A stretch of DNA of 64,000 nucleotides from sequence record NC_041871.1; one strand, given 5' to 3'. Source of the stretch: Escherichia phage Murica. The translations under genes were made by a program, and so were the position numbers. This document shows positions 1 to 64,000 of the stretch, piece after piece (positions within the stretch are counted from its first letter, which is position 1; each line of letters begins with the position of its first letter). Under the pieces are notes generated by a model. It worked only from the letters and a program-made list of their open reading frames with translations, did not search any database and was not told the origin of the DNA.

Positions 1-149
1 CAGTTAATCAGTTGGCTAAGGTGAATAAGATCACCAAGGGTATGGCAGAGGCGTATTACCGAGACTGCTTTGCAGAGTGGCGTGAGCTTAGTAAAGTTCC
101 AGAATGGAAGACTGACTTTTCGTGGATAGAGGGTTACCTTGATGGCTAA
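1..149 (+). CDS. hypothetical protein, 3' end only (gene begins left of window)
   Basis: Frame open from window edge to TAA 147-149; stop overlaps next start (ATGGCTAA). Confidence 0.35.
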   Translation, partial: VNQLAKVNKITKGMAEAYYRDCFAEWRELSKVPEWKTDFSWIEGYLDG

Positions 150-432
150 GAAACCTGTAAAAGAGAAATTTGATAAGACAGCTTTTGTATTCGATACACC
201 TTTGGACGATATCATCAGAGGTATGCAAGCCTTGTATCGGAAGTCTGAATCTGAGCAGCTGTCGGAATCAGAGCTTTACTGGTTAGGTTGGTGGGAGCTT
301 AATCTACCTAAAGCTGAAAGCTCTGATCTAAAAACCGTTAAAACGTGTGCCCAAGAAAATGCTGCACTTGGAATTTACCACAAAAGAAAAAGATCAACAA
401 AAAGCTCTCCAAGAAAGACTAAAAAGTCTTGA
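142..432 (+). CDS. hypothetical protein with basic C-terminus
   Basis: ATG 142 preceded by GAGGG; C-terminus KRKRSTKSSPRKTKKS; no recognisable motif. Confidence 0.5.
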   Translation: MAKKPVKEKFDKTAFVFDTPLDDIIRGMQALYRKSESEQLSESELYWLGWWELNLPKAESSDLKTVKTCAQENAALGIYHKRKRSTKSSPRKTKKS

Positions 433-458
433 CAAATGAGTCTCTGATCTGATATTAT
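429..458 (+). promoter_or_regulatory. sigma70-like promoter
   Basis: TTGACA (429-434), 18-nt spacer, TATTAT (453-458), upstream of ATG 492. Confidence 0.5.
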
Positions 459-491
459 CAGTTAACTATTTATTAACTAGGAGAACTAGGT

Positions 492-800
492 ATGCTTAAA
501 ATTTTTATTGTTGAAGATAAAGATATCGTCCAGTTGTATGCAAACGAGAATCACAAAGGTATGATTCTGAAGAAGGCAAAAAACCTTCATGAAAACACAA
601 TTCAACCGGGTGATGTAATTAAGATCTGTGGTTATATGATACCAGACTCCTTGATGAAAATAACCCACCACTGGGGGTCTAATCCGTTCCTTTTTGAAAA
701 GTATTGGGATGTTGAGTCACTTATTGCAGAGAGTGATGATGCATTTCATTACAGCATCCAACCATCTTGCAGAATAACTAACAGGAGGGGCTTTGAGTAG
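492..800 (+). CDS. hypothetical protein
   Basis: ATG 492 with AGGAGAA SD; 102 codons. Confidence 0.5.
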   Translation: MLKIFIVEDKDIVQLYANENHKGMILKKAKNLHENTIQPGDVIKICGYMIPDSLMKITHHWGSNPFLFEKYWDVESLIAESDDAFHYSIQPSCRITNRRGFE

Positions 801-1932
801 AGAATATCCACTTATTGAATCTGTAGATTGTCTTGCTGATCTTCTCGAACCTGACGCTATAGTTTATTATGACTTCGACCAGGTTGCATATCAAGCTGCG
901 GCAAGTTGTGAAAAAAGGACAATTGAGGTAACACACAAAGCCTCCGGACGTAAGAAGATGTTTAAAACACGAACAGAGTTCTGGGGTCGGCAGAAGAACA
1001 CCGTTGGTGGTTGGTTAAAAGCTGAGAATACCAACCGTGAAGCCGCATGTAAAAAGTCTGGTAAGGAGTTTATTCCGTGGACACGTGAAGATTTTGATGT
1101 CTTGGATATACAAACACCTGACCCTGTAGAGAACTGCTTGCACACAATAAAATGTAAGGCAAATGCAGTTCTTAACTATCTTGGTATTCCGGAAGAGCGA
1201 TGCGTCGGGGTGTTGGGAGGCACAGGTAACTTCAGACTAGATCTTCCAATGCCGGAAAGATACAAAGCCAACCGTAACAATACCCTTCGACCACTGCTGC
1301 TTGGAGATGCAAGACAGTATCTCCAAAAGCAGTATAATGCTCAAGTGATCAACGGTATCGAGGCTGACGACTGGTTAGCTATCCAGCAATTTGAAGGTTG
1401 GAACCACTACCAAAAAACAGGTAAGTTCAACAAGTTTATTATCTCTATTGATAAGGACCAAAGAACACTACCGGGGCTTGTGTTCGATCCTATGCGAAAC
1501 GATAAGGGAGATTTTGTAAGGGAAACCCCTATGCTGATCGATAACGGTATGGGGAACATCTTCATGAAGCCTAATGGAGAGGTTGGTGGTTACGGAATGC
1601 TGTTCTTCGGATACCAAATGCTGTGTGGTGACTCTGCTGACAATATCAAGCCGTATCAAGGACTTATCGGTAAAGGTAAGTTCGGGGATGCCTCAGCATT
1701 CTACCTGCTGTCTCAGTGCAGCACTCCAAAAGAGATGTGGGTGGCTATTATTGATCAGTACAAGAAGTGGTTCCCGAAAGGTGTTGTTAAGTATACTGAC
1801 TTCAATGGTATTGATCGTAGAATTTCCGTAGGTCAATGGATGAGTATAATTTTTGACTGTTTGTATATGAAGCGAACATTCAATGATCAAACAAAACTTG
1901 TTAACGTTCTTAGAAATGTTGGAGCAATTTGA
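793..1932 (+). CDS. 5'-3' exonuclease / flap endonuclease, T4 RNase H-like
   Basis: Acidic clusters YYDFDQVAY, INGIEADDWLA, ISIDKDQ parallel T4 RNase H IDFSQIA, DKYEADDHIA, SSDGD; TTG start 4 nt after AGGAGGGG. Confidence 0.7.
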   Translation: MSREYPLIESVDCLADLLEPDAIVYYDFDQVAYQAAASCEKRTIEVTHKASGRKKMFKTRTEFWGRQKNTVGGWLKAENTNREAACKKSGKEFIPWTREDFDVLDIQTPDPVENCLHTIKCKANAVLNYLGIPEERCVGVLGGTGNFRLDLPMPERYKANRNNTLRPLLLGDARQYLQKQYNAQVINGIEADDWLAIQQFEGWNHYQKTGKFNKFIISIDKDQRTLPGLVFDPMRNDKGDFVRETPMLIDNGMGNIFMKPNGEVGGYGMLFFGYQMLCGDSADNIKPYQGLIGKGKFGDASAFYLLSQCSTPKEMWVAIIDQYKKWFPKGVVKYTDFNGIDRRISVGQWMSIIFDCLYMKRTFNDQTKLVNVLRNVGAI

Positions 1933-2255
1933 TGACTAAAAATTCTGTAGATAGTGCAATTATGGAAGCTGTTTTTGAGGATGATCATACAACAGGGACC
2001 ATTAAAACAAAAAATACATTTATTGTTGCCACAGGTATGTGGCGGTTGTATGAAGATGACACTATTGCATACATCTTGTATACTGATGATTACGCAGATG
2101 ATCGTGTATGGTCTGCTGTGTTAAAAGAGGATTGTGAGCTGATTGAGGGCGAGCGGCTATGCATGTTTACCAGCGTGGAAACAGACGTTAAGCTTTGCTC
2201 TCTTGTGCTGTTCAAAGACAAAGCTTATTCCCCAGATGAAGAGGAAACAGTATGA
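1932..2255 (+). CDS. hypothetical acidic protein
   Basis: ATG 1932 after GGAG; track start 1929 is TTG one codon upstream. Confidence 0.45.
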   Translation: MTKNSVDSAIMEAVFEDDHTTGTIKTKNTFIVATGMWRLYEDDTIAYILYTDDYADDRVWSAVLKEDCELIEGERLCMFTSVETDVKLCSLVLFKDKAYSPDEEETV

Positions 2256-2881
2256 GAGAAAGACTGCTGTCTATAGATCAGTCTCTTACCCACACAGCCT
2301 GCGTTGTATGGGACGATGGAAAGCCTGTTCATAAGGTTGTGTTACGAACTCAAAGCTCATCTGCAAAAGAAAAGAAACCAGGGACGGTTTCTTTTGCAAC
2401 AGCTGCTGAGCGTATTGACTGGATCTGCAAACAGGTCAGATATTATATCCACACGCACGGAGTTGACACCGTGGTTATGGAAGGGCTTTCCTTTGGATCA
2501 CGCGGGGATGCCACACGTGAACTGGCCGGGTTGTTTTACGGTCTTGAAATTATGCTTTGGGATGCCTTAGCTGATTGTGCAAATGACGGCCTGTTTAAGG
2601 TCCACACAGTGACACCAACAACTGCCAAAAAGTTTGCTCGTAGTCATCTTCCTGAAGAACTTGCTTTTGAGGAGAAGAAAAAGCTTGACAAAAAGACAGG
2701 TAAAGAGCATACTGTGAAGAAACCTGTTACAATGGATAAAAAGTTGATGGTTAAGGCCTGCGAAGTATCTGAACCTGGGTTCCTAGACGGGATCAATTTG
2801 GTACAAGGTAAGGCCGATCTCGCAGATGCTTATTGGATAGGCAGGGCTCATCTGGAGGGATTATCGCAAAGCGTAAAATAA
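2252..2881 (+). CDS. putative RuvC-like Holliday junction resolvase
   Basis: LSIDQS..ACVVWD and VVMEGLSFG resemble RuvC catalytic Asp/Glu motifs; GAGGAAA SD. Confidence 0.4.
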   Translation: MRERLLSIDQSLTHTACVVWDDGKPVHKVVLRTQSSSAKEKKPGTVSFATAAERIDWICKQVRYYIHTHGVDTVVMEGLSFGSRGDATRELAGLFYGLEIMLWDALADCANDGLFKVHTVTPTTAKKFARSHLPEELAFEEKKKLDKKTGKEHTVKKPVTMDKKLMVKACEVSEPGFLDGINLVQGKADLADAYWIGRAHLEGLSQSVK

Positions 2882-3438
2882 GAAAGAAAGCTGTCAAAGC
2901 CCCAGTTCATAACGGGTGGTTAAAAGATTCTAAGGACATAGCCAACTTTCGAAAAGAATTGTCAGAGGAGCAGGATGGTCTTGATCCGATCTTGTGCGAG
3001 CCACTTCGTAAGCCTTGTTTAGATCATGATCATCTGACTGGTCGTTGCAGGGGTGTTTTGTCTCAATGCACTAATACCTTTGAGGGGTATGTGCTTAAAT
3101 ACTGGATGAAATACTGTAACGAGTATACAGATTGCAGTTTATCAGAGGCGTTGCGCCGGATGGCTGACTATTTGGAGAAAGACTACAGCGACTTCCCACT
3201 CCACAAAAACTACAGAGATGATATGACAAAGTTCTTGAGGAGATGCTCTAAAGCTACGATTATTGCACGAGCAGAATCAGATCTCAATCTTGTCATTAAT
3301 CCGGAGTGCACCAAGCATGAGGCTATTGAGTTCTACATGCAGGAGTTTATAAAGAAAACTGAGGAGAGAGATTTCTATGGGGATGAAAAAGGTATTCAAT
3401 CCTTGCGACTCAGTCCTGATCAGGATGAAATACCGTAA
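2833..3438 (+). CDS. endonuclease VII family protein
   Basis: CLDHDHLTGRCRGVLSQCTNTFEG matches T4 endo VII LDHDH..GKVRGLLCNLCN core; start uncertain (TTG inside upstream gene). Confidence 0.7.
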   Translation: MDRQGSSGGIIAKRKIRKKAVKAPVHNGWLKDSKDIANFRKELSEEQDGLDPILCEPLRKPCLDHDHLTGRCRGVLSQCTNTFEGYVLKYWMKYCNEYTDCSLSEALRRMADYLEKDYSDFPLHKNYRDDMTKFLRRCSKATIIARAESDLNLVINPECTKHEAIEFYMQEFIKKTEERDFYGDEKGIQSLRLSPDQDEIP

Positions 3439-3598
3439 CTGGAAAGGTGTTGTTGCAGATCGCTGCGTTACTGAGCCTAATTTATGGTTTGGCTCTACAG
3501 AGTATCATAAAGAAGAGCAGTGGTTGATGCGTGCCTTCGATGTAGACAAGGGCGAATATCGTGACTTCGCTTTAAAAGACATTCTTCAGTTTTACTAA
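3377..3598 (+). CDS. hypothetical protein
   Basis: ATG 3377 after GAGGAGAGAG; overlaps 3' end of endo VII gene in another frame. Confidence 0.4.
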   Translation: MGMKKVFNPCDSVLIRMKYRNWKGVVADRCVTEPNLWFGSTEYHKEEQWLMRAFDVDKGEYRDFALKDILQFY

Positions 3599-3610
3599 GG
3601 AATCTTAACG

Positions 3611-4594
3611 ATGATGACAAAGTTAACTCTTGAGCAAATTTTAACACTAAAGCAACAGGGATACACTAATAGACAAATTGCTCGTGAATTTTTAGGCCGT
3701 GAGTCACGTGAGAGCTGGATCCGACTACAGCTTAAACGTGCACAAGATAATATGTCAGAGATTGTAGGAGAAGCAACGGAGCGCTTCCTTGAAGAGCACA
3801 AAGGTGCTAAAGTTTGGGTGTATGATACAGAGACATCCCCAACAAACGGCTGGTTCTTTGGGCACTATAAGACCAACATTCAAACCTGCGGTATTGAAGT
3901 TATGCCCTATATGCTAACTTTCGCAGGTAAGTGGTTAGACAGCCCTAGTGTGGTTGACTGCGCTCTTCCAGATTACAAAATGTGGGATGAAGATATTCAC
4001 AATGATCTCGAATTGATTCAGGATTTGTGGTATTATCTGGATAAATGCGATGTCGCAGTAGCCCACAATTCAGGTTTTGACTGCGGGTGGGCCAACCAAC
4101 GATTTGCATTTCACGGGTTGCCTCCAACAAGCCCTTACAAAGAGGTTGACACCCTTAAAATGATCAAGAAGGCATTCCGTTTGAATGCAAACACTTTGGA
4201 GTATGCATGCAAATACTTCCAACTGGCCCGACAGAAACTGATTGATCACACATTTGAAATGTGGATCAAGTGTGTCCATGGCGATCTTGAGGCATTTAAA
4301 CAGATGCGAGAGTATAATGTTGGTGATATCCTGTCTCTGGAAGGACTGTATTTGCTGGCTCGCCCGTTTGCTAAGCAGCACCCAAACATGTCATTGTACT
4401 ACCAAGACGAGGAGCCAAAGGTTCGTTGCCCACGCTGTGGTGGAGAACACTTTCACGAGGAAGAAGCTTTGGCATATACTCAGCTGAGTGCATTTAAAAC
4501 ATACCGCTGTGAAGGTTGTGGATCTGTTGTTCGTGACCGTAACAACATCCGTACCAGAGAAGAAATGAAAAACACCCTGATTCAGATAATCTAA
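3611..4594 (+). CDS. DEDD-family 3'-5' exonuclease with N-terminal HTH and C-terminal zinc ribbon
   Basis: Exo motifs VYDTETS, VAHNSGFDCGW, YNVGDILSLEGLY; HTH LTLKQQGYTNRQIAREF; CPRCGG...CEGCGS. Confidence 0.6.
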   Translation: MMTKLTLEQILTLKQQGYTNRQIAREFLGRESRESWIRLQLKRAQDNMSEIVGEATERFLEEHKGAKVWVYDTETSPTNGWFFGHYKTNIQTCGIEVMPYMLTFAGKWLDSPSVVDCALPDYKMWDEDIHNDLELIQDLWYYLDKCDVAVAHNSGFDCGWANQRFAFHGLPPTSPYKEVDTLKMIKKAFRLNANTLEYACKYFQLARQKLIDHTFEMWIKCVHGDLEAFKQMREYNVGDILSLEGLYLLARPFAKQHPNMSLYYQDEEPKVRCPRCGGEHFHEEEALAYTQLSAFKTYRCEGCGSVVRDRNNIRTREEMKNTLIQII

Positions 4595-4602
4595 CAATTA
4601 TA

Positions 4603-4630
4603 GGGAGGCTTGCGCCTCCCTTTTCCTTTT
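4603..4630 (+). terminator. intrinsic terminator
   Basis: GGGAGGC-ttgc-GCCTCCC stem then TTTTCCTTTT. Confidence 0.6.
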
Positions 4631-4639
4631 GGAGGCACT

Positions 4640-5458
4640 TTGAGCAAGAAAGAGTCCAACGACAAATATTACACAAACCCTAAGTATGCAGAATATCTTG
4701 TTGGTAAAGTAAAAGACAAGTATGGGAATTGTGCATACGTTGAGCCTTCTGCTGGAAGGGGTTCTTTTTCAAAACTATTTTCAGAGATACTGTCGTACGA
4801 TCTAGTACCAGATCCTGAATTTGAAGGACCAACACAGTGCATTCAGGCAAACTTCTTGGAGGTGCATCCTAAGGCAGATGTCTTCATAGGTAACCCACCA
4901 TTTGGCAAGAATTCATCTTTAGCTTGCAAATTCTTTAACCATTGTGCATCATTGCTAGAGCTTGGCGGGGCTATAGCCTTCATCTTGCCACGGACATTTG
5001 AAAAAATATTTTTTGCAAACAAACTGGACATGTCTATGCACCTTGTCTACAGCGAAAGGTGCCCTAAGAACTCGTTTTTACTTAATGGCAAACCTTACGA
5101 CGTGCCATGTGTTTTCCAAATTTGGGAGAAAAAGGCGTGCAATAGGGATCCTGTAGAGATTGGAGAGAATAAGTTATTTTCTTTTAGCACACCGGATGAC
5201 TACGACTTCTGTGTAAGACGTGTTGGGTATAACGCTGGAAAAGTATTGGGTGATGATGATCCAAAATCTGAAGAATCTACGTATTTCATAAAATCTTTAG
5301 TTGACGGTGTTGACAGAGTGTTTGCTGAATGCTATTCTTCTTTTCAAGAAGAAGCAGGTAAGACTGCTGGAATGAAGAGTATAGGCAAGAAAGAACTACA
5401 ATACATTTTGGAGACCTGGTATGATCAAAAGCATAGACTTGACAAAAGAACTTACTGA
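4640..5458 (+). CDS. DNA N6-adenine methyltransferase (TaqI-like motif order)
   Basis: Motif I VEPSAGRGSF then motif IV FIGNPPFGK; TTG start 4 nt after GGAGG (track start 4610 lies inside the terminator). Confidence 0.6.
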   Translation: MSKKESNDKYYTNPKYAEYLVGKVKDKYGNCAYVEPSAGRGSFSKLFSEILSYDLVPDPEFEGPTQCIQANFLEVHPKADVFIGNPPFGKNSSLACKFFNHCASLLELGGAIAFILPRTFEKIFFANKLDMSMHLVYSERCPKNSFLLNGKPYDVPCVFQIWEKKACNRDPVEIGENKLFSFSTPDDYDFCVRRVGYNAGKVLGDDDPKSEESTYFIKSLVDGVDRVFAECYSSFQEEAGKTAGMKSIGKKELQYILETWYDQKHRLDKRTY

Positions 5459-5879
5459 TGCAAAAGCTTTTGGTGAGACAGCGGTACAAAGAGGCCAGGC
5501 GATGGGACTGGCACTACCTTTCGTCTTAAAAGAGCACTTTACAGATTTTCAACTTATCAAAGGTGATAAGGGAATGCTTATCCTGGAGCATAAGTTGAGT
5601 AAGAAACGCTACAAAGTTGTTTTTAATTCTAAAGCCCCAACAAAACTTGGATTCAGAACTTACAATCTCAACCCATCCTATACTAAGGGTGTTGGAAGGG
5701 TAGAACAACAGCATTTCAGCGCTAGAGCTTCTTTAGCTCCTTTGATGCTAAATTTCTCAGGGGTGGCTTTAGGATACCTTGATAAGAAAAGAGTTCTTCA
5801 TGTCCGTTTCACAGACTTTGTAACGCTTTTAGCTAACAACGAAGTTGATGAAAAGGGACGTGTAAAAACAAACTTCTAA
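5421..5879 (+). CDS. hypothetical protein
   Basis: ATG 5421 after GGAGACC; 152 codons. Confidence 0.45.
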   Translation: MIKSIDLTKELTDAKAFGETAVQRGQAMGLALPFVLKEHFTDFQLIKGDKGMLILEHKLSKKRYKVVFNSKAPTKLGFRTYNLNPSYTKGVGRVEQQHFSARASLAPLMLNFSGVALGYLDKKRVLHVRFTDFVTLLANNEVDEKGRVKTNF

Positions 5880-5906
5880 TAACGCATAGTATGATTGGAG
5901 ACTACA

Positions 5907-6098
5907 ATGACACTAAAGTTAACAATTCCAGACAGCTTTTCAGAAAACTTTATCCCAGAAATGATGGGTAAGATGCGATCATTGCTTGATCAGATTGAGG
6001 AAGCTGTTTGGGAAGACGATGCTGTAGTGGCTAACGAGCTAGTAGATAAGTGTAAAAGTATTATTGATGCAGTTGAAGAATACCACGGAGGTTTTTGA
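5907..6098 (+). CDS. hypothetical protein
   Basis: ATG 5907 six nt after GGAG. Confidence 0.4.
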   Translation: MTLKLTIPDSFSENFIPEMMGKMRSLLDQIEEAVWEDDAVVANELVDKCKSIIDAVEEYHGGF

Positions 6099-6712
6099 TG
6101 GATATTATTGTTCTTAACGCCCCACCCAGCAGTGGTAAGGATCACATTGCAGATCTCTTGTTGGAAGCTATTCCTAACTCACACCACCGTGAGGTTAAGG
6201 AGATGCTCTTCAGTGTGGCAATTAAGGCAGCTGGTGTAACTCCTCAACTCTGGAATGCACTTTATGACCGCCACTACAAAGAAGATCCTTGCCCTTTCTT
6301 AATGATAGACGGCAAGCATGTTTCTCCGCGAGAGTGGATGATCCATTGTAGTGAAAATCTGATTAAACCTATCTTTGGTGAAGATGCTTTCGGTAAGGCC
6401 GCAGTCACATCCTTGAAGAAAGATTTCCCTAAAGGTAAAGGGGTTGTTGTTTACTCCGATGGTGGATTCAAAGAGGAGCTGGCATGCCTTAGTGAGTACG
6501 CATACAGCACAGGTGGAGATCTGTTGTTGTTCCGTATTCACCGTGTAGGATATGACTGGGGAAATGATTCCAGAACCTATCTAAGTCTGGAAAAGAACGG
6601 AATAAAAGGGGTTGAGTTTGATGTTGTAAACCCTGAAGGTGCACCTTGGGAGTGTGCATCGGAGATTGTGTGCAAGTATATTGATGCTAAAGAGGCCCAA
6701 GAAGAATGTTAA
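6098..6712 (+). CDS. deoxynucleoside monophosphate kinase (T4 gp1-like)
   Basis: LNAPPSSGKDHIAD aligns with T4 dNMP kinase LSGVKRSGKDTTAD; GGAGG SD. Confidence 0.65.
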   Translation: MDIIVLNAPPSSGKDHIADLLLEAIPNSHHREVKEMLFSVAIKAAGVTPQLWNALYDRHYKEDPCPFLMIDGKHVSPREWMIHCSENLIKPIFGEDAFGKAAVTSLKKDFPKGKGVVVYSDGGFKEELACLSEYAYSTGGDLLLFRIHRVGYDWGNDSRTYLSLEKNGIKGVEFDVVNPEGAPWECASEIVCKYIDAKEAQEEC

Positions 6713-7299
6713 TCGGAATTGATGTAGATCTGACACTGGTAGATTCAGGAACAGCATGGTGGGAGTGGTTGGAGCGTTTGTATGGTCCAGCCAGTAAGAC
6801 AGTAGCTAAACCTTCTAATGGGCTAATGTATTACGATCTGTCAAAGTATTGGCCTGATCGTCCCAAAGAAAACATCATAGGACCTTTTGATTTCTGGAGT
6901 GATCCGTTCCTCTACGACTTCCTTAAGCCTGAAGAGGGGGCTATTGAGGTTATGAAAGATTTGGTGGCTCGTGGTCACAAGCTTGCATTTATCTCGGTAT
7001 GCAAGAAAGGTCACCTTGCATCTAAATCAAGGTTCTTAAAGCGTTGGACCAGTGATTTTATGGATCTGGACGATCACACCCAAGGCCACGGCTTCTACGC
7101 CACACATTTCAAAGGGAATGTGGCTGTAGATGTTATAATTGACGACAGGCATGAATACCTGAACCAATTCGCTTCACGACCTGAAGTTATTAAAATCCTA
7201 AAAGATACACCTTATGAGCAATTCGAGGAGTTAAAGGTCAGTGTTGACTATACCGCTAATAGCTGGTATAAAATAGGAAAATTTTTAGAAGGTATTTGA
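6706..7299 (+). CDS. HAD-superfamily phosphatase, putative deoxyribonucleotidase
   Basis: N-terminal DxDxT motif (GIDVDLTLVD); sits in nucleotide-salvage cluster. Confidence 0.5.
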   Translation: MLIGIDVDLTLVDSGTAWWEWLERLYGPASKTVAKPSNGLMYYDLSKYWPDRPKENIIGPFDFWSDPFLYDFLKPEEGAIEVMKDLVARGHKLAFISVCKKGHLASKSRFLKRWTSDFMDLDDHTQGHGFYATHFKGNVAVDVIIDDRHEYLNQFASRPEVIKILKDTPYEQFEELKVSVDYTANSWYKIGKFLEGI

Positions 7300-7300
7300 A

Positions 7301-7501
7301 ATGGGCAGATGTTCTAAAGGTGGCGATCCTGTAGTCAGATACGGTGACTGGCTAGAGGTGTATGATCTAGGAGGTAAGCTAGTGTATGCCTCCAGGATCA
7401 CCCAAGACATGTGCTCCGATATGTTCAACAGATACCTTGCATTTAAGGCCAACATAAACCCAGACGAAATTTCCAAAATTAAAACAAGGAGAGCTAAATA
7501 A
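7301..7501 (+). CDS. hypothetical protein
   Basis: 66-codon ORF with purine-rich SD. Confidence 0.4.
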   Translation: MGRCSKGGDPVVRYGDWLEVYDLGGKLVYASRITQDMCSDMFNRYLAFKANINPDEISKIKTRRAK

Positions 7502-8484
7502 TGCTAAAACTGTGCACTGCAAAGATCATTGCTGACAGCATTTCCGAGAAAGGTAAGCGCATCACCACTTTTGAGCTAGAGTATCCTCGAATTATTCACT
7601 CAGAGCTTATGACGCACCGAGTGTTCAGCCGAAACGCCATGTCTTCCCGTGCAGTGCCTGTCGGAAAGATGCTGCAACAGATTGTGGAGAATCCGGCAAT
7701 GCCAGTTCGCTTCGGTGTAAATAAGCGAGGAATGGAAGATGGTGGGGAACACGATCAAAAGATCCGTGTAGAGTACACTGATATGGAGCTAACTCCGGAA
7801 GAGTTTTGGAAAGAAGCTGCAAAAAACGCCGCTTGGCATGCAGAGAAGTTTGCCCTTGCTGGTTACCATAAGCAAGTATGTAACCGCTTAGTGGAGCCTT
7901 TTCAGCGCATGAAAACAGTTGTAACAAGCACCGAGTGGAATAATTTTTTCCACCTCCGTTGCTGGCACGATGCGGATCCTACGATTCAGATGTTAGCTAA
8001 TTGTATGTGGGAGGCTCTTGTGAATAGCACTCCTGAAATCCTTAAACCGGGTCAATGGCACACTCCATATGTAGAGCACGTTTATTTGGACGGGGAGTTT
8101 AACTACGCTGTACGTGACACAGAAGGAAAGCTCTGCATTCTCGATACTAAAGAAGCTCTGTCTATCAGTGCTAGTTGCTGTGCACAAGTATCTTATCGAA
8201 ATATTGACAGCACGTTTGAAAAGGCAGACAGTGTGGCTAAAAAATTGATTGGTGGGGATCGTATTCATGCAAGCCCTTACGAGCACCAGGCAACACCTAT
8301 GGATCACGATAACGCAATGGAACGTTTAAACTACTACCTGTCTTCATGTGAAATCACACAAGACATCAGTACTTGGCAGGAAGGTGTAACCCATCAAGAC
8401 CGTGATGGTAAATTCTGGTCTGCCAACTTTTGTGGGTGGGTTCAGCACAGACAACTGCTTAATAACCACTTCGTGAAAGGTTAA
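7501..8484 (+). CDS. thyX: flavin-dependent thymidylate synthase ThyX
   Basis: ELMTHRVFSRNAMSSR fits ThyX RHRxxSxxxxSxR signature; NNFFHLRCWHDAD; AAGGAG SD. Confidence 0.75.
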   Translation: MLKLCTAKIIADSISEKGKRITTFELEYPRIIHSELMTHRVFSRNAMSSRAVPVGKMLQQIVENPAMPVRFGVNKRGMEDGGEHDQKIRVEYTDMELTPEEFWKEAAKNAAWHAEKFALAGYHKQVCNRLVEPFQRMKTVVTSTEWNNFFHLRCWHDADPTIQMLANCMWEALVNSTPEILKPGQWHTPYVEHVYLDGEFNYAVRDTEGKLCILDTKEALSISASCCAQVSYRNIDSTFEKADSVAKKLIGGDRIHASPYEHQATPMDHDNAMERLNYYLSSCEITQDISTWQEGVTHQDRDGKFWSANFCGWVQHRQLLNNHFVKG

Positions 8485-8513
8485 TCCTATCACAGCGATA
8501 GGTAACTTTTGTG

Positions 8514-8566
8514 TTGACTAATAGTATTAGATAATCTATAATAATGGCTCACTTTGTTGGTGAGCC
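8514..8566 (+). promoter_or_regulatory. sigma70-like promoter with downstream stem-loop
   Basis: TTGACT (8514-8519), 17 nt, TATAAT (8537-8542); GGCTCAC-N7-GTGAGCC at 8546-8566. Confidence 0.55.
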
Positions 8567-8582
8567 AGAAATGGAGACAGAT

Positions 8583-9044
8583 ATGAGTAATGTTATGATT
8601 CCTAAAAAGACATTTATTTCAGTTACTTTGGATTTCCTATCTACCGTTCCCGGGTTTAACGTTCGCACACGAAACGGTCTCCGAGCTGCACTCTTTGCCG
8701 TAGGGTTTGATTTAAAAAGTATTGATGTTCTTCGTGGAAAAAACGTTCGATGCAAAAATAAGCCAACACATTATCGAAAGGCAGATGTATTTGCTGGTGT
8801 CATGCGTGCAGACTTTAGATACCCGCAAATGTATAACGGTGTAGATATTTTAGATGTGGATAAAGCACCTGGTGAGGCAATGCTTGTTCAAGATCTTCCG
8901 TATGATATTCCTGTAGAGGATCGTGTTAATGTAAGAAAGTATACAAAACAATCTGAAAAGGCTGAAGATATTCATATTGTTGATGAACCTTTCAATTTTG
9001 AAGATCTGCATCGCCTGGAAAAATTATTCGGTATTGAAAGCTAA
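8583..9044 (+). CDS. hypothetical protein
   Basis: ATG 8583 six nt after GGAGA; track start 8544 overlaps the -10 box. Confidence 0.5.
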   Translation: MSNVMIPKKTFISVTLDFLSTVPGFNVRTRNGLRAALFAVGFDLKSIDVLRGKNVRCKNKPTHYRKADVFAGVMRADFRYPQMYNGVDILDVDKAPGEAMLVQDLPYDIPVEDRVNVRKYTKQSEKAEDIHIVDEPFNFEDLHRLEKLFGIES

Positions 9045-9054
9045 GGTGGTGAAG

Positions 9055-9285
9055 ATGAGTCATAACTCCAAGTGGAAGGATCTTGGTTTTGCAAGTCGGT
9101 CAGAGTATGTTGGTTGGCTTTGGTTCAACGGCCTGACAAACGATATTAAAATGTATGATGATGTTTATTATGACGAGTATACAGGCAAAATTATAAATAT
9201 CTCTGTAGAAGAGGATACCTTTATCCAGCAAGATACTGATACCTGCCTTGATAAATACGTTGATGAAGTGGAGGAAGCAAATTGA
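9055..9285 (+). CDS. hypothetical acidic protein
   Basis: ATG 9055 after AAGGTGGTGA. Confidence 0.45.
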   Translation: MSHNSKWKDLGFASRSEYVGWLWFNGLTNDIKMYDDVYYDEYTGKIINISVEEDTFIQQDTDTCLDKYVDEVEEAN

Positions 9286-11597
9286 TCACCAAGGTAATTA
9301 AAAGCAACGGATGTGAAGTGGCATTCGATCCAGAACGTTTAAATAAGGCAGCTATTTTCGGTGACGACGGTAACGGCAATTGGTCACATATTGCACTGGA
9401 TGCATACAAACGACTGTATGATGGATGTACAACCAAAGAAGTTAACCAAGCTATCATAGACTCCTGTGTTAGCCGTAAAGACGAAGCACATTCCCGTATG
9501 GCTGGTCGTGTTCTTATTGGTCAGATTTATAAAGAGGCTTTTGGAGGGTTTACAAAGATCCCTTCCTTACCATCATTTTACAACGACATGGTTGAGAAAG
9601 GGTATTGGGAGGATATGGGATATAGCTTTACCGAGCTAAACACTTTAGACGCTGTTATTGACCACAGTAAAGATCTCGGTTATGGCTATGCAGTCCTTAA
9701 ACAGTTTCGCGACAAATACGGGATCAAGGATACTCTTAAAGACACCTTGTTTGAATCTCCCCAGATGATGTTTATGGGGATAGCAATGGCTGTCATGAAG
9801 AATATGCCGAAAGAACGTCGTATCAACGATGTTGTAAAATTATACACTTATCTGTCCGACTTAAAGATCAATGCCCCGACACCGTACTTAAACGGGCTGC
9901 GCACAGGTAAGACAGGGTATGCATCTTGTTGTGTAATAAAAGCTGACGATACAGCAAAATCTATTGGTGTGGCACGTGAAGTTGCGTACACAATGACGGT
10001 TAACCAAGCAGGTATCGGCTACTATTTATCATCAAGATCTGCAGGTGATGGTGTTCGCGGTAACACTATTAAACACATGGGTAAGATTCCATATTATCGA
10101 GGTATTGACGCTGGGGTTAAGGAGAACAGGCAACAATCACGTGGCGGTTCTGCAACAGTATCATTCCTTGCACTAGACCCGCAGATTGATGAGCTAATCC
10201 GCTTGAGAAACCCTATGACTGTTGCTTCAAAAAGAATCAACACCATGGACTACTCCATCGGTATTAATAGGTCGTTTATCAACCGTGTGGCTAAGAATTT
10301 AGATTGGATGCTTGTTTCTTATAAGCACGCTCCTCAACTGCATGAGGGTATCTTCACCATGTCTATGGAGGAGTTTGATGCAGAGGTTGATCGTATTGCT
10401 AAAGATGACAGTATCCCTAAAACATGGATCCGAGCCAGAGATCTTGCTGTTGAACTGATCACGCAGCGTACTGAGGTGGGAAGGCTGTATGTATACTGGA
10501 CAGATGAGATGAATAGACATACACCTTTTAAAGATGTGATCTATTCAAGTAACCTGTGTGCAGAAATAGCCCTCCCTACAAAAGGCTATTCAGATATGCG
10601 TAATATCTTCAAGTACGATGCTGATGATGGAGAGGTTGCATTGTGCTTCCTGTCATCTCTTGTAGCTGGAAGGGTTACTCCAGAGGAGTATGAGGATGTT
10701 GCATACTACACGGTGCTTATGATTGACAATGTTATGGAAATCATGACATATCCGTATGAAAATATGGAAAGCACAGTTAAAAAACGCAGATCCATCGGGG
10801 TTGGCCTTACCAATGTTGCACATTTTATTGCCAGCCACAAGGTTACTTACGGATCTCCTGAAAGTAAACAGCTTGTTCACGATCTTGCAGAACTTCACAG
10901 CTACAGCTTGCATAAGGCAAGTTTACGGTTGGCAAAAGAGCGTGGTGTCTGCGAGTGGATGCATAAAACAAAATATCCAGAAGGTTGGTTACCAATCGAC
11001 ACCTATAACAAAGAGGTCGATAGCGTGGTGAAAGATCCTTCTCTTAAACAGGATTGGGAAGGGTTACGTAAAGAAATTATTGAAAATGGTGGGCTACGTA
11101 ATAGCGTTCTTGAAGCATATATGCCTAATGAAAGCTCTTCGCTGGCAACAAACACCACTAACGGGGTTTATCCTGTCCGTGAGCACATTATCTTTAAAAA
11201 GTCGCCACAAGGGCAGGTGCTGTTTATCGTTCCTGACTATGATGAGTTGAAAGAGTATTACACCTCGGCTTGGGACGTTGATACTAACGACATGATCGAT
11301 ATGTATGCTGTGATTCAAAAATTTACAGGTCAGGCAATCAGCGCGGATTTATACATAGATTACACCAAGTTGAAAGATGGTAAAATTTCAATGAAGGAGC
11401 AGCTAGGGTACCTTATCCGTGCCACTAAATTCGGGATGAAGACATGGTATTATTTAAACTCCAGGGTTGGTGCTGGTGACTCATTGGCAGAGGAACTTCA
11501 TGCCAAGAAACAGGCTGAAGATGAAACCAGAAAGAACTACCCTTTGATTGCAGATAGTTCGGTTGAAGATCCGTATTGCGAAAGTTGTGCACTATAA
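9282..11597 (+). CDS. nrdA: ribonucleoside-diphosphate reductase alpha subunit
   Basis: ATP-cone N-terminus; NLCAEIALPTK...EVALCFLSS and C-terminal CESCAL align with E. coli NrdA; TTG start. Confidence 0.95.
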   Translation: MITKVIKSNGCEVAFDPERLNKAAIFGDDGNGNWSHIALDAYKRLYDGCTTKEVNQAIIDSCVSRKDEAHSRMAGRVLIGQIYKEAFGGFTKIPSLPSFYNDMVEKGYWEDMGYSFTELNTLDAVIDHSKDLGYGYAVLKQFRDKYGIKDTLKDTLFESPQMMFMGIAMAVMKNMPKERRINDVVKLYTYLSDLKINAPTPYLNGLRTGKTGYASCCVIKADDTAKSIGVAREVAYTMTVNQAGIGYYLSSRSAGDGVRGNTIKHMGKIPYYRGIDAGVKENRQQSRGGSATVSFLALDPQIDELIRLRNPMTVASKRINTMDYSIGINRSFINRVAKNLDWMLVSYKHAPQLHEGIFTMSMEEFDAEVDRIAKDDSIPKTWIRARDLAVELITQRTEVGRLYVYWTDEMNRHTPFKDVIYSSNLCAEIALPTKGYSDMRNIFKYDADDGEVALCFLSSLVAGRVTPEEYEDVAYYTVLMIDNVMEIMTYPYENMESTVKKRRSIGVGLTNVAHFIASHKVTYGSPESKQLVHDLAELHSYSLHKASLRLAKERGVCEWMHKTKYPEGWLPIDTYNKEVDSVVKDPSLKQDWEGLRKEIIENGGLRNSVLEAYMPNESSSLATNTTNGVYPVREHIIFKKSPQGQVLFIVPDYDELKEYYTSAWDVDTNDMIDMYAVIQKFTGQAISADLYIDYTKLKDGKISMKEQLGYLIRATKFGMKTWYYLNSRVGAGDSLAEELHAKKQAEDETRKNYPLIADSSVEDPYCESCAL

Positions 11598-11603
11598 TTT
11601 TAA

Positions 11604-11623
11604 AGGGGCTTCGGCCCCATTTT
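11604..11623 (+). terminator. nrdA-nrdB intergenic hairpin
   Basis: GGGGC-ttcg-GCCCC then ATTTT. Confidence 0.45.
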
Positions 11624-11636
11624 AGAGGTTAGAATA

Positions 11637-12725
11637 ATGGCTGTATTTAATGCTGAGAACACCGCTCATAAAACTGGTGACTATCCGCTGTTTCTAGGAC
11701 AGCAAATGGGTATGTATGACTCTATCAACAAAAAATATCCACAACTGTTTGAACTATACAAAAAACAAAAAGAGCAAGATTGGGCAGAGGATGAAGTGGA
11801 TTTGTCGCAATCTATTTCAGATTTTGTAACATGCTCCAAGTCAACTTATGACGTGATGGTGCAGACCTTGATGTGGCAATGGGAGGCTGATAGCGTTGCG
11901 GCAAGATCGATCATCTGCCTCTTTTCACCATTCATCACTAATAGTGAGCTTTTCACTCTATTGATGAAACAGTCAGAGATTGAAGTTCTTCACGCACTAA
12001 CTTACTCAGAGATTGTTAGACAATGCCTCCCAAATGCCCGTGAGATTATAGAAGAGATTCAGGAAAACCAAAACGTTCTGAGCAGATCTGGCGTTATTGT
12101 CAAATACATGCAAGAGCTTGAGGTTATTGGTGCAAAATACCGACTGGATCCTTCTAGTGTTGAAGAAGATATTGTGCGGAAATGCATTCTTAGAGCGCTT
12201 TTTGCACTTTTAGCCCTGGAAAGTATTGAGTTTATTGCAAGTTTTGCATGCACTTTCGCAGTAGCTGAACAGGGTATCTTTGTTCAGGTGGCGCAGCTTG
12301 TTCAAAAAATCATGCTTGACGAAATGCTGCATTCGAAAGGTGATTTTGCCATCATTGATATCCTGCTTAATGATCCCGCATGGGAGAAAAGCTTCCTTGA
12401 GATAAAGGGGGAGTTAAAAGAGATTCTTGATGAAGTACGAACCAAAGAGTACGGTTGGAGTGACTATATTTTCAGCGAAGGAAGAGCGATTATAGGTCTT
12501 AACTCACCGTTGCTTAAAGAATGGGTTGACTATAACTGCTCACCGATTTATGATTACTACGACATCGACAAAGACTTTGTGCCGCCAACAAAGGACCCGC
12601 TACCGTTTATGCAGGTGTGGATGAAACCTTCATTGCAACAGACGGCAAACCAAGAAATGTCGAACACTGACTACCGCGTCAACACAACTGTTAATGACGC
12701 TGAAGAAGAAATTTGGGAGTTTTAA
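11637..12725 (+). CDS. nrdB: ribonucleoside-diphosphate reductase beta subunit
   Basis: Follows nrdA; 362 aa with di-iron carboxylate helices (EVLHALTYSE); GAGGT SD. Confidence 0.85.
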   Translation: MAVFNAENTAHKTGDYPLFLGQQMGMYDSINKKYPQLFELYKKQKEQDWAEDEVDLSQSISDFVTCSKSTYDVMVQTLMWQWEADSVAARSIICLFSPFITNSELFTLLMKQSEIEVLHALTYSEIVRQCLPNAREIIEEIQENQNVLSRSGVIVKYMQELEVIGAKYRLDPSSVEEDIVRKCILRALFALLALESIEFIASFACTFAVAEQGIFVQVAQLVQKIMLDEMLHSKGDFAIIDILLNDPAWEKSFLEIKGELKEILDEVRTKEYGWSDYIFSEGRAIIGLNSPLLKEWVDYNCSPIYDYYDIDKDFVPPTKDPLPFMQVWMKPSLQQTANQEMSNTDYRVNTTVNDAEEEIWEF

Positions 12726-12728
12726 TAC

Positions 12729-13007
12729 ATGAGCTGTGAAAAATCTTTTTTCTTTATTATTTACGGTAAAGATAACTGCCCACATTGTGTAAGAGCAAAA
12801 GAATTTGCAGTCAGTAAAGGTCTGCCTTTTGTATATAAGACACTTGGCGAGGGTTACACAAAAGAAGAGCTTATTGAGAAGTGCAGTCCAATCGTACCCA
12901 GAACGTTGCCGCAGATCTTCTTAGAAAGCAATCTTGAAAGTGTCCATATAGGCGGTGCCGACGATTTCATCTCTTTTGTTAAGAATGGTTTTGGAGAGAA
13001 AAAGTGA
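12729..13007 (+). CDS. glutaredoxin (T4 NrdC-like)
   Basis: CPHC active site; LPQIF...HIGGADDF matches T4 glutaredoxin. Confidence 0.8.
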   Translation: MSCEKSFFFIIYGKDNCPHCVRAKEFAVSKGLPFVYKTLGEGYTKEELIEKCSPIVPRTLPQIFLESNLESVHIGGADDFISFVKNGFGEKK

Positions 13008-15127
13008 AAGTTGTAAAACGGGACGGTAGAGAAGAGGTCTATAACGGAATTAAGGTGATCAAGGCGGCAGAGTCCGCCTTACTTGAGTCTGGACATACTG
13101 AAGAAGAAGCTTACCGGATCGCTTGTGCGGTTAATGAAGTTGTTGCTAACAATCTACCAACCGACCAGTGCACAATCTCTGTAAAAAATATCCATATCCT
13201 TGTTGAAGATGCTCTTATGGATATGGGTTTAAAATGTGCAGCCAGAGAATACATCCAGTATAGACAGACAAGAGATAATAACAGAGAGGCAGGTGGAAAA
13301 CTGCTTGCAGATATTAGTGGCTTCTTGGATCGAACTTGTGATGAATTTACAAAAGAAAACGCAAATAAGCCTACCAATCATGTACACACTCATCGTGACC
13401 TGCTTGCAGGCATCCTTAGCAAACACCTTGCATCAACACAGATCCTGCCAGACCGTGTCTCAGAAGAGCACAATAAAGGCTTCATCCATGTGCATGATCT
13501 TGACTACTTGATCAGTCCGTTAACAAACTGTTGTTTGGTAAATTATCCAGATATGTTGGAAAACGGATTCAACATTGGTAACGCCCATGTCAGTAAGCCG
13601 AAGTCAATAGGGGTTGCAACAACAATCCTTAGCCAAATCTCTAGTGCGGTAGCTAGTGCTCAATATGGGGGTCAGACTATGAGCCATATTGATCATTATC
13701 TGGCACAGTATGCTGAGGCGACTTATGAGAAGAACCTTAAATTTTGCCAGGAACATTGGTTGCCAGATGCTGAGACTGTTGCAATGCAGATGACAGATAA
13801 AGACGTATTTGACAGCATGCAGACTTTACTCTATCAAATCAATACGTTAACTTCTGTCAACGGGCAAACCCCATTCATCACATTAAGTTTAGGTCTGGAC
13901 ACCTCAGTCTTTGGTAGAATGATTACCAAAAACTACTTGAAAGTCCACAAAATGGGTCTTGGTGAAGAACGTATCACACCTGTGTTCCCTAAAGTGTTGT
14001 TCTTCCTAGAAGAGGGTGTCAACATGAACCCTGGAGATCCTAACTATGATTTGAAACGATTAGCTCTGGAATGCTCTGCAGAGCGGATTTATCCTGACTT
14101 TGTTTCTGTTCCACTAAATCGTAAAGTGACAGGCTCGACAGATGGCAAAGTAACGAGCATGGGTTGCCGGAGTTTTCTTAGCAAATACAGTGACTTGGAA
14201 ACAGGCGAGGAGAAATATCTTGGCAGATTTAACTTAGGCGTTGTTAGCCTTAACCTACCAATGATTGCGGCAAAAGCTAAGACGGAAGGTGTTGATTTCT
14301 TTGCAGTTCTTGACGAATACTTGGATCTTGCATACGAGGCTCACCTTGTAAGGGTTAACCGTCTAAAAGGAACAAAGGCAGGGCAGAACCCCATCATGTG
14401 GTGTGAAGGAGCTCTTGCTCGCCTGGATCCTGAAGAGAGTGTTGATAAACTCTTCTATGACGGGTACGCTTCCATCAGTATTGGGTATATTGGTGTGTAT
14501 GAAACCTGTCAGATTTTGGGTAGAGAGGGTGACAAGGCTTTAGCTCTTGGAATCCTTCAGCACATGAGAGATGCTTGTGAGCGATACAAGAAGGAAAGTA
14601 GACTAGCGTTTAGCTTGTACGGCACTCCTTCTGAGAGTCTATGCTATAAAGCTGCAACCTGTCTGGATCGTGAATATCCGGAAGTGTTGAAGCACGAGCA
14701 TGAATATCTCACCAACAGTTTCCATCAGCCAGTATGGATAAATAGCTCTCCTTTTGATAAGTGGGAGTATGAGGAAGGTTTTGCTATGATCTCCTCTGGT
14801 GGCAACATCGGATACGTAGAGACACCTAACCTGAAAAACAACTTGGATGCTTTAGAGGCTCTTGTTGACTTCGGGTATAAACACATTATGTATTTTGGTA
14901 TTAACCAACCTGTGGATAAATGTCTCAAGTGTGGTTTCTCTGGTGAGTTCAGTGCAACAGCTAAAGGGTTCTGCTGCCCTGCGTGCGGATGCCACGATGA
15001 ACAATATATCTCAGTGATCCGAAGAGTGTCTGGATATCTTTCCAGTCCTAACTCCCGTCCTTACAATAAAGGTAAGCAAGCGGAAGTTATCGAGCGAGTT
15101 AAGCACTACGGAAGTTGTGGTTGCTGA
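13004..15127 (+). CDS. nrdD: anaerobic ribonucleoside-triphosphate reductase
   Basis: HRDLLAGILSKH, NGQTPFITLSLGLDTS, C-terminal Cys cluster and glycyl-radical RVSGYLSSP align with E. coli NrdD; GTG start. Confidence 0.95.
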   Translation: MKVVKRDGREEVYNGIKVIKAAESALLESGHTEEEAYRIACAVNEVVANNLPTDQCTISVKNIHILVEDALMDMGLKCAAREYIQYRQTRDNNREAGGKLLADISGFLDRTCDEFTKENANKPTNHVHTHRDLLAGILSKHLASTQILPDRVSEEHNKGFIHVHDLDYLISPLTNCCLVNYPDMLENGFNIGNAHVSKPKSIGVATTILSQISSAVASAQYGGQTMSHIDHYLAQYAEATYEKNLKFCQEHWLPDAETVAMQMTDKDVFDSMQTLLYQINTLTSVNGQTPFITLSLGLDTSVFGRMITKNYLKVHKMGLGEERITPVFPKVLFFLEEGVNMNPGDPNYDLKRLALECSAERIYPDFVSVPLNRKVTGSTDGKVTSMGCRSFLSKYSDLETGEEKYLGRFNLGVVSLNLPMIAAKAKTEGVDFFAVLDEYLDLAYEAHLVRVNRLKGTKAGQNPIMWCEGALARLDPEESVDKLFYDGYASISIGYIGVYETCQILGREGDKALALGILQHMRDACERYKKESRLAFSLYGTPSESLCYKAATCLDREYPEVLKHEHEYLTNSFHQPVWINSSPFDKWEYEEGFAMISSGGNIGYVETPNLKNNLDALEALVDFGYKHIMYFGINQPVDKCLKCGFSGEFSATAKGFCCPACGCHDEQYISVIRRVSGYLSSPNSRPYNKGKQAEVIERVKHYGSCGC

Positions 15128-15130
15128 TTC

Positions 15131-15162
15131 TTGACAAAAGCCACAAGGATGTGGCATATTAT
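15131..15162 (+). promoter_or_regulatory. sigma70-like promoter with palindrome in spacer
   Basis: TTGACA (15131-15136), palindrome GCCACAAGGATGTGGC (15140-15155), TATTAT (15157-15162). Confidence 0.45.
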
Positions 15163-15190
15163 TGACACACAGTGAGCTAGGAGGTGCAGT

Positions 15191-15307
15191 ATGTCATCAG
15201 GTATTTATAAAATTTGCAAGTGCGGCTGTAGTTGCAATCTTCGTTGGTGCAAGGCACTAGACGATTTTATTTGGCATTGCCCTAAATGTGATGCGGAGTA
15301 TCTATGA
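15191..15307 (+). CDS. cysteine-rich miniprotein (38 aa)
   Basis: MSSGIYKICKCGCSCNLRWCKALDDFIWHCPKCDAEYL; AGGAGG SD; stop overlaps nrdG start. Confidence 0.5.
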   Translation: MSSGIYKICKCGCSCNLRWCKALDDFIWHCPKCDAEYL

Positions 15308-15777
15308 ACATTGTCGGATACGCAGAAATATCTTACACCGAAGGGCCAGGTATTAGAACTGCCTTGTGGGTATCTGGGTGCCCACACGCTTGCCCTGGTT
15401 GCTTTAATCAGGCATTTTGGTCAAAAGATAAGGGGAGGGAGTTCACTGAAGAAGACTTGCAAAAAATCTTGTCAGGTTTAGATAACCCGTCTGTGTGCGG
15501 TATCTCTCTGCTGGGTGGAGAACCCTTAGCATACTATAATGAGCCAGATATTATTAGCCTGATGGAGAAAATTAAGGAAAAATTTGGTGACAAGAAAACT
15601 ATTCTTGTATATACTGGGTTCACATTTGACCATATCTCTAGTGATGTTCTTAAACTGGCTGATATCATCATTGACGGTAAGTATGTAAAAGATTTACCAA
15701 CCAAGAAACCGTTCCGAGGCAGTGATAACCAAAGAATGTTTAAAAAAGTATCAGGCGGTTGGGTTCAGGTAGACTAG
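15304..15777 (+). CDS. nrdG: anaerobic ribonucleotide reductase activating protein (radical SAM)
   Basis: GPGIRTALWVSGCPHACPGCFN aligns with E. coli NrdG. Confidence 0.95.
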   Translation: MNIVGYAEISYTEGPGIRTALWVSGCPHACPGCFNQAFWSKDKGREFTEEDLQKILSGLDNPSVCGISLLGGEPLAYYNEPDIISLMEKIKEKFGDKKTILVYTGFTFDHISSDVLKLADIIIDGKYVKDLPTKKPFRGSDNQRMFKKVSGGWVQVD

Positions 15778-15780
15778 TTG

Positions 15781-15810
15781 TTGACAAAGCTTTGTTTAGA
15801 TAGGTATAAT
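15781..15810 (+). promoter_or_regulatory. sigma70-like promoter
   Basis: TTGACA (15781-15786), 18 nt, TATAAT (15805-15810); palindrome CAAAGCTTTG overlaps -35. Confidence 0.5.
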
Positions 15811-15841
15811 TATCGTAAAATGAAAGCAGAGGAGGTGCCAA

Positions 15842-15955
15842 ATGGCTAAAAAAGCCTTGAAGAAGGCGTACAAGAAAGAGATTGCGCTTGAGCTTAAGAA
15901 AAAACACAAGCGTGAAAAGAAACATCATGAAGATGAAGAGGGGGTGCAACAGTGA
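15842..15955 (+). CDS. lysine-rich miniprotein (37 aa)
   Basis: MAKKALKKAYKKEIALELKKKHKREKKHHEDEEGVQQ; GGAGGT SD. Confidence 0.45.
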   Translation: MAKKALKKAYKKEIALELKKKHKREKKHHEDEEGVQQ

Positions 15956-16302
15956 CACAAGAACGTATCGATTTGGCTAATAAGTTTGTAGATCTCATTT
16001 TGCCACGGTTAGTTACTCAACATGCAGATGCTATTTCTACTAATCTTGATGGCTTACGCCTAATGCTGAATCGCACAGATGACCCTCGTATTCGGGCTGA
16101 TTTAGAAGCCTCTGCCAACAAACTGGAAAAGTTCTTGCAAGTAGACACGCAAGAAGCCTTGCACAAGATTATGGTGGAAGGTTTCTCTAAAGAATTTACC
16201 ATTAAAGAGCTTAAGGAGCTGATCCACCAAGAAGAGATGAATATCCGAGTTCAGGCTGTTGCAAGCAGCATGGAAGCGGCTATTGAAAAACTGTTGCAGT
16301 AA
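15952..16302 (+). CDS. hypothetical protein
   Basis: GTG start overlapping upstream stop; 116 codons. Confidence 0.45.
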   Translation: MTQERIDLANKFVDLILPRLVTQHADAISTNLDGLRLMLNRTDDPRIRADLEASANKLEKFLQVDTQEALHKIMVEGFSKEFTIKELKELIHQEEMNIRVQAVASSMEAAIEKLLQ

Positions 16303-16340
16303 AAGTACTTGGCACATCTCAATCTGAAAGGAGTCCCAAC

Positions 16341-17129
16341 ATGGGTCGAGCTAAAGAAACAAAACGCATGCGTGATGAAGCTAGAGAGGCTCGCAAATCT
16401 GATCGCCTGCGTAAGGCTGCTGAGAAATTTGCTGACGAAAGAGAGCACACCGCTCCAGCTCTCCGACCAATGAATAAGAAGCAGCAAAAGTATCTTGATT
16501 ATCTAGGGTCACGTAAGATTATTATTGTAAACGGTGTGTTTGGATCCGGTAAGACATTCATGGCATCTGCATATGCAGGTGATCTTCTGCGTAAGAACGA
16601 GATTGATAAGATTATTGTTGCACGTCCTTACGTTCAGACAGGAAAGACTTCAGGATTTAAACCTGGAAATGCAATGCAGAAACTGTGGCCCTATCTTCGA
16701 AGCATGATGGACACGATTTGTCGTCGTGTTGGCAAAGGTGCTTTTGCCGCAATGCTGGGAGACGGTCAGAACAGCCGTATCGAGATTTGTGAAGTTGAAA
16801 GCATTCGTGGTCGTAGTTTCGATGAGCGATGCTTTGTCCTGATTGACGAGGCACAGCAAACTAACCCTGAAGAAATGTTGTCAATTATCACAAGGATCTC
16901 TGATCAAGCCACCCTTGTAATTATGGGTGATAATAGCCAACGTGACATCCCTGGTAAATCTGGCCTTGCATGGGTGACGGATTTCTTTACTCGTCATCCA
17001 GATCCTGAGGTTGGAATGATCAGCTTTGATAGTCCAGACGATGTCGTTCGTTCCGGGTTGGGTCGTCAGATCGCACTCAATCTTATTGATGATCGTGCAA
17101 ATCATATTTGGACCCCTGTTTCCGAGTAA
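16341..17129 (+). CDS. phoH: PhoH-like ATPase
   Basis: Walker A GVFGSGKTFMA, Walker B FVLIDEAQ; AAGGAG SD. Confidence 0.75.
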   Translation: MGRAKETKRMRDEAREARKSDRLRKAAEKFADEREHTAPALRPMNKKQQKYLDYLGSRKIIIVNGVFGSGKTFMASAYAGDLLRKNEIDKIIVARPYVQTGKTSGFKPGNAMQKLWPYLRSMMDTICRRVGKGAFAAMLGDGQNSRIEICEVESIRGRSFDERCFVLIDEAQQTNPEEMLSIITRISDQATLVIMGDNSQRDIPGKSGLAWVTDFFTRHPDPEVGMISFDSPDDVVRSGLGRQIALNLIDDRANHIWTPVSE

Positions 17130-17134
17130 TACAG

Positions 17135-17155
17135 AAGGGTGGTTATTCCACCCTT
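17135..17155 (+). other. stem-loop after phoH (no U-tract)
   Basis: AAGGGTGG-ttatt-CCACCCTT. Confidence 0.35.
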
Positions 17156-17173
17156 AAATATCTAAAACAGTTG

Positions 17174-17202
17174 TTGACAAATAGGTAAGCTTTAGATATT
17201 AT
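17174..17202 (+). promoter_or_regulatory. sigma70-like promoter
   Basis: TTGACA (17174-17179), 17 nt, TATTAT (17197-17202). Confidence 0.5.
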
Positions 17203-17230
17203 TATCGGACAAAACAGAGAGAAGGACAGT

Positions 17231-17542
17231 ATGGCTACAATACAAGAGAAACTGAATAAAATATACTGCCTGTTTGTCTATAACGGCGAGACAATTTTGG
17301 CAAATAAGGGATCCAAGAATGTGTGGACCAAGGACAGCGGTGGTAATATAATTAACTTAGCGTTGCTACGTGAGCGCCGACACAGATTCTTTATCGAGTC
17401 TAGAATTATTGAAAGCAGCACTTGCTACAGAACAGGCGATAAAGTAATTGTTGACAATGATACGTGGTATGTGGTAGACTGGCAATCATTGAGTTGTGAT
17501 GCTTCTGACAATCGTAAGTATTCCATAGTGATTGCTAAATAA
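17231..17542 (+). CDS. hypothetical protein
   Basis: ATG after AGAGAGAAGGA; 103 codons. Confidence 0.5.
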   Translation: MATIQEKLNKIYCLFVYNGETILANKGSKNVWTKDSGGNIINLALLRERRHRFFIESRIIESSTCYRTGDKVIVDNDTWYVVDWQSLSCDASDNRKYSIVIAK

Positions 17543-17602
17543 AGGTAAATGTGAATCAGGTTTAAATAAATAGCTTTCAACTTCCAATATTAAGGATTTC
17601 TC

Positions 17603-18652
17603 ATGAATTTAACACCTCGCAGAACCATGGTACACGGCATGAAAGAAAAACAGAACGGTTTCGAACCTATGAGTAATAAAATGTTTGGTATGCCGGGCGG
17701 TATCATGGAAACATACAGCTACCCAACACCTGTTGTTGACCACGTTCTTTATATCGACGATTTGGAAGACTTACAAGATCATATGTCTCGCCTGCAGACG
17801 ATCCGTATGGCTCAGCCTGAAGAAAGCATTCGAGTGATCATTAACAGCCCTGGTGGTTGCGTGCACATTGCGATGGCTTATCTGCAGGCATTCCGCGAGT
17901 CTCAGGCAAGCGTTGTTGCACATGCTGAAGGAATGTGCTGCTCTGCGGGAACAATCTTATGGCTGGGTTGCAAAGAACGCACTGTGGCTCCGGACACAGA
18001 GTTTATGTTCCACTACTATCAAGGTGGCACTTATGGTAACGGTGTGAACATGAATACTCAGGTCAGCTACTGGAAAAAACGTTTTGAACGCCTGATTGAA
18101 AAATACTACGGTGGGGTGCTGACAGAAGATGAGATCGCATCCATCACAGCTGGTGGCGAAGTGTGGTTGGACGGAGAAGAGCTGGCAGCACGCACTGGAG
18201 CTATTATTCTGGATGAAGGCAACATACAACGCATCCAGAACGGACAAAAACCGAAAAAGCTTCTGGCAAAAGGTGATGAAGAAGGCGTGTTAGGTGAAGC
18301 AGGTCTCCCGGAGATTCACCAGTGCACATCTTTAGATGAGTTAGTTCATGCTGTTGAATCTGCAAAAGCGGGTGGTTCGAAAGGTGATGTTCACACTGTG
18401 TTCCTGAATCTGCAGATGGAAAGTGGCGAGACCGTCAGAATTGCCCTGGGTGAGATTACTTCAGAAGATCTGCAGAGATTCTCTGTCGTTGAACTTCAGG
18501 ATATTCTGTCTCAATTGAAGACTACTCTGAACGGCGGTGAAGAGGTTAAGGTGAAAGATAAGACTCGCAAGCGTCTGGTGGACAATATTATTAAAACAGC
18601 AAAAGAGCTCAATGAAAAAATCCTGGGTGCAGGAATTGTCGAAGAAGCTTAA
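17603..18652 (+). CDS. ClpP-family serine peptidase-like protein
   Basis: INSPGG, Ser in MCCSAGT, His in FMFHYYQGG parallel ClpP INSPGG / AASMG / MIHQPLGG; about 150 extra C-terminal residues. Confidence 0.55.
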   Translation: MNLTPRRTMVHGMKEKQNGFEPMSNKMFGMPGGIMETYSYPTPVVDHVLYIDDLEDLQDHMSRLQTIRMAQPEESIRVIINSPGGCVHIAMAYLQAFRESQASVVAHAEGMCCSAGTILWLGCKERTVAPDTEFMFHYYQGGTYGNGVNMNTQVSYWKKRFERLIEKYYGGVLTEDEIASITAGGEVWLDGEELAARTGAIILDEGNIQRIQNGQKPKKLLAKGDEEGVLGEAGLPEIHQCTSLDELVHAVESAKAGGSKGDVHTVFLNLQMESGETVRIALGEITSEDLQRFSVVELQDILSQLKTTLNGGEEVKVKDKTRKRLVDNIIKTAKELNEKILGAGIVEEA

Positions 18653-18663
18653 ACATTAATTCT

Positions 18664-18688
18664 AAAGCCCTCTTCGGAGGGCTTTTAT
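18664..18688 (+). terminator. intrinsic terminator
   Basis: AGCCCTC-ttcg-GAGGGCT then TTTTAT. Confidence 0.6.
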
Positions 18689-18703
18689 GATCTGGAGATT
18701 TGC

Positions 18704-19237
18704 ATGACTTGTGCTAGAAAACCTGATGAACAACGTAACGCCTACGATGAGTATGTGACACCGGAGTGGTGTGCAGAAGGGCTGTATGACCTTATTCAGT
18801 TCCCAGAAGACTGGACCTACTTAGAGCCTTGCAGGAATAGTGCCTCAGGTGTGTTCTACTCCCGTATGCCGTTAGGATCTGCATGGGGAGAAATACAAGA
18901 AGGTGTTGACTATCTGAATACAGAATACAACCATGTTGACTGTATTATCACCAACCCACCATACAGCCTGGCTCGTGAGTTTGTAGACAAGGCGTTGAAA
19001 GATGCTGACGTAGTTATTATGCTTTTGCGTCTTAATTTTCTGGAAAGCAAAGCCAGATTTGAATGGTGGCTTGATAATGCACCTACTACTGTGATCACAA
19101 TATCTAAGCGTCCATCATTTCAATCAAACGGCAGAACTGACGGGCAAGCATATGCATATTTTGTGTGGGATAAGAAAAACCGTTTAGACTTGCCGCCGTT
19201 TATGTGGTTGGCACCCCCAGAGGTAGACCTGAAATGA
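18704..19237 (+). CDS. DNA N6-adenine methyltransferase, phage Dam-like
   Basis: YVTPEW N-terminal motif and IITNPPYSLAREFV catalytic motif. Confidence 0.65.
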   Translation: MTCARKPDEQRNAYDEYVTPEWCAEGLYDLIQFPEDWTYLEPCRNSASGVFYSRMPLGSAWGEIQEGVDYLNTEYNHVDCIITNPPYSLAREFVDKALKDADVVIMLLRLNFLESKARFEWWLDNAPTTVITISKRPSFQSNGRTDGQAYAYFVWDKKNRLDLPPFMWLAPPEVDLK

Positions 19238-19518
19238 AAATGAGTGCTAAGGACAAATTACACCATCTAGCGCTAAAACGCCCTGTAACGCTCCCTGACG
19301 AACTTAACTCCATTTATGATGCGATTGTAGGGGAGATACAAAATAAAGCGTTAGCAGGCTTTCTGGGGTGCGGATTTTCGATAAATCTACCCTCGCATCT
19401 CTCAGATTACTTCCCGCACATTGTTGGAGATTTAAGGGCAGGAGGTCTGCAGGTAGATGTTGTTGGCATCTCCCCAGAGAAAAATAATACGGTTGCCTAC
19501 TTGACAGTAACCTGGTAG
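19234..19518 (+). CDS. hypothetical protein
   Basis: ATG 19234 overlaps upstream stop (ATGA). Confidence 0.45.
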   Translation: MKMSAKDKLHHLALKRPVTLPDELNSIYDAIVGEIQNKALAGFLGCGFSINLPSHLSDYFPHIVGDLRAGGLQVDVVGISPEKNNTVAYLTVTW

Positions 19519-19554
19519 TTGTGTATTGTTGTTTTCAACAAGAGGGGGTCATTT

Positions 19555-19794
19555 ATGTACAAGTCATTTTCAATCTACTCAAGACAGGCGAAACACTACA
19601 CAGAGATCCTGATCACTCAGAAAAAATCTGTGGAAGGTGAGTGGGAATATCACCATAAAATGTTGCGTCCAGACTGGGTTTTTGATAGACTTATTGCTAT
19701 GATCCCTCTCGGAGAAGTATACCCTCTGACAGCCCATCGCGATGCTTGGGATTTAATTGATTACATAGATTCATTTAAGGAGCCTAGATTATGA
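19555..19794 (+). CDS. hypothetical protein
   Basis: ATG 19555 six nt after GAGGGGGT. Confidence 0.45.
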   Translation: MYKSFSIYSRQAKHYTEILITQKKSVEGEWEYHHKMLRPDWVFDRLIAMIPLGEVYPLTAHRDAWDLIDYIDSFKEPRL

Positions 19795-20189
19795 AGATTG
19801 AGATTACTAAAGAAGGTAAGAAAGTGTCCGGCAACTATGCAACAGTAATTCGGGATTTAATGTTTGAAGCCACCAAGATCGGTACATCTAAAGTTGGTCA
19901 AACTGTTAGTGTGAAAAGTAATATCTCCACAGGAGAGAAGGTATTCATTGTGGTCAAAGGGCAGGATCCCGTGGAAGGAACAGTGGGCCGAGGTGGCTAC
20001 CTGTGCATTTCTGAAGAGCCGCGTATGTTAGTGGCTGACGCTACTATGGGTGGGAAACGTGTGTGCGAGGCGGATGAGGTAATGATTATCCAACCTGTTG
20101 ATCCAGATGACCCAGCAACTTGGGTGGTAGGAAATGAAATCTTCTCTTTAGAAGAGTTATCCTTCCCAGCACCGCGCTCTGTTCAGTAA
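19791..20189 (+). CDS. hypothetical acidic protein
   Basis: AAGGAG SD; MKIEIT N-terminus. Confidence 0.5.
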   Translation: MKIEITKEGKKVSGNYATVIRDLMFEATKIGTSKVGQTVSVKSNISTGEKVFIVVKGQDPVEGTVGRGGYLCISEEPRMLVADATMGGKRVCEADEVMIIQPVDPDDPATWVVGNEIFSLEELSFPAPRSVQ

Positions 20190-20226
20190 TAATTTATCTT
20201 ACCAGGGACGGTAGGTAGGAGGTAGC

Positions 20227-20460
20227 ATGAAAGTTAAATTTCTTACAGATTTAGGGTACCCTTCCTTGGTTGACTGTGTTGGTAAAATTGTGGAAGCAAA
20301 ACGGCTATCTGCAAACGAGAATGTTGTCCTGGTTAAAGGGAAGGATTTACTAGCTGCAGGTGCAGAGTCTGGCAGGATCTCTCCTGATTATATGTATTAC
20401 CTATCTTTAAGTAATCTGCCAGAGCGAGGCGGTAAAGGCCTTGAAGTTGTGGAGGAGTGA
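20227..20460 (+). CDS. small acidic protein, KGxDLxAAGA paralog family
   Basis: MKVKFL...VKGKDLLAAGA...GLEVVEE; AGGAGG SD. Confidence 0.55.
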   Translation: MKVKFLTDLGYPSLVDCVGKIVEAKRLSANENVVLVKGKDLLAAGAESGRISPDYMYYLSLSNLPERGGKGLEVVEE

Positions 20461-20465
20461 CAGGT

Positions 20466-20990
20466 ATGCTTCTGATTAACTGGGAAGACCTCTATGGGGA
20501 CAAAGACCCTGTTGCGTTTGTTGATCGTAGGTGGAGATACACTGAAGAACAACTGGCGGCAAAAAATTTAACTGCAAAACGCAGAAAGATCATCCAGTGC
20601 AAGTACAAATACGCACAGTTTGCTGCAAAAGTGTCTCCACAAATCGAGAGCTTTGTGCTTAAATTGTATGACGAGTACCTCAAATTCAAATTGGATTTTG
20701 TGCAGGTGTACCGTGCACAGGTACGACCAGATACCAACATATGTAGATGGAAGGTTGTTTGTGAAGGTAAAGATTTGCCGCTCAGCTTGACAATTGAGTG
20801 GCGTTATGGGTATCATGAGTGTGGTCTGTATGATATTTGGGATGTCATTGTAGATCCTGCTAAGCATCTGAACACAGAGGAGCTGGAATATATCAATAAG
20901 GTTATTCTCGATATGTTTTTCAGCTACACACATGAAAACTCTGAGAAAGAACGGGATAATTTTCTTGACACCCTCAGCGACCATTTGTAG
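20466..20990 (+). CDS. hypothetical protein
   Basis: ATG 20466 eight nt after GGAGGAG. Confidence 0.5.
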   Translation: MLLINWEDLYGDKDPVAFVDRRWRYTEEQLAAKNLTAKRRKIIQCKYKYAQFAAKVSPQIESFVLKLYDEYLKFKLDFVQVYRAQVRPDTNICRWKVVCEGKDLPLSLTIEWRYGYHECGLYDIWDVIVDPAKHLNTEELEYINKVILDMFFSYTHENSEKERDNFLDTLSDHL

Positions 20991-21020
20991 TATACAATTT
21001 AACCTACAAAGGGAGGACCA

Positions 21021-21248
21021 ATGAGTATAAATGTTGTGCTAATAGGTTACCTGGTAATGTCCGTTATAACAGCGGTATTCTTGACAGGTGTATGCATCGT
21101 GTCCAGACGAAGGGTGAAGTTTGATGATTTTATCACCATCATCACTGCTGCACCTTTTTGGCCTGTTGTTATCTTCATCGTAATAATGTGCCTAGTTGAT
21201 TACTACAAGAATATCAGGAAGGAGAGTAGGGATGGAGACCGCACCTAA
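21021..21248 (+). CDS. small membrane protein (two hydrophobic helices)
   Basis: GGGAGG SD; hydrophobic segments LIGYLVMSVITAVFL and FWPVVIFIVIMCL. Confidence 0.5.
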   Translation: MSINVVLIGYLVMSVITAVFLTGVCIVSRRRVKFDDFITIITAAPFWPVVIFIVIMCLVDYYKNIRKESRDGDRT

Positions 21249-21384
21249 AACTATCTATACTGTTCTTAAAGAGATTGCGTTCTACGCAGATCTTAGCCAG
21301 GCACCTTTATGGGAAAAGAGCATGTATTTAAAATGGTGCGTTAATTTAGGGAGACCTTCCAGTGTTTCAAGCCATGTTTATTGA
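21232..21384 (+). CDS. hypothetical protein
   Basis: ATG after GGAAGGAGAG; overlaps upstream gene end. Confidence 0.35.
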   Translation: METAPKTIYTVLKEIAFYADLSQAPLWEKSMYLKWCVNLGRPSSVSSHVY

Positions 21385-21467
21385 GATGCTATCTGGGATA
21401 TTGTTACTAGTAGCCATCTTAGGTGGTGCAGTTCTGATGTATAACTATCTTGAAAAAGGAGACAGCA

Positions 21468-21653
21468 ATGGTAAAAAATAAATCTTTAGAGCAGGCTGAA
21501 AACCTTCTCCACGAGCTGGTAAAGGAGTGGAAAGTTGAATACTCAGATTTTAATGCACGAGAGGGTGAAGATTATTGGCCTACGGAGCGCTCAGAGGGCG
21601 AATGGTATCAAGATTTTATAGAGTGGTTATATCAGACGTGCGATGAGGGGTGA
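21468..21653 (+). CDS. hypothetical acidic protein
   Basis: ATG 21468 six nt after AAAGGAGA. Confidence 0.45.
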   Translation: MVKNKSLEQAENLLHELVKEWKVEYSDFNAREGEDYWPTERSEGEWYQDFIEWLYQTCDEG

Positions 21654-21655
21654 CG

Positions 21656-22120
21656 ATGTTTGTTAAATATGTAAAAACGTGCCTCAACAGTCTTGGCAGA
21701 GAGCATTGGTACACCTTGCTTGAAAAAGGGGAAATTTTAACAAAATCTGGAAAGATAACTTTGATACCTCTTGATAGTAAAGGTAAAGACCCGTCACGAC
21801 TTGTTATAGATGATTACGTTACAGGTGTGACGTTCGAGGTCTCTGTGGAGAGGTTAATACGCAGAGCTGGCGGCCCTTATGACCGAAGAGAGTATGTTTT
21901 CGATTCCGTTACAGAGATGGGGGAGCATCCGTCTTTAATGTTCAGGATGGTAATCAGAGATATGAGGTCATCTATAGATAGGATCGTAAAGGACATTAAG
22001 GAACCTTTTAGAGTAAAAGTTAAGAAGTTTTTCGATTCTAAGATTAACATACTCGCCGTTGCACTAGGTGTAGTTCAACTTCTGTTAATTTTGCACTATT
22101 TTGAACTACTATTTAAGTAG
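21656..22120 (+). CDS. hypothetical protein with C-terminal hydrophobic helix
   Basis: ATG 21656 after GAGGGG; C-terminal ILAVALGVVQLLLIL. Confidence 0.5.
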   Translation: MFVKYVKTCLNSLGREHWYTLLEKGEILTKSGKITLIPLDSKGKDPSRLVIDDYVTGVTFEVSVERLIRRAGGPYDRREYVFDSVTEMGEHPSLMFRMVIRDMRSSIDRIVKDIKEPFRVKVKKFFDSKINILAVALGVVQLLLILHYFELLFK

Positions 22121-22123
22121 TAG

Positions 22124-22150
22124 TTGAGATATGGCACAAAGGATGTGCCA
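22124..22150 (+). promoter_or_regulatory. promoter-like element with palindrome
   Basis: TTGAGA (22124-22129) then palindrome TGGCACAAAGGATGTGCCA (22132-22150); weak -10. Confidence 0.3.
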
Positions 22151-22182
22151 TAGTGAAATAAACTAAGAAAGAGGTAGAGAGA

Positions 22183-22530
22183 ATGCCAAAGATTAAAACG
22201 TTATTACTGTGGGTAGCTGTTTTAGCTTTTATAGGGTACTGGACTTGGGAAACTGAATTAAAAGATATCGGATATACCAGTCTTGAGAGCAAGGCGTGCA
22301 TTGGCATAACCGATGCGTTCAGGCAAAATGCTATGGATCACGAATGTGTTGATGCAGATATAGATGAGAAACTGTCTAAGGACAAAGATTTTTACCATGG
22401 GCATGCTTTACTTGATAGTGGTGACACTGTAGAGTTCTGGTCGTGGTTTCGTGAAGATGGAACAATAAAAACAGCAGTAAAGATCTCTAACAAAGAGTTA
22501 ATGCTGTTGCAGCAAAAGGAGGCTCAATGA
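22183..22530 (+). CDS. hypothetical protein with N-terminal hydrophobic segment
   Basis: AAGAGGTAGAGAGA SD; LLLWVAVLAFIGYW. Confidence 0.5.
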   Translation: MPKIKTLLLWVAVLAFIGYWTWETELKDIGYTSLESKACIGITDAFRQNAMDHECVDADIDEKLSKDKDFYHGHALLDSGDTVEFWSWFREDGTIKTAVKISNKELMLLQQKEAQ

Positions 22531-22814
22531 TCTGGATATCCTATGCTGATGGCACCATGCTGTATACTGCAGGTACCAGATATGAAGTTCAGGAGAACGA
22601 TAAAAAATTTATCGTAAAAACATTTGACAAGGACGACAACCTTTTGCTAGAATTGACTTACAAAGTTGGAGAGGTATCCAATATCCAGTTGGATTGTGGT
22701 CATAAAGATAATCCACTCAAAAAACCTGGAGTAGGTAAGGCTTCAGAAGAACGTCTGTCTCGTATTGCAGAAAGCGTTTCTCCCCAAAAATCTAAGAAGA
22801 GGACTAGAAAATGA
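22527..22814 (+). CDS. hypothetical protein
   Basis: ATGA overlap with upstream gene; AAGGAGG SD. Confidence 0.45.
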   Translation: MIWISYADGTMLYTAGTRYEVQENDKKFIVKTFDKDDNLLLELTYKVGEVSNIQLDCGHKDNPLKKPGVGKASEERLSRIAESVSPQKSKKRTRK

Positions 22815-23005
22815 AAAACTTACGTTTTAACACTTATTACTACAACACATTGAATGATTTGTATTATATTGTTCGAAGTAAAAGTCCTGAAACAGTCCTA
22901 TTCTGCCGCGAACCTTTCAAAGGGGAGGAAGTAGAGTCTGAGATGAATGTTAGCCAGATCACCTCTTTGTTGCTCTCAGGCGCAATGGAAGAAGCAATAT
23001 TCTAA
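22811..23005 (+). CDS. hypothetical protein
   Basis: ATGA overlap; AGAGGA SD. Confidence 0.4.
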   Translation: MKNLRFNTYYYNTLNDLYYIVRSKSPETVLFCREPFKGEEVESEMNVSQITSLLLSGAMEEAIF

Positions 23006-23023
23006 ACCAGGCAGGAGGGTTTT

Positions 23024-23212
23024 ATGAAGCACTATTGCCTGTCTGGTAGAATGGGTGCAGATTGTGATTGGGTTTTCTTAAAACTTGTCAGCATTCGAGA
23101 GTTCATCCCAGAGGAAGAGCAAGAAAGCGAGCTGATGTCATGGATCAACCATTACGGTAACACTTTTCGGCATGTTAAGGTAGAAGAGTTGCCAAGCGAG
23201 GCTGAATTATGA
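23024..23212 (+). CDS. hypothetical protein
   Basis: GGAGGG SD. Confidence 0.4.
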   Translation: MKHYCLSGRMGADCDWVFLKLVSIREFIPEEEQESELMSWINHYGNTFRHVKVEELPSEAEL

Positions 23213-23505
23213 AACTTTTTGAGTGGTTTAAAAAGTTTAAATATAAAGCTGTAGCCATCGTGCCGTGGTCCATTCAGTGGGTTGATGAAGGTGGTCTACC
23301 GATACCTGGTGACAAAGATACTGGGTACTGGATTATGATGGAGAACGGGTTTGGAAAGCGAAAGTATACGTGCACAAACTCTACTCGATCTGCACTTAAT
23401 AGAGTGCCCGGTTACAAACTTATGGTTGTGTGGAAAATGTCAGGCGTGCCTCCAGCCAATGCTCAATTTCTTACTGACAATCCGACCACGGTAGAGGGAG
23501 ATTGA
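23209..23505 (+). CDS. hypothetical protein
   Basis: ATGA overlap. Confidence 0.45.
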   Translation: MKLFEWFKKFKYKAVAIVPWSIQWVDEGGLPIPGDKDTGYWIMMENGFGKRKYTCTNSTRSALNRVPGYKLMVVWKMSGVPPANAQFLTDNPTTVEGD

Positions 23506-23789
23506 TAATGAAAAAGATTAACAGTAGTGAAGTAGAGTTTAAACTTGTCGGAAAAGGCACTTACTGGGAAGTTCGTCAAAAGGTATATTTGTTCGGTCTT
23601 ATTCCCTACTGGTCTAAATTCTACTGGGGAGCTAACGAGTTGGGAAGATATGCCACCAAATCAATGGCACTTATTGGTATAGCAGAGTACATTGCAGCCC
23701 GAGACAGGGTTGGAACCACTTATTACTACACTGCTGACGATATTCGTAACAGTGTTTACGTCCCACAACCACCTGATGGAGACCGTTGA
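23502..23789 (+). CDS. hypothetical protein
   Basis: GAGGGAG SD. Confidence 0.45.
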   Translation: MIMKKINSSEVEFKLVGKGTYWEVRQKVYLFGLIPYWSKFYWGANELGRYATKSMALIGIAEYIAARDRVGTTYYYTADDIRNSVYVPQPPDGDR

Positions 23790-24013
23790 TGAAAGTTAAA
23801 GTTTTAGATTCAAGCTTCTATATTGGTCAGGAGCCTTTAGTAGGAAAAGTGTTTACTGCTGTCCCTAACGAAGATTACCCTGACCTTTTAAAAATAAAAG
23901 GAGCAGATCTTATTGCCGCTGGTGCATCTCAGGAATGCTTTGACAGTCAGTGGACCTATAACTTTGCCCTAGGTGAGGATGTAGAGGTAGTGGAGGACGA
24001 TCATGAAGGTTAA
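23789..24013 (+). CDS. small acidic protein, KGxDLxAAGA paralog family
   Basis: MKVKVLD...IKGADLIAAGA...DVEVVED. Confidence 0.55.
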   Translation: MKVKVLDSSFYIGQEPLVGKVFTAVPNEDYPDLLKIKGADLIAAGASQECFDSQWTYNFALGEDVEVVEDDHEG

Positions 24014-24257
24014 AATTCTTGATTCTAACGTCTACTTGGGGCAATCCTTCCTGAATGGAAAGGTCGTTCCTGCGGTATACTTTGAAGGGTTGCCGTGGGA
24101 TGATCCTGTGCGGCAACATCACAATTATGTAGGCCACAACGTGGTGTTTATCTTGGGATCAGACCTGATCACCGCTGGTGCACCTGAATATTATTTCGGG
24201 GAAGAGTCCTACTATGCCTTTGGGGTAGGGTCAGATGCAGATATTGTAGAGCTGTGA
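24003..24257 (+). CDS. small acidic protein, KGxDLxAAGA paralog family
   Basis: MKVKILD...LGSDLITAGA...DADIVEL. Confidence 0.55.
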   Translation: MKVKILDSNVYLGQSFLNGKVVPAVYFEGLPWDDPVRQHHNYVGHNVVFILGSDLITAGAPEYYFGEESYYAFGVGSDADIVEL

Positions 24258-24269
24258 TGGGTAACCGTT

Positions 24270-24668
24270 GTGAAAAATAAACTGTTTAAAGTTACAATGA
24301 AAATTCGCGGGGCTTGGAGCGTAAAGCAAGGGCGTATTCCAGAATTTGAGAAAGACTTCTACGTAGTCTCCACCTCTGAGGAGGCTGCATGCTGGCAGGC
24401 TGGCTATGCCTATGCAAGAACCTGGTACGAAGGATACCAGACTGGGGGCTATGACGGAGAAATTATCAGCAAGGGTGTAGAAGAAATTAATGTGTTGACA
24501 AGTGAAAAAGTTTTTGTTATAGTGCATCCAGATTCCAGAGTGAAGCATTACTGGAATGCCAGAACAAAAACTTGGACACCGTTTGCAGATTCTGCTACGC
24601 CACTTTTAAACCAGAAAGCTCTTGACTCTGCCCCAAGTTATGGGGTTGTTGAAGAAAAGCTAAACTGA
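24270..24668 (+). CDS. hypothetical protein (paralog of 26479-26874)
   Basis: VFVIVHPDSRVKHYWNARTKTWTP resembles KFVMRHPHSNIAYYWDVLNNEWTP; start uncertain. Confidence 0.45.
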   Translation: MKNKLFKVTMKIRGAWSVKQGRIPEFEKDFYVVSTSEEAACWQAGYAYARTWYEGYQTGGYDGEIISKGVEEINVLTSEKVFVIVHPDSRVKHYWNARTKTWTPFADSATPLLNQKALDSAPSYGVVEEKLN

Positions 24669-24685
24669 AACAGTGAGGTGTCACC

Positions 24686-24976
24686 ATGATGGATTTAATT
24701 CTAAATATTGATAACGCAGGAGAGTTTAAAGACGATGGTGTAACAAGCATGGACAAACCCTGCTCTGCTAAGGTTGACTCAAAATGGACCTACAAGTTTG
24801 ACGGAGAGATCTTCGCAAATGATGAGAAGGTTGTAGATGCTGCAGCCATTTTAAACGCTCTAGGGTACGACCCTGTGAATTCTTTGATCAAGGATCCTGT
24901 TGAGTTTGCAGAGTATGTTCGAAAAATGGCAGATCTTGCTGTGGATATTTTAAAAACTATCGACAACAAGCTGTAA
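24686..24976 (+). CDS. hypothetical acidic protein
   Basis: GAGGTG SD. Confidence 0.45.
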   Translation: MMDLILNIDNAGEFKDDGVTSMDKPCSAKVDSKWTYKFDGEIFANDEKVVDAAAILNALGYDPVNSLIKDPVEFAEYVRKMADLAVDILKTIDNKL

Positions 24977-24982
24977 AAACTG

Positions 24983-25011
24983 TTGACACAACGCTTCAGA
25001 TTTAGTATCAT
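24983..25011 (+). promoter_or_regulatory. sigma70-like promoter upstream of hpf homologue
   Basis: TTGACA (24983-24988), 17 nt, TATCAT (25006-25011). Confidence 0.45.
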
Positions 25012-25060
25012 TGTTTTCAAAGAGAGATAGTTATTCCCTCTTCCTTAAAAGGAACACGTT

Positions 25061-25360
25061 ATGCAAATTGAAATCACTGGCAACAATGTAGAAATCACAG
25101 AAGGTATGGTATCTTTTATTTCCCGCAAAATGTCCAAGCTGGAGCGTTTACATCCCTCTGTTAACTATGCACGTGTGAGTGTAAAAGTTGAAAATGATCA
25201 CCAGGAAGTTATGGCGTTCATTTTTGACAATTCTGGAAAAGAAGTTATTGCCAAGGCTAAAGGCAGTGATGCTTACGAGGCAACTGACCGTATGGTAGAT
25301 GTTGCAGCACGTCAGCTGGCTAAATGCGGTGGAAAGAAAGGTAAGGGGAAGGCAAAGTAA
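25061..25360 (+). CDS. hpf: ribosome hibernation promoting factor homologue (HPF/YfiA family)
   Basis: MQIEITGNNVEITEGM...VSVKVE...AKGSDAYEATDRMVDVAARQLAK parallels E. coli HPF MQLNITGNNVEITEAL...VVLKVE...AIDGLIDKLARQLTK. Confidence 0.85.
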   Translation: MQIEITGNNVEITEGMVSFISRKMSKLERLHPSVNYARVSVKVENDHQEVMAFIFDNSGKEVIAKAKGSDAYEATDRMVDVAARQLAKCGGKKGKGKAK

Positions 25361-25389
25361 AGATTGACTTTGGAGAATGAGGTGCTACA

Positions 25390-25491
25390 ATGGGTGTGAT
25401 TAAGAAATTAGTCCCAAATGTAGAGATTGCATGCTTTGAAATTATGTTTGCAATCGCAGTTGTAGTTAATGTGTTAGGTTACGGCTATTAA
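25390..25491 (+). CDS. hydrophobic micropeptide (33 aa)
   Basis: MGVIKKLVPNVEIACFEIMFAIAVVVNVLGYGY; GAGGTG SD. Confidence 0.3.
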   Translation: MGVIKKLVPNVEIACFEIMFAIAVVVNVLGYGY

Positions 25492-25517
25492 TATCAAATA
25501 ATTGAGGAGACCTCTAA

Positions 25518-25787
25518 ATGAAAATTAAATTATTCCAAACTGAGCTGGCAGACAAAAATTGTGGACTGGTTGAAGGCATGATTGTTGAAGCACAACCAGT
25601 GGACTATATGAAGGTGGTTCGTGATGCCCTAGGTGAAGGTTTTGATCTGATGGAGCCAGCTCTGCGAGAAGATGTTATCGAGATGGCTAAAAAGCACACA
25701 CCTGAAGGTTTGGTGGTGTTTGTTGCACCGGGTAACGGAGAAGAGTTGATTGTAACTCCTGATGTGTATGAGATTGTAGAGGAATAA
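25518..25787 (+). CDS. small acidic protein (family-like, ends YEIVEE)
   Basis: MKIKLF...VVFVAPGNGEELIV...DVYEIVEE. Confidence 0.5.
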   Translation: MKIKLFQTELADKNCGLVEGMIVEAQPVDYMKVVRDALGEGFDLMEPALREDVIEMAKKHTPEGLVVFVAPGNGEELIVTPDVYEIVEE

Positions 25788-25878
25788 TCCTGCTTGGATT
25801 AGCATACTTCCTCGCTAAGGAAGATTTGTAATTATTTGTGGGAAAGGAGTCCCAATCTCTTACCAGAGGTGATACTAT

Positions 25879-26142
25879 ATGATTGTTTATTTTAAAACTT
25901 CAGGTGGATACCCTGATTCTCAAAGCTTGATCGGAAAAACGTGCACAGCATACTCACCTCTTGATGAGGAGGTAAGCGATATTTTACGAAATATGTATCG
26001 GATTGACCCCCAAGAAGCCTTTGATCAAAACCTTGTATTTGTCAAGGGCTCAGATATGAAGTCTTTGGGAGCATTCCCTGAAGCAGATGATGATGCCGTT
26101 TATTCGTTCATGACTCCTTTTGAAGCTATGGTTGTTGGGTGA
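25879..26142 (+). CDS. small acidic protein (family-like)
   Basis: LVFVKGSDMKSLGA resembles family KGxDLxAAGA motif. Confidence 0.45.
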   Translation: MIVYFKTSGGYPDSQSLIGKTCTAYSPLDEEVSDILRNMYRIDPQEAFDQNLVFVKGSDMKSLGAFPEADDDAVYSFMTPFEAMVVG

Positions 26143-26146
26143 TAAT

Positions 26147-26479
26147 ATGAAAGTACGCTTTATTGGTGAAACAATTCCTGTGCATCTCCGGTCGCCTGAG
26201 GATTCTGCAGATCTTGCATCTCAAAAGGCGAGAGGTTATGATAAGAAAGTAACCTCAACCGATGTAGTGCTTGAGGCTACTAGTCTACCTGACCCTGCTG
26301 CATTCTTTAATCATTATGGGTACTATTTCAGCAATCTGATGAATATCGGTGAGCTTGTGTTTATTAGTGGTGGAGAAATTGTTAGCAAGCTTGGCGGCGA
26401 TCCGGATATCTTTCATGAAACCTGTCCTTTTGCATTTGTGGTAGGTTCAGATGTGGAAGTTATTGAGGAGGTGCGGTAA
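26147..26479 (+). CDS. small acidic protein (family-like)
   Basis: MKVRFIGE...LVFISGGEIVSKLG...GSDVEVIEE; track start 26120 lies in upstream gene. Confidence 0.45.
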   Translation: MKVRFIGETIPVHLRSPEDSADLASQKARGYDKKVTSTDVVLEATSLPDPAAFFNHYGYYFSNLMNIGELVFISGGEIVSKLGGDPDIFHETCPFAFVVGSDVEVIEEVR

Positions 26480-26874
26480 TGGTAAGCCTATACCGTGTTG
26501 AGTATAGCTCAGATACTGTATACAACGTAAGAAGCAAAGATCGCAGCGACAGAGTGCAAGAAATGTATGTTCTTGCCGACAGTCCGTTATCTGCAGCGTT
26601 CAAGGCAGGGGCTCTTGCATCTCGTTGGAAATTTGAAGGTGGATCTTTCTATGAAGAAACCCTTGAAGATTCTGTTGTTATTTCTTCTGTAGAGGTTTCA
26701 GATGACTACGAAGGGAAAAAGTTCGTAATGCGGCACCCACACAGCAACATTGCGTACTACTGGGATGTTCTGAACAACGAGTGGACCCCAGATCTTCAGA
26801 AGGCTACTGTGCTAACACCGTTTTTGGCAGATAAGTTCCCACCAGAAGGTAATTTATCCGCACTGTTTCAGTAA
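26479..26874 (+). CDS. hypothetical protein (paralog of 24270-24668)
   Basis: Shared RHPxS...YW...WTP block; GAGGTG SD. Confidence 0.5.
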   Translation: MVSLYRVEYSSDTVYNVRSKDRSDRVQEMYVLADSPLSAAFKAGALASRWKFEGGSFYEETLEDSVVISSVEVSDDYEGKKFVMRHPHSNIAYYWDVLNNEWTPDLQKATVLTPFLADKFPPEGNLSALFQ

Positions 26875-26882
26875 TTTTCTTG

Positions 26883-26923
26883 CACACAGGTGTTGACAAC
26901 GCCAACCCTGTGTGAAATAATAC
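26883..26923 (+). promoter_or_regulatory. sigma70-like promoter flanked by inverted repeat
   Basis: CACACAGG (26883-26890) ... TTGACA (26893-26898) ... CCTGTGTG (26907-26914) ... TAATAC (26918-26923). Confidence 0.4.
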
Positions 26924-26953
26924 CTTCATCTTAACAAGACAGGGGACCGATTG

Positions 26954-27211
26954 ATGAAGATTAAATTGAAAAACCTTGAAACGGCAGAGATTCAGGACGG
27001 TGTTGATTTCCGTTCTAAAGATGGTGACATCTTAGAGGTAAATATTCCAACCTACGAGCTGATTAAAGGTTTTGGCAACGTTCCGGAAGAGGATATTACA
27101 GAAATTCTTATGATGTTGATTCTTGACGGAACTGTGTTTGTAGGTGAAGGTGAGAACGCTATTGCAATCCCAGGCCATTTTTATGAAGTAGTTGACGAAG
27201 AGGTGCTGTAA
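26954..27211 (+). CDS. small acidic protein (family-like)
   Basis: MKIKLKNL...HFYEVVDEEVL. Confidence 0.5.
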   Translation: MKIKLKNLETAEIQDGVDFRSKDGDILEVNIPTYELIKGFGNVPEEDITEILMMLILDGTVFVGEGENAIAIPGHFYEVVDEEVL

Positions 27212-27562
27212 ATGAAAGTAGAAATTACCGGTTTTGATGTGAATGTGGTTCCGGAAGATATTTTAGCTAAACTTCCAGAAGGTTTTGGTAACGGCGTTGT
27301 GGTGGATGCTGTTCCTCCTACCAAAGACATTCTGCTGCAGTATGGTGTAGCAGAGGAAGATGTCGATAAAGTTCTTACAATGATGGCAATCGATCGTGTT
27401 GTCGTTGTTAAAGGTCTCGATAATTTTGAGAGTGATCCCCTGATTATTCGTGGAGATGACTACAAAATCATCGATAATGAAGGCCAAGAGTTCTATGAAC
27501 CTTGTGCAGAAGATATTCTTAACTTATTACTGGAAGCAGGTACCGAAGAGGAGGACGAATAA
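27212..27562 (+). CDS. small acidic protein
   Basis: MKVEITG...; GAGGTG SD. Confidence 0.5.
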   Translation: MKVEITGFDVNVVPEDILAKLPEGFGNGVVVDAVPPTKDILLQYGVAEEDVDKVLTMMAIDRVVVVKGLDNFESDPLIIRGDDYKIIDNEGQEFYEPCAEDILNLLLEAGTEEEDE

Positions 27563-27891
27563 TGAAGATTGACCCGTTACTGAAGGCTCGTGCAGAAAAA
27601 GCGTACACCATTAAGCTGACCAACCTGGTTCCTACTTGTCATCCAGATGTAGGTTGGCCTGAAGGTCTGGTAGAGGGGACTGTAACAGCTGCATACCTCC
27701 CTAACATCAAATACCTTATGGAAATCTTGGAGCTGGATGAGGAAACGGCAGAAGAGTTCCAGTTGGACATGAAACAAAGTGGGACTCTGGTTATTCACGG
27801 GTGGTATAATACTAAAGACGCAGAAGACCCTCTTGTAACTTCTAATCTGGCATATGAAATCTTAGGACCTTTGAACCTGGGGGAAGACTAA
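27562..27891 (+). CDS. small acidic protein
   Basis: GAGGAGG SD; start overlaps upstream stop. Confidence 0.5.
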   Translation: MKIDPLLKARAEKAYTIKLTNLVPTCHPDVGWPEGLVEGTVTAAYLPNIKYLMEILELDEETAEEFQLDMKQSGTLVIHGWYNTKDAEDPLVTSNLAYEILGPLNLGED

Positions 27892-28178
27892 TGAAAGATC
27901 TGGTTAAGATTAAGATTAAAGATACCAACGGCGAACTCAGCCATTTTGGAATTAATGATGGTGACGAGCTGATCGCACACCTGCCTACCAAGGAAGTTGT
28001 AAGCAAAGCAGTTGCCGGAGAAGAAGATGCAATGCAGGCTGCAGGTGTGGATGAAAACTATGTAGCCATGTGCATGTGCCGAGACCAGGTTGTTCTGTAT
28101 AAAGCGTATCGACCAAACGGAGCCACGGAGTGGCTTGTATTCCGACCCGAAGGATATGAAATCTTAGAGGCACTATGA
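27891..28178 (+). CDS. small acidic protein
   Basis: GGGGGAAG SD; start overlaps upstream stop. Confidence 0.5.
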   Translation: MKDLVKIKIKDTNGELSHFGINDGDELIAHLPTKEVVSKAVAGEEDAMQAAGVDENYVAMCMCRDQVVLYKAYRPNGATEWLVFRPEGYEILEAL

Positions 28179-28258
28179 TAAATCTTGCCAAGGTTGCAAC
28201 GGCACTGTTAATTATTTGCTGGTCAGTAACCTTAACACTGTGTCTTGTATTTCAGTAA
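28175..28258 (+). CDS. hydrophobic micropeptide (27 aa)
   Basis: MINLAKVATALLIICWSVTLTLCLVFQ; ATGA coupling to upstream gene. Confidence 0.3.
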   Translation: MINLAKVATALLIICWSVTLTLCLVFQ

Positions 28259-28267
28259 GGTGCTTAT

Positions 28268-28531
28268 ATGAACATCCTGATGTGGGTTGTAGCAGTGGCG
28301 TTTGTTGCATGTTTTTGCTGCTGGGTTGCGGTGAGGATTTCTGTAGCTACCCTTCGGAAGTTGGGGTTCTCAGAGTGGGATATTAATATCCTTTCTTTTC
28401 GCAATGAAACAATCTCAGCCGCCCTGCTCTGTAAGAAATTCAAGTGGGAACCTTGCGAGGTCATGAACTATCTAAGAACGGGAGATATCCCTGAAAGATT
28501 TAAAAAAGTTCTTGACGACAAGGATAAATGA
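28268..28531 (+). CDS. membrane-anchored small protein
   Basis: N-terminal MNILMWVVAVAFVACFCCWVAV; AAGGTG SD. Confidence 0.5.
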   Translation: MNILMWVVAVAFVACFCCWVAVRISVATLRKLGFSEWDINILSFRNETISAALLCKKFKWEPCEVMNYLRTGDIPERFKKVLDDKDK

Positions 28532-28559
28532 TAGTATAGTGACTAACAAGAGGTGAGGA

Positions 28560-28700
28560 ATGACTGATTTTACTGAAGCTTTAATGATGGCCTTGTCTGT
28601 TTTAGCGCTATCGGTGTGTTTTGGGGCGTTATTCACATCTCTGGTTAAAGTTTTACATACAGTATTATTACCCAAGGAGCGCAGTAATGACGAAGATTGA
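28560..28700 (+). CDS. hydrophobic micropeptide (46 aa)
   Basis: MTDFTEALMMALSVLALSVCFGALFTSLVKVL...; AGGTGAGG SD. Confidence 0.4.
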   Translation: MTDFTEALMMALSVLALSVCFGALFTSLVKVLHTVLLPKERSNDED

Positions 28701-28938
28701 CTTAAATGCTGGAGACCATGTTGTTGTCAAATGCATCGGAGATTATCTTGGATTCACAATCGGCAATACTTACGAGGCGGTAGTGGCGAAGGTTTACCAT
28801 GATAAAGTCCTCAGTCTTGTATTTGACTGCGATGATGATGGGGATGACCGATACGTCTGTGAGGTGCTGGCACGAGACGATAGTGAAGACCAGAAATTCC
28901 TGGTTATTGAACTGAACGGTATTTTTGTAGAACGTTAA
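28687..28938 (+). CDS. hypothetical acidic protein
   Basis: ATG 28687 after AAGGAG. Confidence 0.5.
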   Translation: MTKIDLNAGDHVVVKCIGDYLGFTIGNTYEAVVAKVYHDKVLSLVFDCDDDGDDRYVCEVLARDDSEDQKFLVIELNGIFVER

Positions 28939-28966
28939 TTTAAAACAACATAAGGAGACTCTTACT

Positions 28967-29272
28967 ATGGCTAAATCTAAAGTTGAACTGTTCACCTCTC
29001 TTCCTTCTGACACTGCAGAGCGTGATCGCCTTCGCAAAACAATCGAAGAACTGGTAGAACTCCAACTTCAGATTAAAGATCTGAAAGATGCCATTAAGGA
29101 TATCATTCTCGTTGAGAAGCAGGATCACCTGTATTCTCCTAAATTCATCAAATCTCTGGTGGCTACCGAGTTCGATATTCGCTATGAGGCTGAAAAACGT
29201 CGCGCTAAAATCGAAGAAGAGGTTGAGCACATGTCTGAGGCAGACATTCTGTTCAAACGCTCTGTAGAATAA
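28967..29272 (+). CDS. hypothetical coiled-coil protein
   Basis: AAGGAGA SD; charged heptad-like sequence. Confidence 0.5.
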   Translation: MAKSKVELFTSLPSDTAERDRLRKTIEELVELQLQIKDLKDAIKDIILVEKQDHLYSPKFIKSLVATEFDIRYEAEKRRAKIEEEVEHMSEADILFKRSVE

Positions 29273-29278
29273 TGACAA

Positions 29279-29305
29279 AGAGAGGGGCTTGGGCCCCTCT
29301 TTTTA
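29279..29305 (+). terminator. intrinsic terminator
   Basis: AGAGGGGC-ttgg-GCCCCTCT then TTTTT. Confidence 0.65.
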
Positions 29306-29327
29306 CTATCTATGAAGGAGATTTGAG

Positions 29328-29654
29328 ATGGGTATACCAATCACTGTAAAAGAATTGAATGAGCGTGATGCAGGCGGTCTATGGCCTGCACGAAAAATCC
29401 GCTGCGTCTATATGAAAGAGAATCTTGAACATCTTGATCAACAGATCAAGGTCGGTGATATTTTTGAGGTCTTCTATTCCAATCGTCGTAACTGGGAAAC
29501 CATTCAACCTTCTGGTTTTGTTCTTGCCAAACTTGACACTGGAGAAGTGATTATCCCTGGGTTGGATATTGTCTTCGAAATTATCCAGGAGTGGGATCCG
29601 GATAAGATTAGATACGAAGAGTTATTCGGTAAAGGTATTATCAAACCTGTGTGA
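29328..29654 (+). CDS. hypothetical protein
   Basis: GAAGGAGA SD. Confidence 0.5.
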   Translation: MGIPITVKELNERDAGGLWPARKIRCVYMKENLEHLDQQIKVGDIFEVFYSNRRNWETIQPSGFVLAKLDTGEVIIPGLDIVFEIIQEWDPDKIRYEELFGKGIIKPV

Positions 29655-29662
29655 GGTGGATT

Positions 29663-29962
29663 ATGTCTACAAAGGCGGCTAAATACTCCTACATGCCATC
29701 AACCTCTGCAGAGGTAGACTTTAGTTTCGATGTGTTTCCACTGTTTGAGGTGGTTCTGGCATACCCAACAATACTATCTACTCCTGAATCACTTGTACCT
29801 GTTAAGTTGCAGAACGCTATGCATTCTATGCACTACAACAATAAATGTAGGCACAGATGGTGTCAGGACGAGGAAAAAGATTTGGATAGTTTGAGGGATT
29901 TTGACAGTCACCTTTTGACACCTTTCAGCTACTCCAACCTTGATAAGCCCTCATGGGTATAG
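29663..29962 (+). CDS. hypothetical protein
   Basis: ATG 29663 after GAGGTGG. Confidence 0.45.
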   Translation: MSTKAAKYSYMPSTSAEVDFSFDVFPLFEVVLAYPTILSTPESLVPVKLQNAMHSMHYNNKCRHRWCQDEEKDLDSLRDFDSHLLTPFSYSNLDKPSWV

Positions 29963-29986
29963 CAAAATATCAAATTTAAGACACCT

Positions 29987-30013
29987 AGGACGCTCTGTGG
30001 CGTCCTTTTCTTT
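29987..30013 (+). terminator. intrinsic terminator
   Basis: AGGACGC-tctgtg-GCGTCCT then TTTCTTT. Confidence 0.6.
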
Positions 30014-30175
30014 ATCTGGTGCACGATTGCATACCTTGGACAGATAATCTCGTTACAGAGCGTTTAAGAGCTTTCTACAAACAAGTCTCTCTTTCGAGCG
30101 TAGCGAGAACGCACGTCCGTTTTGACCAAAATCACCATACGCTCGGATTTTAACCAAACCCTCGCGGCGTTGCTG

Positions 30176-30204
30176 TTGACACATTACCGCTCCCGTGATA
30201 GTAT
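30176..30204 (+). promoter_or_regulatory. sigma70-like promoter with extended -10
   Basis: TTGACA (30176-30181), 17 nt, TGaTAGTAT (-10 at 30199-30204). Confidence 0.55.
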
Positions 30205-30236
30205 CCACACACAGTTTGGAGAATATGGAATACACA

Positions 30237-30326
30237 ATGAGAACATTGTCTGAAGTTTTAGTGGTGATCCTGATGATCATTACTTCCATAGCGGCTGTTG
30301 CCGGAATACTCACGGGTGGAACATGA
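30237..30326 (+). CDS. hydrophobic leader micropeptide (29 aa)
   Basis: MRTLSEVLVVILMIITSIAAVAGILTGGT; stop overlaps next start (ATGA). Confidence 0.3.
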   Translation: MRTLSEVLVVILMIITSIAAVAGILTGGT

Positions 30327-30535
30327 TCAACACACATGCACCTGAAGAGACATCCAAAGGAGTGACCATATGTCCCTTGGCTGAGCCAGTTAGAGAGGAA
30401 AACTTAGATTCTGAGGACTCTTCATCTTCGTCCCAGACAGATCCTGAGGCTGATGACCTGACGTGGGAGGACATCGTAGATATCTGGTTCTCTATTATGC
30501 CTGAGCACGAAGAGTTCAGAGGTGGTAGACTATGA
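30323..30535 (+). CDS. hypothetical highly acidic protein
   Basis: Ser/Asp/Glu-rich (DSEDSSSSSQTDPEADD); GGGTGG SD. Confidence 0.45.
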   Translation: MINTHAPEETSKGVTICPLAEPVREENLDSEDSSSSSQTDPEADDLTWEDIVDIWFSIMPEHEEFRGGRL

Positions 30536-30655
30536 AGCACCGAGCCCACACAGGTTCCTCATGCTAAAGCATGGCCTGAAGAGGCAAACGTGTATAATTC
30601 CTGTGCATTGTGACGTATAAAACCCGTTCACACTCTCATTTCCAGAGGAGATTTT

Positions 30656-30871
30656 ATGAAGATAGAAATATTTGGTGGAGCTGACAACACTCGTGGCCTG
30701 ATTTACCTGGAATTCGATGAATCATACCTGCCAGAGGTGTTAAATATAGACTCTGTTGCTGAGGCTTTGGGAGTAAACCCTAAAGAACTCCACTCTTGTG
30801 CTGAGATCGATGGTTGGGAAGAGACCATGAACATTGATTTCAGTGAAGTAGAGGATGAACCGCTGGACTGA
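30656..30871 (+). CDS. small acidic protein
   Basis: MKIEIFGG...; GAGGAG SD; last + strand gene before the noncoding region. Confidence 0.5.
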   Translation: MKIEIFGGADNTRGLIYLEFDESYLPEVLNIDSVAEALGVNPKELHSCAEIDGWEETMNIDFSEVEDEPLD

Positions 30872-30962
30872 CACACAATTAGCTGCCCGGCTAAAGTGCT
30901 GGAGCACCTACAATACATCTTTCAACTAAATTTCCCACCACCACAATCACTTACCTTCCACA

Positions 30963-31025
30963 CATGACTGTTTGCTTGTTTAGTGAGCAGTCATGCCTTG
31001 ACATTCTTGCCTATCCTGATAAAAT
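30963..31025 (+). promoter_or_regulatory. sigma70-like promoter with upstream inverted repeat, firing into ORF-free region
   Basis: CATGACTG (30963-30970) / CAGTCATG (30988-30995); TTGACA (30998-31003), 16 nt, TAAAAT (31020-31025). Confidence 0.45.
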
Positions 31026-32349
31026 TAAGTTCTTCTCTTTTCTTTTACCGAGTAATTCGGGTTTTCTGTTCTCTTCGGTTTGAAGGGGTATGGAGATACA
31101 CCTGAGTGAACATGGTGAACAACCGAACATTTGGCTATGGCATTAGCATGGCGAAGCGGACGGGTGACGAAAGAGGGGCCGGAGGACACCAGTCACTGCC
31201 ATATGATATATGGGTGATAACCTGAAGAGTCTGAATAAGTGTTTAAGTACCAGTCAGAGGAAAAGGTGAATGGTAGCCGAAGGGGGAGGGGGGTTTCTTG
31301 TATCTTTAATTTGTATATTATGTATACACTCGTAAACCAATCTCATCTGAATCTGTTTACCACACAAAGTAGATAGGGACAAATATCACCTATTAAACTT
31401 GAATTATTTATAGAAAATACCACAACACCACTTAAGTCTTTGATTTTACACACAAATCCTACAGATATTCAACCTCTATATTTAACATATTCATAACATA
31501 TTCCATACTCTACCTGTCTGATCAATTTACCCAACCACATCCTCCATATTTTCCCTGTCTGTACCACCCCTGCCCCGCCGGGAGTCCCGTCATATCTGGC
31601 TTTCCAGCAAATATCACACCCACAAATATCATTGCCTGAAGAGGGTTTCATCCCATAGTACATGCCTTACCTGAAGAGCGCTTCATACACCACGTAAATT
31701 TTTTAATTTACCCCCCCTCCCCGCCGCCGGAGTGGTCGGCTTTTCCCACACAGGCCTGAAGAGTCAGCCAGAAATATCTGAACAGGTCCAGTTATACCAC
31801 GATTTTGACCTGACCGACAGGAGTGCTGCCAGGCGGACGGAATGGGAATACTTCTCATTCTTATAATAATTCTCAAATATCGAGGCAGTGAGGCAAATTA
31901 ATAGGTGAGGCCGTTCACACAGTGGCACAACATTTGCAATCTATTTTGTGAGGGTGAATGAGAATACCTATCATTGTGAGAACTGTTATCATTACGGGCA
32001 ATTTAACATAATACCCATTATGCGCACCACTGGCGATCCATACAGGGATTGATAACATGAGTTACAGTTTACGCATATAACAATCATATTTCTTACTATT
32101 TGTGTGGGATATAGTTAGCAGCCGATAGATTAGATATTGACCTGTGGACTTCCAACCGTCTAGACGTCTAAACGCCCACACAACAAGGATTATACATACA
32201 TTACTGAATGTAAACAGGGCCGCAAAAATGCTACCATACCAGATTGTAAATTTTTCATGCAGCACTTGACAAAGAGGAGAAAAACTTGTCTGACACAATA
32301 TGACATACTGGGCACATTAAACACACTTTAGACTTAATTGACATGCCTG

Positions 32350-32469
32350 ACTGTTTACGCTGTCACTATTCACGCTATTACTATTCACTCCCTTTACTGT
32401 TCACGCTCTTACTGTTTACATGCTTAATGGTTTACATGACCAATAGTTTACATAGCTAACTATTTACAT
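32350..32469. repeat. iteron array: 8 direct 11-bp repeats at 15-16 bp period
   Basis: actgtttacgc, actattcacgc, actattcactc, actgttcacgc, actgtttacat, atggtttacat, atagtttacat, actatttacat starting at about 32350, 32365, 32380, 32396, 32411, 32427, 32443, 32459. Confidence 0.8.
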
Positions 32470-32481
32470 GGAAATGATAAG

Positions 32482-32762
32482 CCATGCCATTCGTTTGCAT
32501 GATAACTATTAGCAAGTTAATAATCTTTCGCTGGCTATGCCAGGTGACCTTTGGTCACCCCTTCGGGTGTTTCTATGACATAATATAAAAGCAGGGCAAC
32601 TATTAGAAGATCTATAGTTGCCTTGCTTGTTATGTCATGATTAACTAAATACAAGGCAACTATGATCTGATTAATAGTTTGCAAACAAACTATCACGGGG
32701 GGTGATGGTTACTGCTTTTATATTATGTCGCGACTCCGTCGCGCCATGCCATTCGTTTGCAT
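32482..32762. repeat. nested direct/inverted repeat complex
   Basis: 19-bp direct repeat CCATGCCATTCGTTTGCAT (32482 and 32744); 18-bp inverted repeat TGACATAATATAAAAGCAG (32576) / CTGCTTTTATATTATGTC (32712); palindromes GGTGACC-ttt-GGTCACC (32543-32559) and GGCAACTAT-N10-ATAGTTGCC (32595-32622). Confidence 0.75.
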
Positions 32763-33388
32763 AGTTGCCTTATTGTTACAGATAAAATAATTGTATTGTT
32801 AATTATTTCTTATCTTTCTCTTAGTCATCTAATGATTCCAGTCAGTATAGTAATGTACAGTAAACATTAGACGACTAAAGATTTATATGCTTATAATAAC
32901 TTACAGTGACAATTTCGGACTGTTTACGAAAAATGTTGACACCTGAGCCGATTTATGTTATGCAGTTTACACGAATAATTATTTTATGCAGGTATTGACT
33001 ATTCCGTTATTCTATGGTCGGAATAAATACTTAGCAGTCTATAGAATGGTGACGCTACGTGAATTCTGGAATTTAGTGGCTATAGTTATACCCGATTTTT
33101 CACGTAGAACACGCTTTTGTGGTTATGTAAGTGTATGACTTATAAAGATTTTTAGTTGTTGACAAGACACTGAAGATATGCATCAGGTTAAATTTTGTGC
33201 AATAGCTGCATTACGTGCAATTTTGGAAGGAAAAACGTGTAAAAATGGCCCTGCTACCACACAATGAAAGATTATGCAATAGCTATTTTATATGTATGTT
33301 TGTACAGTGTGTGGGATTGATGGCTAGTCAATTATTCCACTTGCCAGGTGGGGACGTTTGTGGTAGGAGAAATACAGACAAAAAGAAA

Positions 33389-33406
33389 GGGGCCTTTTAA
33401 AGCCCC
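33389..33406 (-). terminator. terminator closing the - strand arm
   Basis: GGGGC-cttttaaa-GCCCC with U-tract on - strand (complement of AAAAGAAA 33381-33388). Confidence 0.5.
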
Positions 33407-33425
33407 TGATAGTTTAGTTAAGAAA

Positions 33426-33845
33426 TTATAATGATTCGTATATTTCATAGATTCGATTTGCCAGGTCGTTACGGTAGCGGAATTTTTCCTCACGTTTGAT
33501 CATCAGATCTTTAAAGCCATATTCTTTAAGCACTTCATTAACTTTATGGCGGCATACCTTCATATTATCCTGTGCGTCACCAATAAACTTGTTGCTATGG
33601 TGCATGGCTTTAATTTCTTCTTCCAGGACCAGGGCAACTATGCGGACCGGATCAAGCTGATAGGCGGTAACATCAATGCGGCATTGTAAACGGCTTTTTA
33701 CGTCTGCCACCGGATATACTGCAACCTCTTCCCCGTCAACATTGACAATAATTAGTTTACCATCGATTTCGAATCCTTTCGCCGCCGGACCGTGACAAAA
33801 AGCGTTATCAAAGCTATATGCCGGATTATTAGATTTAATGTTCAT
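33426..33845 (-). CDS. hypothetical protein
   Basis: ATG with AAGAGGT SD; 139 codons. Confidence 0.5.
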   Translation of the reverse strand: MNIKSNNPAYSFDNAFCHGPAAKGFEIDGKLIIVNVDGEEVAVYPVADVKSRLQCRIDVTAYQLDPVRIVALVLEEEIKAMHHSNKFIGDAQDNMKVCRHKVNEVLKEYGFKDLMIKREEKFRYRNDLANRIYEIYESL

Positions 33846-33894
33846 GGTGTTTTTACCTCTTAGTTAATTTTCTTACAACTTCCCTTCAAAAAAG

Positions 33895-33923
33895 AATATA
33901 GCAAAACTGCCGATCCTTGTCAA
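33895..33923 (-). promoter_or_regulatory. sigma70-like promoter (- strand)
   Basis: On - strand TTGACA (33918-33923), 17 nt, TATATT (33895-33900); -35 sits in palindrome CCTTG-gttga-CAAGG. Confidence 0.45.
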
Positions 33924-33990
33924 CCAAGGATAGCATAATTTTTATGTGATCAAGGGGCTTTATTGCCCCCTGATCGTGCAACTTGTTGTA

Positions 33991-34254
33991 TTATTTGTTA
34001 CTCATCCAGTTTTCCCAGGCTGCCTGATAATCTGCCTCACTGCGGCGGATCTCTTCTTGCTCTTCAAGTCGGATCTCTTCTTCCAGGTACCCCAAGATAT
34101 CGGCTTTCTTGGTCTGGCGTAACATCCAATCATCTTTTTTACGGGTAAAGATCTTATATGCTTTCTCGCAAACCTCTTTTTTGCTACCTTTTTGGACTTC
34201 AAGAACTTTGTAGGCCATGTACTGAACTAGTTTAAGCTGATCAAGACGTTTCAT
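33991..34254 (-). CDS. hypothetical charged protein
   Basis: SD AAAGAGGT; 87 codons. Confidence 0.5.
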   Translation of the reverse strand: MKRLDQLKLVQYMAYKVLEVQKGSKKEVCEKAYKIFTRKKDDWMLRQTKKADILGYLEEEIRLEEQEEIRRSEADYQAAWENWMSNK

Positions 34255-34314
34255 GATGTTTACCTCTTTGTGTGGTTCTGATTAGTGGGCCTCCCGGCCC
34301 GTGTCATTATCTTA

Positions 34315-34587
34315 TTACTTACGGCGGCAGAATTCAAGCGTTTTTAATTGATAATCTTCCTCAGCCTGGAGTACAACCGCCTCGATCATTTCGTTGGCAT
34401 TGTTGAAGCCATACCCTTTAGCGAACTCGTCCGCACCACCTTCGTGATCATGTTCTGCGTTCATCGCTTCCACAAAATGGAATTCCAAATTGTTGAGGTA
34501 GGGGCTTGATGTGCCGTCTTCTTTTTCGATGAGATCCCAAATAGCATTAAAACGTGATTCGACTTCTTGATTAATCCAGCTTGACAT
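34315..34587 (-). CDS. hypothetical acidic protein
   Basis: SD AGAAGAGAGGAAA; 90 codons. Confidence 0.5.
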   Translation of the reverse strand: MSSWINQEVESRFNAIWDLIEKEDGTSSPYLNNLEFHFVEAMNAEHDHEGGADEFAKGYGFNNANEMIEAVVLQAEEDYQLKTLEFCRRK

Positions 34588-34641
34588 AGTGTTTTCCTCT
34601 CTTCTGGTTGTTGTGTGGGCACCTTTGCCCCTTCAAGATAA

Positions 34642-34670
34642 ATGTTACCCCACCCCATGGCAGATGTCAA
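34642..34670 (-). promoter_or_regulatory. sigma70-like promoter (- strand)
   Basis: On - strand TTGACA (34665-34670), 17 nt, TAACAT (34642-34647). Confidence 0.4.
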
Positions 34671-34693
34671 CGGTTTTTATAGTTCTTATATGA

Positions 34694-34718
34694 CAGGCAG
34701 GCCTGGTGATTGTCTCCC
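34694..34718 (-). repeat. copy of GGGAGACAATCACCRGGCCTGCC motif
   Basis: 24/25 identical to 44166-44190 in inverted orientation. Confidence 0.7.
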
Positions 34719-34805
34719 CCTGTTCCCAAGTGCCGCCCGTTTAATAAGAATAGCAAAAGGGGCCGAACAAGTCAACCCCAAAATCAGTACCAAAACACTT
34801 TTTAT

Positions 34806-35117
34806 TTATACGGTCCGGTCATTGGCCTTTGTCCAGGACCTGGCGATCCGTTTCCCAGTCACCTGGAACGGAGACTGCATTGTGTGTAATGAATCCAGCG
34901 TAAGGGAGGACCGTTTACGGCGTATCTTCAGGATCGCCAATGTATTGTCCATCTCACGGCCAGGTCCTGGGCGGTATGGAGTGCCTCCAGCGTTAAGGTT
35001 GATGATCTCATGTATTGAGATCCGGCGTTGTTTTGCTTCCGCATCTTTGAAGATAGCCAGCGGTGGCGCTATACGTTGCCGATACCAATCTAAAACGGTT
35101 GGCGTAATAGCGATCAT
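34806..35117 (-). CDS. hypothetical protein
   Basis: ATG after AGGGGT; 103 codons. Confidence 0.45.
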   Translation of the reverse strand: MIAITPTVLDWYRQRIAPPLAIFKDAEAKQRRISIHEIINLNAGGTPYRPGPGREMDNTLAILKIRRKRSSLTLDSLHTMQSPFQVTGKRIARSWTKANDRTV

Positions 35118-35305
35118 ATTTTACCCCCTATGTAGTCAGGTCGGTTTTTCTCTGTCATGCGCTTTAGCAATTCGTGCATGTTACTTATAGCTTGTAGTGT
35201 ATCCTCTTCCAGGCTTGAATCAACATAATCAGGATCGTCTATGACCTTTCTATGATTATGATAACGCAGTACCGCCAATACCTTTCTAACTTGTTCAGTA
35301 TTCAT
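35114..35305 (-). CDS. hypothetical protein
   Basis: 63 codons; stop overlaps downstream start. Confidence 0.45.
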   Translation of the reverse strand: MNTEQVRKVLAVLRYHNHRKVIDDPDYVDSSLEEDTLQAISNMHELLKRMTEKNRPDYIGGKI

Positions 35306-35321
35306 TTTACATCTCCCTTAC

Positions 35322-35612
35322 TTATTGTTGGCGGTTTACGTAAGCTTTACCGTTTACCGTCATCGGCAAATCTTCCAGGTCTGGATCTTCCTTAAGGTCG
35401 CGAGCAAGTTCACCGCACCGGATACCCTCGAATCCGTAGTACTCTGTTGTACCGTCATTAAAAGTTTTAGTGGCAAGGCATAAGCGATAAGTAACCCCGA
35501 TTCGATTGACGGCATGAATATCCGTTAGATTAACCTCTTTTGCCAGCTCATTAGCCATTGCAGGCGCACTAAGTCCAACAACCAGGGCAACCACTGCGAT
35601 CATCTTTTTCAT
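35322..35612 (-). CDS. secreted small protein with Sec-type signal peptide
   Basis: MKKMIAVVALVVGLSAPAMA then NE: basic n-region, hydrophobic core, AxA cleavage motif. Confidence 0.55.
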   Translation of the reverse strand: MKKMIAVVALVVGLSAPAMANELAKEVNLTDIHAVNRIGVTYRLCLATKTFNDGTTEYYGFEGIRCGELARDLKEDPDLEDLPMTVNGKAYVNRQQ

Positions 35613-35703
35613 TGTGCCTATCCTCTTTCTGCTACGTTTAAGGCGGCGGTAACCGCCTGTTTATGATTTGTTGGTTAATTTTCGGGTATCGGTATAAATT
35701 AAA

Positions 35704-35919
35704 CTATGCGGTACGCTCAACTATAACAACGGTTTGGGGGATCTCCCCTTCCACCACTAGTAAGGCCTTTTTCTGCGTGATAGATATCTTTACCCGTTGC
35801 AGCGTGGCGGTGAAGTCTTTCATTTCGTCACGCGGTGTTTTAGTGCAGTACCAGATCTCAGGCTTGCCGATCTGTAAGTTGCGTAAAAATTCTGTTTTGC
35901 CCGTTTTGTTAGTGATCAT
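35704..35919 (-). CDS. hypothetical protein
   Basis: ATG after GAGGTTGG. Confidence 0.45.
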   Translation of the reverse strand: MITNKTGKTEFLRNLQIGKPEIWYCTKTPRDEMKDFTATLQRVKISITQKKALLVVEGEIPQTVVIVERTA

Positions 35920-35928
35920 TTGCCAACC

Positions 35929-36033
35929 TCACCCGATACCGTTGGAAGACAAGATCATATTAGACATGGTTGCAATCAGGCCAATACCCAGGGCAATAAT
36001 CAAGATCGCTGCATCGATTAATTTCTGTTTCAT
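35929..36033 (-). CDS. hydrophobic micropeptide (34 aa)
   Basis: MKQKLIDAAILIIALGIGLIATMSNMILSSNGIG. Confidence 0.35.
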   Translation of the reverse strand: MKQKLIDAAILIIALGIGLIATMSNMILSSNGIG

Positions 36034-36110
36034 GGTGTTTATTCTCTTCTGTTAGTAACCTTATTCATGGGGCCGCTACCACAGCCCCAGGGTAAGGCGG
36101 CTATGTGCTT

Positions 36111-36356
36111 TTAGTGTTTCATTCCAACCATCGCGGCACGGATCGCCGTAGTGCTGTACTTGAAGCCGTCCGGGGTCTTATCTTGTCCGGTTAGCTCCAG
36201 AAAAAGCATCATATCCCGCGCCGCATCATTACGATTAGCATTAGCGTTAATAAAGCCTTGGGCCAACCGGTACAATGACTCATCGTTATTAATCCAAAGG
36301 CTTACATTCCAATGAGTTTTGTTTTTGTAACCGTTATAACCTTTATTGCTTTTCAT
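36111..36356 (-). CDS. hypothetical protein
   Basis: SD AAGAGGT; 81 codons. Confidence 0.5.
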   Translation of the reverse strand: MKSNKGYNGYKNKTHWNVSLWINNDESLYRLAQGFINANANRNDAARDMMLFLELTGQDKTPDGFKYSTTAIRAAMVGMKH

Positions 36357-36448
36357 GGTGTTTACCTCTTCTTTGTTCCGGGGTGGCGGATCATTCTACC
36401 ACCTTATGTATTATGCTTTGTTAGATGGTTGTTTGTTGTCAAACTATT

Positions 36449-36628
36449 TTAACGATAATCATCGTACGCTTTATTAACCTGGCGAATATAACATTCAAAA
36501 GCTAGATCAATAGATTCATATTCACGGATATACTCACCATAGGAAACCACATACATTTCTATAGCTTCCTCATATGCGAGGAGAATAGAATCTAAGCCTA
36601 CGATCTCGGTCTTTGCAATAATAGCCAT
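36449..36628 (-). CDS. hypothetical acidic protein (59 aa)
   Basis: MAIIAKTEIVGLDS...; AAGAGGA SD; below track length cutoff. Confidence 0.4.
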   Translation of the reverse strand: MAIIAKTEIVGLDSILLAYEEAIEMYVVSYGEYIREYESIDLAFECYIRQVNKAYDDYR

Positions 36629-36713
36629 GATTTTTATCCTCTTTGTGGTTGGTGGGGCTTGTTGCTCCCTTTGATTTATATATTACAGTTTTATATGGTC
36701 ATGTCAACTATTT

Positions 36714-36941
36714 TCAAAAAAAAAATTTTTCTGCTGTGATATTCTTCCCGGTAGGGTTCGCTACTTTCAAAATTTTATCATGCACTGGACGCCCAAAAGA
36801 ATAAGCGCCGTACACAGTAAACCAATAATCGCCGTCAGGTTGTACTATTACCGCCGCATATGGTACGCCTTTTTCGTTTTTGCTGACAAAATAGATCACA
36901 TTGCCATTAATAGCCTCAGCGCGTTTAATTTGTTCCATCAT
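36714..36941 (-). CDS. hypothetical protein
   Basis: 75 codons; 3' end runs through an A10/T10 tract encoding FFF. Confidence 0.45.
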   Translation of the reverse strand: MMEQIKRAEAINGNVIYFVSKNEKGVPYAAVIVQPDGDYWFTVYGAYSFGRPVHDKILKVANPTGKNITAEKFFF

Positions 36942-36995
36942 GATGATTTACCTCTCTTTATTTTCATAATTGGGGCCTTTTCGGCCCCGCCAGGT

Positions 36996-37280
36996 TTATT
37001 TATTGATAGCGTGCAGCGGGAAAGCTACGCCAGGTTGATAAATAACCTTTACAACCTCATCAGGACAAAAGAAGTTGCAGAACTCACCGCAGTAGGCCTC
37101 ATCCTCTTTCAACTCTTCATTAACATACTCAAAAAAGTAGTCGATGCTTGGATAATCCTGGCCGGGATTATAGTCAACCATCGTTAATAATAACTCTTGA
37201 TCATTCCGTAGGATATGCATACCCGCTTTTAAGTATTTTGCTTCCATTTCTACTACATCGCCAGCGGTAACAATAGCCAT
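36996..37280 (-). CDS. hypothetical acidic protein
   Basis: 94 codons with SD. Confidence 0.5.
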   Translation of the reverse strand: MAIVTAGDVVEMEAKYLKAGMHILRNDQELLLTMVDYNPGQDYPSIDYFFEYVNEELKEDEAYCGEFCNFFCPDEVVKVIYQPGVAFPLHAINK

Positions 37281-37482
37281 GATTTTAACTCCTATCTATC
37301 TGGTCAATGATTGGGGGCCTCCCCCCTCGACAACTCTTATTATCCATATTGTCGGGAATGATGCAAGTACTTCTTTAAAAATTTTTTAAGCGCCTTAGGG
37401 CCGTTGTAACGTCAAAACAATAAAGGCTATGCGATTGCATAGCCTGCTAGTGTTTAGGTCGCTGTAGGCCCTGCCTGGGGCC

Positions 37483-37833
37483 TTATTTTGCATTCTTGCC
37501 TGTATTGCCGCCACGGTACCAGCGTTTGCGGTGAAAATGGTAATAATCCCCCTCGGCATTAAACATCAGATGATTTTCAATAACCAGCTTACGAAGGTGG
37601 GCCGGATCTTGTTCCATTCTTGCCAGATTCCGGCGGCTGTTACGTAAACGGATAAATTCCATATTCAGGCCGTTGATTGCAGCATGGATGTTAAAGTAAC
37701 CACCTTTGAGACGTTCACGCATGGCGTTAAGCTCAACACAATATACAGATTTCTCACAAATCAAGGTATTAGCTAGGGCGCGGACCTGGGCAAGGGGGTT
37801 AAGCTCATTAAGGTAATATAATTTAACTTTCAT
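37483..37833 (-). CDS. hypothetical basic protein
   Basis: 116 codons. Confidence 0.5.
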   Translation of the reverse strand: MKVKLYYLNELNPLAQVRALANTLICEKSVYCVELNAMRERLKGGYFNIHAAINGLNMEFIRLRNSRRNLARMEQDPAHLRKLVIENHLMFNAEGDYYHFHRKRWYRGGNTGKNAK

Positions 37834-37850
37834 AAAATCACCTGTTGAAA

Positions 37851-38159
37851 TTAGTTTGAGAAAACATCGTTCACAATAGCGATCACAATGCCGCTCACCT
37901 TGTCACGGTCAACAATGCACAAATCACCATAGATCATGTGGTAGTCTGGATGATCTTTCACAGAATAGTCAATAAGTGTTTTCTTGTCATCCAGCTTCGT
38001 AACTTCCATTCTCATAACGATATGAGAATCATCAAAGGCATTATTCCGAAAAGTCATAGCCTGACCGCCAGGGCACCCAGTGATCTCCACTTCCACACCA
38101 TCTACGATCTGACCATCAAAGAAATAAAGATTATTAGCCTGGATAAACATGTCTATCAC
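37851..38159 (-). CDS. hypothetical protein
   Basis: AAGGAGTGA SD; downstream of 44-bp repeat copy A. Confidence 0.5.
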   Translation of the reverse strand: MIDMFIQANNLYFFDGQIVDGVEVEITGCPGGQAMTFRNNAFDDSHIVMRMEVTKLDDKKTLIDYSVKDHPDYHMIYGDLCIVDRDKVSGIVIAIVNDVFSN

Positions 38160-38196
38160 TCCTTGTTAACTGCGTGGTATTTTAACAGGGTTTAAA

Positions 38197-38240
38197 TTTA
38201 CTTTATTGATGGCCCTGGAGTCAAGGCCATCTAAAAATAA
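38197..38240 (-). promoter_or_regulatory. 44-bp repeated intergenic cassette, copy A
   Basis: TTTACTTTATTGATGGCCCTGGAGTCAAGGCCATCTAAAAATAA; on - strand carries TTGACT inside palindrome GATGGCC-N10-GGCCATC, then TAAATT 18 nt downstream. Confidence 0.55.
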
Positions 38241-38243
38241 ATT

Positions 38244-38444
38244 TTACAGGCCTACAATCTCTTTGATTCGTTTAACCGCTGCCTCAGCGCCTTGGGGGTA
38301 AAAATTATGGTAACCAATCACGCGAGTGATACTAATCGCCGTTTGATGATCTTCATAGTCGCCCTTGAAGATTTCTTGACCGTCAATCAGCACGGCAATT
38401 TTTTCTTCTTTTTTGAAGTTAATAACGCGGATATTGTTGCTCAT
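38244..38444 (-). CDS. hypothetical protein
   Basis: 66 codons; SD AAAGGAGAAA. Confidence 0.5.
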   Translation of the reverse strand: MSNNIRVINFKKEEKIAVLIDGQEIFKGDYEDHQTAISITRVIGYHNFYPQGAEAAVKRIKEIVGL

Positions 38445-38545
38445 TTTGTTTCTCCTTTCTGGTTTTTGTGGTGGTGGGGATTAGCTCCCCCCGTTGATTG
38501 TTATTATCCACATTCCGGACCGGATTGCAACACCCCGGAAGAAAA

Positions 38546-38559
38546 TTTTTTTTTTTTTT
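38546..38559. repeat. T14 homopolymer tract
   Basis: 14 consecutive T on + strand beside hairpin GGCCCCC-atgatc-GGGGGCC (38567-38586). Confidence 0.8.
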
Positions 38560-38590
38560 AAAGATAGGCCCCCATGATCGGGGGCCGTTA

Positions 38591-38710
38591 TCAGTTACTT
38601 ACAGCGATAAAATACATCCCTACGCCTAACAATATTTCAAGGGCGATGATCTCAAGCCATACCATAGCACGGCGCGCCTTATCGGTGCGGGGCTTATCCT
38701 TGGTTGTCAT
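38591..38710 (-). CDS. hydrophobic micropeptide (39 aa)
   Basis: MTTKDKPRTDKARRAMVWLEIIALEILLGVGMYFIAVSN; SD AGGAGGGAAGGGGGAG. Confidence 0.4.
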   Translation of the reverse strand: MTTKDKPRTDKARRAMVWLEIIALEILLGVGMYFIAVSN

Positions 38711-38730
38711 CGTCTCCCCCTTCCCTCCTG

Positions 38731-38952
38731 TTAGCAGTTACGTGGTTTGCAATGGCCCCCAGGAGTATTATCACCACGCACATTGCAAGAAAAATTATCT
38801 CTGTCGTTGTTCGATCCATTGTTATAAAATTCCTCAAGATCAGGCCTGAAAATAAAGCGTTCGTTATTGAATCCGTCACGCCAGGCGGCTGGCTTCAAAT
38901 CTTCACTAAAGGGATTAATTAACGTGGCATTATTTAAACGGTTGGCCCACAT
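38731..38952 (-). CDS. hypothetical protein
   Basis: ATG after GAGAGGAA; track start further upstream. Confidence 0.4.
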   Translation of the reverse strand: MWANRLNNATLINPFSEDLKPAAWRDGFNNERFIFRPDLEEFYNNGSNNDRDNFSCNVRGDNTPGGHCKPRNC

Positions 38953-39301
38953 ATTTTCTATTCCTCTCAAATAGGCGATCCGCCTCAGTTAAACATATCT
39001 CATGGGCTTGATCTCTGGTTTTAGCCTCATCAAAAACCTGTTGTGCCAGGCTGCAGCGTAGGGAGACTGGAAGATCACTATAATAGGCGTTGACAAACGT
39101 TTGAGCGTCGTACAGGTCTGAAAATACTTTACCCTTTCTATTATTCCCCTTGTCAACAATTGCAAGGATAACCAATACAATAGTTGCGACTACCCCCAGG
39201 AAAATAGATATAATAAACCATAAAAAGGCGGATCTTCCCATCTTGCCAGCGATCCAGGCGTTAAACAAGGCAACCAATACAGCCAAAATAATAAATTCCA
39301 T
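38930..39301 (-). CDS. small membrane protein (two hydrophobic helices)
   Basis: MEFIILAVLVALFNAWIAG and FLWFIISIFLGVVATIVLVILAI; AAGAGG SD. Confidence 0.5.
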   Translation of the reverse strand: MEFIILAVLVALFNAWIAGKMGRSAFLWFIISIFLGVVATIVLVILAIVDKGNNRKGKVFSDLYDAQTFVNAYYSDLPVSLRCSLAQQVFDEAKTRDQAHEICLTEADRLFERNRKYVGQPFK

Positions 39302-39337
39302 TCTATGTACCTCTTTTACAGTTCTGATTAACAATAA

Positions 39338-39355
39338 GGCGGCAAATATGCCGCC
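39338..39355 (-). terminator. intrinsic terminator (- strand)
   Basis: GGCGGC-aaatat-GCCGCC; on - strand followed by UUAUUGUUAAUC. Confidence 0.45.
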
Positions 39356-39365
39356 TGTTACCTGA

Positions 39366-39746
39366 TTAAAAATTATCGCCGTAAATCTTTCCGCTTTCTA
39401 CCCATACCACCACGCGAGGCATACTATCCCACACGTCTTGTTTTAGATTGAGCGCGTGCAATTCTTCGGTGGTGCTCATACCGGGCACGGGCTGATTGTA
39501 TACTGCAAAACGACCGCCTGCATAATCATAGGCCAGGGTTAAATCACACTGGATCATCTTTTTGATCATGGCATTAAGCATGGCGTTAGCCGCATATTGA
39601 TCACGTTTTAAAGGCAACTCTTTGATTAGTTTGCGATAGTTTTCGATATGGTCGCACACTGTTTCACGTGGAAGATCTTTCATATCCTCGCGAAAGGTAA
39701 CCAGGTTAAACATAACGGTGTCAATGGCTTTAGTGGTGCTTTTCAT
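39366..39746 (-). CDS. hypothetical protein
   Basis: 126 codons. Confidence 0.5.
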   Translation of the reverse strand: MKSTTKAIDTVMFNLVTFREDMKDLPRETVCDHIENYRKLIKELPLKRDQYAANAMLNAMIKKMIQCDLTLAYDYAGGRFAVYNQPVPGMSTTEELHALNLKQDVWDSMPRVVVWVESGKIYGDNF

Positions 39747-39834
39747 GATGTTTTCCTCTTTGTTTTGTGTGGGGCAAACGTCTTGCCCCTTGAGTTTTAA
39801 TATAGCAGGTTTTTAGGTTATTGCAACACTTTAT

Positions 39835-40458
39835 TTATGAAAAAGTCATCTCGCCATATTCATCCACATCAAACCGCCAATCATTGGCCTCGATAAGGCC
39901 GATCAGGTTTTCGGTAGTAAATTGTTCAAGATAAGCTTGCTCCAGGTCTACGTAAACCTTGCGGGATAGCTCCCGTACCGTCTCGGTGATCAGCTCTTCC
40001 AGCTCTTCAACTTTGTCCTCTTGCTTGGTGGTCAGGTCTAGCCAATTAGTATCGATGCACCCTCCTATTGTGTTTTCGTGGTGATAATGGCTAAACGGGA
40101 TACGTTCAACACTGGCTGATAGTTCGCCATCGTGCATTGTGCCGAACAAGTGACGAATTGATCGGAACTTGGTCAGGGCCTTTACTTTACGCAAGAATTT
40201 TTCTAAATCCACGTTTTCCGCACTGATTGACGCGCCGTCACCCTGGCACCAAAAGCCTGACCAATGTACTTCGGTATCTTCAAGGCCATACTCTGGAAAA
40301 ACATATTCTTTATAGTATTCAATTACACTTTCTGCAAAAAAGTTATCCCCGCTGTGTTCTTCTCTTTCGCGTACCATTTCAATGGCTTTTTCTTTTTGTT
40401 CGTCGGTCAGCACGTCGAAAGATAAATTGTAACCTGTGGTAATGTTAACGGTGGTCAT
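39835..40458 (-). CDS. hypothetical acidic protein
   Basis: 207 codons; GGAGAAAA SD. Confidence 0.5.
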   Translation of the reverse strand: MTTVNITTGYNLSFDVLTDEQKEKAIEMVREREEHSGDNFFAESVIEYYKEYVFPEYGLEDTEVHWSGFWCQGDGASISAENVDLEKFLRKVKALTKFRSIRHLFGTMHDGELSASVERIPFSHYHHENTIGGCIDTNWLDLTTKQEDKVEELEELITETVRELSRKVYVDLEQAYLEQFTTENLIGLIEANDWRFDVDEYGEMTFS

Positions 40459-40533
40459 GATATTTTCTCCTGTTTTCTTTGTTAGTGGCGGGAAGTTTTC
40501 CCGCCTATGTTTTTTAATTATACTTATTGAGAT

Positions 40534-40794
40534 TTACTTGTCAACACTATTTTTTAAATTATTGTGGCGCAAAATGTTTAAAATCTTCTCAACGTCATCA
40601 ACACGGCGGCAATTTTTAAACGCTACCAATTGCCCCATGATTTTAATCACTGGGCGGCCTTGCCAGTGCCCCTGAAGAAAGCGCGCCTTGACTTTATCGG
40701 TGGAACTATCACGCCACCAAATAGCCTTGTTGTTGCAGTAGTAAAAATTATTCAGGATAACATCAACTTTATCAAAATTTTTTAATTTACGCAT
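40534..40794 (-). CDS. hypothetical protein
   Basis: 86 codons. Confidence 0.45.
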   Translation of the reverse strand: MRKLKNFDKVDVILNNFYYCNNKAIWWRDSSTDKVKARFLQGHWQGRPVIKIMGQLVAFKNCRRVDDVEKILNILRHNNLKNSVDK

Positions 40795-41012
40795 GGCGTT
40801 TACTCCTTTCTCTCTTTGATGTGGTTAGTATAGCTAACCTGTTGACGATGTCGATGATATTTTTAACGCCACAAAACGGCCCTGGGCGATGTTTTCAGGT
40901 TAAAGGGGGCGATTGCATAGGTGGGGGCCTTTTTGGCACTTATAGGGCCAACCAGGGGCGCTATTCGTAGGATAGAAATAAAAAGCCCCGCACAATGGCG
41001 GGGCGTTGGTTG

Positions 41013-41210
41013 TTATTTGTCTTTATGGCGGTATCGTTCTGCCTGTCGTTCACGTTCCAAAAGCAGGCCCGGTAATTTGCGATCATAGTGATTCCTCCAG
41101 ATCTTCCCGAACCTTTTCGGCTTATTCAGTTTATTGTTACGCTGGCGGCGTTCCGGCAGCTCTTCGGAATCGTGGGGGCGCTTTACAATTTTTTCGAAAT
41201 TAATTTTCAT
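41013..41210 (-). CDS. hypothetical strongly basic protein
   Basis: Arg/Lys-rich 65 aa. Confidence 0.45.
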   Translation of the reverse strand: MKINFEKIVKRPHDSEELPERRQRNNKLNKPKRFGKIWRNHYDRKLPGLLLERERQAERYRHKDK

Positions 41211-41554
41211 AAATTTCCCCCTTTACTGATTTCAATATTTGCCTGAATCGCCCGGATACGCCGTTTTATAACCTCCTGATCCTTGCAATCATATCCCCAA
41301 AAGTCTACGATCTTTGCGCCTCCGGCCTTTAGGCGGTATAGTGTTTCTTGCATCTTGTAAGCTGGGATCGGTCGCGGTGTTACCTGGTCGCCTCTCTCAT
41401 CTTTGTACTTGATTATGTAGTCTTCGTTGTCGTTGAATACCCAAAATGGGTATTCTGTGAGCGCGTTGCTATCTTTTTCGTTTTTAGATTGGATCTTGTT
41501 TACAATTAAAGCCGTAGCAATAGCGCCAATAATAAAACTAGCCCCGCTGATCAT
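41207..41554 (-). CDS. membrane-anchored protein
   Basis: N-terminal MISGASFIIGAIATALIV hydrophobic helix. Confidence 0.5.
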   Translation of the reverse strand: MISGASFIIGAIATALIVNKIQSKNEKDSNALTEYPFWVFNDNEDYIIKYKDERGDQVTPRPIPAYKMQETLYRLKAGGAKIVDFWGYDCKDQEVIKRRIRAIQANIEISKGGNL

Positions 41555-41628
41555 GTACTTTCTCCTTTCATGGTGTTAATAAATTATCTTTATAGATGGC
41601 CCTGCAGCCAGGACCACCGAAAAAATAA

Positions 41629-41874
41629 CTATTTCACAATGCCTACAAAACAGATCCCGCCTTCACCTATATAAGCAATATCGGTCACTTTGTAGTTGGT
41701 CAAGATCTGTTTATTCAGATCATTAATAAAATCGGTCATTGCGTTGGTGTAGTTGTCTTCCGTATCTAAGGCATAATCCCAGGTGTAAACCTTTTTACGT
41801 CCGAAGCCTTTTACCATGATACGGGCGCTTTTGGTGTTGGTAGGGGCATAATATTTGGTGATTAGTGCTGCCAT
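41629..41874 (-). CDS. hypothetical protein
   Basis: 81 codons; downstream of 44-bp repeat copy B. Confidence 0.5.
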   Translation of the reverse strand: MAALITKYYAPTNTKSARIMVKGFGRKKVYTWDYALDTEDNYTNAMTDFINDLNKQILTNYKVTDIAYIGEGGICFVGIVK

Positions 41875-41917
41875 GGTTTTAACTCCTATGCATTAGTTCA
41901 GTGTTAACAGTATAAAG

Positions 41918-41961
41918 TTTACTTTATTGATGGCCCTGGAGTCAAGGCCATCTAAAAATAA
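41918..41961 (-). promoter_or_regulatory. 44-bp repeated intergenic cassette, copy B
   Basis: Identical 44-bp core to copies A and C. Confidence 0.55.
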
Positions 41962-41963
41962 TC

Positions 41964-42305
41964 TTACTCGTTTTCTTCCAGCTCCGCAAGCTCTTCTTTT
42001 GCTTCTTCCAACTCTGTCTGCAATTCCTGGTATTCTTCATCGTCCTCAATATCCAGGCTGTCGATGTAGTCGCTAAATCCGCAGCGGTAAGCGATAGGAT
42101 CTAGCTCCTTGAGGATACGCGACGGAAGAAAAGAAATGTTTCCGATCATAATTTCGCCGTAGATCTCGTCCAACCATTCATCATAGTTTTCGTCGTACTT
42201 GTCCTCGTCGATTTCAAAGTTATCGATCTTGTCCTCAAGGTCTGCGATCTGTTTTTTCAGTGCGGCAACCTGAATAGCTTTTTCTGCGGCGGTCATAGTA
42301 GTCAT
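41964..42305 (-). CDS. hypothetical highly acidic coiled-coil protein
   Basis: Very Asp/Glu-rich (EDKIDNFEIDEDKYDENYDEWLDE ... ELEEAKEELAELEENE). Confidence 0.5.
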   Translation of the reverse strand: MTTMTAAEKAIQVAALKKQIADLEDKIDNFEIDEDKYDENYDEWLDEIYGEIMIGNISFLPSRILKELDPIAYRCGFSDYIDSLDIEDDEEYQELQTELEEAKEELAELEENE

Positions 42306-42384
42306 GGTGTTTTTCTCCTTTTGTGTGTTCTGGGAAGTTTTCCCGTTTATGTGTTTAGTATACTGATCTAAGTTAGCTTGTCAA

Positions 42385-42504
42385 TTAAAAGTTTAAGAAA
42401 AATTTTGCGACACTGTTGGCGCTACCCATCAACATTTGCGCCAGGATGTAACCAATGATGCAAACGATAATAGTTACCTTTGTGTGCTGGCGTGTAGTAC
42501 TCAT
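42385..42504 (-). CDS. hydrophobic micropeptide (39 aa)
   Basis: MSTTRQHTKVTIIVCIIGYILAQMLMGSANSVAKFFLNF; AAGGGGG SD. Confidence 0.35.
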   Translation of the reverse strand: MSTTRQHTKVTIIVCIIGYILAQMLMGSANSVAKFFLNF

Positions 42505-42538
42505 CTTCAAGCCCCCTTTTTAGCTTAACTGGGATTAG

Positions 42539-42582
42539 TTTACTTTATTGATGGCCCTGGAGTCAAGGCCATCTAAAAATAA
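42539..42582 (-). promoter_or_regulatory. 44-bp repeated intergenic cassette, copy C
   Basis: Identical 44-bp core. Confidence 0.55.
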
Positions 42583-42584
42583 AC

Positions 42585-42980
42585 TTAGTAAGTTTTCAGT
42601 ACTTTCCCGTCCAGTCTGTCAAGCTGGATCTCGATAGCTGCAGAAAACCTATTATAAACCACATCGCCCATGGAGTCCAGCCAATCTATGACGTTATACA
42701 CCTGCTCTTTATTCTTGCAAGTCCGGATCCGTTTCATTACGTAAGACGGATCAATATTAGTGCTCTCGTTGTTGTGGTCATGCGCCTGGCCTGCTGCATT
42801 AGTTATAGATTTTACAACCACCTGAAAGGGCTTTAAGGTGCCTTTTGCGTTCATCTCACGCGCTTTTGCGGCGCGGTTGTTATATGTTACACAACGGCGG
42901 CAAATGTTGACCAAATGCATATCAATAATTTTTTCATCGTTTGCCAGTTCGTTCATGATGCGGCGTACGTTCTTATTCAT
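42585..42980 (-). CDS. hypothetical protein
   Basis: 131 codons. Confidence 0.5.
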   Translation of the reverse strand: MNKNVRRIMNELANDEKIIDMHLVNICRRCVTYNNRAAKAREMNAKGTLKPFQVVVKSITNAAGQAHDHNNESTNIDPSYVMKRIRTCKNKEQVYNVIDWLDSMGDVVYNRFSAAIEIQLDRLDGKVLKTY

Positions 42981-43062
42981 GATCTTTTTCCTTTGTGTTG
43001 GCGGGAAACATTCCCGCCTTTTGTGCCTAGTTTACTTGAATTTTGCAGCGTGTCAATGATTT

Positions 43063-43461
43063 TTATTCGTGGGCGCATGTTACAATGTGCTTTTTATAGC
43101 CTAGATGATCAGCAAGTGCCGACAAAAACTCTTCTTCATAGATCCAGCCGTTGGCAGTGATCCCCATAGCATTTAATGCGCTCTCAAGTGCTGCGTTAGC
43201 TTTATCATAACCGTATCCGCTGGCCTTGCCGCCAGTATAACCGTACTTATTGTTCTTGCTGTCGTGCATCCAAAAGACGCAATAATGAGTATTACCGCTG
43301 GAGGCGGCATAATACCGGATCTCAGCTACTTCGTGCAAATTATTGTCATCGTCCAGGCCCACCAGATTATAAGCCTTATAAAATCCACGATCACGGCGGC
43401 AGTTCTTGACATCAGAAAAAGAAAAGTCCGCATTATCAAAATTAAAGGTGGTGGTTTTCAT
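43063..43461 (-). CDS. hypothetical protein
   Basis: 132 codons. Confidence 0.5.
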   Translation of the reverse strand: MKTTTFNFDNADFSFSDVKNCRRDRGFYKAYNLVGLDDDNNLHEVAEIRYYAASSGNTHYCVFWMHDSKNNKYGYTGGKASGYGYDKANAALESALNAMGITANGWIYEEEFLSALADHLGYKKHIVTCAHE

Positions 43462-43525
43462 GATTTTATCCTCTTAGTGTCTTTTGTGCTTTTAGTGTAT
43501 TTGGTGTCGTACTATATGTCAATAC

Positions 43526-43723
43526 TTATTTTTTATTAAACCAGTGGTTGATCTGGCCTTTTGTCAGGGCGCAACGATTAAGCTGTTGCCGGGTATAGCT
43601 CTGACCACGACGGAATTTATAAAGGCCTTGCCCGTTGTTGATGGTTACATCCACCCGGCAAATCACTTGATCCGTGACCACCTGGCGAGTGTTGCGACGT
43701 ACTTTGATTCCGTAGGCGTTCAT
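43526..43723 (-). CDS. hypothetical basic protein
   Basis: 65 codons. Confidence 0.45.
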   Translation of the reverse strand: MNAYGIKVRRNTRQVVTDQVICRVDVTINNGQGLYKFRRGQSYTRQQLNRCALTKGQINHWFNKK

Positions 43724-43967
43724 GATTTTTTATCCTCTTTGTTAATTAGTGCGGTGTTGTTCACCTTGCGATAATAAGAATAACAAGAACTGCCCGAGCT
43801 GTCAACCATTATGTAAAATTATTTTTTTGGGTAGAATTCTCCAGCCGCCACCCCTGCCAGGTTTGCAAGCTTTCACTCTCCCACCTGGTCAGTTAGGTCC
43901 TGCTAGGGCTGGCCCCGCCAGGTTGCAGCAGTTGACGCACTATGTTAGAAAAATTTTTTGAAAAGTG

Positions 43968-44098
43968 TTGACAACGGCCCCACCAGGTGGCACAATATAC
44001 CTATCGAAAGGACGGCAGGCACCGGTGACGGGGGAGACAACCACTGGGGATGGGCGCTGCATAAAATGAGAACGGTTATCATTATCATTTAAAAATTT
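43968..44098 (+). promoter_or_regulatory. promoter plus GC-rich motif unit A (candidate small RNA locus)
   Basis: TTGACA (43968-43973), palindrome CCACCAGGTGG (43980-43990), GGGAGACAACCACTGGGG (44032-44049), then AAATGAGAACGGTTATCATT. Confidence 0.35.
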
Positions 44099-44111
44099 AT
44101 GCAAAAAATCC

Positions 44112-44230
44112 TTGCTTTCTTTGTCCTGTGTGATACTATAATAACAAGCCGGGGCAACAGGGGCCGGGAGACAATCACCGGGCCTGCCCGTTATTCTGCA
44201 AACGAGAATGATTATCATTCAAAATTCTAA
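44112..44230 (+). promoter_or_regulatory. promoter plus GC-rich motif unit B (candidate small RNA locus)
   Basis: TTGCTT (44112-44117), TATAAT (44137-44142), GGGAGACAATCACCGGGCCTGCCCG (44166-44190), then AAACGAGAATGATTATCATT. Confidence 0.35.
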
Positions 44231-44824
44231 ATGAGAACTCCTCGCATTTAATAAATTTAATTAGCACGCTAATTACACTCCGTAACAATTTACTATAAAA
44301 TAGTATCCACTAAAATATTCCCATATAGAAATTTTAAAAATCCATTTCTGAAAACGAAAAATCGATTTCGTCCCTAAAAATTTCAGGCCTAGATCCGGAA
44401 CGATTTCCAGAAAATCCGATTCAGAAAACGAAAAACAGATCGAGTACTGAGAAATTTATCGAGAAAAATTTTCAGAAAATCCAAGCCCTGAAATGAAAAG
44501 TAGATCGAGTACCTGGAAAGCTGCACCGCAACTTCAAGATAGTGGTTAGATTGTTACCATAGAAGGTCAAGGGTAAGTGGAGGAAGTTCTAGTAGAGGGA
44601 GGTTAGCATGTGTGGGAAATCTATAATGGTGGCCTGGAATATGGTGCAAACGATAGGATGAGTTATTCAGCTTGTCGCGCCTACTCTGAAAAATCCATTT
44701 TAGTTTTCGATCCATTTTCTGATTTTCTAAGAATTTTAAAATATCCGGCCCGGTGAAATATCAAAAGGAGGAAATCCATTTTAGAAATCCTCCTTATACT
44801 TGATATGCCAGGAATTTTCAAGTA

Positions 44825-45154
44825 TCAGCTGTCTTTGTTTTTAGGTTTGTACATGCGCAGAGGTATGGTCTTTGTAACATTCCATTTCCTCAACCCTTCC
44901 CAGCTCCAGTTGTGGGCGTGATACCCGGTTATGCATGCACTGCTGGCGTGATCATAAGCATAAGAGAACGCTATGTGCACCAGGTGGGGCCAGTCCTTCC
45001 ACGGCTGTGGACCGTAAGCCTTTCTCCAACACCGACACAAACTAATTGTCTCAAGAATAGGGAGAATAACAATTCCATATACCACCACCAGAATGGTCAG
45101 TGCAATGATTGTCAGGAAGACATACCCTGCAGTTGAAATGATGATCTCTGTCAT
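44825..45154 (-). CDS. small membrane protein
   Basis: Hydrophobic IISTAGYVFLTIIALTILVVVYGIVILPIL. Confidence 0.5.
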   Translation of the reverse strand: MTEIIISTAGYVFLTIIALTILVVVYGIVILPILETISLCRCWRKAYGPQPWKDWPHLVHIAFSYAYDHASSACITGYHAHNWSWEGLRKWNVTKTIPLRMYKPKNKDS

Positions 45155-45354
45155 TTGTCGTCCCCTTTCTTACGAATATAGATGTGAGAGCCTGCCTGTA
45201 TATAAATTTCTCGACCATCCTCTGCAAAGATATGAAATACACGATCACCTTCGTACTCGATACGAGATATCTTCATAATGGTCTTTCCACCTGGGATACG
45301 GATCTCGTCCCCCACAGCGATGTTCCATGCAGATTTAAGCTTAAACATCTGCAC
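45151..45354 (-). CDS. hypothetical protein
   Basis: 67 codons; overlapping start/stop. Confidence 0.45.
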   Translation of the reverse strand: MQMFKLKSAWNIAVGDEIRIPGGKTIMKISRIEYEGDRVFHIFAEDGREIYIQAGSHIYIRKKGDDK

Positions 45355-45586
45355 CCTCCTTTGGGAACTTGAACTCTGGCATAGCCATATACGCTACAAC
45401 AGGGTTGTGATCAAAGTAGAACTGACCGTTAATTATCCCGGTTTTGTCCACATAGTTACCAGATCCTGCAAGAACAACCTCGCAAGCTCCGAAATCCACA
45501 TTGCCATCCTCATCAGCCATGGCTACGATATACTTTCCAAGAGGCATGTTTTTAACGCCGTCTACAAATGTCCACTCTGTGTTCAT
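45341..45586 (-). CDS. hypothetical protein
   Basis: 81 codons. Confidence 0.45.
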   Translation of the reverse strand: MNTEWTFVDGVKNMPLGKYIVAMADEDGNVDFGACEVVLAGSGNYVDKTGIINGQFYFDHNPVVAYMAMPEFKFPKEGADV

Positions 45587-45595
45587 ACTTTACCC

Positions 45596-45928
45596 TTAAG
45601 GTAGCCAGTAAACAATCTCACCTTTCAGCTTCATATCGTTTCCAACATAAATTTCCCAGCCATCCATCTTAGCAACTGTAGGCCCAAAGTCATCCGCACC
45701 CCTTACCTCTTTCCAGGCTCCGTAGTCAGGTTGCCAGATATAGAATCCACCTTCTTTGTCCCATGCTCCGTACACTACGTTTAACAAGTTTCCCATTGCA
45801 ACAATGGTGGGCCGTGGGAATAATACATCTACAGATGCGCCACAATTTCGGGTATCTTTTAAGTTGCAATCCCAAAAGATGTCTGCCAGTGTGGCGGCGA
45901 TAGCTTTACGTCTTTCCAAAGTTACCAT
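45596..45928 (-). CDS. hypothetical protein
   Basis: 110 codons. Confidence 0.5.
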   Translation of the reverse strand: MVTLERRKAIAATLADIFWDCNLKDTRNCGASVDVLFPRPTIVAMGNLLNVVYGAWDKEGGFYIWQPDYGAWKEVRGADDFGPTVAKMDGWEIYVGNDMKLKGEIVYWLP

Positions 45929-45938
45929 GGCACGATAC

Positions 45939-46130
45939 TCACTTGTTGTTAAGAAGTTCTAAAACTTTCTGTTTTACTTTATCAAGATCTGTTGATTCAA
46001 AAACTGTGCGATATCCCCAACTTTGCCCGTAGGAGTGACTGCAATCCCCGTAGCACCATTGCTCAATTTGATAGTATTCAAGGAAGGGGTGCTGTCTAAC
46101 TATGATACCATCCCGGTTAAAAATTACCAT
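45939..46130 (-). CDS. hypothetical protein
   Basis: 63 codons. Confidence 0.4.
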   Translation of the reverse strand: MVIFNRDGIIVRQHPFLEYYQIEQWCYGDCSHSYGQSWGYRTVFESTDLDKVKQKVLELLNNK

Positions 46131-46193
46131 AATACATCACTCTCTGTTAGTTTATGCATATATTATACACTGCAGTTTTCAGATGTCAATCTT

Positions 46194-46388
46194 TTACAGG
46201 TTACTCCAGTATAATCGGCATTTACATTTTGGGCAATGAGGTTCTTTTATGTAATAACCATCAGTCTTTGGAACACTTTTTGGTGCAGTTTTAAGATTGT
46301 ACCTGGTAAAACATCGGAAGCAGGTTACCTCTCCCACCTGTTGATCGTTGATCCACTCACCAGAGTAAAGCTCTTTCTTGTTTCTCAT
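46194..46388 (-). CDS. zinc-ribbon miniprotein
   Basis: CFRC...CPKCKC; ATG after GGGAGAG; track start further upstream. Confidence 0.45.
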   Translation of the reverse strand: MRNKKELYSGEWINDQQVGEVTCFRCFTRYNLKTAPKSVPKTDGYYIKEPHCPKCKCRLYWSNL

Positions 46389-46640
46389 AATTCTCTCCCA
46401 AATCCTCTGCAATCTTATACCAAAATCTCCAGCCAGAAAGCACACGGGAACACCTTGAGGATTGAATATTTACTTGGCTCGGAAGTTCTTTTTCCGTATG
46501 GTAGGTAGAAATACCCCCCCTGCAGATTCGAATATAGCTCCTTCGGTTGTATCTACCACAGCAAGAATTAAGATTTTAGTCTCCACAGTGCTCTCCTCTC
46601 TTAGTTGTTGTGGAAACTATATCACCTCAGAAGATGGTCG

Positions 46641-47099
46641 TCAACACTTTTTGTACTCTACTACAACCACATCAATATCTGTGGTTGCAAGATTAATTAC
46701 ATCTTCTACATGTTCCCACTTTAGACCGCCAATACCGCATCCAATTTTAGGAATGTAGAACGGCAATGACACACCTTTGAATACCTCGTTGACTCGCTCA
46801 AAACCTTTCATTATTGAGAAGTATTCAGCATTGGGCCCTGGGTAGAACTGGGTATACAGGTTGATTCCATATACGACCCTGTTCTTGGCAAAATGCTCCC
46901 AACAAGAAAACATACCCAGCTTGTCCAGATTACCATAGGCAGTCTCTTTGTCGGCTGCCAGTGCTTGAGGGAACTCACGGGCAATATCTTTCGCTATGCC
47001 TGCACCCATTGTATGAAAGCAGTTACAACCGTGGATCAGGTGACCAGCACCGCTCTTAAAAAGGGAGATTAAATCTCCCGCTACAGTATCAATAATCAC
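46641..47099 (-). CDS. macro domain protein (ADP-ribose binding / hydrolase fold)
   Basis: HGCNCFHTMGAGIAKDI fits macro NxxxxxxxGxGVAxAI motif; YIPKIGCGIGGLKWE fits second glycine-rich IGxGxxG motif. Confidence 0.75.
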   Translation of the reverse strand: MIIDTVAGDLISLFKSGAGHLIHGCNCFHTMGAGIAKDIAREFPQALAADKETAYGNLDKLGMFSCWEHFAKNRVVYGINLYTQFYPGPNAEYFSIMKGFERVNEVFKGVSLPFYIPKIGCGIGGLKWEHVEDVINLATTDIDVVVVEYKKC

Positions 47100-47514
47100 G
47101 GTATGTCAGCTCCTCTTCCGCAATTTCAAAAAACTCATCCCAACCTTGTGGCATATTTGAGTTGCCGAAGTGGCTTTCATAGTAAAGGTTCTCACCACTT
47201 GGGAGATAGAAATCTGTTACCTCGTAGAATCCACAATCGTCGCACTCGCCTTCTTCAAACTTGGCCTCAACCTTAATACCTAGGAAGGTGAAAAGTTTAT
47301 GGATATCTTCAGTTTCGAACTCCCAGTAGATATTGTTTTCCGCATCGGTGTAGAACTGGATCAGCAGACCATTATCCAGTTTACCAAAATATTCTGTGAA
47401 GTAACTACCTTCCCAGAAATCTTTATGACAAATAATATCCATGCGCTTGCCCATGATAAAGGTGTGGGCGTTTTGGGCATCGTCACGAATCAGTTTTGGC
47501 ATTTCATAGATCAT
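47089..47514 (-). CDS. hypothetical acidic protein
   Basis: 141 codons. Confidence 0.5.
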   Translation of the reverse strand: MIYEMPKLIRDDAQNAHTFIMGKRMDIICHKDFWEGSYFTEYFGKLDNGLLIQFYTDAENNIYWEFETEDIHKLFTFLGIKVEAKFEEGECDDCGFYEVTDFYLPSGENLYYESHFGNSNMPQGWDEFFEIAEEELTYRDY

Positions 47515-47582
47515 CTTAGTTCTCCGGGTTCAACAGGTGGTGGTGCTACAGGAAGATCATAAAACATAGCTATCACAGTCTC

Positions 47583-47780
47583 TTACACAGGAATTGCTTC
47601 AAACAGGCCGTTATCTATACCGTCCTTCAGATAGAGATTATATTCTATGTCGGTATCTGTATAAAGGGCAGCATCCAGCATTCTATCTGTGAGTCCATCC
47701 ATTGGGTGGAGAAACCACCACCCACGCCAGTCAAAGTAACAGCCTGGTGCATCTTCTCTTACACGGATTCGATAAATCAT
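47583..47780 (-). CDS. hypothetical protein
   Basis: 65 codons. Confidence 0.4.
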   Translation of the reverse strand: MIYRIRVREDAPGCYFDWRGWWFLHPMDGLTDRMLDAALYTDTDIEYNLYLKDGIDNGLFEAIPV

Positions 47781-47876
47781 GGGCAGTGGCCTCCTGTTAG
47801 TTATACATCCCAGTTTTCTTCGTTCATCACGTCCTCCCGTTCTATGAAGTTATAATTGCACACCTTTCCACCTGTG

Positions 47877-48293
47877 TCAACAGAAAACTTCAACAAACTC
47901 TTCCACAGTTTTAATGTCGTGGGAAAAAGGTTTACGGCTATAACGGGCAATAGCACTATCAACCACCGCCCGGTACTCCAAATCTTCAGAATATTTCATG
48001 AAGCATTGCAGCGTCTCTGGGCAGATAGCTAAATAGCTCCACCACCCTTCTTCAGATTGGTAGTCGAATCCCATACTTTCCAACCATGAAGCATATACTC
48101 CTGCACCCTCAAGCCAGTGAGTATTTTCATCCAGAAACTTGTTAATAGACATGTGAGCTTCTAAGCATTTATCCAGCTCTTTTCCGTTAACCAGCCACGC
48201 ACTGACCGTGGCGCATCCAAGGTCTACAGATTGAGTTGACAGGTTGTATTGGTCATAGTTCTCAGGTTTAACAATGATATCTTCTAATGTCAT
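47877..48293 (-). CDS. hypothetical protein
   Basis: 138 codons. Confidence 0.5.
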   Translation of the reverse strand: MTLEDIIVKPENYDQYNLSTQSVDLGCATVSAWLVNGKELDKCLEAHMSINKFLDENTHWLEGAGVYASWLESMGFDYQSEEGWWSYLAICPETLQCFMKYSEDLEYRAVVDSAIARYSRKPFSHDIKTVEEFVEVFC

Positions 48294-48310
48294 TTTTTAG
48301 ATCTCCTTAT

Positions 48311-48340
48311 ACAAAAATGCCCCACCCTTTCAGGCAGGGC
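48311..48340 (-). terminator. intrinsic terminator (repeated sequence, copy 1)
   Basis: GCCCCACCCTTTCAGGCAGGGC on + strand; on - strand GC stem with G-U pairs then UUUUUG. Confidence 0.5.
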
Positions 48341-48355
48341 TATGTTAACTAAATG

Positions 48356-49582
48356 TTAAAATGGGATGTCATCATCAAAGACGTACTGTGCTGGATTCTG
48401 ATCCATTGGGTCATCTTCCGCATCATTTACAGGAGGAGCGTCTACAGTGTTTTGCTGTGGAGCTGCTTCCTGTTTGGCAGCCTGAGGTTCTTGATGGTCA
48501 GTGGACTCAGCACCGTTCTTGATCCAATCGTACAACGGCTCAGCTAGATTAGTCAAGACATCTTTTGCTTCTGCAGTAATTGCCACTGCAAAATCATCAA
48601 CTTTCGTTTTCTTGTCAATACGGCGACAAGCGTTCAACACCGCATTACCGACACTGGCACCTACTTCATCTTCAGTTCGGTTGGTGGCTTGAGCATACTC
48701 TTTCTTAAGCTCAATGGTGACTACGTGCAGTGTTTTAGCCACGCCCAGTGGGTCGTCTACCTTAAACCCGCGATCCAGGATGATCTGCAACGCATTGATG
48801 CTATGCCCCGTTTCCACACCGATAGGGTCGTAAGAGGATTTACGCTTGCCACCAGAGCCTTGAGTGCCGTTCTCTGCCTTAGGAGGATAGGCCTTGAAAC
48901 CACTGATAATGTTTCCGGTGTCTTTGTCAACAATGGCTGCAACACGACCACCTACCACCAGGTCTTTAAGCTGCTCATCAGTTACAACCATAGCACCTTC
49001 GCCAATCTTGTGGTCATTAACAGTAACCACGTTGCCAACAATCTGAGTCACATCACCATAGATGCGTAAAACGTCCTGATTGGCATTCTGCTGAGGTTTC
49101 TGCTTCTGGCCTTGTGATTGTGCACCTTGTTGCTGTTTTTGCTGCTGAGTCGCTGCTGGAGCCTCTCCTGCACCCAGCTTGACCATCTTAGCCAGTGAGC
49201 CTTTGTAATAGGTCTTACCGTTATGCTCGTTTGCCTTCAAAGGAATATTTACGATCCATCCCGGCGTTACGGTTTCCCACTTGTCATCAATTTTAACAGA
49301 GACAGAGTCTTGATGACCAGGTTTAAGCAGCTTATCACCCATGCTGATCCAAACTTCTTCACCACCTTGAAGCAGGTTATCAGAGGAATCCAGTTCAGAA
49401 ATCAGTAAAGAGATGGTGTGGCTGGATTCAATTTTCTTACCTTGCCACACAGTGGTTTTAATACCTGTTGTAGGATCAGCACCTTTGATAGGCTTGATGC
49501 TGACACGTTTAATCATGCCGTGAGCCAGTAAAACAGTTTCACGCGGATTCATCGGGTTAGCGAATTGTTGAATAACGCTCAT
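48356..49582 (-). CDS. SSB-like protein with bacterial SSB-type acidic C-terminal tail
   Basis: C-terminus ...YVFDDDIPF identical in form to E. coli SSB DDDIPF; Gln/Gly-rich linker; next to replisome genes. Confidence 0.5.
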   Translation of the reverse strand: MSVIQQFANPMNPRETVLLAHGMIKRVSIKPIKGADPTTGIKTTVWQGKKIESSHTISLLISELDSSDNLLQGGEEVWISMGDKLLKPGHQDSVSVKIDDKWETVTPGWIVNIPLKANEHNGKTYYKGSLAKMVKLGAGEAPAATQQQKQQQGAQSQGQKQKPQQNANQDVLRIYGDVTQIVGNVVTVNDHKIGEGAMVVTDEQLKDLVVGGRVAAIVDKDTGNIISGFKAYPPKAENGTQGSGGKRKSSYDPIGVETGHSINALQIILDRGFKVDDPLGVAKTLHVVTIELKKEYAQATNRTEDEVGASVGNAVLNACRRIDKKTKVDDFAVAITAEAKDVLTNLAEPLYDWIKNGAESTDHQEPQAAKQEAAPQQNTVDAPPVNDAEDDPMDQNPAQYVFDDDIPF

Positions 49583-49947
49583 TATTTGTCTCCTTGTTCT
49601 TCGTTAGTGTTTGCCGTGTGTGCAAACCCTGCTTGAATTAATTTGTCCTGAACTTGAGCCAACAGCCCCATTGCAAAACTTGTGGTCCCAGAGAGGGCCA
49701 TCAGCATATCTCGTTGTTGAGCTACCCAACCTAAGGCATAGTCCAAACGACGATATTTTTCTTCTTCACGCAGAGCTTGAAATAATTGTTCAGCCTCTGG
49801 TTGTTGTGTGAGCTCCTGAAGTCTTCCCATGAAAGAAGAAAGCACTAGTAGAAGAGACACTTGATCTTTACTTAACCCTAAGAAAAATTCTTGAGGTTGT
49901 TCTTGCTCGTTCATCGCAACCGACGCTTGATCGTTCATTTGTTCCAT
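49582..49947 (-). CDS. hypothetical protein
   Basis: 121 codons. Confidence 0.45.
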   Translation of the reverse strand: MEQMNDQASVAMNEQEQPQEFFLGLSKDQVSLLLVLSSFMGRLQELTQQPEAEQLFQALREEEKYRRLDYALGWVAQQRDMLMALSGTTSFAMGLLAQVQDKLIQAGFAHTANTNEEQGDK

Positions 49948-50030
49948 TATGGAATCTCCGATTTTATTTGAACAACATAGAAGGAGACACTATTTTAGCA
50001 TCCCCTTCTGCAAATTACAATAGGTATTTG

Positions 50031-50276
50031 TTAGCCAATCACTTCGAAAGTTCCCCAATTCCCGTCCAGCAGGCAGGTGATCGGATCCCCATCGTCGTCA
50101 AAGATTTCAAAGTTTTCAGCATCCAGGATGTGGCCCTCGAACACAATACTTTCGTCGCCACCACCAGAAATAACAGCGTATTCCTTACCTTGAGTCAAGT
50201 TTTGACACCCTTTGCCACCAAAACCTACTTCAACACAACGTACTTTCTGTCCTGCGCGAGCAACTACTTCAGTCAT
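50031..50276 (-). CDS. hypothetical protein
   Basis: 81 codons. Confidence 0.45.
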   Translation of the reverse strand: MTEVVARAGQKVRCVEVGFGGKGCQNLTQGKEYAVISGGGDESIVFEGHILDAENFEIFDDDGDPITCLLDGNWGTFEVIG

Positions 50277-50293
50277 CTTAAGGTCTCCTGATA

Positions 50294-50596
50294 TTAATCG
50301 TCAAGTTCAAAATAGATTTTAACAGCTTCATCAAAGATTGGAATCCCAATGTTGTTGATAAGCTGCCAAACTACCATATCTTTACCTGGATCTGGGAGAA
50401 TGTCAACCTTTCTCCATGCGCTGTATATCCAGTTCGGACCACCTTCTGCACTAACTGGCAGATTTTCACCAGCCTCCTGCAGATACTTATACAGCAAAAG
50501 ATATTCTGGATACTCTAGAACACTGTCCTCTGTAGTATATAGCAGTTCACGGTATACTTTTAAGAACCCTGCTGGGGTAATGTTTTCAGTCTTCAT
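50294..50596 (-). CDS. hypothetical protein
   Basis: ATG after GGAGAAG; track start 50614. Confidence 0.45.
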   Translation of the reverse strand: MKTENITPAGFLKVYRELLYTTEDSVLEYPEYLLLYKYLQEAGENLPVSAEGGPNWIYSAWRKVDILPDPGKDMVVWQLINNIGIPIFDEAVKIYFELDD

Positions 50597-50978
50597 TTGC
50601 CGCTTCTCCTGCATTCATCAGGTCTGCCATAGCGTCACCTACGAAGAGAACAACCACATCGTTGACAGCGTCAGCATCATCTTTATTGACGTTGCTGAAT
50701 TTAGGACACACCGCAATGATCATATAGACACCGTTACCAACCTGAACTGTCCGTGTGGTGCACATCATGGCGGTATTTGTGCCTTCTTTGAAGGCGAAGC
50801 CTTGAAGACGCTCCTCTAAAGTGTTACCGGTAGATTTCAGAAGCGCCAGCTCGTCCAAGGCATAGATGATATCTCCGGAAGTTAGTGTTGCCTTTCCATC
50901 AGACACCATAATAACTCCATCAGCACCGTCAAGCTTAGAGGCTTCAAAGATATCAATATCCCAAATATTTTTCATCAC
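50586..50978 (-). CDS. hypothetical protein
   Basis: 130 codons. Confidence 0.45.
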   Translation of the reverse strand: MMKNIWDIDIFEASKLDGADGVIMVSDGKATLTSGDIIYALDELALLKSTGNTLEERLQGFAFKEGTNTAMMCTTRTVQVGNGVYMIIAVCPKFSNVNKDDADAVNDVVVLFVGDAMADLMNAGEAANED

Positions 50979-51295
50979 GCTTCCTCGTCGTCTAAAGAGT
51001 TGAAGATTTCACCGAAGTATTCTAAGACTTCTAGCTCCCGTGTGGTGCAGAAAACACAGTCACCGTTGTCATCCTCGATAACGGCCTCTTTACCCAGCAC
51101 ATCTACTTCAAGTTTATCGTTCAACAGGACAGCCCCTGTGTAAACTTTGTCGGCTGTGCAGTCCCGAAAAGCAGAGTCTTTCTCCAGATAGTCTGGCTTA
51201 ACCTTGGCTTTAATTCGTTGGTATTGTTTGGTCATTGCTGTGGTCCCCTTTCGTTTTGATAGGGCCATTATATTAGGCTCCATCACTGTTGTCAA
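50975..51295 (-). CDS. hypothetical protein (paralog of 51299-51553)
   Basis: Shared AFRDCT / AFKDCT and DDNGDCVFCT / DDEGDSVWCT blocks. Confidence 0.5.
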   Translation of the reverse strand: MTTVMEPNIMALSKRKGTTAMTKQYQRIKAKVKPDYLEKDSAFRDCTADKVYTGAVLLNDKLEVDVLGKEAVIEDDNGDCVFCTTRELEVLEYFGEIFNSLDDEEA

Positions 51296-51298
51296 GTA

Positions 51299-51553
51299 TT
51301 AATGTTCAGGTTTTACAAAAACTACTTCATTAACAGTGCACCAGACAGAGTCTCCTTCATCATCTTTAAAGGTAAGGCACTGTGCTGAGTTTTCCAGCTC
51401 ATCGATCTCTTCTTGTGATAAAGGGGCCCCTTCTTCCAGGAGGGCTTTTACCAGAGGGTTCTCACAAAACTCTGCTTCATAAATTGCACCGACTGTGCAA
51501 TCTTTAAAAGCTCGGTCATTTGCAACGCATTCTGACTTCAAAGTAATTTTCAT
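51299..51553 (-). CDS. hypothetical protein (paralog of 50975-51295)
   Basis: See paralog. Confidence 0.5.
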   Translation of the reverse strand: MKITLKSECVANDRAFKDCTVGAIYEAEFCENPLVKALLEEGAPLSQEEIDELENSAQCLTFKDDEGDSVWCTVNEVVFVKPEH

Positions 51554-51629
51554 CTTAGCAGTCTCCTTAGTTATTTAAAAATCAACACTCTGTTTGTGCG
51601 AAGCATCTTATATCTAATCTTACTTCTTG

Positions 51630-52001
51630 TCAATGGCTATTTTCAATCAGCCACACAGGGTCTAGGTAAATTTGTTGGCGTGTTGCCCAATGACAAACTT
51701 CATTGTACATCTGAATCTCTTTGTCAGTCAGTTCACGAATAGGCTCATCTATACCCTCATTTTTGTGGTAATCCCAGTCGGCATCGATTTCCCACAACCA
51801 TGACTTGTTGTCACCACGCTTACGCACACAGAAGTCACCGGGACGGCCTGCCAATGCATTTAAGAACTCGTTCTCCGCTCGCTCCTGAAGAATACTAAGG
51901 AGCAAAACGTTGGAGCATGACCGTAAAATATGCTTCAGCTCACAATCATCAATCTCAACTTCAATACGTTGTTTGACTGTGTGGGTACCTTTTACTAACA
52001 T
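51630..52001 (-). CDS. hypothetical protein
   Basis: ATG after AGGAGGT; track start 52028 lacks SD. Confidence 0.45.
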   Translation of the reverse strand: MLVKGTHTVKQRIEVEIDDCELKHILRSCSNVLLLSILQERAENEFLNALAGRPGDFCVRKRGDNKSWLWEIDADWDYHKNEGIDEPIRELTDKEIQMYNEVCHWATRQQIYLDPVWLIENSH

Positions 52002-52011
52002 CCTACCTCCT

Positions 52012-52206
52012 CTAAACGAACTCTGCAAGAGTTGTGTTGTTCACTGCACCGCAGTAAATGGAGTATCCCAGCCCATTAGAGTGCAGAAACCACGGCGTGC
52101 CGAAATTATCTTTCACGTAGACATCACCGTTGTTTGTAAAGGGCCAATATTCTTCCCCAAGGGTAAAATACCTATTCATACCTTCAGCAAGATACTTTAC
52201 TTTCAT
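52012..52206 (-). CDS. hypothetical protein
   Basis: 64 codons, coupled start. Confidence 0.45.
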   Translation of the reverse strand: MKVKYLAEGMNRYFTLGEEYWPFTNNGDVYVKDNFGTPWFLHSNGLGYSIYCGAVNNTTLAEFV

Positions 52207-52430
52207 AGGTCCTCTTCAACAACTACAAACTTGGCAAGCAAAGTGGTTCCGTAGATATGATACTCACCGTTTGCCAGGTGAGAGATATACCAGGCAACCC
52301 CTTCCTCGTCTTTAATCATTTTGTTTGCACGAGCTTTATCGTAATAAACCTCGTAGGTCTTTCCTTCTTTAAAGAAGGACAGGTCTGTCATCTTTTCTTC
52401 TACAAAAGTAGCTTTAACCAAAGTTGTCAT
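52203..52430 (-). CDS. hypothetical protein
   Basis: 75 codons, ATGA coupling. Confidence 0.45.
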   Translation of the reverse strand: MTTLVKATFVEEKMTDLSFFKEGKTYEVYYDKARANKMIKDEEGVAWYISHLANGEYHIYGTTLLAKFVVVEEDL

Positions 52431-52711
52431 TGATCGGTCTCCTTCTTGTTAAGTCTGAATACTGCAATAATAGCATTCCCAAGGTGCAGTGTCAAATCAT
52501 TTCCAAGATACCACAACATTCCACGGTCATCTTTAATGAAAGGGTAACAATCTGGTGCCTTCCAGACATTGTACACTTTCCCAACCTGAAAGAAATCAGG
52601 CCCTGTTGGGATTTTGGTGCCAGGCCACACTTGAGATACCTGAACACACTCCACCTGCATAATAACAGGGATAGTCATAGATGTAAATGTTTTTGTTGGT
52701 TCTACTACCAT
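52427..52711 (-). CDS. hypothetical protein
   Basis: ATG after AAGAGGGGA just past polymerase stop; track start 52801 overlaps polymerase. Confidence 0.45.
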   Translation of the reverse strand: MVVEPTKTFTSMTIPVIMQVECVQVSQVWPGTKIPTGPDFFQVGKVYNVWKAPDCYPFIKDDRGMLWYLGNDLTLHLGNAIIAVFRLNKKETDQ

Positions 52712-52760
52712 AAAAATCCCCTCTTTGCTCAACAGCACCTCCCTGTGCTGATAGTTTACA

Positions 52761-55538
52761 TTAGTGACAATCACCCCAGTTCCGACCACACAAGTATTCA
52801 CCTGTGATCTGGAATGGAACGCCCATCATTTTAGAAGCTTGCCAGAAGCAATGCACCACCATTTCACCCACAGGGCTCCAGATAAGTTCAAGCTTTCCGT
52901 CATCGTTCAGGATAGGATCGTACACCGTGTTTCCGTCTCTGTCAACCACTTCGTTTCCGTTTTCATCCTTGCGTGCCTTTTTGTACTTATGACCGTCAAA
53001 CACATGAAGTTTGGCCTCCTGCTCTGCCTTAAATGCTTCCAATTCTTCAATTGTGTCGAAGGTGTACACAGTCTTATACTTAGGCGTGTCAGGGACCTGA
53101 AGTTGGTACTCATCATGGTAATAAATAATACGACGAACACCTTCATCGTACCACCCACGCTTCACCATTTGGTGGTGCATGAGTATCCCAACTAAGTCAC
53201 ACAACGATGCACCACCATTTTGTTGGTATGCATTAAGTAAAGAGTGTTTAGATCGGGTCCAGATAGCATGACCATCAAAAGAGTAGATAAACTTCTTACC
53301 CGTTGCTTCCCAGAATTTCTCCAGATCCTCTTTACGCCCTTTAAGACCAGGGTTGGCATCCCAAAGCGCATCGATTACCCTTTGCCCCAACTCTGGGGAG
53401 ATATCCAGCATGTCTGCAACTTTATCTTTTTGTGCCCCATACATAACCCCGTACGTGATAGGTTTACCGTCGTTACGAGACACCTCTCTACCTGCTACTT
53501 TCGTATATGCCTCAGCATTGTTTTGGTGGGCATCCCCGTTACTTACAACATCGTAATACAGGCCGTTGTCGAACTCAAAGGCACCCCAAGCCCCGATAAG
53601 CTGCTCTAAGTTGGACCCGTCAATACCGATCTCAAAGTATCCTGGAGGAACACCCCACAGACTGCGCATCTCTTTACCCATAACCACTTTAGGAGATGGT
53701 TTAGGCATGTTTGCACAAATACTGTGTTTCTGTCGGGAAGTGTTTGTTAATCCAGAACTTTTAGCAGGAAGCTTATGGTCAATCTTCAAACGTGGGTGAT
53801 TAAGAAGACCAGTATCAACCTTATCCTCCTTGATTGGATCAAGGACCGATCTGCGGTTTCGCAATGATAACCACAAGACAATATCTTTAGCCATCTCTCC
53901 GTTCAATTTTTCAAGATTTGGGCATAGGTGTCCAAACGTATCTTTCAGCTGCGGAGAAGTAATAAGTGCTCTGGCTTTTCTACGTATTTTCCCGAATACT
54001 TCCTTTTTAATCCTTTCGGAGTTAGGAAAGCTTCGGAACTTGTGCACGGTTGTCTGAAACTTAGCATCAGTTTTGTTCCAGAAGTTGATAATCAGGTCAC
54101 AATACTCTGACTCTAAAAGCTCGTCCATGTATGCATATACTCGTGCATCAACATCTGCATCAGGTAGAGCTTTCTTCTTGCTGTCTTTAGTTACATCCTT
54201 AGTTCTCCACATTGTCGGAAGCCAACCAGCACTGATCAGGTATCGCTTAATGTCGTCCTGATTGCTGATTTTCATAGGTATCTTGCAGTCCGGCATTCGC
54301 TTCTGCTGTAGATCACTTATTGCCTGATCCATCAGCTCTTTAGGTAAAGGTTGTGGTGTGGAAGTGCCCTTAATATAGCCTCTCAAGAAATCAGCCATCT
54401 TATCAGGGTCTTTGCAGCCCATCTCTTCACACCATTTTATCCCCATCTTGCTGACATCTCCTGTGGAGGTAAATGCTCGCTTAGGCGGGGCTTTGAACTC
54501 CAAAGCACTCATGTCCACAGGATAGCCAAGCTTATCTTTTAACCATTTCCAACCATTGTTGGAGATTGTCCCATCTTGGTTAAACGGCTTTTCAGGGAAC
54601 TTGGGCCGCTGAGACATTGACAGCTCTTTTAAAGGAAGTTGAGGTTCAACACGATCAGCGATTTCTTTCATCCACGCATCGCAACGGTCACGTAAAGCAA
54701 TAGCTCCATCTATGTCGAAGTATACACCCTGACGGGCCTGCAGCTCCATCAGGAAGTGCTGCAGCATGCCTCGGCGTAATGCGTTCTTCCAGGTGATTTT
54801 CTTGAACCCTTTCGGCTTCTCTTTGGCTGGATCGTACATAAAGTTCTGCATGTCAGATTTGCCGTAGAATACACCTTTTGATTCCGCTACCAGCTCTTTC
54901 CAGAGCAGCTCCTGGATGATAACGTCCTCGAATACACGATCCACATACTTCCACAACGGAAGATCGCGCCAGTCATCAATTTGAACTTTCTGGTTACCAA
55001 GGGCGTAGCCCCATGCCATAAGGCCGTGAGGACCAACAGGCTGCATTTTCTTAGTAACCGGGTTGAATACAGAGTCCGGACAACCTTTTGGTAAAGGGCG
55101 ATCAGGCCACAAGATTCTGCTCATCGCCAACGTATCAAACAGGTTAACCTGGTGGTCGTTGATAGTCCCCATGCATTTAGGATCACGGAACATATCAAAA
55201 TGAATACCGGATAATCTTTCCATCAGCATAAAGTCATAACTGTAGCAGTTATGGCAGTTCAAAGCTGTTGGTGACCAGTCGGAATTGCCTGTAAGCCAAC
55301 CTTCCAACTCCGAAAAATCTGCTATGCGAACTTCAAAATCTTTATGAAGAGTTTTCTTTGCCAGAATAAAGTTCTTAGCCTTCTCTATATCCTCTTCGGA
55401 GTAGTGTGTGCGGTCATTTAGAGGAAGGAACAGCATAAAACGGTTCTTATTCAGCTCTTTAAACAGGCCGCAGTGATAATAAAGATCTGGATCTTCCAGC
55501 AAACCGGATGACTCAAAGTCGAACGACCACATGCTCAT
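52761..55538 (-). CDS. family A DNA polymerase with 3'-5' exonuclease domain
   Basis: Exo I FDFESSGL; pol motif A EIGIDGSNLEQL, motif B RNDGKPITYGVMYG, motif C YYHDEYQ; AAGGAGA SD. Confidence 0.85.
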   Translation of the reverse strand: MSMWSFDFESSGLLEDPDLYYHCGLFKELNKNRFMLFLPLNDRTHYSEEDIEKAKNFILAKKTLHKDFEVRIADFSELEGWLTGNSDWSPTALNCHNCYSYDFMLMERLSGIHFDMFRDPKCMGTINDHQVNLFDTLAMSRILWPDRPLPKGCPDSVFNPVTKKMQPVGPHGLMAWGYALGNQKVQIDDWRDLPLWKYVDRVFEDVIIQELLWKELVAESKGVFYGKSDMQNFMYDPAKEKPKGFKKITWKNALRRGMLQHFLMELQARQGVYFDIDGAIALRDRCDAWMKEIADRVEPQLPLKELSMSQRPKFPEKPFNQDGTISNNGWKWLKDKLGYPVDMSALEFKAPPKRAFTSTGDVSKMGIKWCEEMGCKDPDKMADFLRGYIKGTSTPQPLPKELMDQAISDLQQKRMPDCKIPMKISNQDDIKRYLISAGWLPTMWRTKDVTKDSKKKALPDADVDARVYAYMDELLESEYCDLIINFWNKTDAKFQTTVHKFRSFPNSERIKKEVFGKIRRKARALITSPQLKDTFGHLCPNLEKLNGEMAKDIVLWLSLRNRRSVLDPIKEDKVDTGLLNHPRLKIDHKLPAKSSGLTNTSRQKHSICANMPKPSPKVVMGKEMRSLWGVPPGYFEIGIDGSNLEQLIGAWGAFEFDNGLYYDVVSNGDAHQNNAEAYTKVAGREVSRNDGKPITYGVMYGAQKDKVADMLDISPELGQRVIDALWDANPGLKGRKEDLEKFWEATGKKFIYSFDGHAIWTRSKHSLLNAYQQNGGASLCDLVGILMHHQMVKRGWYDEGVRRIIYYHDEYQLQVPDTPKYKTVYTFDTIEELEAFKAEQEAKLHVFDGHKYKKARKDENGNEVVDRDGNTVYDPILNDDGKLELIWSPVGEMVVHCFWQASKMMGVPFQITGEYLCGRNWGDCH

Positions 55539-55596
55539 ATACAGTTCTCCTTAAAGGGGAGGCGGTTGTACTACCCCTCCCACTCTTTGTTAAACA

Positions 55597-57675
55597 TTAA
55601 AAAGGTGTTTCATCATCCTCAAAACCAGGGACCGGATCAGAGGATGGATCATCGTATTGGAGGTCTTCCTGCGTGTCAATAGGCTTGACAGTGGGTGTTA
55701 CAACCTTATCAGCCACAACCTTGCCCATAGGTGTTTCTACAACTGCATGCTCCTGATCCTCAAACATAGCCTGAGGTCTCCAAACAACCTCCCCACCTTC
55801 TCCGTCTGTAAACATCTGCATTTCTTTGTCCCAGTACCAATTACTGGCATCATGGAACTTACCTGTATGCGGATCCATAACTAAAGTGTCAGCAATACCT
55901 AAAGTTTTTGCTGGACGGTTTTTAAGACCTACCAGACGGACACGTCCACGAGAACGATCCACCATTTCTTCGGCCTCGACACCTATGACTACCCAACTCA
56001 ACTGTTCAAGCCCAGCCGATCCTCGCAAATTCTCTTTTCGCACAGGATACCAGAAAGGTAATGGGTTACCATCCTTGTCCTTAGGGGGCACAATCTCTGT
56101 ACGTTTGAGGTGAGCGATCACCAAGATAAACACGTTAAACTGCTTACAAAACGCAGCCAGTTGGGTCATAGCCATGTCCAGTTCTTTTCGCTCATCCTTA
56201 ACATTAAGCCCTGAAATTACCATGGACAGGTGATCCAGCACAATATAACGACAATGGTACAGGCAAACCATTTGCTTAAGCTTGGTAATCAACTCGTCCA
56301 CTGGAATAGACCCGAAATGTTTGAACACTTTGATTTTTCCAGCTTTTGCCCATGATTGGTGAATCTCTGCGTGTTCTTGATCAGTTAAAAACTGGCTAGG
56401 ATCTTCAACAAACTCTTTAACATCAAACCCTAACTGGTTTGCATACAAGGAGTTAATTGCTTCCTCTGGGTCCTCCTCAAGATGAATCATGCATAGACGA
56501 TCATCCTCTTCATAGTCATCGGCCTTCGGGCATGTCGGGTCCATTAGGTATCTTGCAATACAGTGTTCCAGTTTTTTAGCCACGGTTGTTTTACCGCCGC
56601 CTGATGGACCTGTAAGCATTACAAGTGTCCCTTTGTGCAAGCCTTTTAGCATTTTTTGCAGTTTTGGGAACTCTGCACTGATATCTACCCCGTTGGAAGT
56701 CTTTTTCCGCAAAGACTCGATAGAGAAGTCTTCTAAATCCGACACAGCATCAGGCACATATTTAACAGGGTGCCGGAACATGTTGACAATATCTTCCAGC
56801 TTTTTAGCCTTCAGCATGTCTCGGATATCTTTTACACCGTCAGGGTCATTTACTTCACCAGGGTATTCTACGTGGTAAACGTTATCAGCCATCAAAAATG
56901 CTGCGATATTGTGCGTGGCCTCAACACCTTTAATGACGTGTTTTTGCTTCTCTACCTCGTTAGCTGCATCGTTATCCATTGCCAGCACAACTGTTCCATA
57001 GCTACGGATAAACTTCTCATTGTTTGCAAAAGTATCTACTGCGTTTGCACATCCACAGTTAATTCCAACAAAAGGCAGGCAGGGTTTTCCTGCCAGATCA
57101 CCACCGTTGATAACTGCGTCGATCCCGTCCTGGACCTCTTTAGCCCACTGCTTCACCTTTGCCGGGGCTTTAGCGTTGGTGAGAATCCCTTTTACTTGTA
57201 TCTGATATGCAGCCTGCCATGCTGCAATAACATCACCTTCTCCCTCACAAACGTTAATCTGCTTACGGTTGTTGGAAGATGCACACAGCTTTTGACCAAA
57301 CATCTGGGAGTTGGCCTTTACGATGCCAACAACGGAGAAATGGCCCCTTTGCTCTTTAGGAATAGTCCAGTCACGCTTTTTGAAACCAGACAGATTTCCG
57401 TAGCGGTCGTAATATGGGAAATATGTTGCAGTGACTGTCACACCGTCTTCTTGGGACAATGCTGATCGCACACCAAAATATTGTGCAGCCATCAGACCGA
57501 TATTTTGTTGTGGGACAGGGACAATTTTAGTATTTTCTAAAACAGTCTCTACAGTTTCAACTTCTTTTTCATCACGATAGTCTCGTTTCACACTTCCCCC
57601 ACTTTTATACTTAGTTGCTTTCGGGTTTGGCTCACCGAAACGGTTGTATGCAGATGCCATAAATTTACTTCCCAT
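55597..57675 (-). CDS. primase-helicase (TOPRIM + DnaB/gp4-type helicase)
   Basis: TOPRIM VCEGEGDVIAAW and LAMDNDAANE; Walker A LTGPSGGGKTT; Walker B YIVLDHLSM; C-terminal acidic tail ending EDDETPF; no N-terminal zinc finger. Confidence 0.8.
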   Translation of the reverse strand: MGSKFMASAYNRFGEPNPKATKYKSGGSVKRDYRDEKEVETVETVLENTKIVPVPQQNIGLMAAQYFGVRSALSQEDGVTVTATYFPYYDRYGNLSGFKKRDWTIPKEQRGHFSVVGIVKANSQMFGQKLCASSNNRKQINVCEGEGDVIAAWQAAYQIQVKGILTNAKAPAKVKQWAKEVQDGIDAVINGGDLAGKPCLPFVGINCGCANAVDTFANNEKFIRSYGTVVLAMDNDAANEVEKQKHVIKGVEATHNIAAFLMADNVYHVEYPGEVNDPDGVKDIRDMLKAKKLEDIVNMFRHPVKYVPDAVSDLEDFSIESLRKKTSNGVDISAEFPKLQKMLKGLHKGTLVMLTGPSGGGKTTVAKKLEHCIARYLMDPTCPKADDYEEDDRLCMIHLEEDPEEAINSLYANQLGFDVKEFVEDPSQFLTDQEHAEIHQSWAKAGKIKVFKHFGSIPVDELITKLKQMVCLYHCRYIVLDHLSMVISGLNVKDERKELDMAMTQLAAFCKQFNVFILVIAHLKRTEIVPPKDKDGNPLPFWYPVRKENLRGSAGLEQLSWVVIGVEAEEMVDRSRGRVRLVGLKNRPAKTLGIADTLVMDPHTGKFHDASNWYWDKEMQMFTDGEGGEVVWRPQAMFEDQEHAVVETPMGKVVADKVVTPTVKPIDTQEDLQYDDPSSDPVPGFEDDETPF

Positions 57676-58429
57676 TAATTCTGCTCCTTACTACAGGCTC
57701 GTTTGCTAAGAATACGGCTTTTGCCCAGCCACGTGGTGTGAGGCTTCGGATCATCTTCGTTCTTGCACTCTTTCCACCCAGCTTGGCGTGTTGCATGGAA
57801 TACCCGCTAACCGCGTCAACTATTTGCTGGACAGGTTTTGTGGCCGGGATTATAAATCCATTACCTATCCAGCCGCAAGTTATTTTTGGATAGGCATCAC
57901 GTGGAGCTATAAATTCAGGAAACCAGGGGTTTACATCATCCTCCGGTAAATACCCGCCATAGTCAGAAGGATGAAAACGGTAATCAGGTTTGCGCCACAG
58001 TGTGGACATAACACCAACAGGATTCTCTACATGCCACGGGCAATCGTAAATCTCTCCCAGCTCTTCCGCAACCCGAGCATCCTTTACAGCATTAATTTGG
58101 ATCAAAGGATCCTTAGCCAGCTTTTTCTTAAAATGTGCAGCACCTGATACCGCTAAATGCGTGCACGGAGGAAATGCAAGAACAAAGTCCGGAGCTGGGT
58201 ACATGCAGAAAGTTTCCTGAGGGAACCATGGATCAATCCAATAATCTACATAGTGAATATTTGGATGATCGGTGATCACCTCTGCATAACTGCCGTGGTC
58301 AGCACCTTCTGCGTTAAAGCACAGGCACAGATATCCAGCTTTTGCCCAGTCAATGACTGCACCGCCAGATCCGTCAAATAGACTCCACACAACACCTTTG
58401 TGGTAGTGTTCTTTATAGATAAATTTCAA
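57665..58429 (-). CDS. putative DNA (cytosine-5)-methyltransferase
   Basis: Motif I LFDGSGG, motif IV FPPCTHLAVSG, motif VI HVENPVG; TTG start 7 nt after GGAGA (track GTG 58459 lies in terminator). Confidence 0.6.
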   Translation of the reverse strand: MKFIYKEHYHKGVVWSLFDGSGGAVIDWAKAGYLCLCFNAEGADHGSYAEVITDHPNIHYVDYWIDPWFPQETFCMYPAPDFVLAFPPCTHLAVSGAAHFKKKLAKDPLIQINAVKDARVAEELGEIYDCPWHVENPVGVMSTLWRKPDYRFHPSDYGGYLPEDDVNPWFPEFIAPRDAYPKITCGWIGNGFIIPATKPVQQIVDAVSGYSMQHAKLGGKSARTKMIRSLTPRGWAKAVFLANEPVVRSRINGK

Positions 58430-58445
58430 TTTGCTGTCTCCTAAT

Positions 58446-58474
58446 GCAAAAAGCCCCACCCTTTCGGGCAGGGC
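58446..58474 (-). terminator. intrinsic terminator (repeated sequence, copy 2)
   Basis: GCCCCACCCTTTCGGGCAGGGC, one base different from 48319-48340; U-tract on - strand. Confidence 0.5.
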
Positions 58475-58480
58475 CTAGTG

Positions 58481-58963
58481 TTAAACCCGGATACCTATTG
58501 TATACTCGGTGGATACCAATGTCAAATCTAAATTTAAAATTTCTTGCATCTCATAGTATGCATCCAGGGTGAGATACATTTCCCCATCCTTTTCTACATA
58601 CTTGTCAAGGTGTTTGAGGCACTTTGGATAACTATTAAGGGCAGCCTTTAGGCACTCAAACTCTGTGCTGTTGATGAATCCTTCCATCTTGGCTACCCGT
58701 TCTGGGGTAACGATAGCACTGTAGTGAGATTTAGCTTCCTGAATGCAATGGGTCCAAGCATCAACTTTCTCTTCGAAAAGTCCGAAGAACTTCTTTTTGG
58801 TGAGCTTCAGATTCTTTAAGTGCTTAAGCACTCGGTTGCCGATCACAGATACATCACGAAACTTAAAGATCACTTTGTCAATATCCTCGCGGCCTATTTT
58901 TACAAAGCAAGCCTCGCACATTTCAGGAGAGGCATAACCTACTTTCCACATAAAATCTGACAT
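58481..58963 (-). CDS. hypothetical protein
   Basis: 160 codons. Confidence 0.5.
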   Translation of the reverse strand: MSDFMWKVGYASPEMCEACFVKIGREDIDKVIFKFRDVSVIGNRVLKHLKNLKLTKKKFFGLFEEKVDAWTHCIQEAKSHYSAIVTPERVAKMEGFINSTEFECLKAALNSYPKCLKHLDKYVEKDGEMYLTLDAYYEMQEILNLDLTLVSTEYTIGIRV

Positions 58964-58975
58964 AACACTCTCTCC

Positions 58976-59371
58976 TTATTCCTGAAAAGCAACGATATCA
59001 TATGCACTTACCAATGATTCCGGTGAAGAATGACTCCAGTCCAGGTTATCAGAGTATCCAGCGTGCTGTGCACCGCTACGTAGTTTGTATTTTACCCACT
59101 TACCTGGTGCAGGGTTTTCACCACCTTCCCATGCTTCCCAGTCTTCTGACAGGCCGTCCTGAGAGCAGTCATCCACTTCACTGATAATCTTAGGGTTTGG
59201 CACCAAGATCCCTGCAGGCTCCTCCTTCCGGATAAGTGTCCACACAGCGTAGGTGTCTGAGCAGGCGCATGATAGCAAAGTATATCCACTATTTAGAACT
59301 TCTGCAAGCTCTTGTTCAGCATCTTCCAATTTGGTTAAGTGGTATTGGATAATCTTCACACCTGTAATCAT
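58976..59371 (-). CDS. hypothetical protein
   Basis: 131 codons. Confidence 0.5.
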   Translation of the reverse strand: MITGVKIIQYHLTKLEDAEQELAEVLNSGYTLLSCACSDTYAVWTLIRKEEPAGILVPNPKIISEVDDCSQDGLSEDWEAWEGGENPAPGKWVKYKLRSGAQHAGYSDNLDWSHSSPESLVSAYDIVAFQE

Positions 59372-59715
59372 CAGAAACCTCCCACTTCTTCAGCAAATGC
59401 AGCTGCTGTCGTCGCTGCATCCAGATAGGACTCTAGTTCACGGGCTGCACGTTTGTAAATTGAGTGGCGCATATCGTTTGGCAATTGGTGGAAGTCCACC
59501 TCTTCACCGTTGTGGTAAACATGCACATCGGTAATTTGTCTAAATCCGTAATAGTCAACATCAGAATCACGGCACTCTGGGTCTGGCAACTGGACAACTG
59601 CCTGAGCTTCCACAGTGAACATATCGTCAAGTTCGAAATCGATTTCAAAAGTGTATGGTTTATAACATTTCATCATTTGATTGTACTCTTTATTGATCAG
59701 ACTTATCTTTCGCAA
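59371..59715 (-). CDS. hypothetical protein
   Basis: 114 codons. Confidence 0.5.
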   Translation of the reverse strand: MRKISLINKEYNQMMKCYKPYTFEIDFELDDMFTVEAQAVVQLPDPECRDSDVDYYGFRQITDVHVYHNGEEVDFHQLPNDMRHSIYKRAARELESYLDAATTAAAFAEEVGGF

Positions 59716-61015
59716 TTAAGGTCGGGGCAAGTTTGTAATAACGGAAGCCACCACCACCTTGCCAGTTTACAGACTTAGAAATACCACCTTGATCTTCACC
59801 ATCGATCACTTTTTCCAAGCGCGGAATAATATGGGTATGACAATGATCACCTAGCTCGATTGAGATCCAACGTCTTTTCATCTTGTGAGCTACAGCAGCA
59901 GTAGTTCCCGAACCACCGAATGAATCCAATACCAAATCGCCTTCTCGCGTACACATTTCGAAAATTCGCTTCAAAAGCGCTTCTGGTTTTTTCCCATTTT
60001 TGAAACTAACGCCGCCTTCATTTGCTATTCCATTCCAACTAATGTCTGTCCAAACATCAGTTATTAGTTCCGCAGGTTGCATATCACCGTCAATTTCCAA
60101 AAGCCTGTTGGAGTAAAAGACCATTTGCCTACCATTTACGATATAAAATCCTTCAACATCTTCATTTGGATGTACATAAACCTTATCCCTATCTTTCTTT
60201 GACTTCTCGATAGTTTCTTTTCTCTTTATTTTAGCACCACCGCCGATTGCAACAGATTGAAATACACGTTCTGCATTATCAATTGCGAATTGTGCTAATT
60301 CATCATCGAATGTATCAGGCAGTTTTTTCTTGGCCTCTTTTGCATCTTTATAGCCATTGGCCTTTGCAAACGCATCGGCAATACCGCACCACGTCCAATT
60401 TTTATAATGGTCATCCGGGTTTAATAGGTATTTGTTATATCCTGTATCATACCCTTTAGGTATATAGATTTTGTTAAGCGGTTTCTGGGTGCGATCTTTT
60501 GCATATACAAGCAAAAAGTTTGCTGTGGAGAAAACTGTGGCTCCTGTTGCCTTAAATCCCGAAGGGGAATTTGTGGTCATCGATATGGTATTTAACTGAT
60601 TTGCACGACCAAAAATCTCGTCCATCAAAACTTTTAAATACGCCATTTCGCAATCATCTAAGTGAACGAATATTACCCCATCATCACTTAGAAGATTACG
60701 AATTATTTCTAACCTATCCCTCATTAAGCCCAGCCAAATGGAATGCTCAAGGCTATCATCGTAGTGCTCAAAAGCCCTTCCAGTATTGAATGGTGGGTCT
60801 ATGTAAACACACTTCACTTTGCCTGCATACTCTTGCTCTAGCGCCTTCAATGCTAATAAGTTATCTCCAAAAATCAGTTTATTATCAAAAATATCGTTTT
60901 CAGTCACTTTCTGGCTGTGGTAAGACTTGCTAGAATCTTCTAACAAAATGTGCGGCTCTAACTTTTTGCGCTCGTTTTTACCTATCCAGGTTAGTTCTAA
61001 TTTGGTTTTACTCAT
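59690..61015 (-). CDS. DNA N4/N6 methyltransferase, type III Mod-like
   Basis: YIDPPFNTG (motif IV) precedes FGGSGTT (motif I); N-terminal ELTWIGK; AAGGAGAG SD. Confidence 0.75.
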   Translation of the reverse strand: MSKTKLELTWIGKNERKKLEPHILLEDSSKSYHSQKVTENDIFDNKLIFGDNLLALKALEQEYAGKVKCVYIDPPFNTGRAFEHYDDSLEHSIWLGLMRDRLEIIRNLLSDDGVIFVHLDDCEMAYLKVLMDEIFGRANQLNTISMTTNSPSGFKATGATVFSTANFLLVYAKDRTQKPLNKIYIPKGYDTGYNKYLLNPDDHYKNWTWCGIADAFAKANGYKDAKEAKKKLPDTFDDELAQFAIDNAERVFQSVAIGGGAKIKRKETIEKSKKDRDKVYVHPNEDVEGFYIVNGRQMVFYSNRLLEIDGDMQPAELITDVWTDISWNGIANEGGVSFKNGKKPEALLKRIFEMCTREGDLVLDSFGGSGTTAAVAHKMKRRWISIELGDHCHTHIIPRLEKVIDGEDQGGISKSVNWQGGGGFRYYKLAPTLIAKDKSDQ

Positions 61016-61076
61016 CGTTTGGTGCTCTCCTTAGTTTTTGTGGGGAGGAGTGCCTCCCCTTTATACTCACATCTTA

Positions 61077-61418
61077 CTACTCAAGGTCTTCAGAGTCAAG
61101 CTCAAAAAGAATCAAACTGTGCATACCTGCAGAGAGATTAACACACCCTGCAACAATAAGGGTTTGATAGTAAGGTTCAGCACCCTCGATGTCTTCGTTA
61201 AAATCCACAACAAGATAGTCACCTTTGTTAAAGGTGTATTTGTCCGATGTAAACGCAAAACCTGCCCAGTCCCCTACTGCAGGATCTTTATCAGTCACCT
61301 TTGTCAGCAGTAGATCTTTTTCACGAGATCTTTTAGTAAAATCGTGAATCACAACATCCTTCTCTTCAGGAGTTGGATTGCCACACACGTAGTTAACTAT
61401 ATTTCTCCACAAACTCAT
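61077..61418 (-). CDS. hypothetical protein
   Basis: 113 codons; stop coupled to helicase gene. Confidence 0.5.
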   Translation of the reverse strand: MSLWRNIVNYVCGNPTPEEKDVVIHDFTKRSREKDLLLTKVTDKDPAVGDWAGFAFTSDKYTFNKGDYLVVDFNEDIEGAEPYYQTLIVAGCVNLSAGMHSLILFELDSEDLE

Positions 61419-62785
61419 ACGTCCCCCTCTTCTGCTCTGGTTTCAAAATCTTTCCTGACAATTTTGTCTAAGTCAGGAAAGGTTGTATTGTAAAACTCTA
61501 CTACTCGCGGGTCAACAATAATGTCAACTTCTCTTAGTGGACGCAACAAGTTTATTCCTTGTATTGTCTTAACTCGACTCAAAGCAACATACGTCATCCC
61601 AGGAGAGAAAGCTCCGTTCTTTCCAAGGTCCAGGTTGTAACAATCTAGCGTAAGTCCTTGACTTTTATGAGATGTTACGGCGTACCCAGATTTCAGAGGG
61701 AGTTGCTTGTATGATCCAATCACTACCCTCTCTATAAACTTCTCCATCTTCCTTTCTGCAATGTTGTATCTCTGAGATGGCTTATACTCGTTATTCTCCC
61801 ACAACCTCTGCTCTATGTCAACCTGTGTTCCATCTTCAAGCTCTACCACCACCGCCTTGTTCTTAAATTTAACAATTGTGGCACGTGTTCCGTTGACATA
61901 ATAAGGTACTTTGTGCGTCGGGTCAACATCGTTGGCGGTTATCATAACTTTCATGCCAATTTTCAACTTCATCTCCTGCTCTACTGGCAGGGTGGAGGGA
62001 AACTTACCCTTCATTTCACCAGTGTATACCTTCTCTGGGGCGTTGATGGCATCATAGAACCTCCTGTTCACCTCTTCTGCTTGTTTGTTGGTGGCGCAAA
62101 TTGTGAGAGCATCGGTTGGTACACCACCTTTGTAACAGCGAGCATTAAGTTCTGCTACAACCTCTTTTATGCGACGACCCTCACGAACACAGTTGAGCAT
62201 TGTGGCAAATCGAATAGACTCCTGTCGGAACTGATCTATTAGGGCTATGTTGTGGAGGTCAAGCTCTTTCCAAGATTCGGTGTAGCAACACAGGTCCGTA
62301 TGGTAGAAGTTGAAGTAGGCTTCCTTCTCCATAGAAGAGACAACAGGAGGTGCCTGGTAAAAATCGCCAAACAATATGACCTGTATGCCTCCGAAAGGTT
62401 TGTCATTTTTTCGAAGGAAGCGGAGTTTCCTATCCATCTCTATAAACTTATCAGCACGGATCATAGAGATTTCATCGATAATTAGGATGGTAAATGCCTT
62501 GCTTTTCAAAGGCTTTGCTGTTTTTGCCCTTATTGCGGTCCAGTCCGACTCCATGCTCACACCTGCTGCAAGATCGAATGTTCGGTGTGCTGTTGCTCCA
62601 TTAACGTTTAAAGCGGCTACCCCTGTCGGGGCAACCGTTATGCAAGAGTCTCCATACATTGACTGGATCATGTTGATGAGATACGTCTTCCCACAACCTG
62701 CAGGTCCTGAAACGAAGACATTCTCACCGCTCATGATTGCAATGAGGGCAGCATCTGTGCCTACGTCATACTGCCCTTTTTCCAT
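61415..62785 (-). CDS. SF1 DNA helicase, Dda/RecD-like
   Basis: Walker A VSGPAGCGKTY, motif Ia VAPTGVAALNV, Walker B IIDEISM; GAGGAGG SD. Confidence 0.8.
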   Translation of the reverse strand: MEKGQYDVGTDAALIAIMSGENVFVSGPAGCGKTYLINMIQSMYGDSCITVAPTGVAALNVNGATAHRTFDLAAGVSMESDWTAIRAKTAKPLKSKAFTILIIDEISMIRADKFIEMDRKLRFLRKNDKPFGGIQVILFGDFYQAPPVVSSMEKEAYFNFYHTDLCCYTESWKELDLHNIALIDQFRQESIRFATMLNCVREGRRIKEVVAELNARCYKGGVPTDALTICATNKQAEEVNRRFYDAINAPEKVYTGEMKGKFPSTLPVEQEMKLKIGMKVMITANDVDPTHKVPYYVNGTRATIVKFKNKAVVVELEDGTQVDIEQRLWENNEYKPSQRYNIAERKMEKFIERVVIGSYKQLPLKSGYAVTSHKSQGLTLDCYNLDLGKNGAFSPGMTYVALSRVKTIQGINLLRPLREVDIIVDPRVVEFYNTTFPDLDKIVRKDFETRAEEGDV

Positions 62786-63990
62786 TACGCCTCCTCGTAG
62801 ATAATGTCGATGATGTTACCATCACGGTCAACTACGTATTCAATCGGATCGCCATCTTTGCGTGATTCCGGTGCTGCTACGATTTCGTAGCGGCATGCAC
62901 GGCACTTAGCACTGTTGTGTTGGTATGGCACACTAACCACATCCGCAGGGTCAACCATAACCATCATTACAGTGCCATAGCCCGCTGCATACTCTTTGCT
63001 GGCGCAGTGCAGGCCATAAGAACACGCAGCTTCCGGATCATCTTCTACAAAGTTACGAGGCATGGACACAAAAGCACCCTGGTATTGTGGAACTTTACCG
63101 CTGTGCCAATCCACCCACCTGCTCCCGTTAAACTGAACCCCCTTATAGCAAATGATTCGACCATCTTCTGCAACCTGAATGTCATTAGCCTGCATGAAAT
63201 CGTAGAGCATGTTCACAGATTTTGCAGACGGGTTGCGTAGCAGACGGACAAGGAATTTAACATATCGGTCGTCCAGTGTTCCATCTACATAATCTTCCTC
63301 AATTTTCTTTGCAATGGTGGATCGCATCTCTACACCGTAGTAGTAGAGCTTACCATCTTTCATGATCAGGTTGTCTGCAAGTGTGGTGAACTCATTCTTG
63401 CGTTCCAGCCAGACAAGGATTTCACCAATTGCCTCATCATATTCCTGAACAGAAATATGGTCGAAGACTTTCTGGTAAACTTCCTCACTTTCGCTGCGGC
63501 GAATTTCAAAAATGCCTTCGTTGCAGGTGATCTGGAGGAGTTCCCCGCAAATAACTACCAAAGGCTCGATGCTTCGAGACTGTTGCTGAGACACACTGCT
63601 CACTACTTCCAGCACCGGATCTTTGACTTCTACTAAAGGTTCTTCTGACTTGATTGCTACCCCAGTGAACCCCACACCGTGAACAACACACAGTGGGTAT
63701 ACCACGCCCCAACGTTTAACGGAACCTTCACCTGAATCTAAGATCATGGCGTACTTACCGTTGTCTTCCAGTCCGTAGCGGAATAAACGGGCCTCTTCGC
63801 GGGTTTCAAAATCCTCACGGGTATAGCAGACACTGTCTCGGTCAGGATCAAACAGCTCTGGGGCACCTACTGCCAGTGTCCATGTTGTAGTACCTTTCTC
63901 AATAGCACATGTGAAACCCTTCTTCTCAAGTTCTGCACGGCGGTCGCGTGCTTCTTTACGAGTTTTGAAATGTTCGTAGATGAAAATCAT
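62785..63990 (-). CDS. hypothetical protein (401 aa)
   Basis: GGAGA SD; first gene of - strand arm in window; C-terminal CRACRY; no motif recognised. Confidence 0.5.
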   Translation of the reverse strand: MIFIYEHFKTRKEARDRRAELEKKGFTCAIEKGTTTWTLAVGAPELFDPDRDSVCYTREDFETREEARLFRYGLEDNGKYAMILDSGEGSVKRWGVVYPLCVVHGVGFTGVAIKSEEPLVEVKDPVLEVVSSVSQQQSRSIEPLVVICGELLQITCNEGIFEIRRSESEEVYQKVFDHISVQEYDEAIGEILVWLERKNEFTTLADNLIMKDGKLYYYGVEMRSTIAKKIEEDYVDGTLDDRYVKFLVRLLRNPSAKSVNMLYDFMQANDIQVAEDGRIICYKGVQFNGSRWVDWHSGKVPQYQGAFVSMPRNFVEDDPEAACSYGLHCASKEYAAGYGTVMMVMVDPADVVSVPYQHNSAKCRACRYEIVAAPESRKDGDPIEYVVDRDGNIIDIIYEEA

Positions 63991-64000
63991 AGCTGTCTCC

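Follow-up and report, generated by a model that had tools for sequence, protein, structure and literature searches.

Results and Discussion

Four orphan methyltransferase genes in an rV5-like coliphage

The window analyzed here is a stretch of 64,000 nucleotides from Escherichia phage Murica (NC_041871.1), an rV5-like Vequintavirus coliphage with ~98% nucleotide identity to Vequintavirus genomes, BASEL phages included. It contains four methyltransferase ORFs, numbered here in order of position, which lie exactly where a preliminary description of the sequence had placed them. Gene 1 (4640-5458, plus strand) encodes a 272-residue orphan gamma-class, type II-like N6-adenine DNA methyltransferase in which motif I precedes NPPF, and gene 2 (18704-19237, plus strand) encodes a 177-residue orphan N6-adenine DNA methyltransferase with NPPY. 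On the minus strand are gene 3 (57665-58429), for a short, Dcm-like orphan C5-cytosine DNA methyltransferase of 254 residues, and gene 4 (59690-61015), for an orphan type III Mod-like methyltransferase of 441 residues with the beta-class arrangement DPPF ... FGGSGT. In a six-frame motif scan, genes 1-4 were the only long ORFs with (D/N/S)PP(Y/F) or PCx signatures, and their profile and motif matches are far beyond what chance would give. A search of the neighboring ORFs found no REase- or Res-like gene beside any of the four, and no REase or Res annotation occurs anywhere in the near-identical Bas51 genome. We conclude that genes 1-4 are confirmed as methyltransferases that each lack a nuclease partner, i.e., orphans.

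Coordinates, motifs, profiles, and structure models thus bear out the count of four DNA methyltransferases given in the preliminary description. The same description spoke of three chemistries, which is wrong; because the type III Mod-like enzyme counts as N6-adenine type, the set comprises two chemistries, with three N6-adenine enzymes and one C5-cytosine enzyme, in four architectures. The set is correct but mostly known already, and the GenBank records of BASEL phages label the same four genes as methyltransferases. The four proteins of Bas51 are 98-99% identical to those of the window, and relatives with at least 90% identity are found in ~115-119 phage records for genes 1-3 and in ~86 for gene 4.

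Architecture of the adenine-type enzymes

Gene 1 starts with the TTG at 4640, preceded by the ribosome-binding site GGAGG at 4631-4635. Its motifs DKYYT, EPSAGRGSF (motif I), and GNPPFG (motif IV) give the order X-I-IV with NPPF, and EPSxGxGxF, GNPPFG, and VPC..Q.W are invariant in the family. The protein matches the PADLOC profile MTase_II over its full length (2.7e-34, residues 8-254), while no significant match was obtained in Pfam or NCBIfam. Foldseek comparison of its AlphaFold2 model (pLDDT 92) returns M.BseCI, CamA, M.TaqI, and HsdM, interspersed with tRNA methyltransferases. In 24 of 80 cellular loci, the gene 1 homolog is adjoined by a gene of ~210 aa, directly downstream and within ~22 bp, whose product matches PADLOC REase_II at 6e-9. 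The ORF downstream of the phage gene, 5421-5879, gave no REase match. The Bas51 counterpart of gene 1, bas51_0200, is identical at 267 of 272 positions.

Gene 2 carries ITNPPYS, with NPPY at residues 84-87, and matches phrog_799, "DNA methyltransferase", at 1e-66. It falls below the curated cutoffs of the phage Dam family PF05869 (19.3 bits against 28.1) and of TIGR01712 (16.2 against 97), and its match to Pfam EcoRI_methylase is only subthreshold. Neither Pfam nor NCBIfam gives a match to the family of E. coli Dam, a D12 enzyme of the alpha class, and motif I precedes motif IV by ~40 residues in gene 2, which differs from the alpha arrangement. Together, the profile misses and the motif order rule out gene 2 as a homolog of E. 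coli Dam. The label "Dam-like" used in the preliminary description therefore fits the target of the enzyme, GATC (see below), but not its ancestry.

Gene 4 has DPPF ahead of a C-terminal FGGSGT, the beta order, and matches Pfam PF01555 (5.9e-42) and PADLOC MTase_III (4.8e-205, profile positions 2-444 of 575). Its best PDB sequence matches are type III Mod subunits, namely, 6k0w from H. pylori (1.3e-28) and the EcoP15I Mod 4zcf (1.5e-24). These proteins and the phage P1/P7 Mod share with gene 4 an N-terminal ELTWxGK region, and type III Mod subunits likewise have a DPPF motif IV ahead of an FxGSGT motif I. Gene 4 falls about 130-200 residues short of Mod proteins in length and is missing from roughly a quarter of the related genomes; bas51_0070 is identical to it at 437 of 441 residues. 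No Res-like ORF (SF2 helicase plus nuclease) was found beside it, and the flanking helicase is PIF1/RecD-like, of SF1. It follows that gene 4 is Mod-like but does not belong to a type III system; the preliminary description had likewise noted the missing Res partner. Its sequence predicts N6-adenine chemistry, with N4-cytosine less likely.

A divergent C5-cytosine enzyme

Gene 3 has the C5 motifs LFDGSGG (I), FPPC(89)T (IV), and E(135)NPVG (VI), and C89, E135, N136, and P137 are invariant across 25 homologs. It matches phrog_757 at 1.2e-86 but has no match to Pfam PF00145 even at E ≤ 10. Two of its homologs with 54-55% identity, P0053 and P0069, pass the PF00145 cutoff of 22 bits with 24.7 and 25.4 bits, so the link of gene 3 to this family is a transitive one. 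The AlphaFold2 model (pLDDT 89, pTM 0.89) retrieves only C5 DNA methyltransferases among the top 50 Foldseek PDB matches, all of them DNMT3A/3B or the CP-933R prophage methyltransferase (probability 1.00, E about 1e-6, TM about 0.5). Gene 3 lies in the replication module, where its last 11 nt are shared with the start of the primase/helicase gene, and bas51_0074 is identical to gene 3 at 251 of 254 residues.

The closest characterized system is the short phage Dcm of Drexlerviridae K42/KarlJaspers, which triggers retron Ec86/Eco1; in K42, the enzyme was shown by LC-MS to make 5mC, with CCWGG-site dependence (bioRxiv 10.1101/2023.08.16.553469). A 236-aa Hanrivervirus protein, 53% identical to gene 3 over its full length, has C82, E128, K175, and K176 at the residues that were mutated in the active K42 Dcm. 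Gene 3 resembles the K42-type Dcm in phrog_757 membership, size (254 vs 236 aa), DNMT3-like fold, and aligned catalytic residues (C89/C82, E135/E128, and, for the first Lys, K182/K175). It differs in that the second Lys, K176, is replaced by Ile183, in being extended at the N terminus, in having a small insertion around residues 200-206, and in its genomic context, since it lies in the replication module. By analogy, gene 3 probably makes 5-methylcytosine, with the CCWGG target extrapolated across 47% sequence divergence.

Adenine methylation in Bas51 DNA

The N6-adenine methyltransferase bas51_0176 of Bas51 (phage WalterGehring, MZ501111.1) is a GATC enzyme and the trigger of retrons Asa1 and Squ1; it is toxic in E. 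coli, and the retron escape mutants D69G, D79G, and T83P are viable (PMC12548924). Gene 2 is identical to it at 175 of 177 residues. The two differences, Q32P and V174A, are both outside the motifs, and the published escape positions D69, D79, and T83 are common to both proteins, as is the gene neighborhood, with a ClpP-like protease upstream.

Methylation calling of Bas51 covered 6mA only (PMC12548924). The m6A calls in the wild type number 1405 at GATC, 509 at GTAC, and 576 at other sites; in T83P, they number 35, 511, and 349, respectively (PMC12548924, supplement). We counted 703 GATC and 258 GTAC sites in the Bas51 genome, i.e., 1406 and 516 available adenines, which with the published calls gives occupancies of 99.9% and 98.6%. 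The calling of methylation in virion DNA that had been suggested as a check is thus published for m6A in this relative, with GATC at ~100% and GTAC at ~99%. In Bas51, the GATC adenines are shown to be methylated on both strands by the gene 2 ortholog. We take gene 2 to write Gm6ATC as well, on the strength of the activity shown for the 175/177-identical protein. GTAC m6A persists in T83P, where the GATC activity is lost, so GTAC has its own writer among the phage enzymes. With three adenine-type enzymes and two m6A motifs reported, one enzyme is left unaccounted for.

We lean slightly toward gene 1 over gene 4 as the writer of GTAC m6A, a choice that we infer from architecture alone. M.HpyAXII of Helicobacter pylori is a gamma-class type II methyltransferase that makes m6A at GTAC (PMC2588503). 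Gene 1 can be likened to it by architecture only, both being small gamma-class enzymes with NPP(Y/F) at similar positions (N87 in M.HpyAXII and N85 in gene 1), and the product GTm6AC is the modification seen in Bas51 DNA. The two also differ, in that M.HpyAXII is partnered by a PabI-like nuclease, whereas gene 1 is an orphan, and the ~210-aa REase_II-like protein encoded beside its cellular relatives is of another kind. The classical type III Mod enzyme has an asymmetric site, of which it methylates a single strand. GTAC, a palindrome that carries the mark on both strands, does not fit this pattern, which speaks against gene 4 as its writer. In a palindrome-avoidance comparison, GTAC observed/expected hardly differed between RM loci (0.72) and non-RM loci (0.77). 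GTAC is scarce in the window (observed/expected 0.61), which suggests selection against the site although it is methylated.

Interpretation and alternatives

Taken together, it is probable that the targets of the four orphan methyltransferases are short specific sites in the phage's own DNA as it replicates. Gene 2 would methylate the adenine of essentially all GATC sites, and an independent second phage activity, that of gene 1 or otherwise that of gene 4, would do so at GTAC. Gene 3 would place 5mC, probably at CCWGG as in its characterized homolog, and gene 4 would be active as an N6-adenine or, less likely, an N4-cytosine enzyme. The likely gain is that progeny DNA becomes immune, at specific sites, to the matching type II nucleases: the DpnII/MboI class at GATC, the RsaI/HpyAXII/PabI class at GTAC, and the EcoRII class at CCWGG. 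The documented cost is that retron defense systems sense methyltransferases. A joint reading in which gene 4 has an unconventional role and gene 1 belongs to a family with the ~210-aa partner is more tentative, and we think it rather unlikely. Gene 4 could then be an N4-cytosine writer, be conditionally active, or act on a rare asymmetric site hidden among the ~350 "other" calls, and the gene 1 type together with its conserved ~210-aa neighbor is possibly an uncharacterized type II R-M family, perhaps GTAC-specific.

The preliminary description read the orphans as agents of extensive self-methylation serving anti-restriction. The self-methylation is borne out at GATC and GTAC in Bas51 virion DNA; a broad anti-restriction role is not. 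That the four enzymes jointly mask the genome against host restriction generally would agree with the presence of four orphans in one phage, with near-complete methylation at about 960 sites per genome in two 4-bp motifs, and with the retention of at least 95% identity in more than 100 related genomes. According to the BASEL study, however, Vequintavirinae are "exceptionally susceptible" when faced with RM systems and apparently have no effective protection; EcoRI-, EcoRV-, type I-, and type III-class systems restrict such phages strongly (PMC8594841). For the systems tested there, anti-restriction in the broad sense is contradicted; restriction of wild-type phage by noncognate systems has already largely been seen. 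Marks at GATC, GTAC, and CCWGG also leave GAATTC (7 in the window) and GATATC (25 in the window) exposed. Any protection must therefore be limited to cognate sites, any adaptive value of the marks is putative, and we regard general masking as improbable. Effects on host gene expression, which had also been suggested, are unsupported; the documented effects are instead that the GATC enzyme is toxic to E. coli and triggers retrons.

Two further alternatives seem to us slightly less probable still. Methylation may mainly serve phage DNA metabolism and not defense, possibly as a mark of replicated DNA for packaging, in replication control, or by shielding unmethylated GATC in rapidly replicating DNA from host MutH-type nicking; at GATC and CCWGG, the phage enzymes would simply repeat the work of host Dam and Dcm, which would be too slow. 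Consistent with this, genes 3 and 4 are flanked by the helicase, primase/helicase, and polymerase genes of the replication module, and gene 2 belongs to a nucleotide-metabolism block. Moreover, only 35 of 1406 GATC adenines are called methylated in T83P, so host Dam evidently fell behind. Against it, the distribution of GATC, GTAC, and CCWGG is near-Poisson and shows no concentration around the putative origin, and mutants with a defective methyltransferase show normal plating on the control host. The viability of T83P, D69G, and D79G speaks against methylation being essential but leaves room for a contribution to fitness. Alternatively, gene 1 may be an RNA N6-adenine methyltransferase of METTL5/Trm-like type, in which case gene 4 would write GTAC. 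The gene 1 family profile does match METTL5 and archaeal Ta1320 weakly (PDB sequences, E 2.8e-4 to 8e-3), TrmN and Trm5 are among the top Foldseek matches, the name "predicted RNA methylase" is attached to some JGI homologs, and the lack of a Pfam or NCBIfam match points the same way. Set against these are the full-length MTase_II match, the REase_II-like gene within ~22 bp in 24 of the 80 cellular homologs, and the dominance of DNA enzymes (M.BseCI, CamA, M.TaqI, and HsdM) among the fold matches.

We therefore return to modification of the phage's own DNA at short specific sites as the preferred reading. The window provides an example of a common therapeutic-type coliphage group with four orphan methyltransferases, of which at least two fully mark 4-bp sites, and yet the phage stays highly restriction-sensitive. 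The methyltransferases double as liabilities, as they are sensed by retron defense systems.

Four Methyltransferase Genes in a Vequintavirus Genome

The window comes from an rV5-like myovirus of the genus Vequintavirus; more than 100 coliphage genomes, BASEL collection phages among them, share 97.5−99% identity with positions 4000−20000 and 52000−64000. The four DNA methyltransferase ORFs named in the preliminary description are all present. Gene 1 (4640−5458, + strand) begins at a TTG codon preceded by GGAGG and contains DKYYT, EPSAGRGSF, and GNPPFG in that order, and gene 2 (18704−19237, + strand; 177 aa) contains LEPCRNSASG and ITNPPYS. On the − strand, gene 3 (57665−58429; 254 aa) carries LFDGSGG, FPPCT, and ENPVG, and gene 4 (59690−61015; 441 aa) has IDPPFNTG near its N-terminus and DSFGGSGTT near its C-terminus. 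In a six-frame scan of the window, these four were the only long ORFs with methyltransferase-type motifs. The observation is correct but not new, since orthologs are already annotated in the BASEL GenBank records, three as "putative N6 adenine methyltransferase" and one as "Dcm-like C5 cytosine methyltransferase"; for gene 2 and the gene 3 family, it is already known from experiment as well. While the identity of the genes as methyltransferases stands, the three chemistries ascribed to them reduce to two, N6-adenine (three genes) and C5-cytosine (one gene), and a third would be present only if gene 4 proved to be an N4-cytosine enzyme.

Genes 1, 2, 3, and 4 have orthologs of at least 90% identity in ∼119, ∼117, ∼115, and ∼86 records, respectively, which makes the Mod-like gene 4 the least universal of the four. 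Genes 1−3 also have more distant homologs in related large myoviruses of enterobacteria. We note that many MG0656xx GenBank records labeled "Campylobacter phage", with Campylobacter jejuni as host, match window 4000−20000 and 52000−64000 at 98−100% identity, and that one of them encodes a Mod-like protein 100% identical to gene 4; the host assignment is probably erroneous or a result of contamination.

Genes in the window lie on the + strand to ∼30 kb and on the − strand thereafter. Gene orientation and GC skew switch at 32300−33400, an AT-rich region (GC ∼0.37) with few ORFs. Its repeats comprise a 20-nt direct repeat with exact copies at 32481 and 32743, an 18-nt inverted repeat with perfectly matching arms (32577−32594/32712−32729), and several of the GCAACTAT type. 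Neither an Rfam match nor a tRNA was found in the region, and its equivalent in the relative Bas51 (93.9−96.4 kb) is unannotated. An origin of replication could lie here, or else a divergent early promoter region. The genes for DNA polymerase (52761−55538) and anaerobic ribonucleotide reductase (13004−15127) are uninterrupted in the window; in Bas51 and some other relatives, both are split by homing-endonuclease insertions and annotated as "joined" features.

GATC Methylation and Gene 2

Gene 2 matches phrog_799 (1e-66) and gives only sub-threshold matches to curated phage Dam models. Its activity can be read from Bas51 (phage WalterGehring, MZ501111.1), whose genome is annotated with precisely these four methyltransferases, with protein identities to the window of 267/272 (gene 1), 175/177 (gene 2), 251/254 (gene 3), and 437/441 (gene 4). 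In a 2025 PLoS Biology study, Bas51 escapers of the retrons Asa1 and Squ1 were selected, all of which were mutated in an "N6 adenine methyltransferase"; engineered D69G, D79G, and T83P substitutions abolished defense by the retrons, and expression of the enzyme in E. coli was toxic (PMC12548924). Nanopore calling, in which 6mA was the only modified base called, revealed a GATC motif that was gone in T83P (PMC12548924). Of the four proteins, only the 177-aa one has D69, D79, and T83, the last directly before NPPY. The published m6A counts are 1405 at GATC, 509 at GTAC, and 576 elsewhere in the wild type, and 35, 511, and 349, respectively, in T83P (PMC12548924 supplement). When set against the 703 GATC sites (1406 adenines) and 258 GTAC sites (516 adenines) of the Bas51 genome, the wild-type counts imply that ∼99.9% of GATC and ∼98.6% of GTAC adenines are methylated, on both strands. 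In this near-identical phage, gene 2 was shown to write Gm6ATC. The related Certrevirus phage CB7 has been reported to be Dam-methylated, by ClaI digestion; our literature search returned no RsaI digestion of rV5-like DNA and no methylation in the rV5 genome paper.

Directly upstream of gene 2 lies a ClpP-like protease gene (17603−18652). Phage proteases reportedly activate CBASS, in a 2026 preprint that mentions Bas51. The ORF at 20457−20990 occupies the position of a "putative glycosidase" in the BASEL annotations. Half of the retron escapers of Bas51 carry a premature stop, R87*, in this gene, which relieves defense by Asa1 and leaves that by Squ1 in place (PMC12548924).

A Candidate Writer of GTAC Methylation

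GTAC methylation in Bas51 is independent of gene 2, and E. coli K-12 is not known to encode a GTAC methyltransferase, so the mark must be the work of another phage enzyme. In near-identical Bas51, a second phage activity was thus shown to write GTm6AC. With three adenine-type enzymes and two reported m6A motifs, one enzyme is left unaccounted for. We lean slightly toward gene 1 as the GTAC enzyme because M.HpyAXII, a characterized GTAC m6A enzyme, shares the small size and gamma-class architecture of gene 1 and has its NPP(Y/F) motif at residue 87 (residue 85 in gene 1), and because methylation of a palindromic site on both strands is typical of type II enzymes, not of Mod-type enzymes.

Neither gene 1 nor gene 3 has a significant Pfam or NCBIfam family, permissive thresholds included, and single-sequence PDB searches with genes 1−3 gave no meaningful match. 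Gene 1 nonetheless matches the PADLOC MTase_II model over its full length (2.7e-34), and its family numbers at least 782 proteins, with EPSxGxGxF, GNPPFG, and VPC..Q.W as invariant motifs; PF26055 is listed for some homologs. A fold search with its AF2 model (pLDDT 92) revealed likeness to the gamma-class adenine DNA methyltransferases M.BseCI, CamA, M.TaqI, and HsdM, in a list that also contains tRNA methyltransferases. In 24 of 80 bacterial homolog loci (L008, L012, L030, for example at L030:4800−5417, and 21 others), a conserved same-strand gene of ∼210 aa follows after ∼22 bp. Its product matches PADLOC REase_II (6e-9), whereas Pfam, NCBIfam, and PDB yielded nothing by sequence or profile, and its invariant features include HG..FE, D42, P54..K58 (PTSIKS in most members), and QRRxQCS; it is probably an uncharacterized type II restriction endonuclease family. 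Taken together, the MTase_II match, the methyltransferase fold, and the REase_II-like neighbor identify the gene 1 family as one of R-M methyltransferases, of which phage gene 1 is an orphan member. Palindrome avoidance gave no discriminating signal for its specificity between loci with and without the nuclease neighbor. Genes 1 and 2 both match phrog_799; we rejected them as paralogs, as their direct BLASTP alignment is marginal (E 0.027) and spans only the surroundings of NPPF/NPPY.

The family assignment is clearest for gene 4, which matches PF01555 (5.9e-42) and PADLOC MTase_III (4.8e-205) and has type III Mod subunits as its best PDB sequence matches. From the DPPF motif and the likeness to Mod, it is predicted to be an N6-adenine enzyme. 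The alignment covers only positions 2−444 of the 575-position Mod profile; a split or truncated Mod was rejected, as the downstream ORFs match neither the Mod C-terminal part nor a nuclease. No Res partner was found: the small flanking ORFs are without any match, and the upstream helicase is PIF1/RecD-like.

A Short Dcm Family

Gene 3 matches phrog_757 (1.2e-86). Several of its 3526 homologs score above the PF00145 cutoff, and homologs occur in 1551 phage records. Its profile gave only marginal PDB matches, to DNMT3B and M.HaeIII (E ∼0.35−0.6), and a match to ODF3B/CIMAP1B (E 0.005) was discarded as spurious, caused by low-complexity Pro/Gly. With the structural model (pLDDT 89), the top 50 PDB fold matches are C5 DNA methyltransferases only. 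By LC-MS, 5mC was detected on the msDNA of retron Ec86 as the product of a 236-aa Dcm from phage K42 (Drexlerviridae), which requires a CCWGG site and has the catalytic residues C82, E128, K175, and K176 (10.1101/2023.08.16.553469). A 236-aa Hanrivervirus ortholog, 53% identical to gene 3 over the full length, agrees with K42 Dcm at all four positions (C, E, K, K); the equivalents in gene 3 are C89, E135, and K182, with I183 in place of the second Lys. The motif VI−IX region, highly conserved in the family, is likely the target-recognition part. Gene 3 would be expected to make 5mC, probably at CCWGG.

Restriction, Retrons, and the Role of Methylation

A less likely reading is that methylation serves phage DNA metabolism rather than protection. 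Methyltransferase mutants are viable (PMC12548924), and the sites are not clustered: GATC, GTAC, and CCWGG showed near-Poisson distributions, with no clustering at the putative origin region. One kilobase, 34000−35000, holds nine CCWGG against a window mean of ∼2/kb, with the other motifs near-Poisson. GTAC is under-represented in the window (observed/expected 0.61), and GATC is not (1.06).

The extensive anti-restriction first proposed for these genes is too broad a reading, as Vequintavirinae are "exceptionally susceptible" to RM systems, apparently without effective protection (BASEL study, PMC8594841). Methylation of GATC, GTAC, and CCWGG can protect against cognate nucleases only. Both the gene 2 ortholog of Bas51 (PMC12548924) and the gene 3 family (10.1101/2023.08.16.553469) trigger abortive infection by retrons, and the documented effect of these methyltransferases on the phage is thus a cost.

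Follow-up and report, generated by a model that had tools for sequence, protein, structure and literature searches.

The product of the open reading frame at positions 17603–18652 of a 64,000-nucleotide stretch of Escherichia phage Murica (NC_041871.1; hereafter the window) adopts a predicted ClpP fold, is not the head-maturation protease of this phage, and is dispensable in the laboratory. Our preferred reading, held with slightly better than even confidence, is that this ClpP-like gene (clp) encodes a self-contained, ATPase-independent ClpP-fold serine peptidase that is made early, is dispensable, and bears a lineage-specific C-terminal module for recruitment. The gene itself is already known and catalogued, as it has been annotated since publication of the rV5 genome, has its own PHROG family, and is covered by gene-level fitness data. 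Its value as a discovery is thus limited, and the gain lies in correcting the "ATP-dependent" part of its current label, which is probably wrong.

A catalogued gene in a conserved, probably early-transcribed neighborhood

The 3-kb neighborhood of clp is up to 99.3% identical to that of rV5-like coliphages (genus Vequintavirus), with 121 matching records. At the gene level, nucleotide identity reaches 97.6% to rV5 ORF122 (rv5_gp117) and 97.9% to bas54_0171 of Bas54/MaxBurger (Bas54 is MaxBurger, the clp coordinates 105763–106812 being identical), and the gene is found in 117 phage records at 89% nucleotide identity or more, under names such as "ClpP ATP-dependent protease subunit" and "ClpP-like protease". 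A full-length match to PHROG 5410 (E = 4.9e-155, residues 24–345 against profile positions 4–322 of 323) takes in the C-terminal module as well. Our literature searches, which covered rV5, ICP1, PVP-SE1, and phi92, turned up no functional study of a phage ClpP-like protein, and the main text of the CRISPRi-ART paper, which uses the rV5-like phage EdH4, does not mention the ClpP-like gene.

The genes and signals around clp in the window are as follows:

16341–17129, + strand: phoH-like ATPase gene (Pfam PhoH, 160.9 bits), conserved upstream neighbor
17174–17202, + strand: sigma70-type promoter-like site TTGACA-17-TATTAT (11/12 consensus), upstream of orf103 and clp
17231–17542, + strand: orf103, a small conserved ORF (PHROG 5456, E = 2e-39), immediately 5' of clp
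17592–17596, + strand: Shine-Dalgarno sequence AAGGA, 6 nt 5' of the clp ATG
17603–18652, + strand: ClpP-like protease coding sequence, 349 aa (rV5 ORF122/rv5_gp117; bas54_0171)
18704–19237, + strand: DNA methyltransferase gene (PHROG 799, E = 1e-66), conserved downstream neighbor

As the initial annotation described, clp lies between phoH and a methyltransferase gene with no capsid genes nearby, a single 103-aa ORF separating it from phoH. The order phoH, orf103, clp, methyltransferase, orf104 is shared with rV5, EmilHeitz, Seu621, and Bas54, and is complete in 14 of the 17 Vequintavirinae loci taken from IMG/VR (L011–L027). An orf103 match is present upstream of clp in 15 of these loci (L022 and L027 have none), and a phoH match is missing only from L024. 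The methyltransferase gene directly 3' of clp is conserved in both Vequintavirinae and Barbavirus. Neither of the internal ATG codons of the ORF (M13 and M23) is preceded by a Shine-Dalgarno sequence comparable to AAGGA.

The near-consensus match to a sigma70 promoter at 17174–17202, between phoH and orf103, suggests early or middle transcription of clp by the host RNA polymerase, along with the nrd genes, phoH, and the methyltransferase gene, and the rV5 record lists a "Sigma70-type promoter P121" at the equivalent position. In our preferred reading, clp would probably be transcribed early by the host polymerase, alongside genes of nucleotide metabolism, and its expression would precede or accompany that of the replication functions.

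A ClpP fold with conserved serine and histidine

Sequence and structure comparisons divide the protein into an N-terminal region, a peptidase domain, a linker, and a C-terminal module, with the following features:

17603–17734, + strand: N-terminal region, residues 1–44, predicted to be disordered; FGxPG and YSYP are conserved motifs here, and similarity to the ClpP axial loop is absent
17735–18238, + strand: ClpP-fold peptidase domain with handle helix, residues 45–212 (pLDDT ~90; Foldseek)
17942–17944, + strand: codon of Ser114, the predicted nucleophile, aligned to E. coli ClpP Ser97
18011–18013, + strand: codon of His137, aligned to E. coli ClpP His122
18158–18160, + strand: codon of Glu186, aligned to ClpP Asp171 (E, Q, or D among clade members)
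18239–18388, + strand: variable acidic linker, residues 213–262, with one predicted helix (residues 244–257)
18389–18631, + strand: C-terminal module, residues 263–343, a beta-hairpin followed by a helix pair resembling a helix-extended-helix arrangement

Similarity to ClpP is much stronger than chance would produce. The Pfam CLP_protease model scores 47.7 bits (cutoff 20.2, E = 2e-12), dozens of solved ClpP chains are matched by sequence (E ~1e-7), and a Foldseek search with an AlphaFold2 model aligns the protein to ClpP chains with E ~3e-10 and target TM-scores of 0.62–0.74. Mean pLDDT of this model is 76, reaching ~90 over residues 45–215 and falling below 50 in residues 1–42. The ClpP-type motifs that had been noticed from the sequence are all present in this ORF, namely INSPGG (residues 80–85), CCSAGT (112–117), and FMFHYYQGG (134–142). 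The peptidase domain stops around residue 212, leaving a C-terminal extension of ~140 residues, close to the roughly 150 originally estimated.

Ser114 and His137 are invariant across 20 family members and six distant phage homologues, and the NSPGG of the oxyanion region is invariant in all homologues examined, including those at 25–35% identity. The position of ClpP Asp171 is more variable: it is occupied by Glu186 in this protein, by Gln in most Vequintavirinae relatives, and by Asp in the ICP1, Xoo-sp13, and Torridgeon homologues. Ser114, His137, and Glu186 as third residue would form the catalytic set of a serine peptidase.

Determinants of coupling to Clp ATPases

Despite this fold, no curated model of cellular ClpP reached its threshold: TIGR00493 scored 33.2 bits (cutoff 308.6), PRK00277 38.2 bits (cutoff 249), and the PRK ClpP subfamily models as a group 38–39 bits (cutoffs 228–249). 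We then compared the protein with E. coli ClpP at the residues listed for the ADEP and IGF-loop docking site (10.1101/2023.03.01.530711). This mapping relied on MAFFT and on a family HMM (HMMER), two independent alignments that agree with each other and, at ~20% identity, have NSPGG and the Ser and His motifs as fixed points. At the site where ClpX and ClpA dock, Tyr60, Tyr62, and Phe82 of E. coli ClpP correspond to Arg77, Ile79, and Glu99 of the phage protein, and Ile90, Met92, and Leu114 to His107, Glu109, and Ala129, while Leu48 and Phe49 lie within a deletion of five residues. Of the substituting residues, Arg77, Glu99, His107, and Glu109 do not vary within the phage family.

The inter-ring contacts differ as well. 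Among the elements described for ClpP in PMC9035409, the oligomerisation sensor Arg170 and its preceding residue are an invariant Gly184-Gly185 pair in the phage family, the HQP motif is HYY (HNY in relatives), and the QAT/QXT motif is NGV (DGA in relatives). Finally, nothing in the phage protein aligned with the axial N-terminal loop of ClpP, and this region is variable or absent among homologues, the one from Barba19A (Barbavirus) beginning straight at strand 1.

Judged from these alignments, the features through which true ClpP couples to ClpX and ClpA appear to be absent from the phage protein, and the "ATP-dependent protease subunit" label is poorly supported. With these determinants absent and every curated ClpP model failed, the name "ATP-dependent Clp protease proteolytic subunit" probably claims too much, and "ClpP-like (ClpP-fold) serine peptidase, non-structural" would be safer. 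It is from the missing coupling features that we infer a self-contained mode of action, in which the peptidase most likely works without Clp ATPases.

These data also bear on two alternatives in which the protein would engage the host Clp machinery. In the first, which we consider quite improbable, it would be a genuine Clp proteolytic subunit, either working with host ClpX/ClpA or co-assembled with host ClpP, and would redirect ATP-dependent proteolysis. The retained ClpP fold, Ser and His residues, and handle helix are all compatible with such a role, as is the "ATP-dependent protease subunit" annotation carried by many database records. Bacteria also possess ClpP paralogues whose third residue is not Asp and which are active only in hetero-complexes, and these paralogues, such as Listeria ClpP1, could by analogy provide a precedent. 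However, a functional subunit is difficult to reconcile with a docking pocket turned into invariant charged or polar residues, an absent axial loop, a sensor Arg replaced by Gly, the loss of both HQP and QAT, and scores of 33–39 bits where curated ClpP models require 228–309.

The second alternative, a catalytically dead decoy or scaffold acting by binding only, seems extremely unlikely. A decoy for host Clp machinery had been one of the roles proposed in the initial annotation, and it is disfavored, since the docking site, axial loops, and inter-ring sensor are not conserved and the protein falls below the cutoff of every curated ClpP model; the docking pocket and axial loops that a Clp decoy would require are exactly what is absent. 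An unconserved triad Asp position, with Gln in most relatives, could point to a loss of activity, but Ser114, His137, and NSPGG remain invariant across all homologues examined.

A separate, essential head protease

The initial annotation proposed to tell ClpP and prohead protease families apart by profile search. Here the best NCBIfam model was NF045542, "head maturation protease, ClpP-related", at 60.4 bits, below its cutoff of 120 but ahead of the cellular ClpP models (at most 39 bits), which likewise fail. A ClpP-like prohead protease/capsid fusion model ranked second, the ICP1 and Barbavirus homologues rank these models alike, and PHROG profiles of head-maturation proteases scored 53–79 bits against the ClpP-like protein. 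ClpP-related phage head maturation proteases do not depend on Clp ATPases, and C-terminal extensions are frequent among them. By these profile scores, the clade looks nearer to ATPase-independent phage prohead proteases than to cellular ClpP, although neither curated threshold is passed, and it could reasonably be inferred to have arisen from a prohead-type protease that was duplicated or relocated. By analogy with the ClpP-related prohead proteases, the protein would probably assemble into a ring.

The genomic position of the gene is nonetheless unlike that of a head protease. The window corresponds to approximately 64–128 kb of the EmilHeitz genome in reverse orientation, with the head module outside of it. 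Comparison with EmilHeitz and rV5 places this module ~25 kb past the 5' end of the window and ~35 kb from clp, so that head genes are not adjacent to clp. In EmilHeitz it comprises terminase, portal, a 139-aa "prohead protease", scaffold, decoration protein, and major capsid protein genes, and the 139-aa product has a 65-bit match to the Pfam family Peptidase_S78_2 (XkdF-type; cutoff 24). A phmmer search revealed no second ClpP-like gene among the ORFs of the window or in the whole EmilHeitz genome.

Transposon insertion data for Bas54 separate the two proteases genetically. In the HIDEN-SEQ study (10.1101/2025.11.20.689424, Extended Data Table 8), the portal, scaffold, decoration, and capsid genes are essential, and so is the S78_2 head protease gene bas54_0006, in which 1 of 24 TA sites was hit. 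The ClpP-like gene bas54_0171 was classified as "Intermediate" in the same work, with insertions at 28 of its 44 TA sites and mean counts of 127–149 in liquid competition (10.1101/2025.11.20.689424), and its neighbors phoH, orf103, and the methyltransferase gene were non-essential (10.1101/2025.11.20.689424). The "Intermediate" class suggests that the ClpP-like gene makes some contribution to fitness. For two clinical E. coli isolates, the retrieved rows of the resampling analysis of the Bas54 library list clp as unchanged (log2 fold change 0.23, q = 1; 10.1101/2025.11.20.689424), which is weak evidence that the gene plays no role in countering the defences of those two strains.

These results reject the possibility that the ClpP-like gene is the true head protease placed far from the capsid genes, as the S78_2 protease is essential in Bas54 and clp tolerates insertions. 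They also bear out the original suggestion of a stand-alone, non-structural protease. Virion composition is in line with this picture: the virion proteins named in the text of the rV5 mass spectrometry study (gp52, 53, 60, 61, 64, and "gp133") do not include the ClpP-like protein, and the virion table of the related Certrevirus CB7 includes the head-module protease and does not list any Clp protein, with the proviso that virion proteomics may miss proteases that exit or self-digest. The "gp133" of this rV5 list is not the ClpP-like protein, since it corresponds to ORF133, a 151-aa protein encoded 3 kb downstream, and not to ORF122. This virion protein gene thus lies in the same block as clp, and location by itself is not decisive.

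An accessory role in capsid maturation can still be envisaged, in which the XkdF-type protease would do the main job and the C-terminal module of the ClpP-like protein would target procapsids, leading to the trimming of internal or minor head proteins. We consider this unlikely. Outside of its own family, the best curated and PHROG matches of the protein are to ClpP-related head maturation proteases, although the NF045542 score is half of the cutoff (60.4 vs. 120). Protease-scaffold fusions show a similar architecture of protease, linker, and helical C-terminus, and the layout of the phage protein recalls them, which might hint at a related function, but the C-terminal module resembles neither the scaffold of the phage nor any other protein encoded in the window or in EmilHeitz. 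Similarly, ORF133 shows that the gene block can encode virion proteins and the "Intermediate" class falls short of full neutrality, yet clp sits ~35 kb away from the head genes and downstream of a sigma70-type promoter, and its product is missing from the virion proteins reported for rV5 and CB7. T5-like and KVP40-like phages have well-known dedicated head proteases, and their ClpP-like homologues lie in replication or lysis regions, which further argues against a capsid function.

Distribution across phages and association with phoH

A non-structural context was seen in about ten phage lineages, and distant homologues sharing 25–36% identity over the peptidase domain likewise sit outside head modules. 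Such "second" ClpP-fold proteins are widespread among large lytic phages. Gene order around the homologues includes ribonucleotide reductase, phoH, two small ORFs, clp, and ligase in ICP1; phoH, clp, and methyltransferase in Barbavirus; dNMP kinase, clp, and holin in T5-like phages; DHFR, clp, and a DNA repair gene in a KVP40-like phage; and ligase, clp, and primase in Xoo-sp13. In PAK_P1, clp is found amid small early-type ORFs, in Acinetobacter phage BS46 phoH is located 0.7 kb 5' of clp, and the two genes share 8 nt in Otagovirus phiPsa315.

This recurrence raises the question of a functional pair with the adjacent PhoH-like ATPase, which would constitute a phage-specific system for ATP-dependent degradation or remodelling. 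A phoH gene lies 5' of clp on the same strand, at a distance of 0–3.4 kb, in Vequintavirinae, ICP1, Barbavirus, Otagovirus, BS46, and two IMG/VR contigs. However, these lineages may share common ancestry, in which case the gene order may simply be inherited, and the linkage is missing in T5-like, KVP40-like, PAK_P1, and Xoo-sp13 phages. None of ~60 weaker IMG/VR loci encoding ClpP-like proteins of 180–205 aa (28–31% identity) has phoH nearby. PhoH is, to our knowledge, not an AAA+ unfoldase, and we know of no protease partner for it. The phenotypes in Bas54 also differ, phoH being fully non-essential and clp "Intermediate". On balance, a dedicated PhoH–ClpP-like system appears very unlikely.

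A more speculative variant, to which we likewise attach little probability, starts from the recurrence of the phoH-then-clp pair in six divergent lineages and the overlap of the two genes in Otagovirus. Under this hypothesis, a prohead-type ClpP-fold peptidase would have been exapted as an early effector coupled to the PhoH-like ATPase and acting on host proteins or ribonucleoproteins, with the charged surface formed by R77, E99, H107, and E109 serving as a new docking site. A PhoH link, or a substrate, would be of moderate interest for phage–host biology if found.

A lineage-specific C-terminal module

The linker that follows the peptidase domain (residues 213–262) is poorly conserved and of variable length, with low pLDDT at residues 223–239 and 259–262. 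It leads into the C-terminal module, in which F293, E297, and R322 are invariant. Long extensions occur only in Vequintavirinae and in the 326-aa ICP1 protein, and those of the two groups can barely be aligned to each other.

Searches with this region returned essentially the family itself. Pfam yielded nothing significant for the C-terminus alone, and exhaustive HMMER searching of 1.8 billion representatives retrieved only family members and two repeat-rich proteins (P0040 and P0041), the latter judged to be spurious compositional matches. A copy of the capsid-binding end of the scaffold, or of another phage protein, was considered and rejected, as phmmer against every ORF in the window and in the complete EmilHeitz genome matched the module only to itself. 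The module is acidic (pI 5.15), and for this reason a protein–protein role, either in the recruitment of a partner or substrate or in oligomerisation, seems more likely than nucleic-acid binding. In the ATPase-independent peptidase we favor, a flexible linker would join the peptidase to this helical module of ~85 residues, which could recruit a partner or substrate within the cytoplasm of the infected cell.

Comparison with known systems

The ORF at 17603–18652 does not differ in substance from rV5 ORF122 or from the BASEL "ClpP-like protease" (bas49_0178, bas54_0171); together with PHROG 5410, these are the same gene, of 349 aa and with the same neighbors. The phage protein has the fold of bacterial ClpP (MEROPS S14; TIGR00493; E. 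coli), keeps Ser and His within matching motifs, and retains a handle helix of comparable length, but it differs from the E. coli enzyme by a Glu or Gln in place of Asp171 and by an extra C-terminal extension of 140 aa.

By score, the nearest curated family is that of the ClpP-related head maturation proteases (NF045542; PHROGs 1684, 94, 2976, and 133). In contrast to members of the NF045542 family, however, the gene described here is located outside the head module, is non-essential, and is absent from reported virion proteins, in phages that encode a separate S78_2 head protease. A further group comprises the short ClpP-like proteins of PHROG 1827, found in ICP1, PAK_P1-like, Otagovirus, Barbavirus, T5-like, KVP40-like, and jumbo phages. 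These belong to the same peptidase-domain clade, with invariant Ser and His, and homologues of this type are encoded in replication, nucleotide-metabolism, or lysis regions as opposed to head modules. Most short ClpP-like homologues are 180–240 aa long and consist of the peptidase without the C-terminal module.

Gene neighbourhood of the ClpP-like gene

The ClpP-like peptidase gene is preceded on the same strand by a phoH-like ATPase gene in six divergent phage lineages (window 16341-18652; homologue loci L004, L009, L092, L095 and L011-L029). Barbavirus has the pair side by side, and in Otagovirus they share an 8-nt overlap; T5-like, KVP40-like, PAK_P1 and Xoo-sp13 phages lack the linkage. 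This arrangement could reflect inherited gene order or functional coupling. Two further ORFs lie downstream of this pair:

19204-19518, + strand: small ORF of PHROG 12158, just 3′ of the methyltransferase gene; orthologue of bas54_0169
~21650-22120, + strand: counterpart of rV5 ORF133 ("gp133"), by correspondence to the rV5 ORF

In the transposon study of the rV5-like relative Bas54 (HIDEN-SEQ, 10.1101/2025.11.20.689424), bas54_0169 received few insertions (8/19 TA sites) and its counts in liquid competition averaged 1.8; this small ORF seems to carry a larger fitness weight than its neighbours, including the ClpP-like gene. The ORF133 product was listed among the predominant virion proteins in the rV5 paper; its counterpart here, which has a hydrophobic segment at its end, sits in a stretch of early-type genes, at a large distance from the structural module.

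A repeat-containing, ORF-poor gap

~30900-33420: ORF-poor gap of ~2.5 kb between convergently transcribed gene blocks
~32480-32780: repeat cluster within the gap

GC content dips and GC skew reverses at the gap, which contains GGCAACTAT/ATAGTTGCC in several copies, a 20-nt direct repeat whose copies at 32481 and 32743 are exact, and an inverted repeat of 18 nt with perfect arms (32577-32594 / 32712-32729). An Rfam search of the gap returned no family match. Judged from genome position, it appears to correspond to the ~2-kb intergenic region of Bas54 in which the transposon study recovered zero insertions and, because of this apparent correspondence, it may represent a replication origin or some other cis element that is essential.

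Comparison with related genomes

About 18 unannotated MG0656xx records labelled as Campylobacter phages (C12, C14, A147 and others) share 97-99% identity with E. coli rV5-like phages in this region, which suggests host misassignment or contamination.

13004-15127, + strand: nrdD, anaerobic ribonucleotide reductase gene, uninterrupted
15781-15810, + strand: sigma70 consensus promoter, TTGACA-18-TATAAT, perfect 12/12 match

The promoter, directly 3′ of nrdG and 5′ of the ORF at 15952, appears to match promoter P118 of rV5. The nrdD gene of rV5 is likewise uninterrupted; in the annotations of EmilHeitz (a related complete genome) and Bas54, a homing-endonuclease insertion splits the gene.

Follow-up and report, generated by a model that had tools for sequence, protein, structure and literature searches.

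A tandem gene array of an rV5-like Escherichia coli phage encodes two families of small acidic proteins

The DNA analysed here, a stretch of 64,000 nucleotides from Escherichia phage Murica (NC_041871.1) which is called the window below, belongs to a Vequintavirus, an rV5-like myovirus of E. coli. It contains an array of small plus-strand genes (Table 1; genes are named by the position of their first nucleotide). Genes for a ClpP-like protease and a methyltransferase are located upstream of the array, a non-coding stretch of 2.5 kb downstream. An earlier annotation, the sequence-only reading, had described a dense array of small plus-strand ORFs. This was borne out by gene calling, with 34 genes occupying 88% of positions 19791-30871; 30 of them code for proteins of 60-132 amino acids. 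In more than 110 vequintavirus genomes the array genes are present as annotated hypothetical genes at identities of 90-99.5%. Several array genes stand outside the two families described below, among them the homologue of a ribosome hibernation factor, 29663, and 21656, which corresponds to rV5 ORF 133 and whose PHROG is annotated as a structural protein. A search of the literature on rV5 paralogues or transcriptomics produced nothing useful, and the genes of the array families lie outside the subject of an article on the defence islands of EHEC.

Table 1. Features of the array. Positions are counted from the first nucleotide of the window; log2FC values are those of the Bas54 transposon data (bioRxiv 10.1101/2025.11.20.689424).
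Feature	Position	Strand	Source	Remarks
Array	19791..30871	+	gene calls	34 small genes, 88% coding
Family A, 77 aa	20227..20460	+		bas54_0166; non-essential on K-12, not depleted on clinical isolate
Family A, 74 aa	23789..24013	+		bas54_0159; AlphaFold-modelled member; opens first A-A-C block
Family A, 84 aa	24003..24257	+		bas54_0158; 11-nt overlap with 23789
Partner C1, 132 aa	24270..24668	+		bas54_0157; PHROG 7379; start at 24297 in other annotations; paralogue of 26479
Ribosome hibernation factor homologue	25061..25360	+	Pfam	Ribosomal_S30AE; inside array, in neither family
Family B, 89 aa	25518..25787	+		bas54_0153; alone between two intergenic gaps
Family A, 87 aa	25879..26142	+		bas54_0152; helical insert; opens second A-A-C block; log2FC -7.16 on clinical isolate
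Family A, 110 aa	26147..26479	+		bas54_0151; long insert; log2FC -6.17 on clinical isolate
Partner C2, 131 aa	26479..26874	+		bas54_0150; PHROG 7379; start overlaps stop of 26147; log2FC -6.77 on clinical isolate
Sigma-70-like promoter	26893..26921	+		TTGACA-17-AATAAT, with TG; ahead of four-gene B block; P150 predicted in rV5
Family B, 85 aa	26954..27211	+		bas54_0149; AlphaFold-modelled member; first of four back-to-back B genes
Family B, 116 aa	27212..27562	+		bas54_0148; net charge -21
Family B, 109 aa	27562..27891	+		bas54_0147
Family B, 95 aa	27891..28178	+		bas54_0146; rV5 orthologue split into two ORFs
Array gene unrelated to A and B, 99 aa	29663..29962	+	preprint comparison	99% identical to bas54_0140

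Five array genes, 20227, 23789, 24003, 25879 and 26147, were assigned to one family of paralogues, family A (PHROG 5009). As judged by sequence comparison this assignment is robust. Pairwise BLASTP among the five gave values between 1.6e-14 and 2e-3, and with leave-one-out HMMs each member was the top match among the 462 ORFs of the window (E 7e-22 to 2e-5). Furthermore, an HMM based exclusively on 26 distant relatives outside the vequintaviruses found exactly these five among the 462 ORFs (E 5e-23 to 8.5e-7; next ORF 0.89). Not one of 300 shuffles of any member reached the real score. Because the shuffles never matched the real scores the similarity is not compositional; together with the independent HMM they excluded an artefact of composition, a possibility which the sequence-only reading had raised itself. 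The members share MKVK directly at the initiator methionine, a conserved turn or helix G-x-D/E-L-I-x-A-G-A and an acidic C-terminal strand, E-V-V-E-E. Altogether 38 of 39 family A sequences matched phrog_5009, those of the window with E 1.7e-38 to 1.2e-4. Alongside, PHROGs 13367, 13920 and 13661 were matched, all of them phage clusters without an assigned function. PHROG 5009 comes without a description of function, fold or paralogy and in this differs from family A as treated here; also, the PHROGs file 25879 and 26147 separately, whereas the profile tests place both in family A.

A second group, family B, consists of 25518, 26954, 27212, 27562 and 27891 and, by the same kind of profile comparison, is statistically solid. 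Each member was the top match of its leave-one-out HMM among the 462 ORFs (E 9e-4 to 2e-6), and all other ORFs scored 0.016 or worse. Two candidates for additional B members were discarded. ORF 50586-50978 on the minus strand reached E 0.016 once, yet 9.9 with the full model, and 30656, which looks similar, was retrieved by neither the A nor the B model. The sequence-only reading had combined 25518 and 26954 with the five A genes into a core family of seven. BLASTP, HMMs and shuffles upheld this for the five; the other two belong to family B. They do not have the central G-x-D/E-L-I-x-A-G-A block, and with the A model they scored 2.2 and 1.5 bits, i.e. within the range of the shuffles. As they do not fit the A profile, a single family of seven members was excluded. 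The profile-profile probability of A versus B was 6.5%. The proposed process, in which a small acidic fold was duplicated and its copies diverged, holds, although it gave rise to two families of five members rather than one. What B shares with A is limited to the MK[IV]K strand at the N-terminus and an acidic strand at the C-terminus.

The models add a few points to the relation of the families. The AlphaFold model of 23789 (pLDDT 92) is an SH3-like five-stranded beta-barrel, that of 26954 (pLDDT 88) a beta-rich domain with a helical insert of about 30 residues. In the predicted A and B models the helical insert is positioned between strands 2 and 3, and that of 25879 is at the same place. The BFVD match lists of A and B had only three weak entries in common (TM 0.41-0.46 for B). 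The HMM building and structure prediction which the sequence-only reading had recommended resolved two families and assigned a predicted SH3-like barrel to A. The predicted five-stranded barrel of family A can be superposed on SH3, KOW or PsaE domains, which places it in the SH3-like small beta-barrel fold class. Sequence identity to such barrels (Spt5/NusG KOW, PsaE, SH3 domains and the C-terminal domain of retroviral integrase) is only 4-24%, and the Pfam KOW, SH3 and Tudor models did not match family A. Among the SH3-like barrels the conserved GxDLIxAGA element is peculiar to family A, and so is its acidic strand at the C-terminus.

Relatives of family A were found in Escherichia, Proteus and Vibrio phages as well as in the genomes of Providencia and Moellerella, there in regions that resemble prophages (loci were scanned with alignment A6 as a query, alignment A4 being too divergent). 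In unrelated phage contigs the copies often occur in tandem, and fusion proteins with two and three domains exist. In a lambdoid prophage of E. coli one copy is located between the genes for the Q antiterminator and the holin, a position used by accessory genes ('morons'). An in-frame natural recombinant of the neighbouring 23789 and 24003 was also identified (P0009). In Vibrio phage CHOED a copy is preceded, in the same reading frame, by an HNH homing endonuclease; the endonuclease has probably been inserted, and the arrangement was not taken as an informative fusion. For family B, a deeper sequence search for relatives returned vequintavirus sequences only, and a single structural match in BFVD came from Vibrio phage Vc1.

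The A and B proteins are acidic, nine of the ten with pI values of 4.05-4.7 and net charges of -7 to -21; 20227 is less so (pI 5.4, net charge -1). A comparison of seven vequintavirus genomes demonstrated that the A and B genes are under purifying selection. The pN/pS ratios of nine members were between 0.03 and 0.35; for 27212 a ratio was not computable because of zero synonymous differences. Across these genomes the lowest ratios, 0.03-0.10, were those of 25879, 26147 and the adjacent 26479. In agreement with the sequence-only reading no catalytic motif was found in any member of either family, and a Pfam domain was not found either. In Pfam no family matched the A and B proteins of the window at E <= 1, save two noise matches for 27891, and nothing matched the 39 family A sequences at E <= 0.1; the C-terminal extensions and multi-domain relatives of family A (P0113, P0119, P0127, P0128) gave no clue in Pfam either. 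The PHROGs contained only entries of 'unknown function' for both families, and sequence and profile searches of the PDB were without a match.

Twice in the array two A genes are followed by a gene of a third type, C (23789-24003-24270 and 25879-26147-26479). The second of these A-A-C blocks is tightly packed, with gaps of 4 and -1 nucleotides. A search for the partner family C outside the vequintaviruses found none. The only PDB sequence matches of 26479 were three Rad6-type E2 enzymes (E 0.41-0.78), and a weak alignment to the E2/UBC core keeps the motifs FEGG.F, F..HP and W(S/T)P in register. When compared with an E2 set by hhalign, 26479 alone reached 28%, more than any other of the 37 array genes compared, versus 3% for a joint profile of both C paralogues. 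The joint profile of 26479 and 24270 retrieved no E2 from the PDB and Pfam UQ_con did not match. Unlike in E2 enzymes, the position of the catalytic Cys is occupied by Tyr or Trp in 26479 and 24270 and, by length, the C-terminal helices of E2 are missing.

Functional data were available from a Tn-seq study of phage Bas54, the proteins of which are 99-100% identical to those of the window (bioRxiv 10.1101/2025.11.20.689424). On E. coli K-12 all ten A and B genes tolerated insertions and were non-essential or intermediate. Only 'intermediate' saturation was reported for 25879, 26147 and 25518, with 0.71 for 25879 and 0.73 for 26147 versus 1.0 for 26479. On a clinical isolate insertions in bas54_0152, 0151 and 0150, i.e. 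25879, 26147 and 26479, had zero reads (adjusted p 0), and bas54_0157, corresponding to 24270, was moderately depleted (log2FC -2.14, adjusted p 0; bioRxiv 10.1101/2025.11.20.689424). Insertions in 23789 and 24003, directly upstream of 24270, were not depleted, and 25518, just upstream of the depleted block, had a partial, non-significant drop. In all, eight of the ten members, three of A and all five of B, were not significantly depleted on the clinical isolate (bioRxiv 10.1101/2025.11.20.689424). The supplementary sheet used is labelled CFE303 whereas the command line names a CFE311 sample. Two host sheets look identical over the comparable rows (bas54_0169-0186), hence only one comparison with a clinical host is readable. 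The data suggest that the block 25879-26147-26479, which is dispensable on K-12, is needed on the clinical strain.

A need that depends on the strain suggests that the role is specific to the host and probably one in counter-defence. We consider the chances about even that the A and B proteins are stoichiometric, non-enzymatic binders of strain-variable host proteins, most probably components of anti-phage defence. They would act without enzymatic activity by binding host proteins which differ between E. coli strains, and each paralogue would have a different target or target variant. Expression would be early, from sigma-70-like promoters, and 25879 and 26147 may cooperate with the adjacent 26479 as a three-gene unit. 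A role in host interaction or counter-defence had been proposed from the sequence. It is backed by the strain-specific loss of insertions in the second block and by the neighbour 29663; its counterpart bas54_0140 is a knockout-confirmed anti-defence gene required against the predicted defence system DS-28 (bioRxiv 10.1101/2025.11.20.689424). The proposal finds no backing in the eight members without a significant phenotype. The tandem copies, the fusions, the copy in a moron slot and the recombinant are typical of accessory genes; duplication by itself is no proof of counter-defence. Against counter-defence, the A and B genes are conserved and not fast-evolving within the genus. The conservation of the A motif speaks for one shared partner and not for targets that have diversified.

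SH3-like proteins that counteract defence in that they bind a defence protein directly are known, TifA (Orf65) of the enterococcal phage phi47 (PMC11322646) and Nip of phage phi3T (PMC11984713). They resemble family A as phage proteins of small size or modular build that contain SH3-like domains, and TifA shares the strong acidity (D+E 21.3% versus 13-25% in the A and B proteins). The likeness is one of fold class and charge only, and the hosts are Firmicutes. T7 Ocr, ArdA and similar anti-restriction proteins, which are acidic mimics of DNA, resemble the A and B proteins as small, acidic, non-enzymatic products of phage accessory regions which are probably expressed early; however, Ocr and ArdA are mainly helical dimers as opposed to the predicted beta-barrels of the window phage. 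Pfam families of anti-restriction and anti-defence proteins (Ocr, ArdA, Tad2/DUF2829 and others) did not match A or B.

A conditional need in one strain could reflect physiology or a missing host factor instead of defence. Possibly, though in our view with a rather low probability, the A and B proteins are host take-over factors which bind conserved machinery such as RNA polymerase, partners of Rho or NusG, the ribosome or nucleoid proteins, and tune physiology rather than block immunity; the strain need would then be a difference in physiology. In favour of this, a ribosome hibernation factor is encoded in the array as well, and the genes that precede the array are those of nucleotide metabolism and PhoH-like and ClpP-like ones, with sigma-70-like promoters. 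The retention of the A motif across very different phages fits a conserved target. Insertions in 25879, 26147 and 25518 attain only intermediate saturation even on K-12. Yet neither KOW nor any other Pfam model matched even at E <= 1, the strongest phenotype is strain-specific and every member tolerates insertions on K-12.

A second explanation, to which we attach a similarly low probability, concerns polarity. The depleted genes 25879, 26147 and 26479 are neighbours in a single block, so that insertions in the two A genes could have been lost through polar effects on 26479. Only the partners 26479 and 24270 would matter then, and the A and B genes would be accessory genes that are for the most part redundant or close to neutral and have no strong role in the hosts tested. 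The close spacing of the three depleted genes, the partial drop of 25518 upstream, the lack of a significant phenotype in eight of the ten family members and the split rV5 orthologue of 27891 are consistent with this. [quoted passage not shown] Moreover, 25879 and 26147 are under strong constraint (pN/pS 0.03 and 0.10, respectively), and their lower saturation on K-12 compared with 26479 indicates that insertions in the A genes have an effect beyond the loss of 26479.

Speculative, and somewhat less probable still, is a more specific form of the counter-defence reading. The A-A-C unit may be a new multi-component counter-defence module in which two SH3-like acidic proteins act together with an E2-like (UEV-like) protein that lacks the Cys. 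Their target would be a host system specific to the strain, possibly a defence based on ubiquitin-like conjugation, which they would block or divert. The unit as a whole would have been duplicated, and the two resulting modules would differ in host specificity. That A and B have a structural role in the virion, or one in its assembly or as chaperones, is very improbable: the array gene 21656 has a structural PHROG and mass spectrometry of virions detected its equivalent, rV5 ORF 133 (rV5 virion paper), yet 21656 belongs to neither family, the main text of that paper names no A or B orthologue, and all members tolerate transposon insertions on K-12; the sequence-only reading had itself considered a match to known virion proteins, and among the array genes only 21656, not a member of A or B, is a reported virion protein.

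The array is best explained as an accessory-gene region of the Vequintavirus in which tandem duplication expanded two families of small acidic proteins. In large lytic phages the small genes without a known function number in the dozens, and grouping them into families with a fold and a phenotype is the first step towards their roles. Here, five genes so far listed as 'hypothetical', from a phage group of relevance to therapy, are joined into one family, which has a predicted SH3-like barrel and a tendency to multiply in tandem, and family A is now linked to transposon data which were previously uninterpreted. If the counter-defence reading is true, this would be a widespread new inhibitor scaffold and could aid in predicting the host range of rV5-like therapeutic phages.

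Murica is an E. coli myovirus that resembles rV5 and belongs to the genus Vequintavirus. Its array of small genes comprises 34 + strand genes which cover 88% of the interval; 30 of the 34 code for proteins of 60-132 aa, and overlaps of stop and start codons are common. In 114 phage records, 80% or more of its length was matched at 90-99.5% identity. The annotated relatives carry it as a run of hypothetical genes, preceded by PhoH-like, ClpP-like and methyltransferase genes; a ribosome hibernation factor is the sole named gene in it. The few intergenic gaps hold sigma-70-like promoters, among them counterparts of P144 and P150 predicted in rV5. Because such promoters are present, we infer that the array would be transcribed early by the host RNA polymerase; a literature search for array transcript data found none. 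The close relative Bas54 (MaxBurger) is without a block of six genes, one of which is orthologous to rV5 ORF 133, whose product was detected in virions. Thus, this part of the array is variable among close relatives.

Coordinates of features in and next to the array (bare numbers are ORF start positions)
Feature	Position	Bas54
Small-gene array, + strand	19791-30871	
Family A (PHROG 5009)	20227, 23789, 24003, 25879, 26147	25879 = bas54_0152; 26147 = bas54_0151
Family B	25518, 26954, 27212, 27562, 27891	25518 = bas54_0153
Partner genes C (both PHROG 7379)	24270, 26479	bas54_0157, bas54_0150
A-A-C blocks	23789-24003-24270; 25879-26147-26479	
Back-to-back B genes	26954-28178	
Promoters (counterparts of rV5 P144, P150)	24983-25011, 26893-26921	
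Six-gene block, 21656 to 23209	21656-23505	absent (locus L011 13666-13754)
Acidic 83-aa protein	28687-28938	
99-aa protein	29663-29962	bas54_0140
Non-coding stretch	30872-33425	
AT-rich part	32300-33400	
GGCAACTAT, four exact copies, both orientations	32595-32769	
Perfect 18-nt inverted repeat	32577-32594 / 32712-32729	
Perfect 20-nt direct repeat	32481 / 32743	

The sequence-only reading had grouped seven of the encoded proteins into one paralogous family. Five of these are indeed related (family A), and two, 25518 and 26954, belong to a separate family B. BLASTP of all array proteins against each other connected 23789 with 24003 (1.6e-14) and with 20227 (7e-7), 26147 with 23789 and 24003 (both about 5e-4), and 20227 with 25879 (2e-3). 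With leave-one-out HMMs each of the five A members was the top match among the 462 ORFs in the window that have 40 aa or more, and a full HMMER scan over 1.8 billion representative proteins yielded 38 clusters. An HMM built exclusively from 26 relatives outside the vequintaviruses picked exactly the five A ORFs in the window (E 5e-23 to 8.5e-7; runner-up 0.89). The real score was not equalled by any of the 300 shuffles made for each protein. Therefore, family A is genuine and its similarity is not compositional. Its signature starts with MKVK(L/I)L..GGY.G...(V/I)GK(V/I)V.A and, after a variable insert, continues with (V/I).G.(D/E)L(I/L).AGA....F.....Y.F..G.E.E(V/I)(I/V)EE. The central block is absent from 25518 and 26954, which the A model scored like their own shuffles. 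Another ORF, 30656, was retrieved neither for A nor for B.

Each family B member was found by the profile of the other four (E 9e-4 to 2e-6), and non-B ORFs reached E 0.016 or worse under these leave-one-out profiles. Four of the B genes lie back to back behind a single promoter. The AlphaFold model of 26954 (pLDDT 88.3) begins and ends with strands, strand 2 being followed by two inserted helices; its best viral structural match was an 86-aa Vibrio phage Vc1 protein (TM 0.78, 32% identity). Profile-profile comparison of A with B gave 6.5% probability, confined to the N-terminal strand, and the structural hit lists of B and A overlapped slightly. Because the helical insert of the B model is located at the same place as the insert in the A member 25879, both families may share an origin. 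Pfam returned nothing at E<=1 for the ten window members of A and B, save two noise matches for 27891, and nothing at E<=0.1 for 39 A-family sequences. A PDB sequence search with the A and B proteins gave no match. In BFVD, the family B model matched A0A5B9MT80, an 83-aa protein of vequintavirus CM1 (E 0.021, TM 0.52). This may be the orthologue of the acidic 83-aa array protein, and the match would hint at another small beta-rich protein of similar shape in the array.

Family A is also present in the Proteus phages RS51pmB and Isfahan, in Vibrio phage CHOED, in genomes of Providencia and Moellerella, and in eleven IMG/VR contigs that are 20-66 kb long; one copy, in a lambdoid prophage of E. 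coli, has the Q antiterminator on one side and the holin on the other. Tandem copies were observed in unrelated contigs (three adjacent in locus L021, three in L020, two each in CHOED and RS51pmB), and fused proteins with two and with three A domains exist. One vequintavirus protein (P0009) arose by in-frame recombination between 23789 and 24003, and in rV5 the orthologue of 27891 is split. In CHOED_040 (CHOED locus L004, 4557-5216) an A domain follows in frame right behind a complete HNH_3 plus HTH homing endonuclease; CHOED_039, next to it, is the second A copy. Over seven genomes, pN/pS of the A and B members ranged from 0.03 to 0.35 (27212 was not computable since synonymous differences were absent). 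This indicated that they are protein-coding genes under selection. Constraint was tightest for 25879 (0.03), 26479 (0.04), 24270 (0.06) and 26147 (0.10). Separately, 18 'Campylobacter phage' GenBank records (MG0656xx, e.g. C12, MG065635) share 98-99.5% identity with E. coli vequintaviruses and with the window; they probably are mislabelled or contaminant assemblies.

Two paralogous genes, 24270 and 26479 (7e-10), are each located directly 3' of two A genes, i.e. in A-A-C blocks. The block containing 26479 has a gap on either side, 91 nt and 79 nt long. The sole PDB sequence matches of 26479 were three Rad6-type E2 enzymes (E 0.41-0.78). This weak match shares the in-register motifs FEGG.F, F..HP and W(S/T)P; however, 26479 has Tyr or Trp in place of the catalytic Cys. 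With hhalign against five E2/UEV sequences 26479 scored 28%, best of 37 proteins (next 2.6%), whereas the joint profile of 24270 and 26479 reached 3%. Pfam and PDB profile searches with 24270 and 26479 gave no E2 match. The resemblance to an E2 core is a lead only.

Transposon insertions in Bas54 have been mapped (bioRxiv 10.1101/2025.11.20.689424). We matched its genes to the window ORFs; the proteins are 99-100% identical. In K-12 all A, B and C genes were non-essential or intermediate. In a clinical isolate bas54_0152, 0151 and 0150, i.e. the block 25879-26147-26479, had zero reads (log2FC -7.16, -6.17 and -6.77; adjusted p 0). Bas54_0157 was depleted at log2FC -2.14 (adjusted p 0), bas54_0153 at a non-significant -2.78, and the remaining A and B genes were unchanged (bioRxiv 10.1101/2025.11.20.689424). 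The main text of the preprint is silent on bas54_0152, 0151 and 0150; only 0063 and 0140 were followed up. For bas54_0140, a knockout showed that the phage depends on this gene to overcome DS-28, a defence system predicted in E. coli CFE311 (bioRxiv 10.1101/2025.11.20.689424). The 99-aa window protein 29663 is 99% identical to bas54_0140 and had no match in Pfam. Sheet S6 of supplementary file 9 is labelled K-12 vs CFE303, yet its own command line uses the '311' sample, and S6 and S7 are identical in the comparable rows, bas54_0169-0186. Therefore, the stored file seems to lack one of the two host comparisons (bioRxiv 10.1101/2025.11.20.689424).

The array is separated from the - strand genes by a 2.5-kb non-coding stretch, the AT-rich part of which has a GC content of 0.33-0.40. 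Only six copies of GGCAACTAT occur in the whole 64 kb. The equivalent Bas54 region tolerated no insertions (bioRxiv 10.1101/2025.11.20.689424). These features look like a replication origin.

How are these data best read? A and B would be non-enzymatic acidic binding modules retained as accessory genes, and 26479 and two or more A members would jointly serve a function specific to the host strain, most likely directed at a variable defence. As precedents, TifA binds type IV restriction enzymes (PMC11322646) and Nip binds the SpbK NADase (PMC11984713); both agree in fold class and charge, as analogues, not homologues. The earlier proposal of a counter-defence or host-interaction family gained partial, independent Tn-seq support through the strain-specific loss of insertions in two A members; the other A and B genes showed no significant depletion. 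A rival is that the A and B proteins take over conserved host machinery. Alternatively, the depletion might be a polarity artefact within the block, the families being near-neutral. However, genes upstream of bas54_0157 were not depleted, the authors report little polarity (bioRxiv 10.1101/2025.11.20.689424), and insertions in K-12 saturated less in bas54_0151 and 0152 than in 0150, which is contrary to pure polarity onto 0150. A structural role is contradicted because A and B are dispensable on K-12 and because the main text of the rV5 virion proteomics names from the array only the unrelated ORF 133 (21656).

Families A and B are uncharacterised examples of a familiar class, the small acidic accessory proteins of phages. 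Of note are the A-A-C architecture and the previously unreported conditional phenotype of two A members and 26479.

Follow-up and report, generated by a model that had tools for sequence, protein, structure and literature searches.

The closest described systems are the ribosome hibernation factors of E. coli and the phage-encoded member of their family in coliphage rV5. The short HPF of E. coli (YhbH; PDB 2rql, 4v8h, 6h4n) is a single S30AE domain that works together with RMF, turning 90S dimers into 100S particles, and host hibernation factors of this kind protect 16S rRNA from YbeY and RNase R (Prossliner 2021). In rV5-like coliphages both the gene, with its place in the family, and the promoter are on record: the rV5 type record (DQ832317) lists ORF 144 as 'sigma 54 modulation factor' and, at the position corresponding to ours, a 'Sigma70-type promoter; P144', and the genome was described as carrying a block of small ORFs and 33 sigma70-type promoters (Kropinski et al. 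2013, PMC3606486). Phage HPFs were later catalogued from the rV5, FV3, JES-2013, FFH2 and typing-phage-14 proteins (Mizuno et al. 2019, PMC6375957), and five further rV5-like phages with hpf were mentioned 'as already described' (Mathieu et al. 2020). When rV5 HPF was expressed in E. coli, its peptides were found in the crude extract, not in 70S or 100S fractions, and 100S particles were unchanged; the authors proposed that the protein might compete with host factors and prevent ribosomes from dimerizing (Mizuno et al. 2019, PMC6375957). No later functional study of a phage HPF was found in a literature search.

The window, that is the whole 64-kb stretch analysed here out of the ∼135-kb genome of Escherichia phage Murica, contains at 25061–25360 (plus strand) the same gene as rV5 ORF 144 (ABI79209). 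The two proteins are 97% identical, and position, promoter and neighbours are alike. They differ in that the Murica allele encodes 99 residues and lacks the VKIDFGE found in rV5, and in that the window protein reads GNNVEITE, as does E. coli HPF, where rV5 reads GNVEITE. Relative to E. coli HPF, the phage protein has likewise a single S30AE domain of equal length, is predicted to superpose at 1.1 Å rmsd and shares the signature residues. However, it is basic where HPF is mildly acidic, its tail is Lys/Gly-rich, 11–18 residues long and charged +3 to +5, and its gene lies under a constitutive-type sigma70 promoter instead of in an rpoN operon. Whereas short HPF acts with RMF, a tblastn search of the window reveals neither an RMF-like gene nor a second HPF/RaiA gene. 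With E. coli RaiA (YfiA, protein Y) the phage protein shares the fold and the expected binding site, and both have longer tails than HPF; sequence identity is nevertheless only 22–24%, and the RaiA tail counts 26 residues with a charge of −4, in contrast to the basic phage tail.

S30AE folds are also encoded by jumbo phages of enterobacterial hosts, namely Cronobacter phage GAP32 (K4F6Q6) and Escherichia phage PBECO4 (L7TII8) (see also Table 1 of Mizuno et al. 2019, PMC6375957). These two are only 22–23% identical to the window protein and are missed by tblastn; phage HPF-fold proteins overall, including these and a few more, share 19–25% with it. Given such low identity and the missing tblastn match, the jumbo-phage genes were most likely acquired separately. 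To this body of knowledge the present analysis adds a corrected gene length, evidence of long-term selection and a reassessment of the sole published binding test.

Family assignment and predicted fold

The ORF starts with ATG and encodes a folded domain (residues 1–90) followed by a basic disordered tail (about 91–99). An earlier note, made from the letters alone, had aligned this 99-residue product with bacterial HPF/YfiA along its full length. The alignment holds, since the N-terminus is MQIEITGNNVEITEGM as quoted there and the match spans the whole domain. The profile search against the HPF/RaiA family that the note had proposed gives scores above both curated thresholds: PF02482 (Ribosomal_S30AE) is matched with 57 bits against a gathering score of 23.7, residues 3–89 covering profile positions 1–83 of 88, and the superfamily profile TIGR00741 (HPF/YfiA) with 57 bits against a cutoff of 40.9. 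In phmmer searches of the PDB the best sequence matches are E. coli HPF, whose residues 1–89 align with 1–90 of the phage protein (E 3e-15), and tblastn with E. coli HPF yields 44% identity over 86 aa (E 5e-17). Depending on the comparison, identity amounts to 41–44% with E. coli HPF. Membership of the window product in the HPF/YfiA family is therefore close to certain.

Assignment within the family is less simple. The equivalog profile for short HPF (NF007780) is the best-matching subfamily, yet its score of 65.5 bits lies below the cutoff of 125, and that for RaiA/YfiA (NF007654) reaches 23.2 bits against a cutoff of 158. The C-terminal dimerisation domain of long HPF is absent from the protein, which consists of a single domain and a disordered tail in all forms of 99–106 aa. 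Judged by these profiles, the phage protein belongs to the superfamily but is not a demonstrable equivalent of either E. coli HPF or RaiA. The exact 99-residue protein is on record for phage Murica (AKU44224.1 / YP_009593976.1) as 'sigma54 modulation factor' or 'RaiA'. The RefSeq name 'RaiA' is imprecise, because the NF007654 score falls under its cutoff and the tail is basic and 11–18 residues long, as opposed to 26 residues and acidic in RaiA. In other records the gene is called hpf, ribosome hibernation factor or RaiA, and in six of them (MT884008.2, MT884010.2, MT884011.2, OR062525.1, OR062528.1, OR062530.1) the locus is named 'ATP-dependent protease La type I', an evident misannotation.

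The AlphaFold2 model (mean pLDDT 86.8) predicts the beta-alpha-beta-beta-beta-alpha topology of the S30AE fold, with strands at residues 2–8, 34–43, 48–56 and 61–68, helices at 14–30 and 71–90, and disorder from about residue 92 onwards. Foldseek returns 35 PDB matches with E <= 0.001, all of them HPF/YfiA/pY chains, and the predicted structure superposes on V. cholerae HPF and on 100S-bound E. coli HPF (6h4n_x) with 1.1 Å rmsd and TM 0.85–0.92. In an alignment that took in E. coli HPF, RaiA and six cellular short HPFs, 16 invariant or near-invariant columns are kept by the phage protein (G7, I12, T13, K23, K26, L27, E44, G59, A64, D70, Y72, D76, D80, R84, Q85 and K88). The lysine of the helix-2 'DKL' motif is replaced by valine in Vequintavirus and by threonine in a sister lineage described below. 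As an argument against ribosome binding this loss was weakened, because V or T also occurs in cellular members of the family (P0010, P0012).

Charge distinguishes the phage protein from its cellular homologues. Its pI is 8.7–9.4, compared with 6.5 for E. coli HPF and 5.95 for RaiA. The post-domain tail has 16–18 residues and a net charge of +3 to +4 in the usual phage form, 11 residues and +5 in the window allele, 8 residues and +2 in E. coli HPF, and 26 residues and −4 in RaiA. The tail of the sister lineage is different in sequence and similar in length and charge, which suggests that selection maintains a basic tail rather than one particular sequence.

A truncated allele within a block of small genes

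The length of 99 residues results from a 1-nt deletion at 25349–25350 (plus strand), where the window has AA and its relatives have AAA. Alignment with navn and JLBYU08 shows this A-run change as GGGGAAAGGC in the relatives and GGGGAAGGC in the window. The frame is shifted and the protein becomes 7 residues shorter, so that the usual ending of the 105–106-aa products (...GKGKGKVKIDFGE or ...GKKGKGKGKVKIDFGE) is replaced by ...GKKGKGKAK; the remnant codons of the long form (VKIDFGE and its stop) persist out of frame at 25358–25380. The folded domain is unaffected. Over the deletion stretch none of the 116 matching phage records is 100% identical, and each of the 60 matches listed spans 142 nt against 141 in the window. 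A cluster look-up places the 99-aa form on 2 contigs, the 106-aa form on 218 and the 105-aa form on 189: the short form is a minority allele, and the typical product has 105–106 aa. A sequencing error was considered and rejected. Four run assemblies, independent of one another, have the deletion too; their contigs match the window at 99.3–99.85% identity and are mutually different elsewhere, and the frameshift is real because these assemblies share it with the Murica record. In rV5 the long C-terminus is translated, since the peptide VKIDFGE was found there by mass spectrometry (Mizuno et al. 2019, PMC6375957). Variation also occurs at the other end of the gene: in JES2013 and O157 typing phage 4 (L011, L012) the start codon is GTG instead of ATG, the gene being otherwise intact.

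Upstream of the gene lies a sigma70-type promoter, TTGACA-17-TATCAT, at 24983–25011 (plus strand), which agrees with the consensus at 11 of 12 positions, ends ∼50 nt before the gene and corresponds to rV5 'P144'. The window has 11 copies of the pattern TTGACA-N17-TAnnAT where shuffled sequence predicts 0.33, all of them on the coding strand of the local gene block, and for these two reasons such sites are taken as real promoter elements. The −35 hexamer with its upstream context (AAACTGTTGACACA) is unchanged in all copies examined, including the sister lineage with its 64–68% protein identity. By consensus and conservation, host sigma70 RNA polymerase would transcribe the HPF gene from P144, as part of an extended run of small genes. 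No terminator-like site separates the promoter from the preceding ORF, which stops at 24976, the nearest one upstream (24861–24875) being weak and located within that ORF; on the 3′ side of the gene none is found before a weak one at 25807–25823. As intervening terminator-like sites are lacking, transcription from further upstream probably reads through into the gene as well, and the gene probably shares a transcript with the two ORFs that follow, of 33 and 89 aa. The claim of a promoter of its own, made in the earlier note, therefore stands as regards a near-consensus sigma70 site, but 'dedicated' overstates the case, for the site is one of 11 similar ones and is not flanked by terminators.

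The leader (25012–25060, plus strand) includes a Shine-Dalgarno sequence, AAGGA, at 25049–25053, 7 nt from the ATG. Predicted small hairpins lie at 25021–25041 and 25042–25053, and the outer stem AAGAG...CTCTT is conserved among Vequintavirus copies, the inner stem being variable. A regulatory 5′ leader structure was nonetheless dropped from consideration: the leader folds no better than shuffled sequences (z −0.5, −1.7, −1.1), and the structure is absent in the sister lineage. Another promoter-like site, TTGACT-16-TACAAT preceded by TG, is located at 25364–25391 (plus strand) and agrees with the consensus at 10 of 12 positions. It overlaps the C-terminal codons of the long form and the ATG of the 33-aa ORF; because of this overlap with the start codon of the 33-aa ORF, it more likely serves the 89-aa ORF and probably drives the gene at 25518–25787.

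The first of the two downstream ORFs (25390–25491, plus strand) encodes a hydrophobic protein of 33 aa whose relatives are labelled hypothetical or 'putative membrane protein'; it has no significant Pfam match, the YqzM profile remaining below threshold (E 0.078, 13.5 bits against 27). The second (25518–25787, plus strand; 89 aa) is followed by the weak terminator-like hairpin already mentioned. Several GenBank records name it 'sigma 54 modulation factor' (navn_114, JLBYU08_58 and others), and it was considered as a possible second HPF gene and rejected, as it matches no Pfam family and tblastn shows no resemblance to HPF or RaiA. In view of this lack of S30AE, HPF or RaiA similarity, the label looks carried over from the neighbouring gene.

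Also encoded in the array around the HPF gene are a family of five paralogous small acidic proteins that start with MKVK... and end with ...G.D.EV.E (20227–20460, 23786–24013, 24003–24257, 25879–26142 and 26120–26479), and a separate paralogous pair of ∼131 aa (24270–24668 and 26479–26874). No Pfam family is matched by either group, and HPF belongs to neither. Further along the window, at the junction of the plus- and minus-strand blocks of small genes, about 2.5 kb (30900–33400) contain no ORF longer than 78 aa. Tandem repeats are present in this region (15 bp × 4.4 at 32350–32416; 16 bp × 2.5 at 32414–32453), and GC drops to 0.32 at 32800–33199; no Rfam family and no tRNA were found in it, nor were Rfam families or tRNAs (ARAGORN) found elsewhere in the window. 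By position, not by alignment, it probably corresponds to the rV5 'non-coding' region without observable ORFs at 104013–106618 (Kropinski et al. 2013, PMC3606486), and an origin or a regulatory region are candidate roles for it.

Distribution and selection

The 3 kb around the gene are matched at 90% identity or more by 119 phage records, essentially all of them rV5-like Escherichia phages of the genus Vequintavirus. By tblastn the gene is found in 116 Vequintavirus records with 93–100% identity and, elsewhere in the phage collection, in only one bacterial record; IMG/VR adds two loci. Among the nucleotide matches, 18 unannotated records labelled 'Campylobacter phage' (GenBank MG0656xx, host Campylobacter jejuni) match 24000–27000, with 97.9–99.8% identity for the eight listed, and are probably mislabelled or contaminant assemblies.

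A HMMER scan of 1.84 billion protein representatives reveals a single close cluster (P0004, 65% identity), all other hits scoring 53 bits or less. Full-length cellular HPFs in that scan share at most 45% identity with the phage protein. One further hit, P0006, a repetitive protein of 1160 aa with 8 matched stretches, aligns only over a short strand region and was set aside as a compositional match. The P0004 cluster, filed by NCBI under Escherichia coli, is encoded on phage-sized contigs of ∼125–137 kb; contigs L003–L006 of this lineage, from Logan and ENA, measure 124–126 kb. The small-gene array of the lineage is syntenic with the window; orthologues of the neighbours are 27–88% identical and HPF itself 64–68%. 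The lineage has no counterpart in the phage collection of 50,697 records. It is read as an uncultured sister of Vequintavirus, because its DNA is only 70–78% identical to that of known members of the genus, over about one-third of the region.

Within Vequintavirus, dN/dS of the domain is 0.04–0.11 with dS reaching 0.65; towards the sister lineage dN amounts to 0.26, with dS at saturation. The gene has the same GC (0.42) and GC3 (0.37) as the neighbouring phage genes. On these comparative grounds the HPF gene is old, present throughout the genus and under strong purifying selection. Together, selection, synteny, base composition and the lack of a close cellular donor qualify the reading of Mizuno et al. 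2019, for whom the transfer was 'relatively recent'.

Proposed ribosome binding and alternative roles

If the phage protein behaves like its family, it would dock in the head-body (decoding) channel of the 30S subunit of vacant host ribosomes. This site is that of E. coli HPF and RaiA, and from the predicted docking it follows that the phage protein would compete with both host factors. The likeliest purpose would be phage control over the state of the idle ribosome pool, either by shielding 16S rRNA from nucleases or by replacing the host factors and thus keeping ribosomes out of a hibernation imposed by the host. The earlier note had suggested that a phage copy could silence or protect host ribosomes or counter defences aimed at translation, which is speculative.

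The published test of binding can be re-read from its supplementary mass-spectrometry tables (Mizuno 2019, Supplementary Data 2–5), which cover three ribosome preparations from cells harvested at OD600 1 and pelleted through 500 mM NH4Cl. Host HPF is present in the crude extract and in none of the three salt-washed preparations. Since genuine E. coli HPF is itself unrecovered, the absence of phage HPF from ribosomes says little on binding, and the published negative result is weak and not decisive. Host RaiA, for its part, is listed on ribosomes from both controls, cells expressing bS21 and cells expressing bL12. On ribosomes from cells expressing phage HPF, none of RaiA, host HPF, RMF and the phage protein is listed, even though RaiA is present in the extract of those cells. 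The loss of RaiA is a single, unreplicated presence/absence observation; occurring only with the phage protein, it fits competition for a shared site and is to be taken only as a lead.

Several points argue for ribosome binding: the family profiles, a predicted backbone like that of ribosome-bound HPF, the retained residues, the selection on the gene, a basic tail in both lineages and the loss of RaiA. Against it stand the negative findings of Mizuno 2019, profile scores below the equivalog cutoffs, an identity of only 41–44%, the lost helix-2 lysine, the basic pI and the absence of RMF from the window. By analogy with its homologues, we lean slightly towards the view that the phage HPF binds ribosomes at the HPF site.

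The strongest rival explanation is a repurposed fold, in which the S30AE domain would be kept, ribosome binding lost, and another RNA or protein of phage or host targeted. Such a change would account for a protein that appears in the extract and not in ribosome fractions and leaves 100S particles as they were (Mizuno 2019, PMC6375957), and it would suit the isolation of a clade with one close cluster among 1.84 billion representatives, a protein more basic than its cellular homologues and the missing lysine of helix 2. Within the family, a staphylococcal HPF is reported to have a second, non-ribosomal partner (PMC9522360). However, an assay in which host HPF is likewise recovered in none of three ribosome preparations cannot separate binders from non-binders. 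In addition, the positions conserved in ribosome-binding members are kept, and the backbone, as modelled, is close to that of ribosome-bound HPF. We consider a loss of binding unlikely.

A variant of the binding view makes the protein an anti-hibernation factor, which would bind the HPF/RaiA site weakly, reversibly and in a salt-labile manner, and evict RaiA, with a basic tail that might also hinder RMF. Such eviction would account for the data of Mizuno and colleagues, in which only the phage-HPF sample has ribosomes lacking RaiA, and we put the proposal forward tentatively, as a rather doubtful reading. Were it true, the idle ribosomes of starved E. coli in the gut would remain protected and yet be at once reusable for phage mRNAs.

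Shut-off of host translation, by which the A and P sites of host ribosomes would be blocked during takeover, appears decidedly improbable. Members of the HPF/YfiA family bind vacant ribosomes, not translating ones, and a block at these sites would be blind to the difference between host and phage mRNA. The strong host-type promoter of the gene would suit a shut-off factor, as would the inactivation of ribosomes by HPF and RaiA, which fill the tRNA and mRNA sites (review PMC6746590). But cells that expressed the phage protein continuously from the overnight culture onwards reached OD600 1 with an unchanged 70S profile (Mizuno 2019, PMC6375957), and this growth with a normal profile weakens the proposal.

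A recent host-derived passenger without a role in infection, the scenario that the earlier note had set against its own reading, could draw on the similarity to cellular HPF, which Mizuno 2019 (PMC6375957) took as a sign of relatively recent transfer. It is contradicted by the distance from any donor (41–44% identity with E. coli HPF and no cellular protein above 45% among the 1.84 billion representatives), by GC and GC3 values like those of the neighbours, by genus-wide presence with synteny conserved into the sister lineage, and by the low dN/dS; selection, synteny, composition and the lack of a close donor together exclude a recent, unselected passenger, and any such explanation is very improbable. 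A sigma-54 modulator, as many GenBank names have it, is scarcely credible, for the name is only the historical one of the family (the rV5 record cites a Klebsiella oxytoca 'probable sigma(54) modulation protein'), whereas solved family structures are those of a ribosome-binding factor and neither sequence nor context offers a link to sigma-54.

Few phage genes act directly on the host ribosome, and those that do are not well understood. Should it indeed bind ribosomes, the phage HPF would show how a virulent coliphage handles the idle ribosome pool of its host, for example in slow-growing or starved cells.
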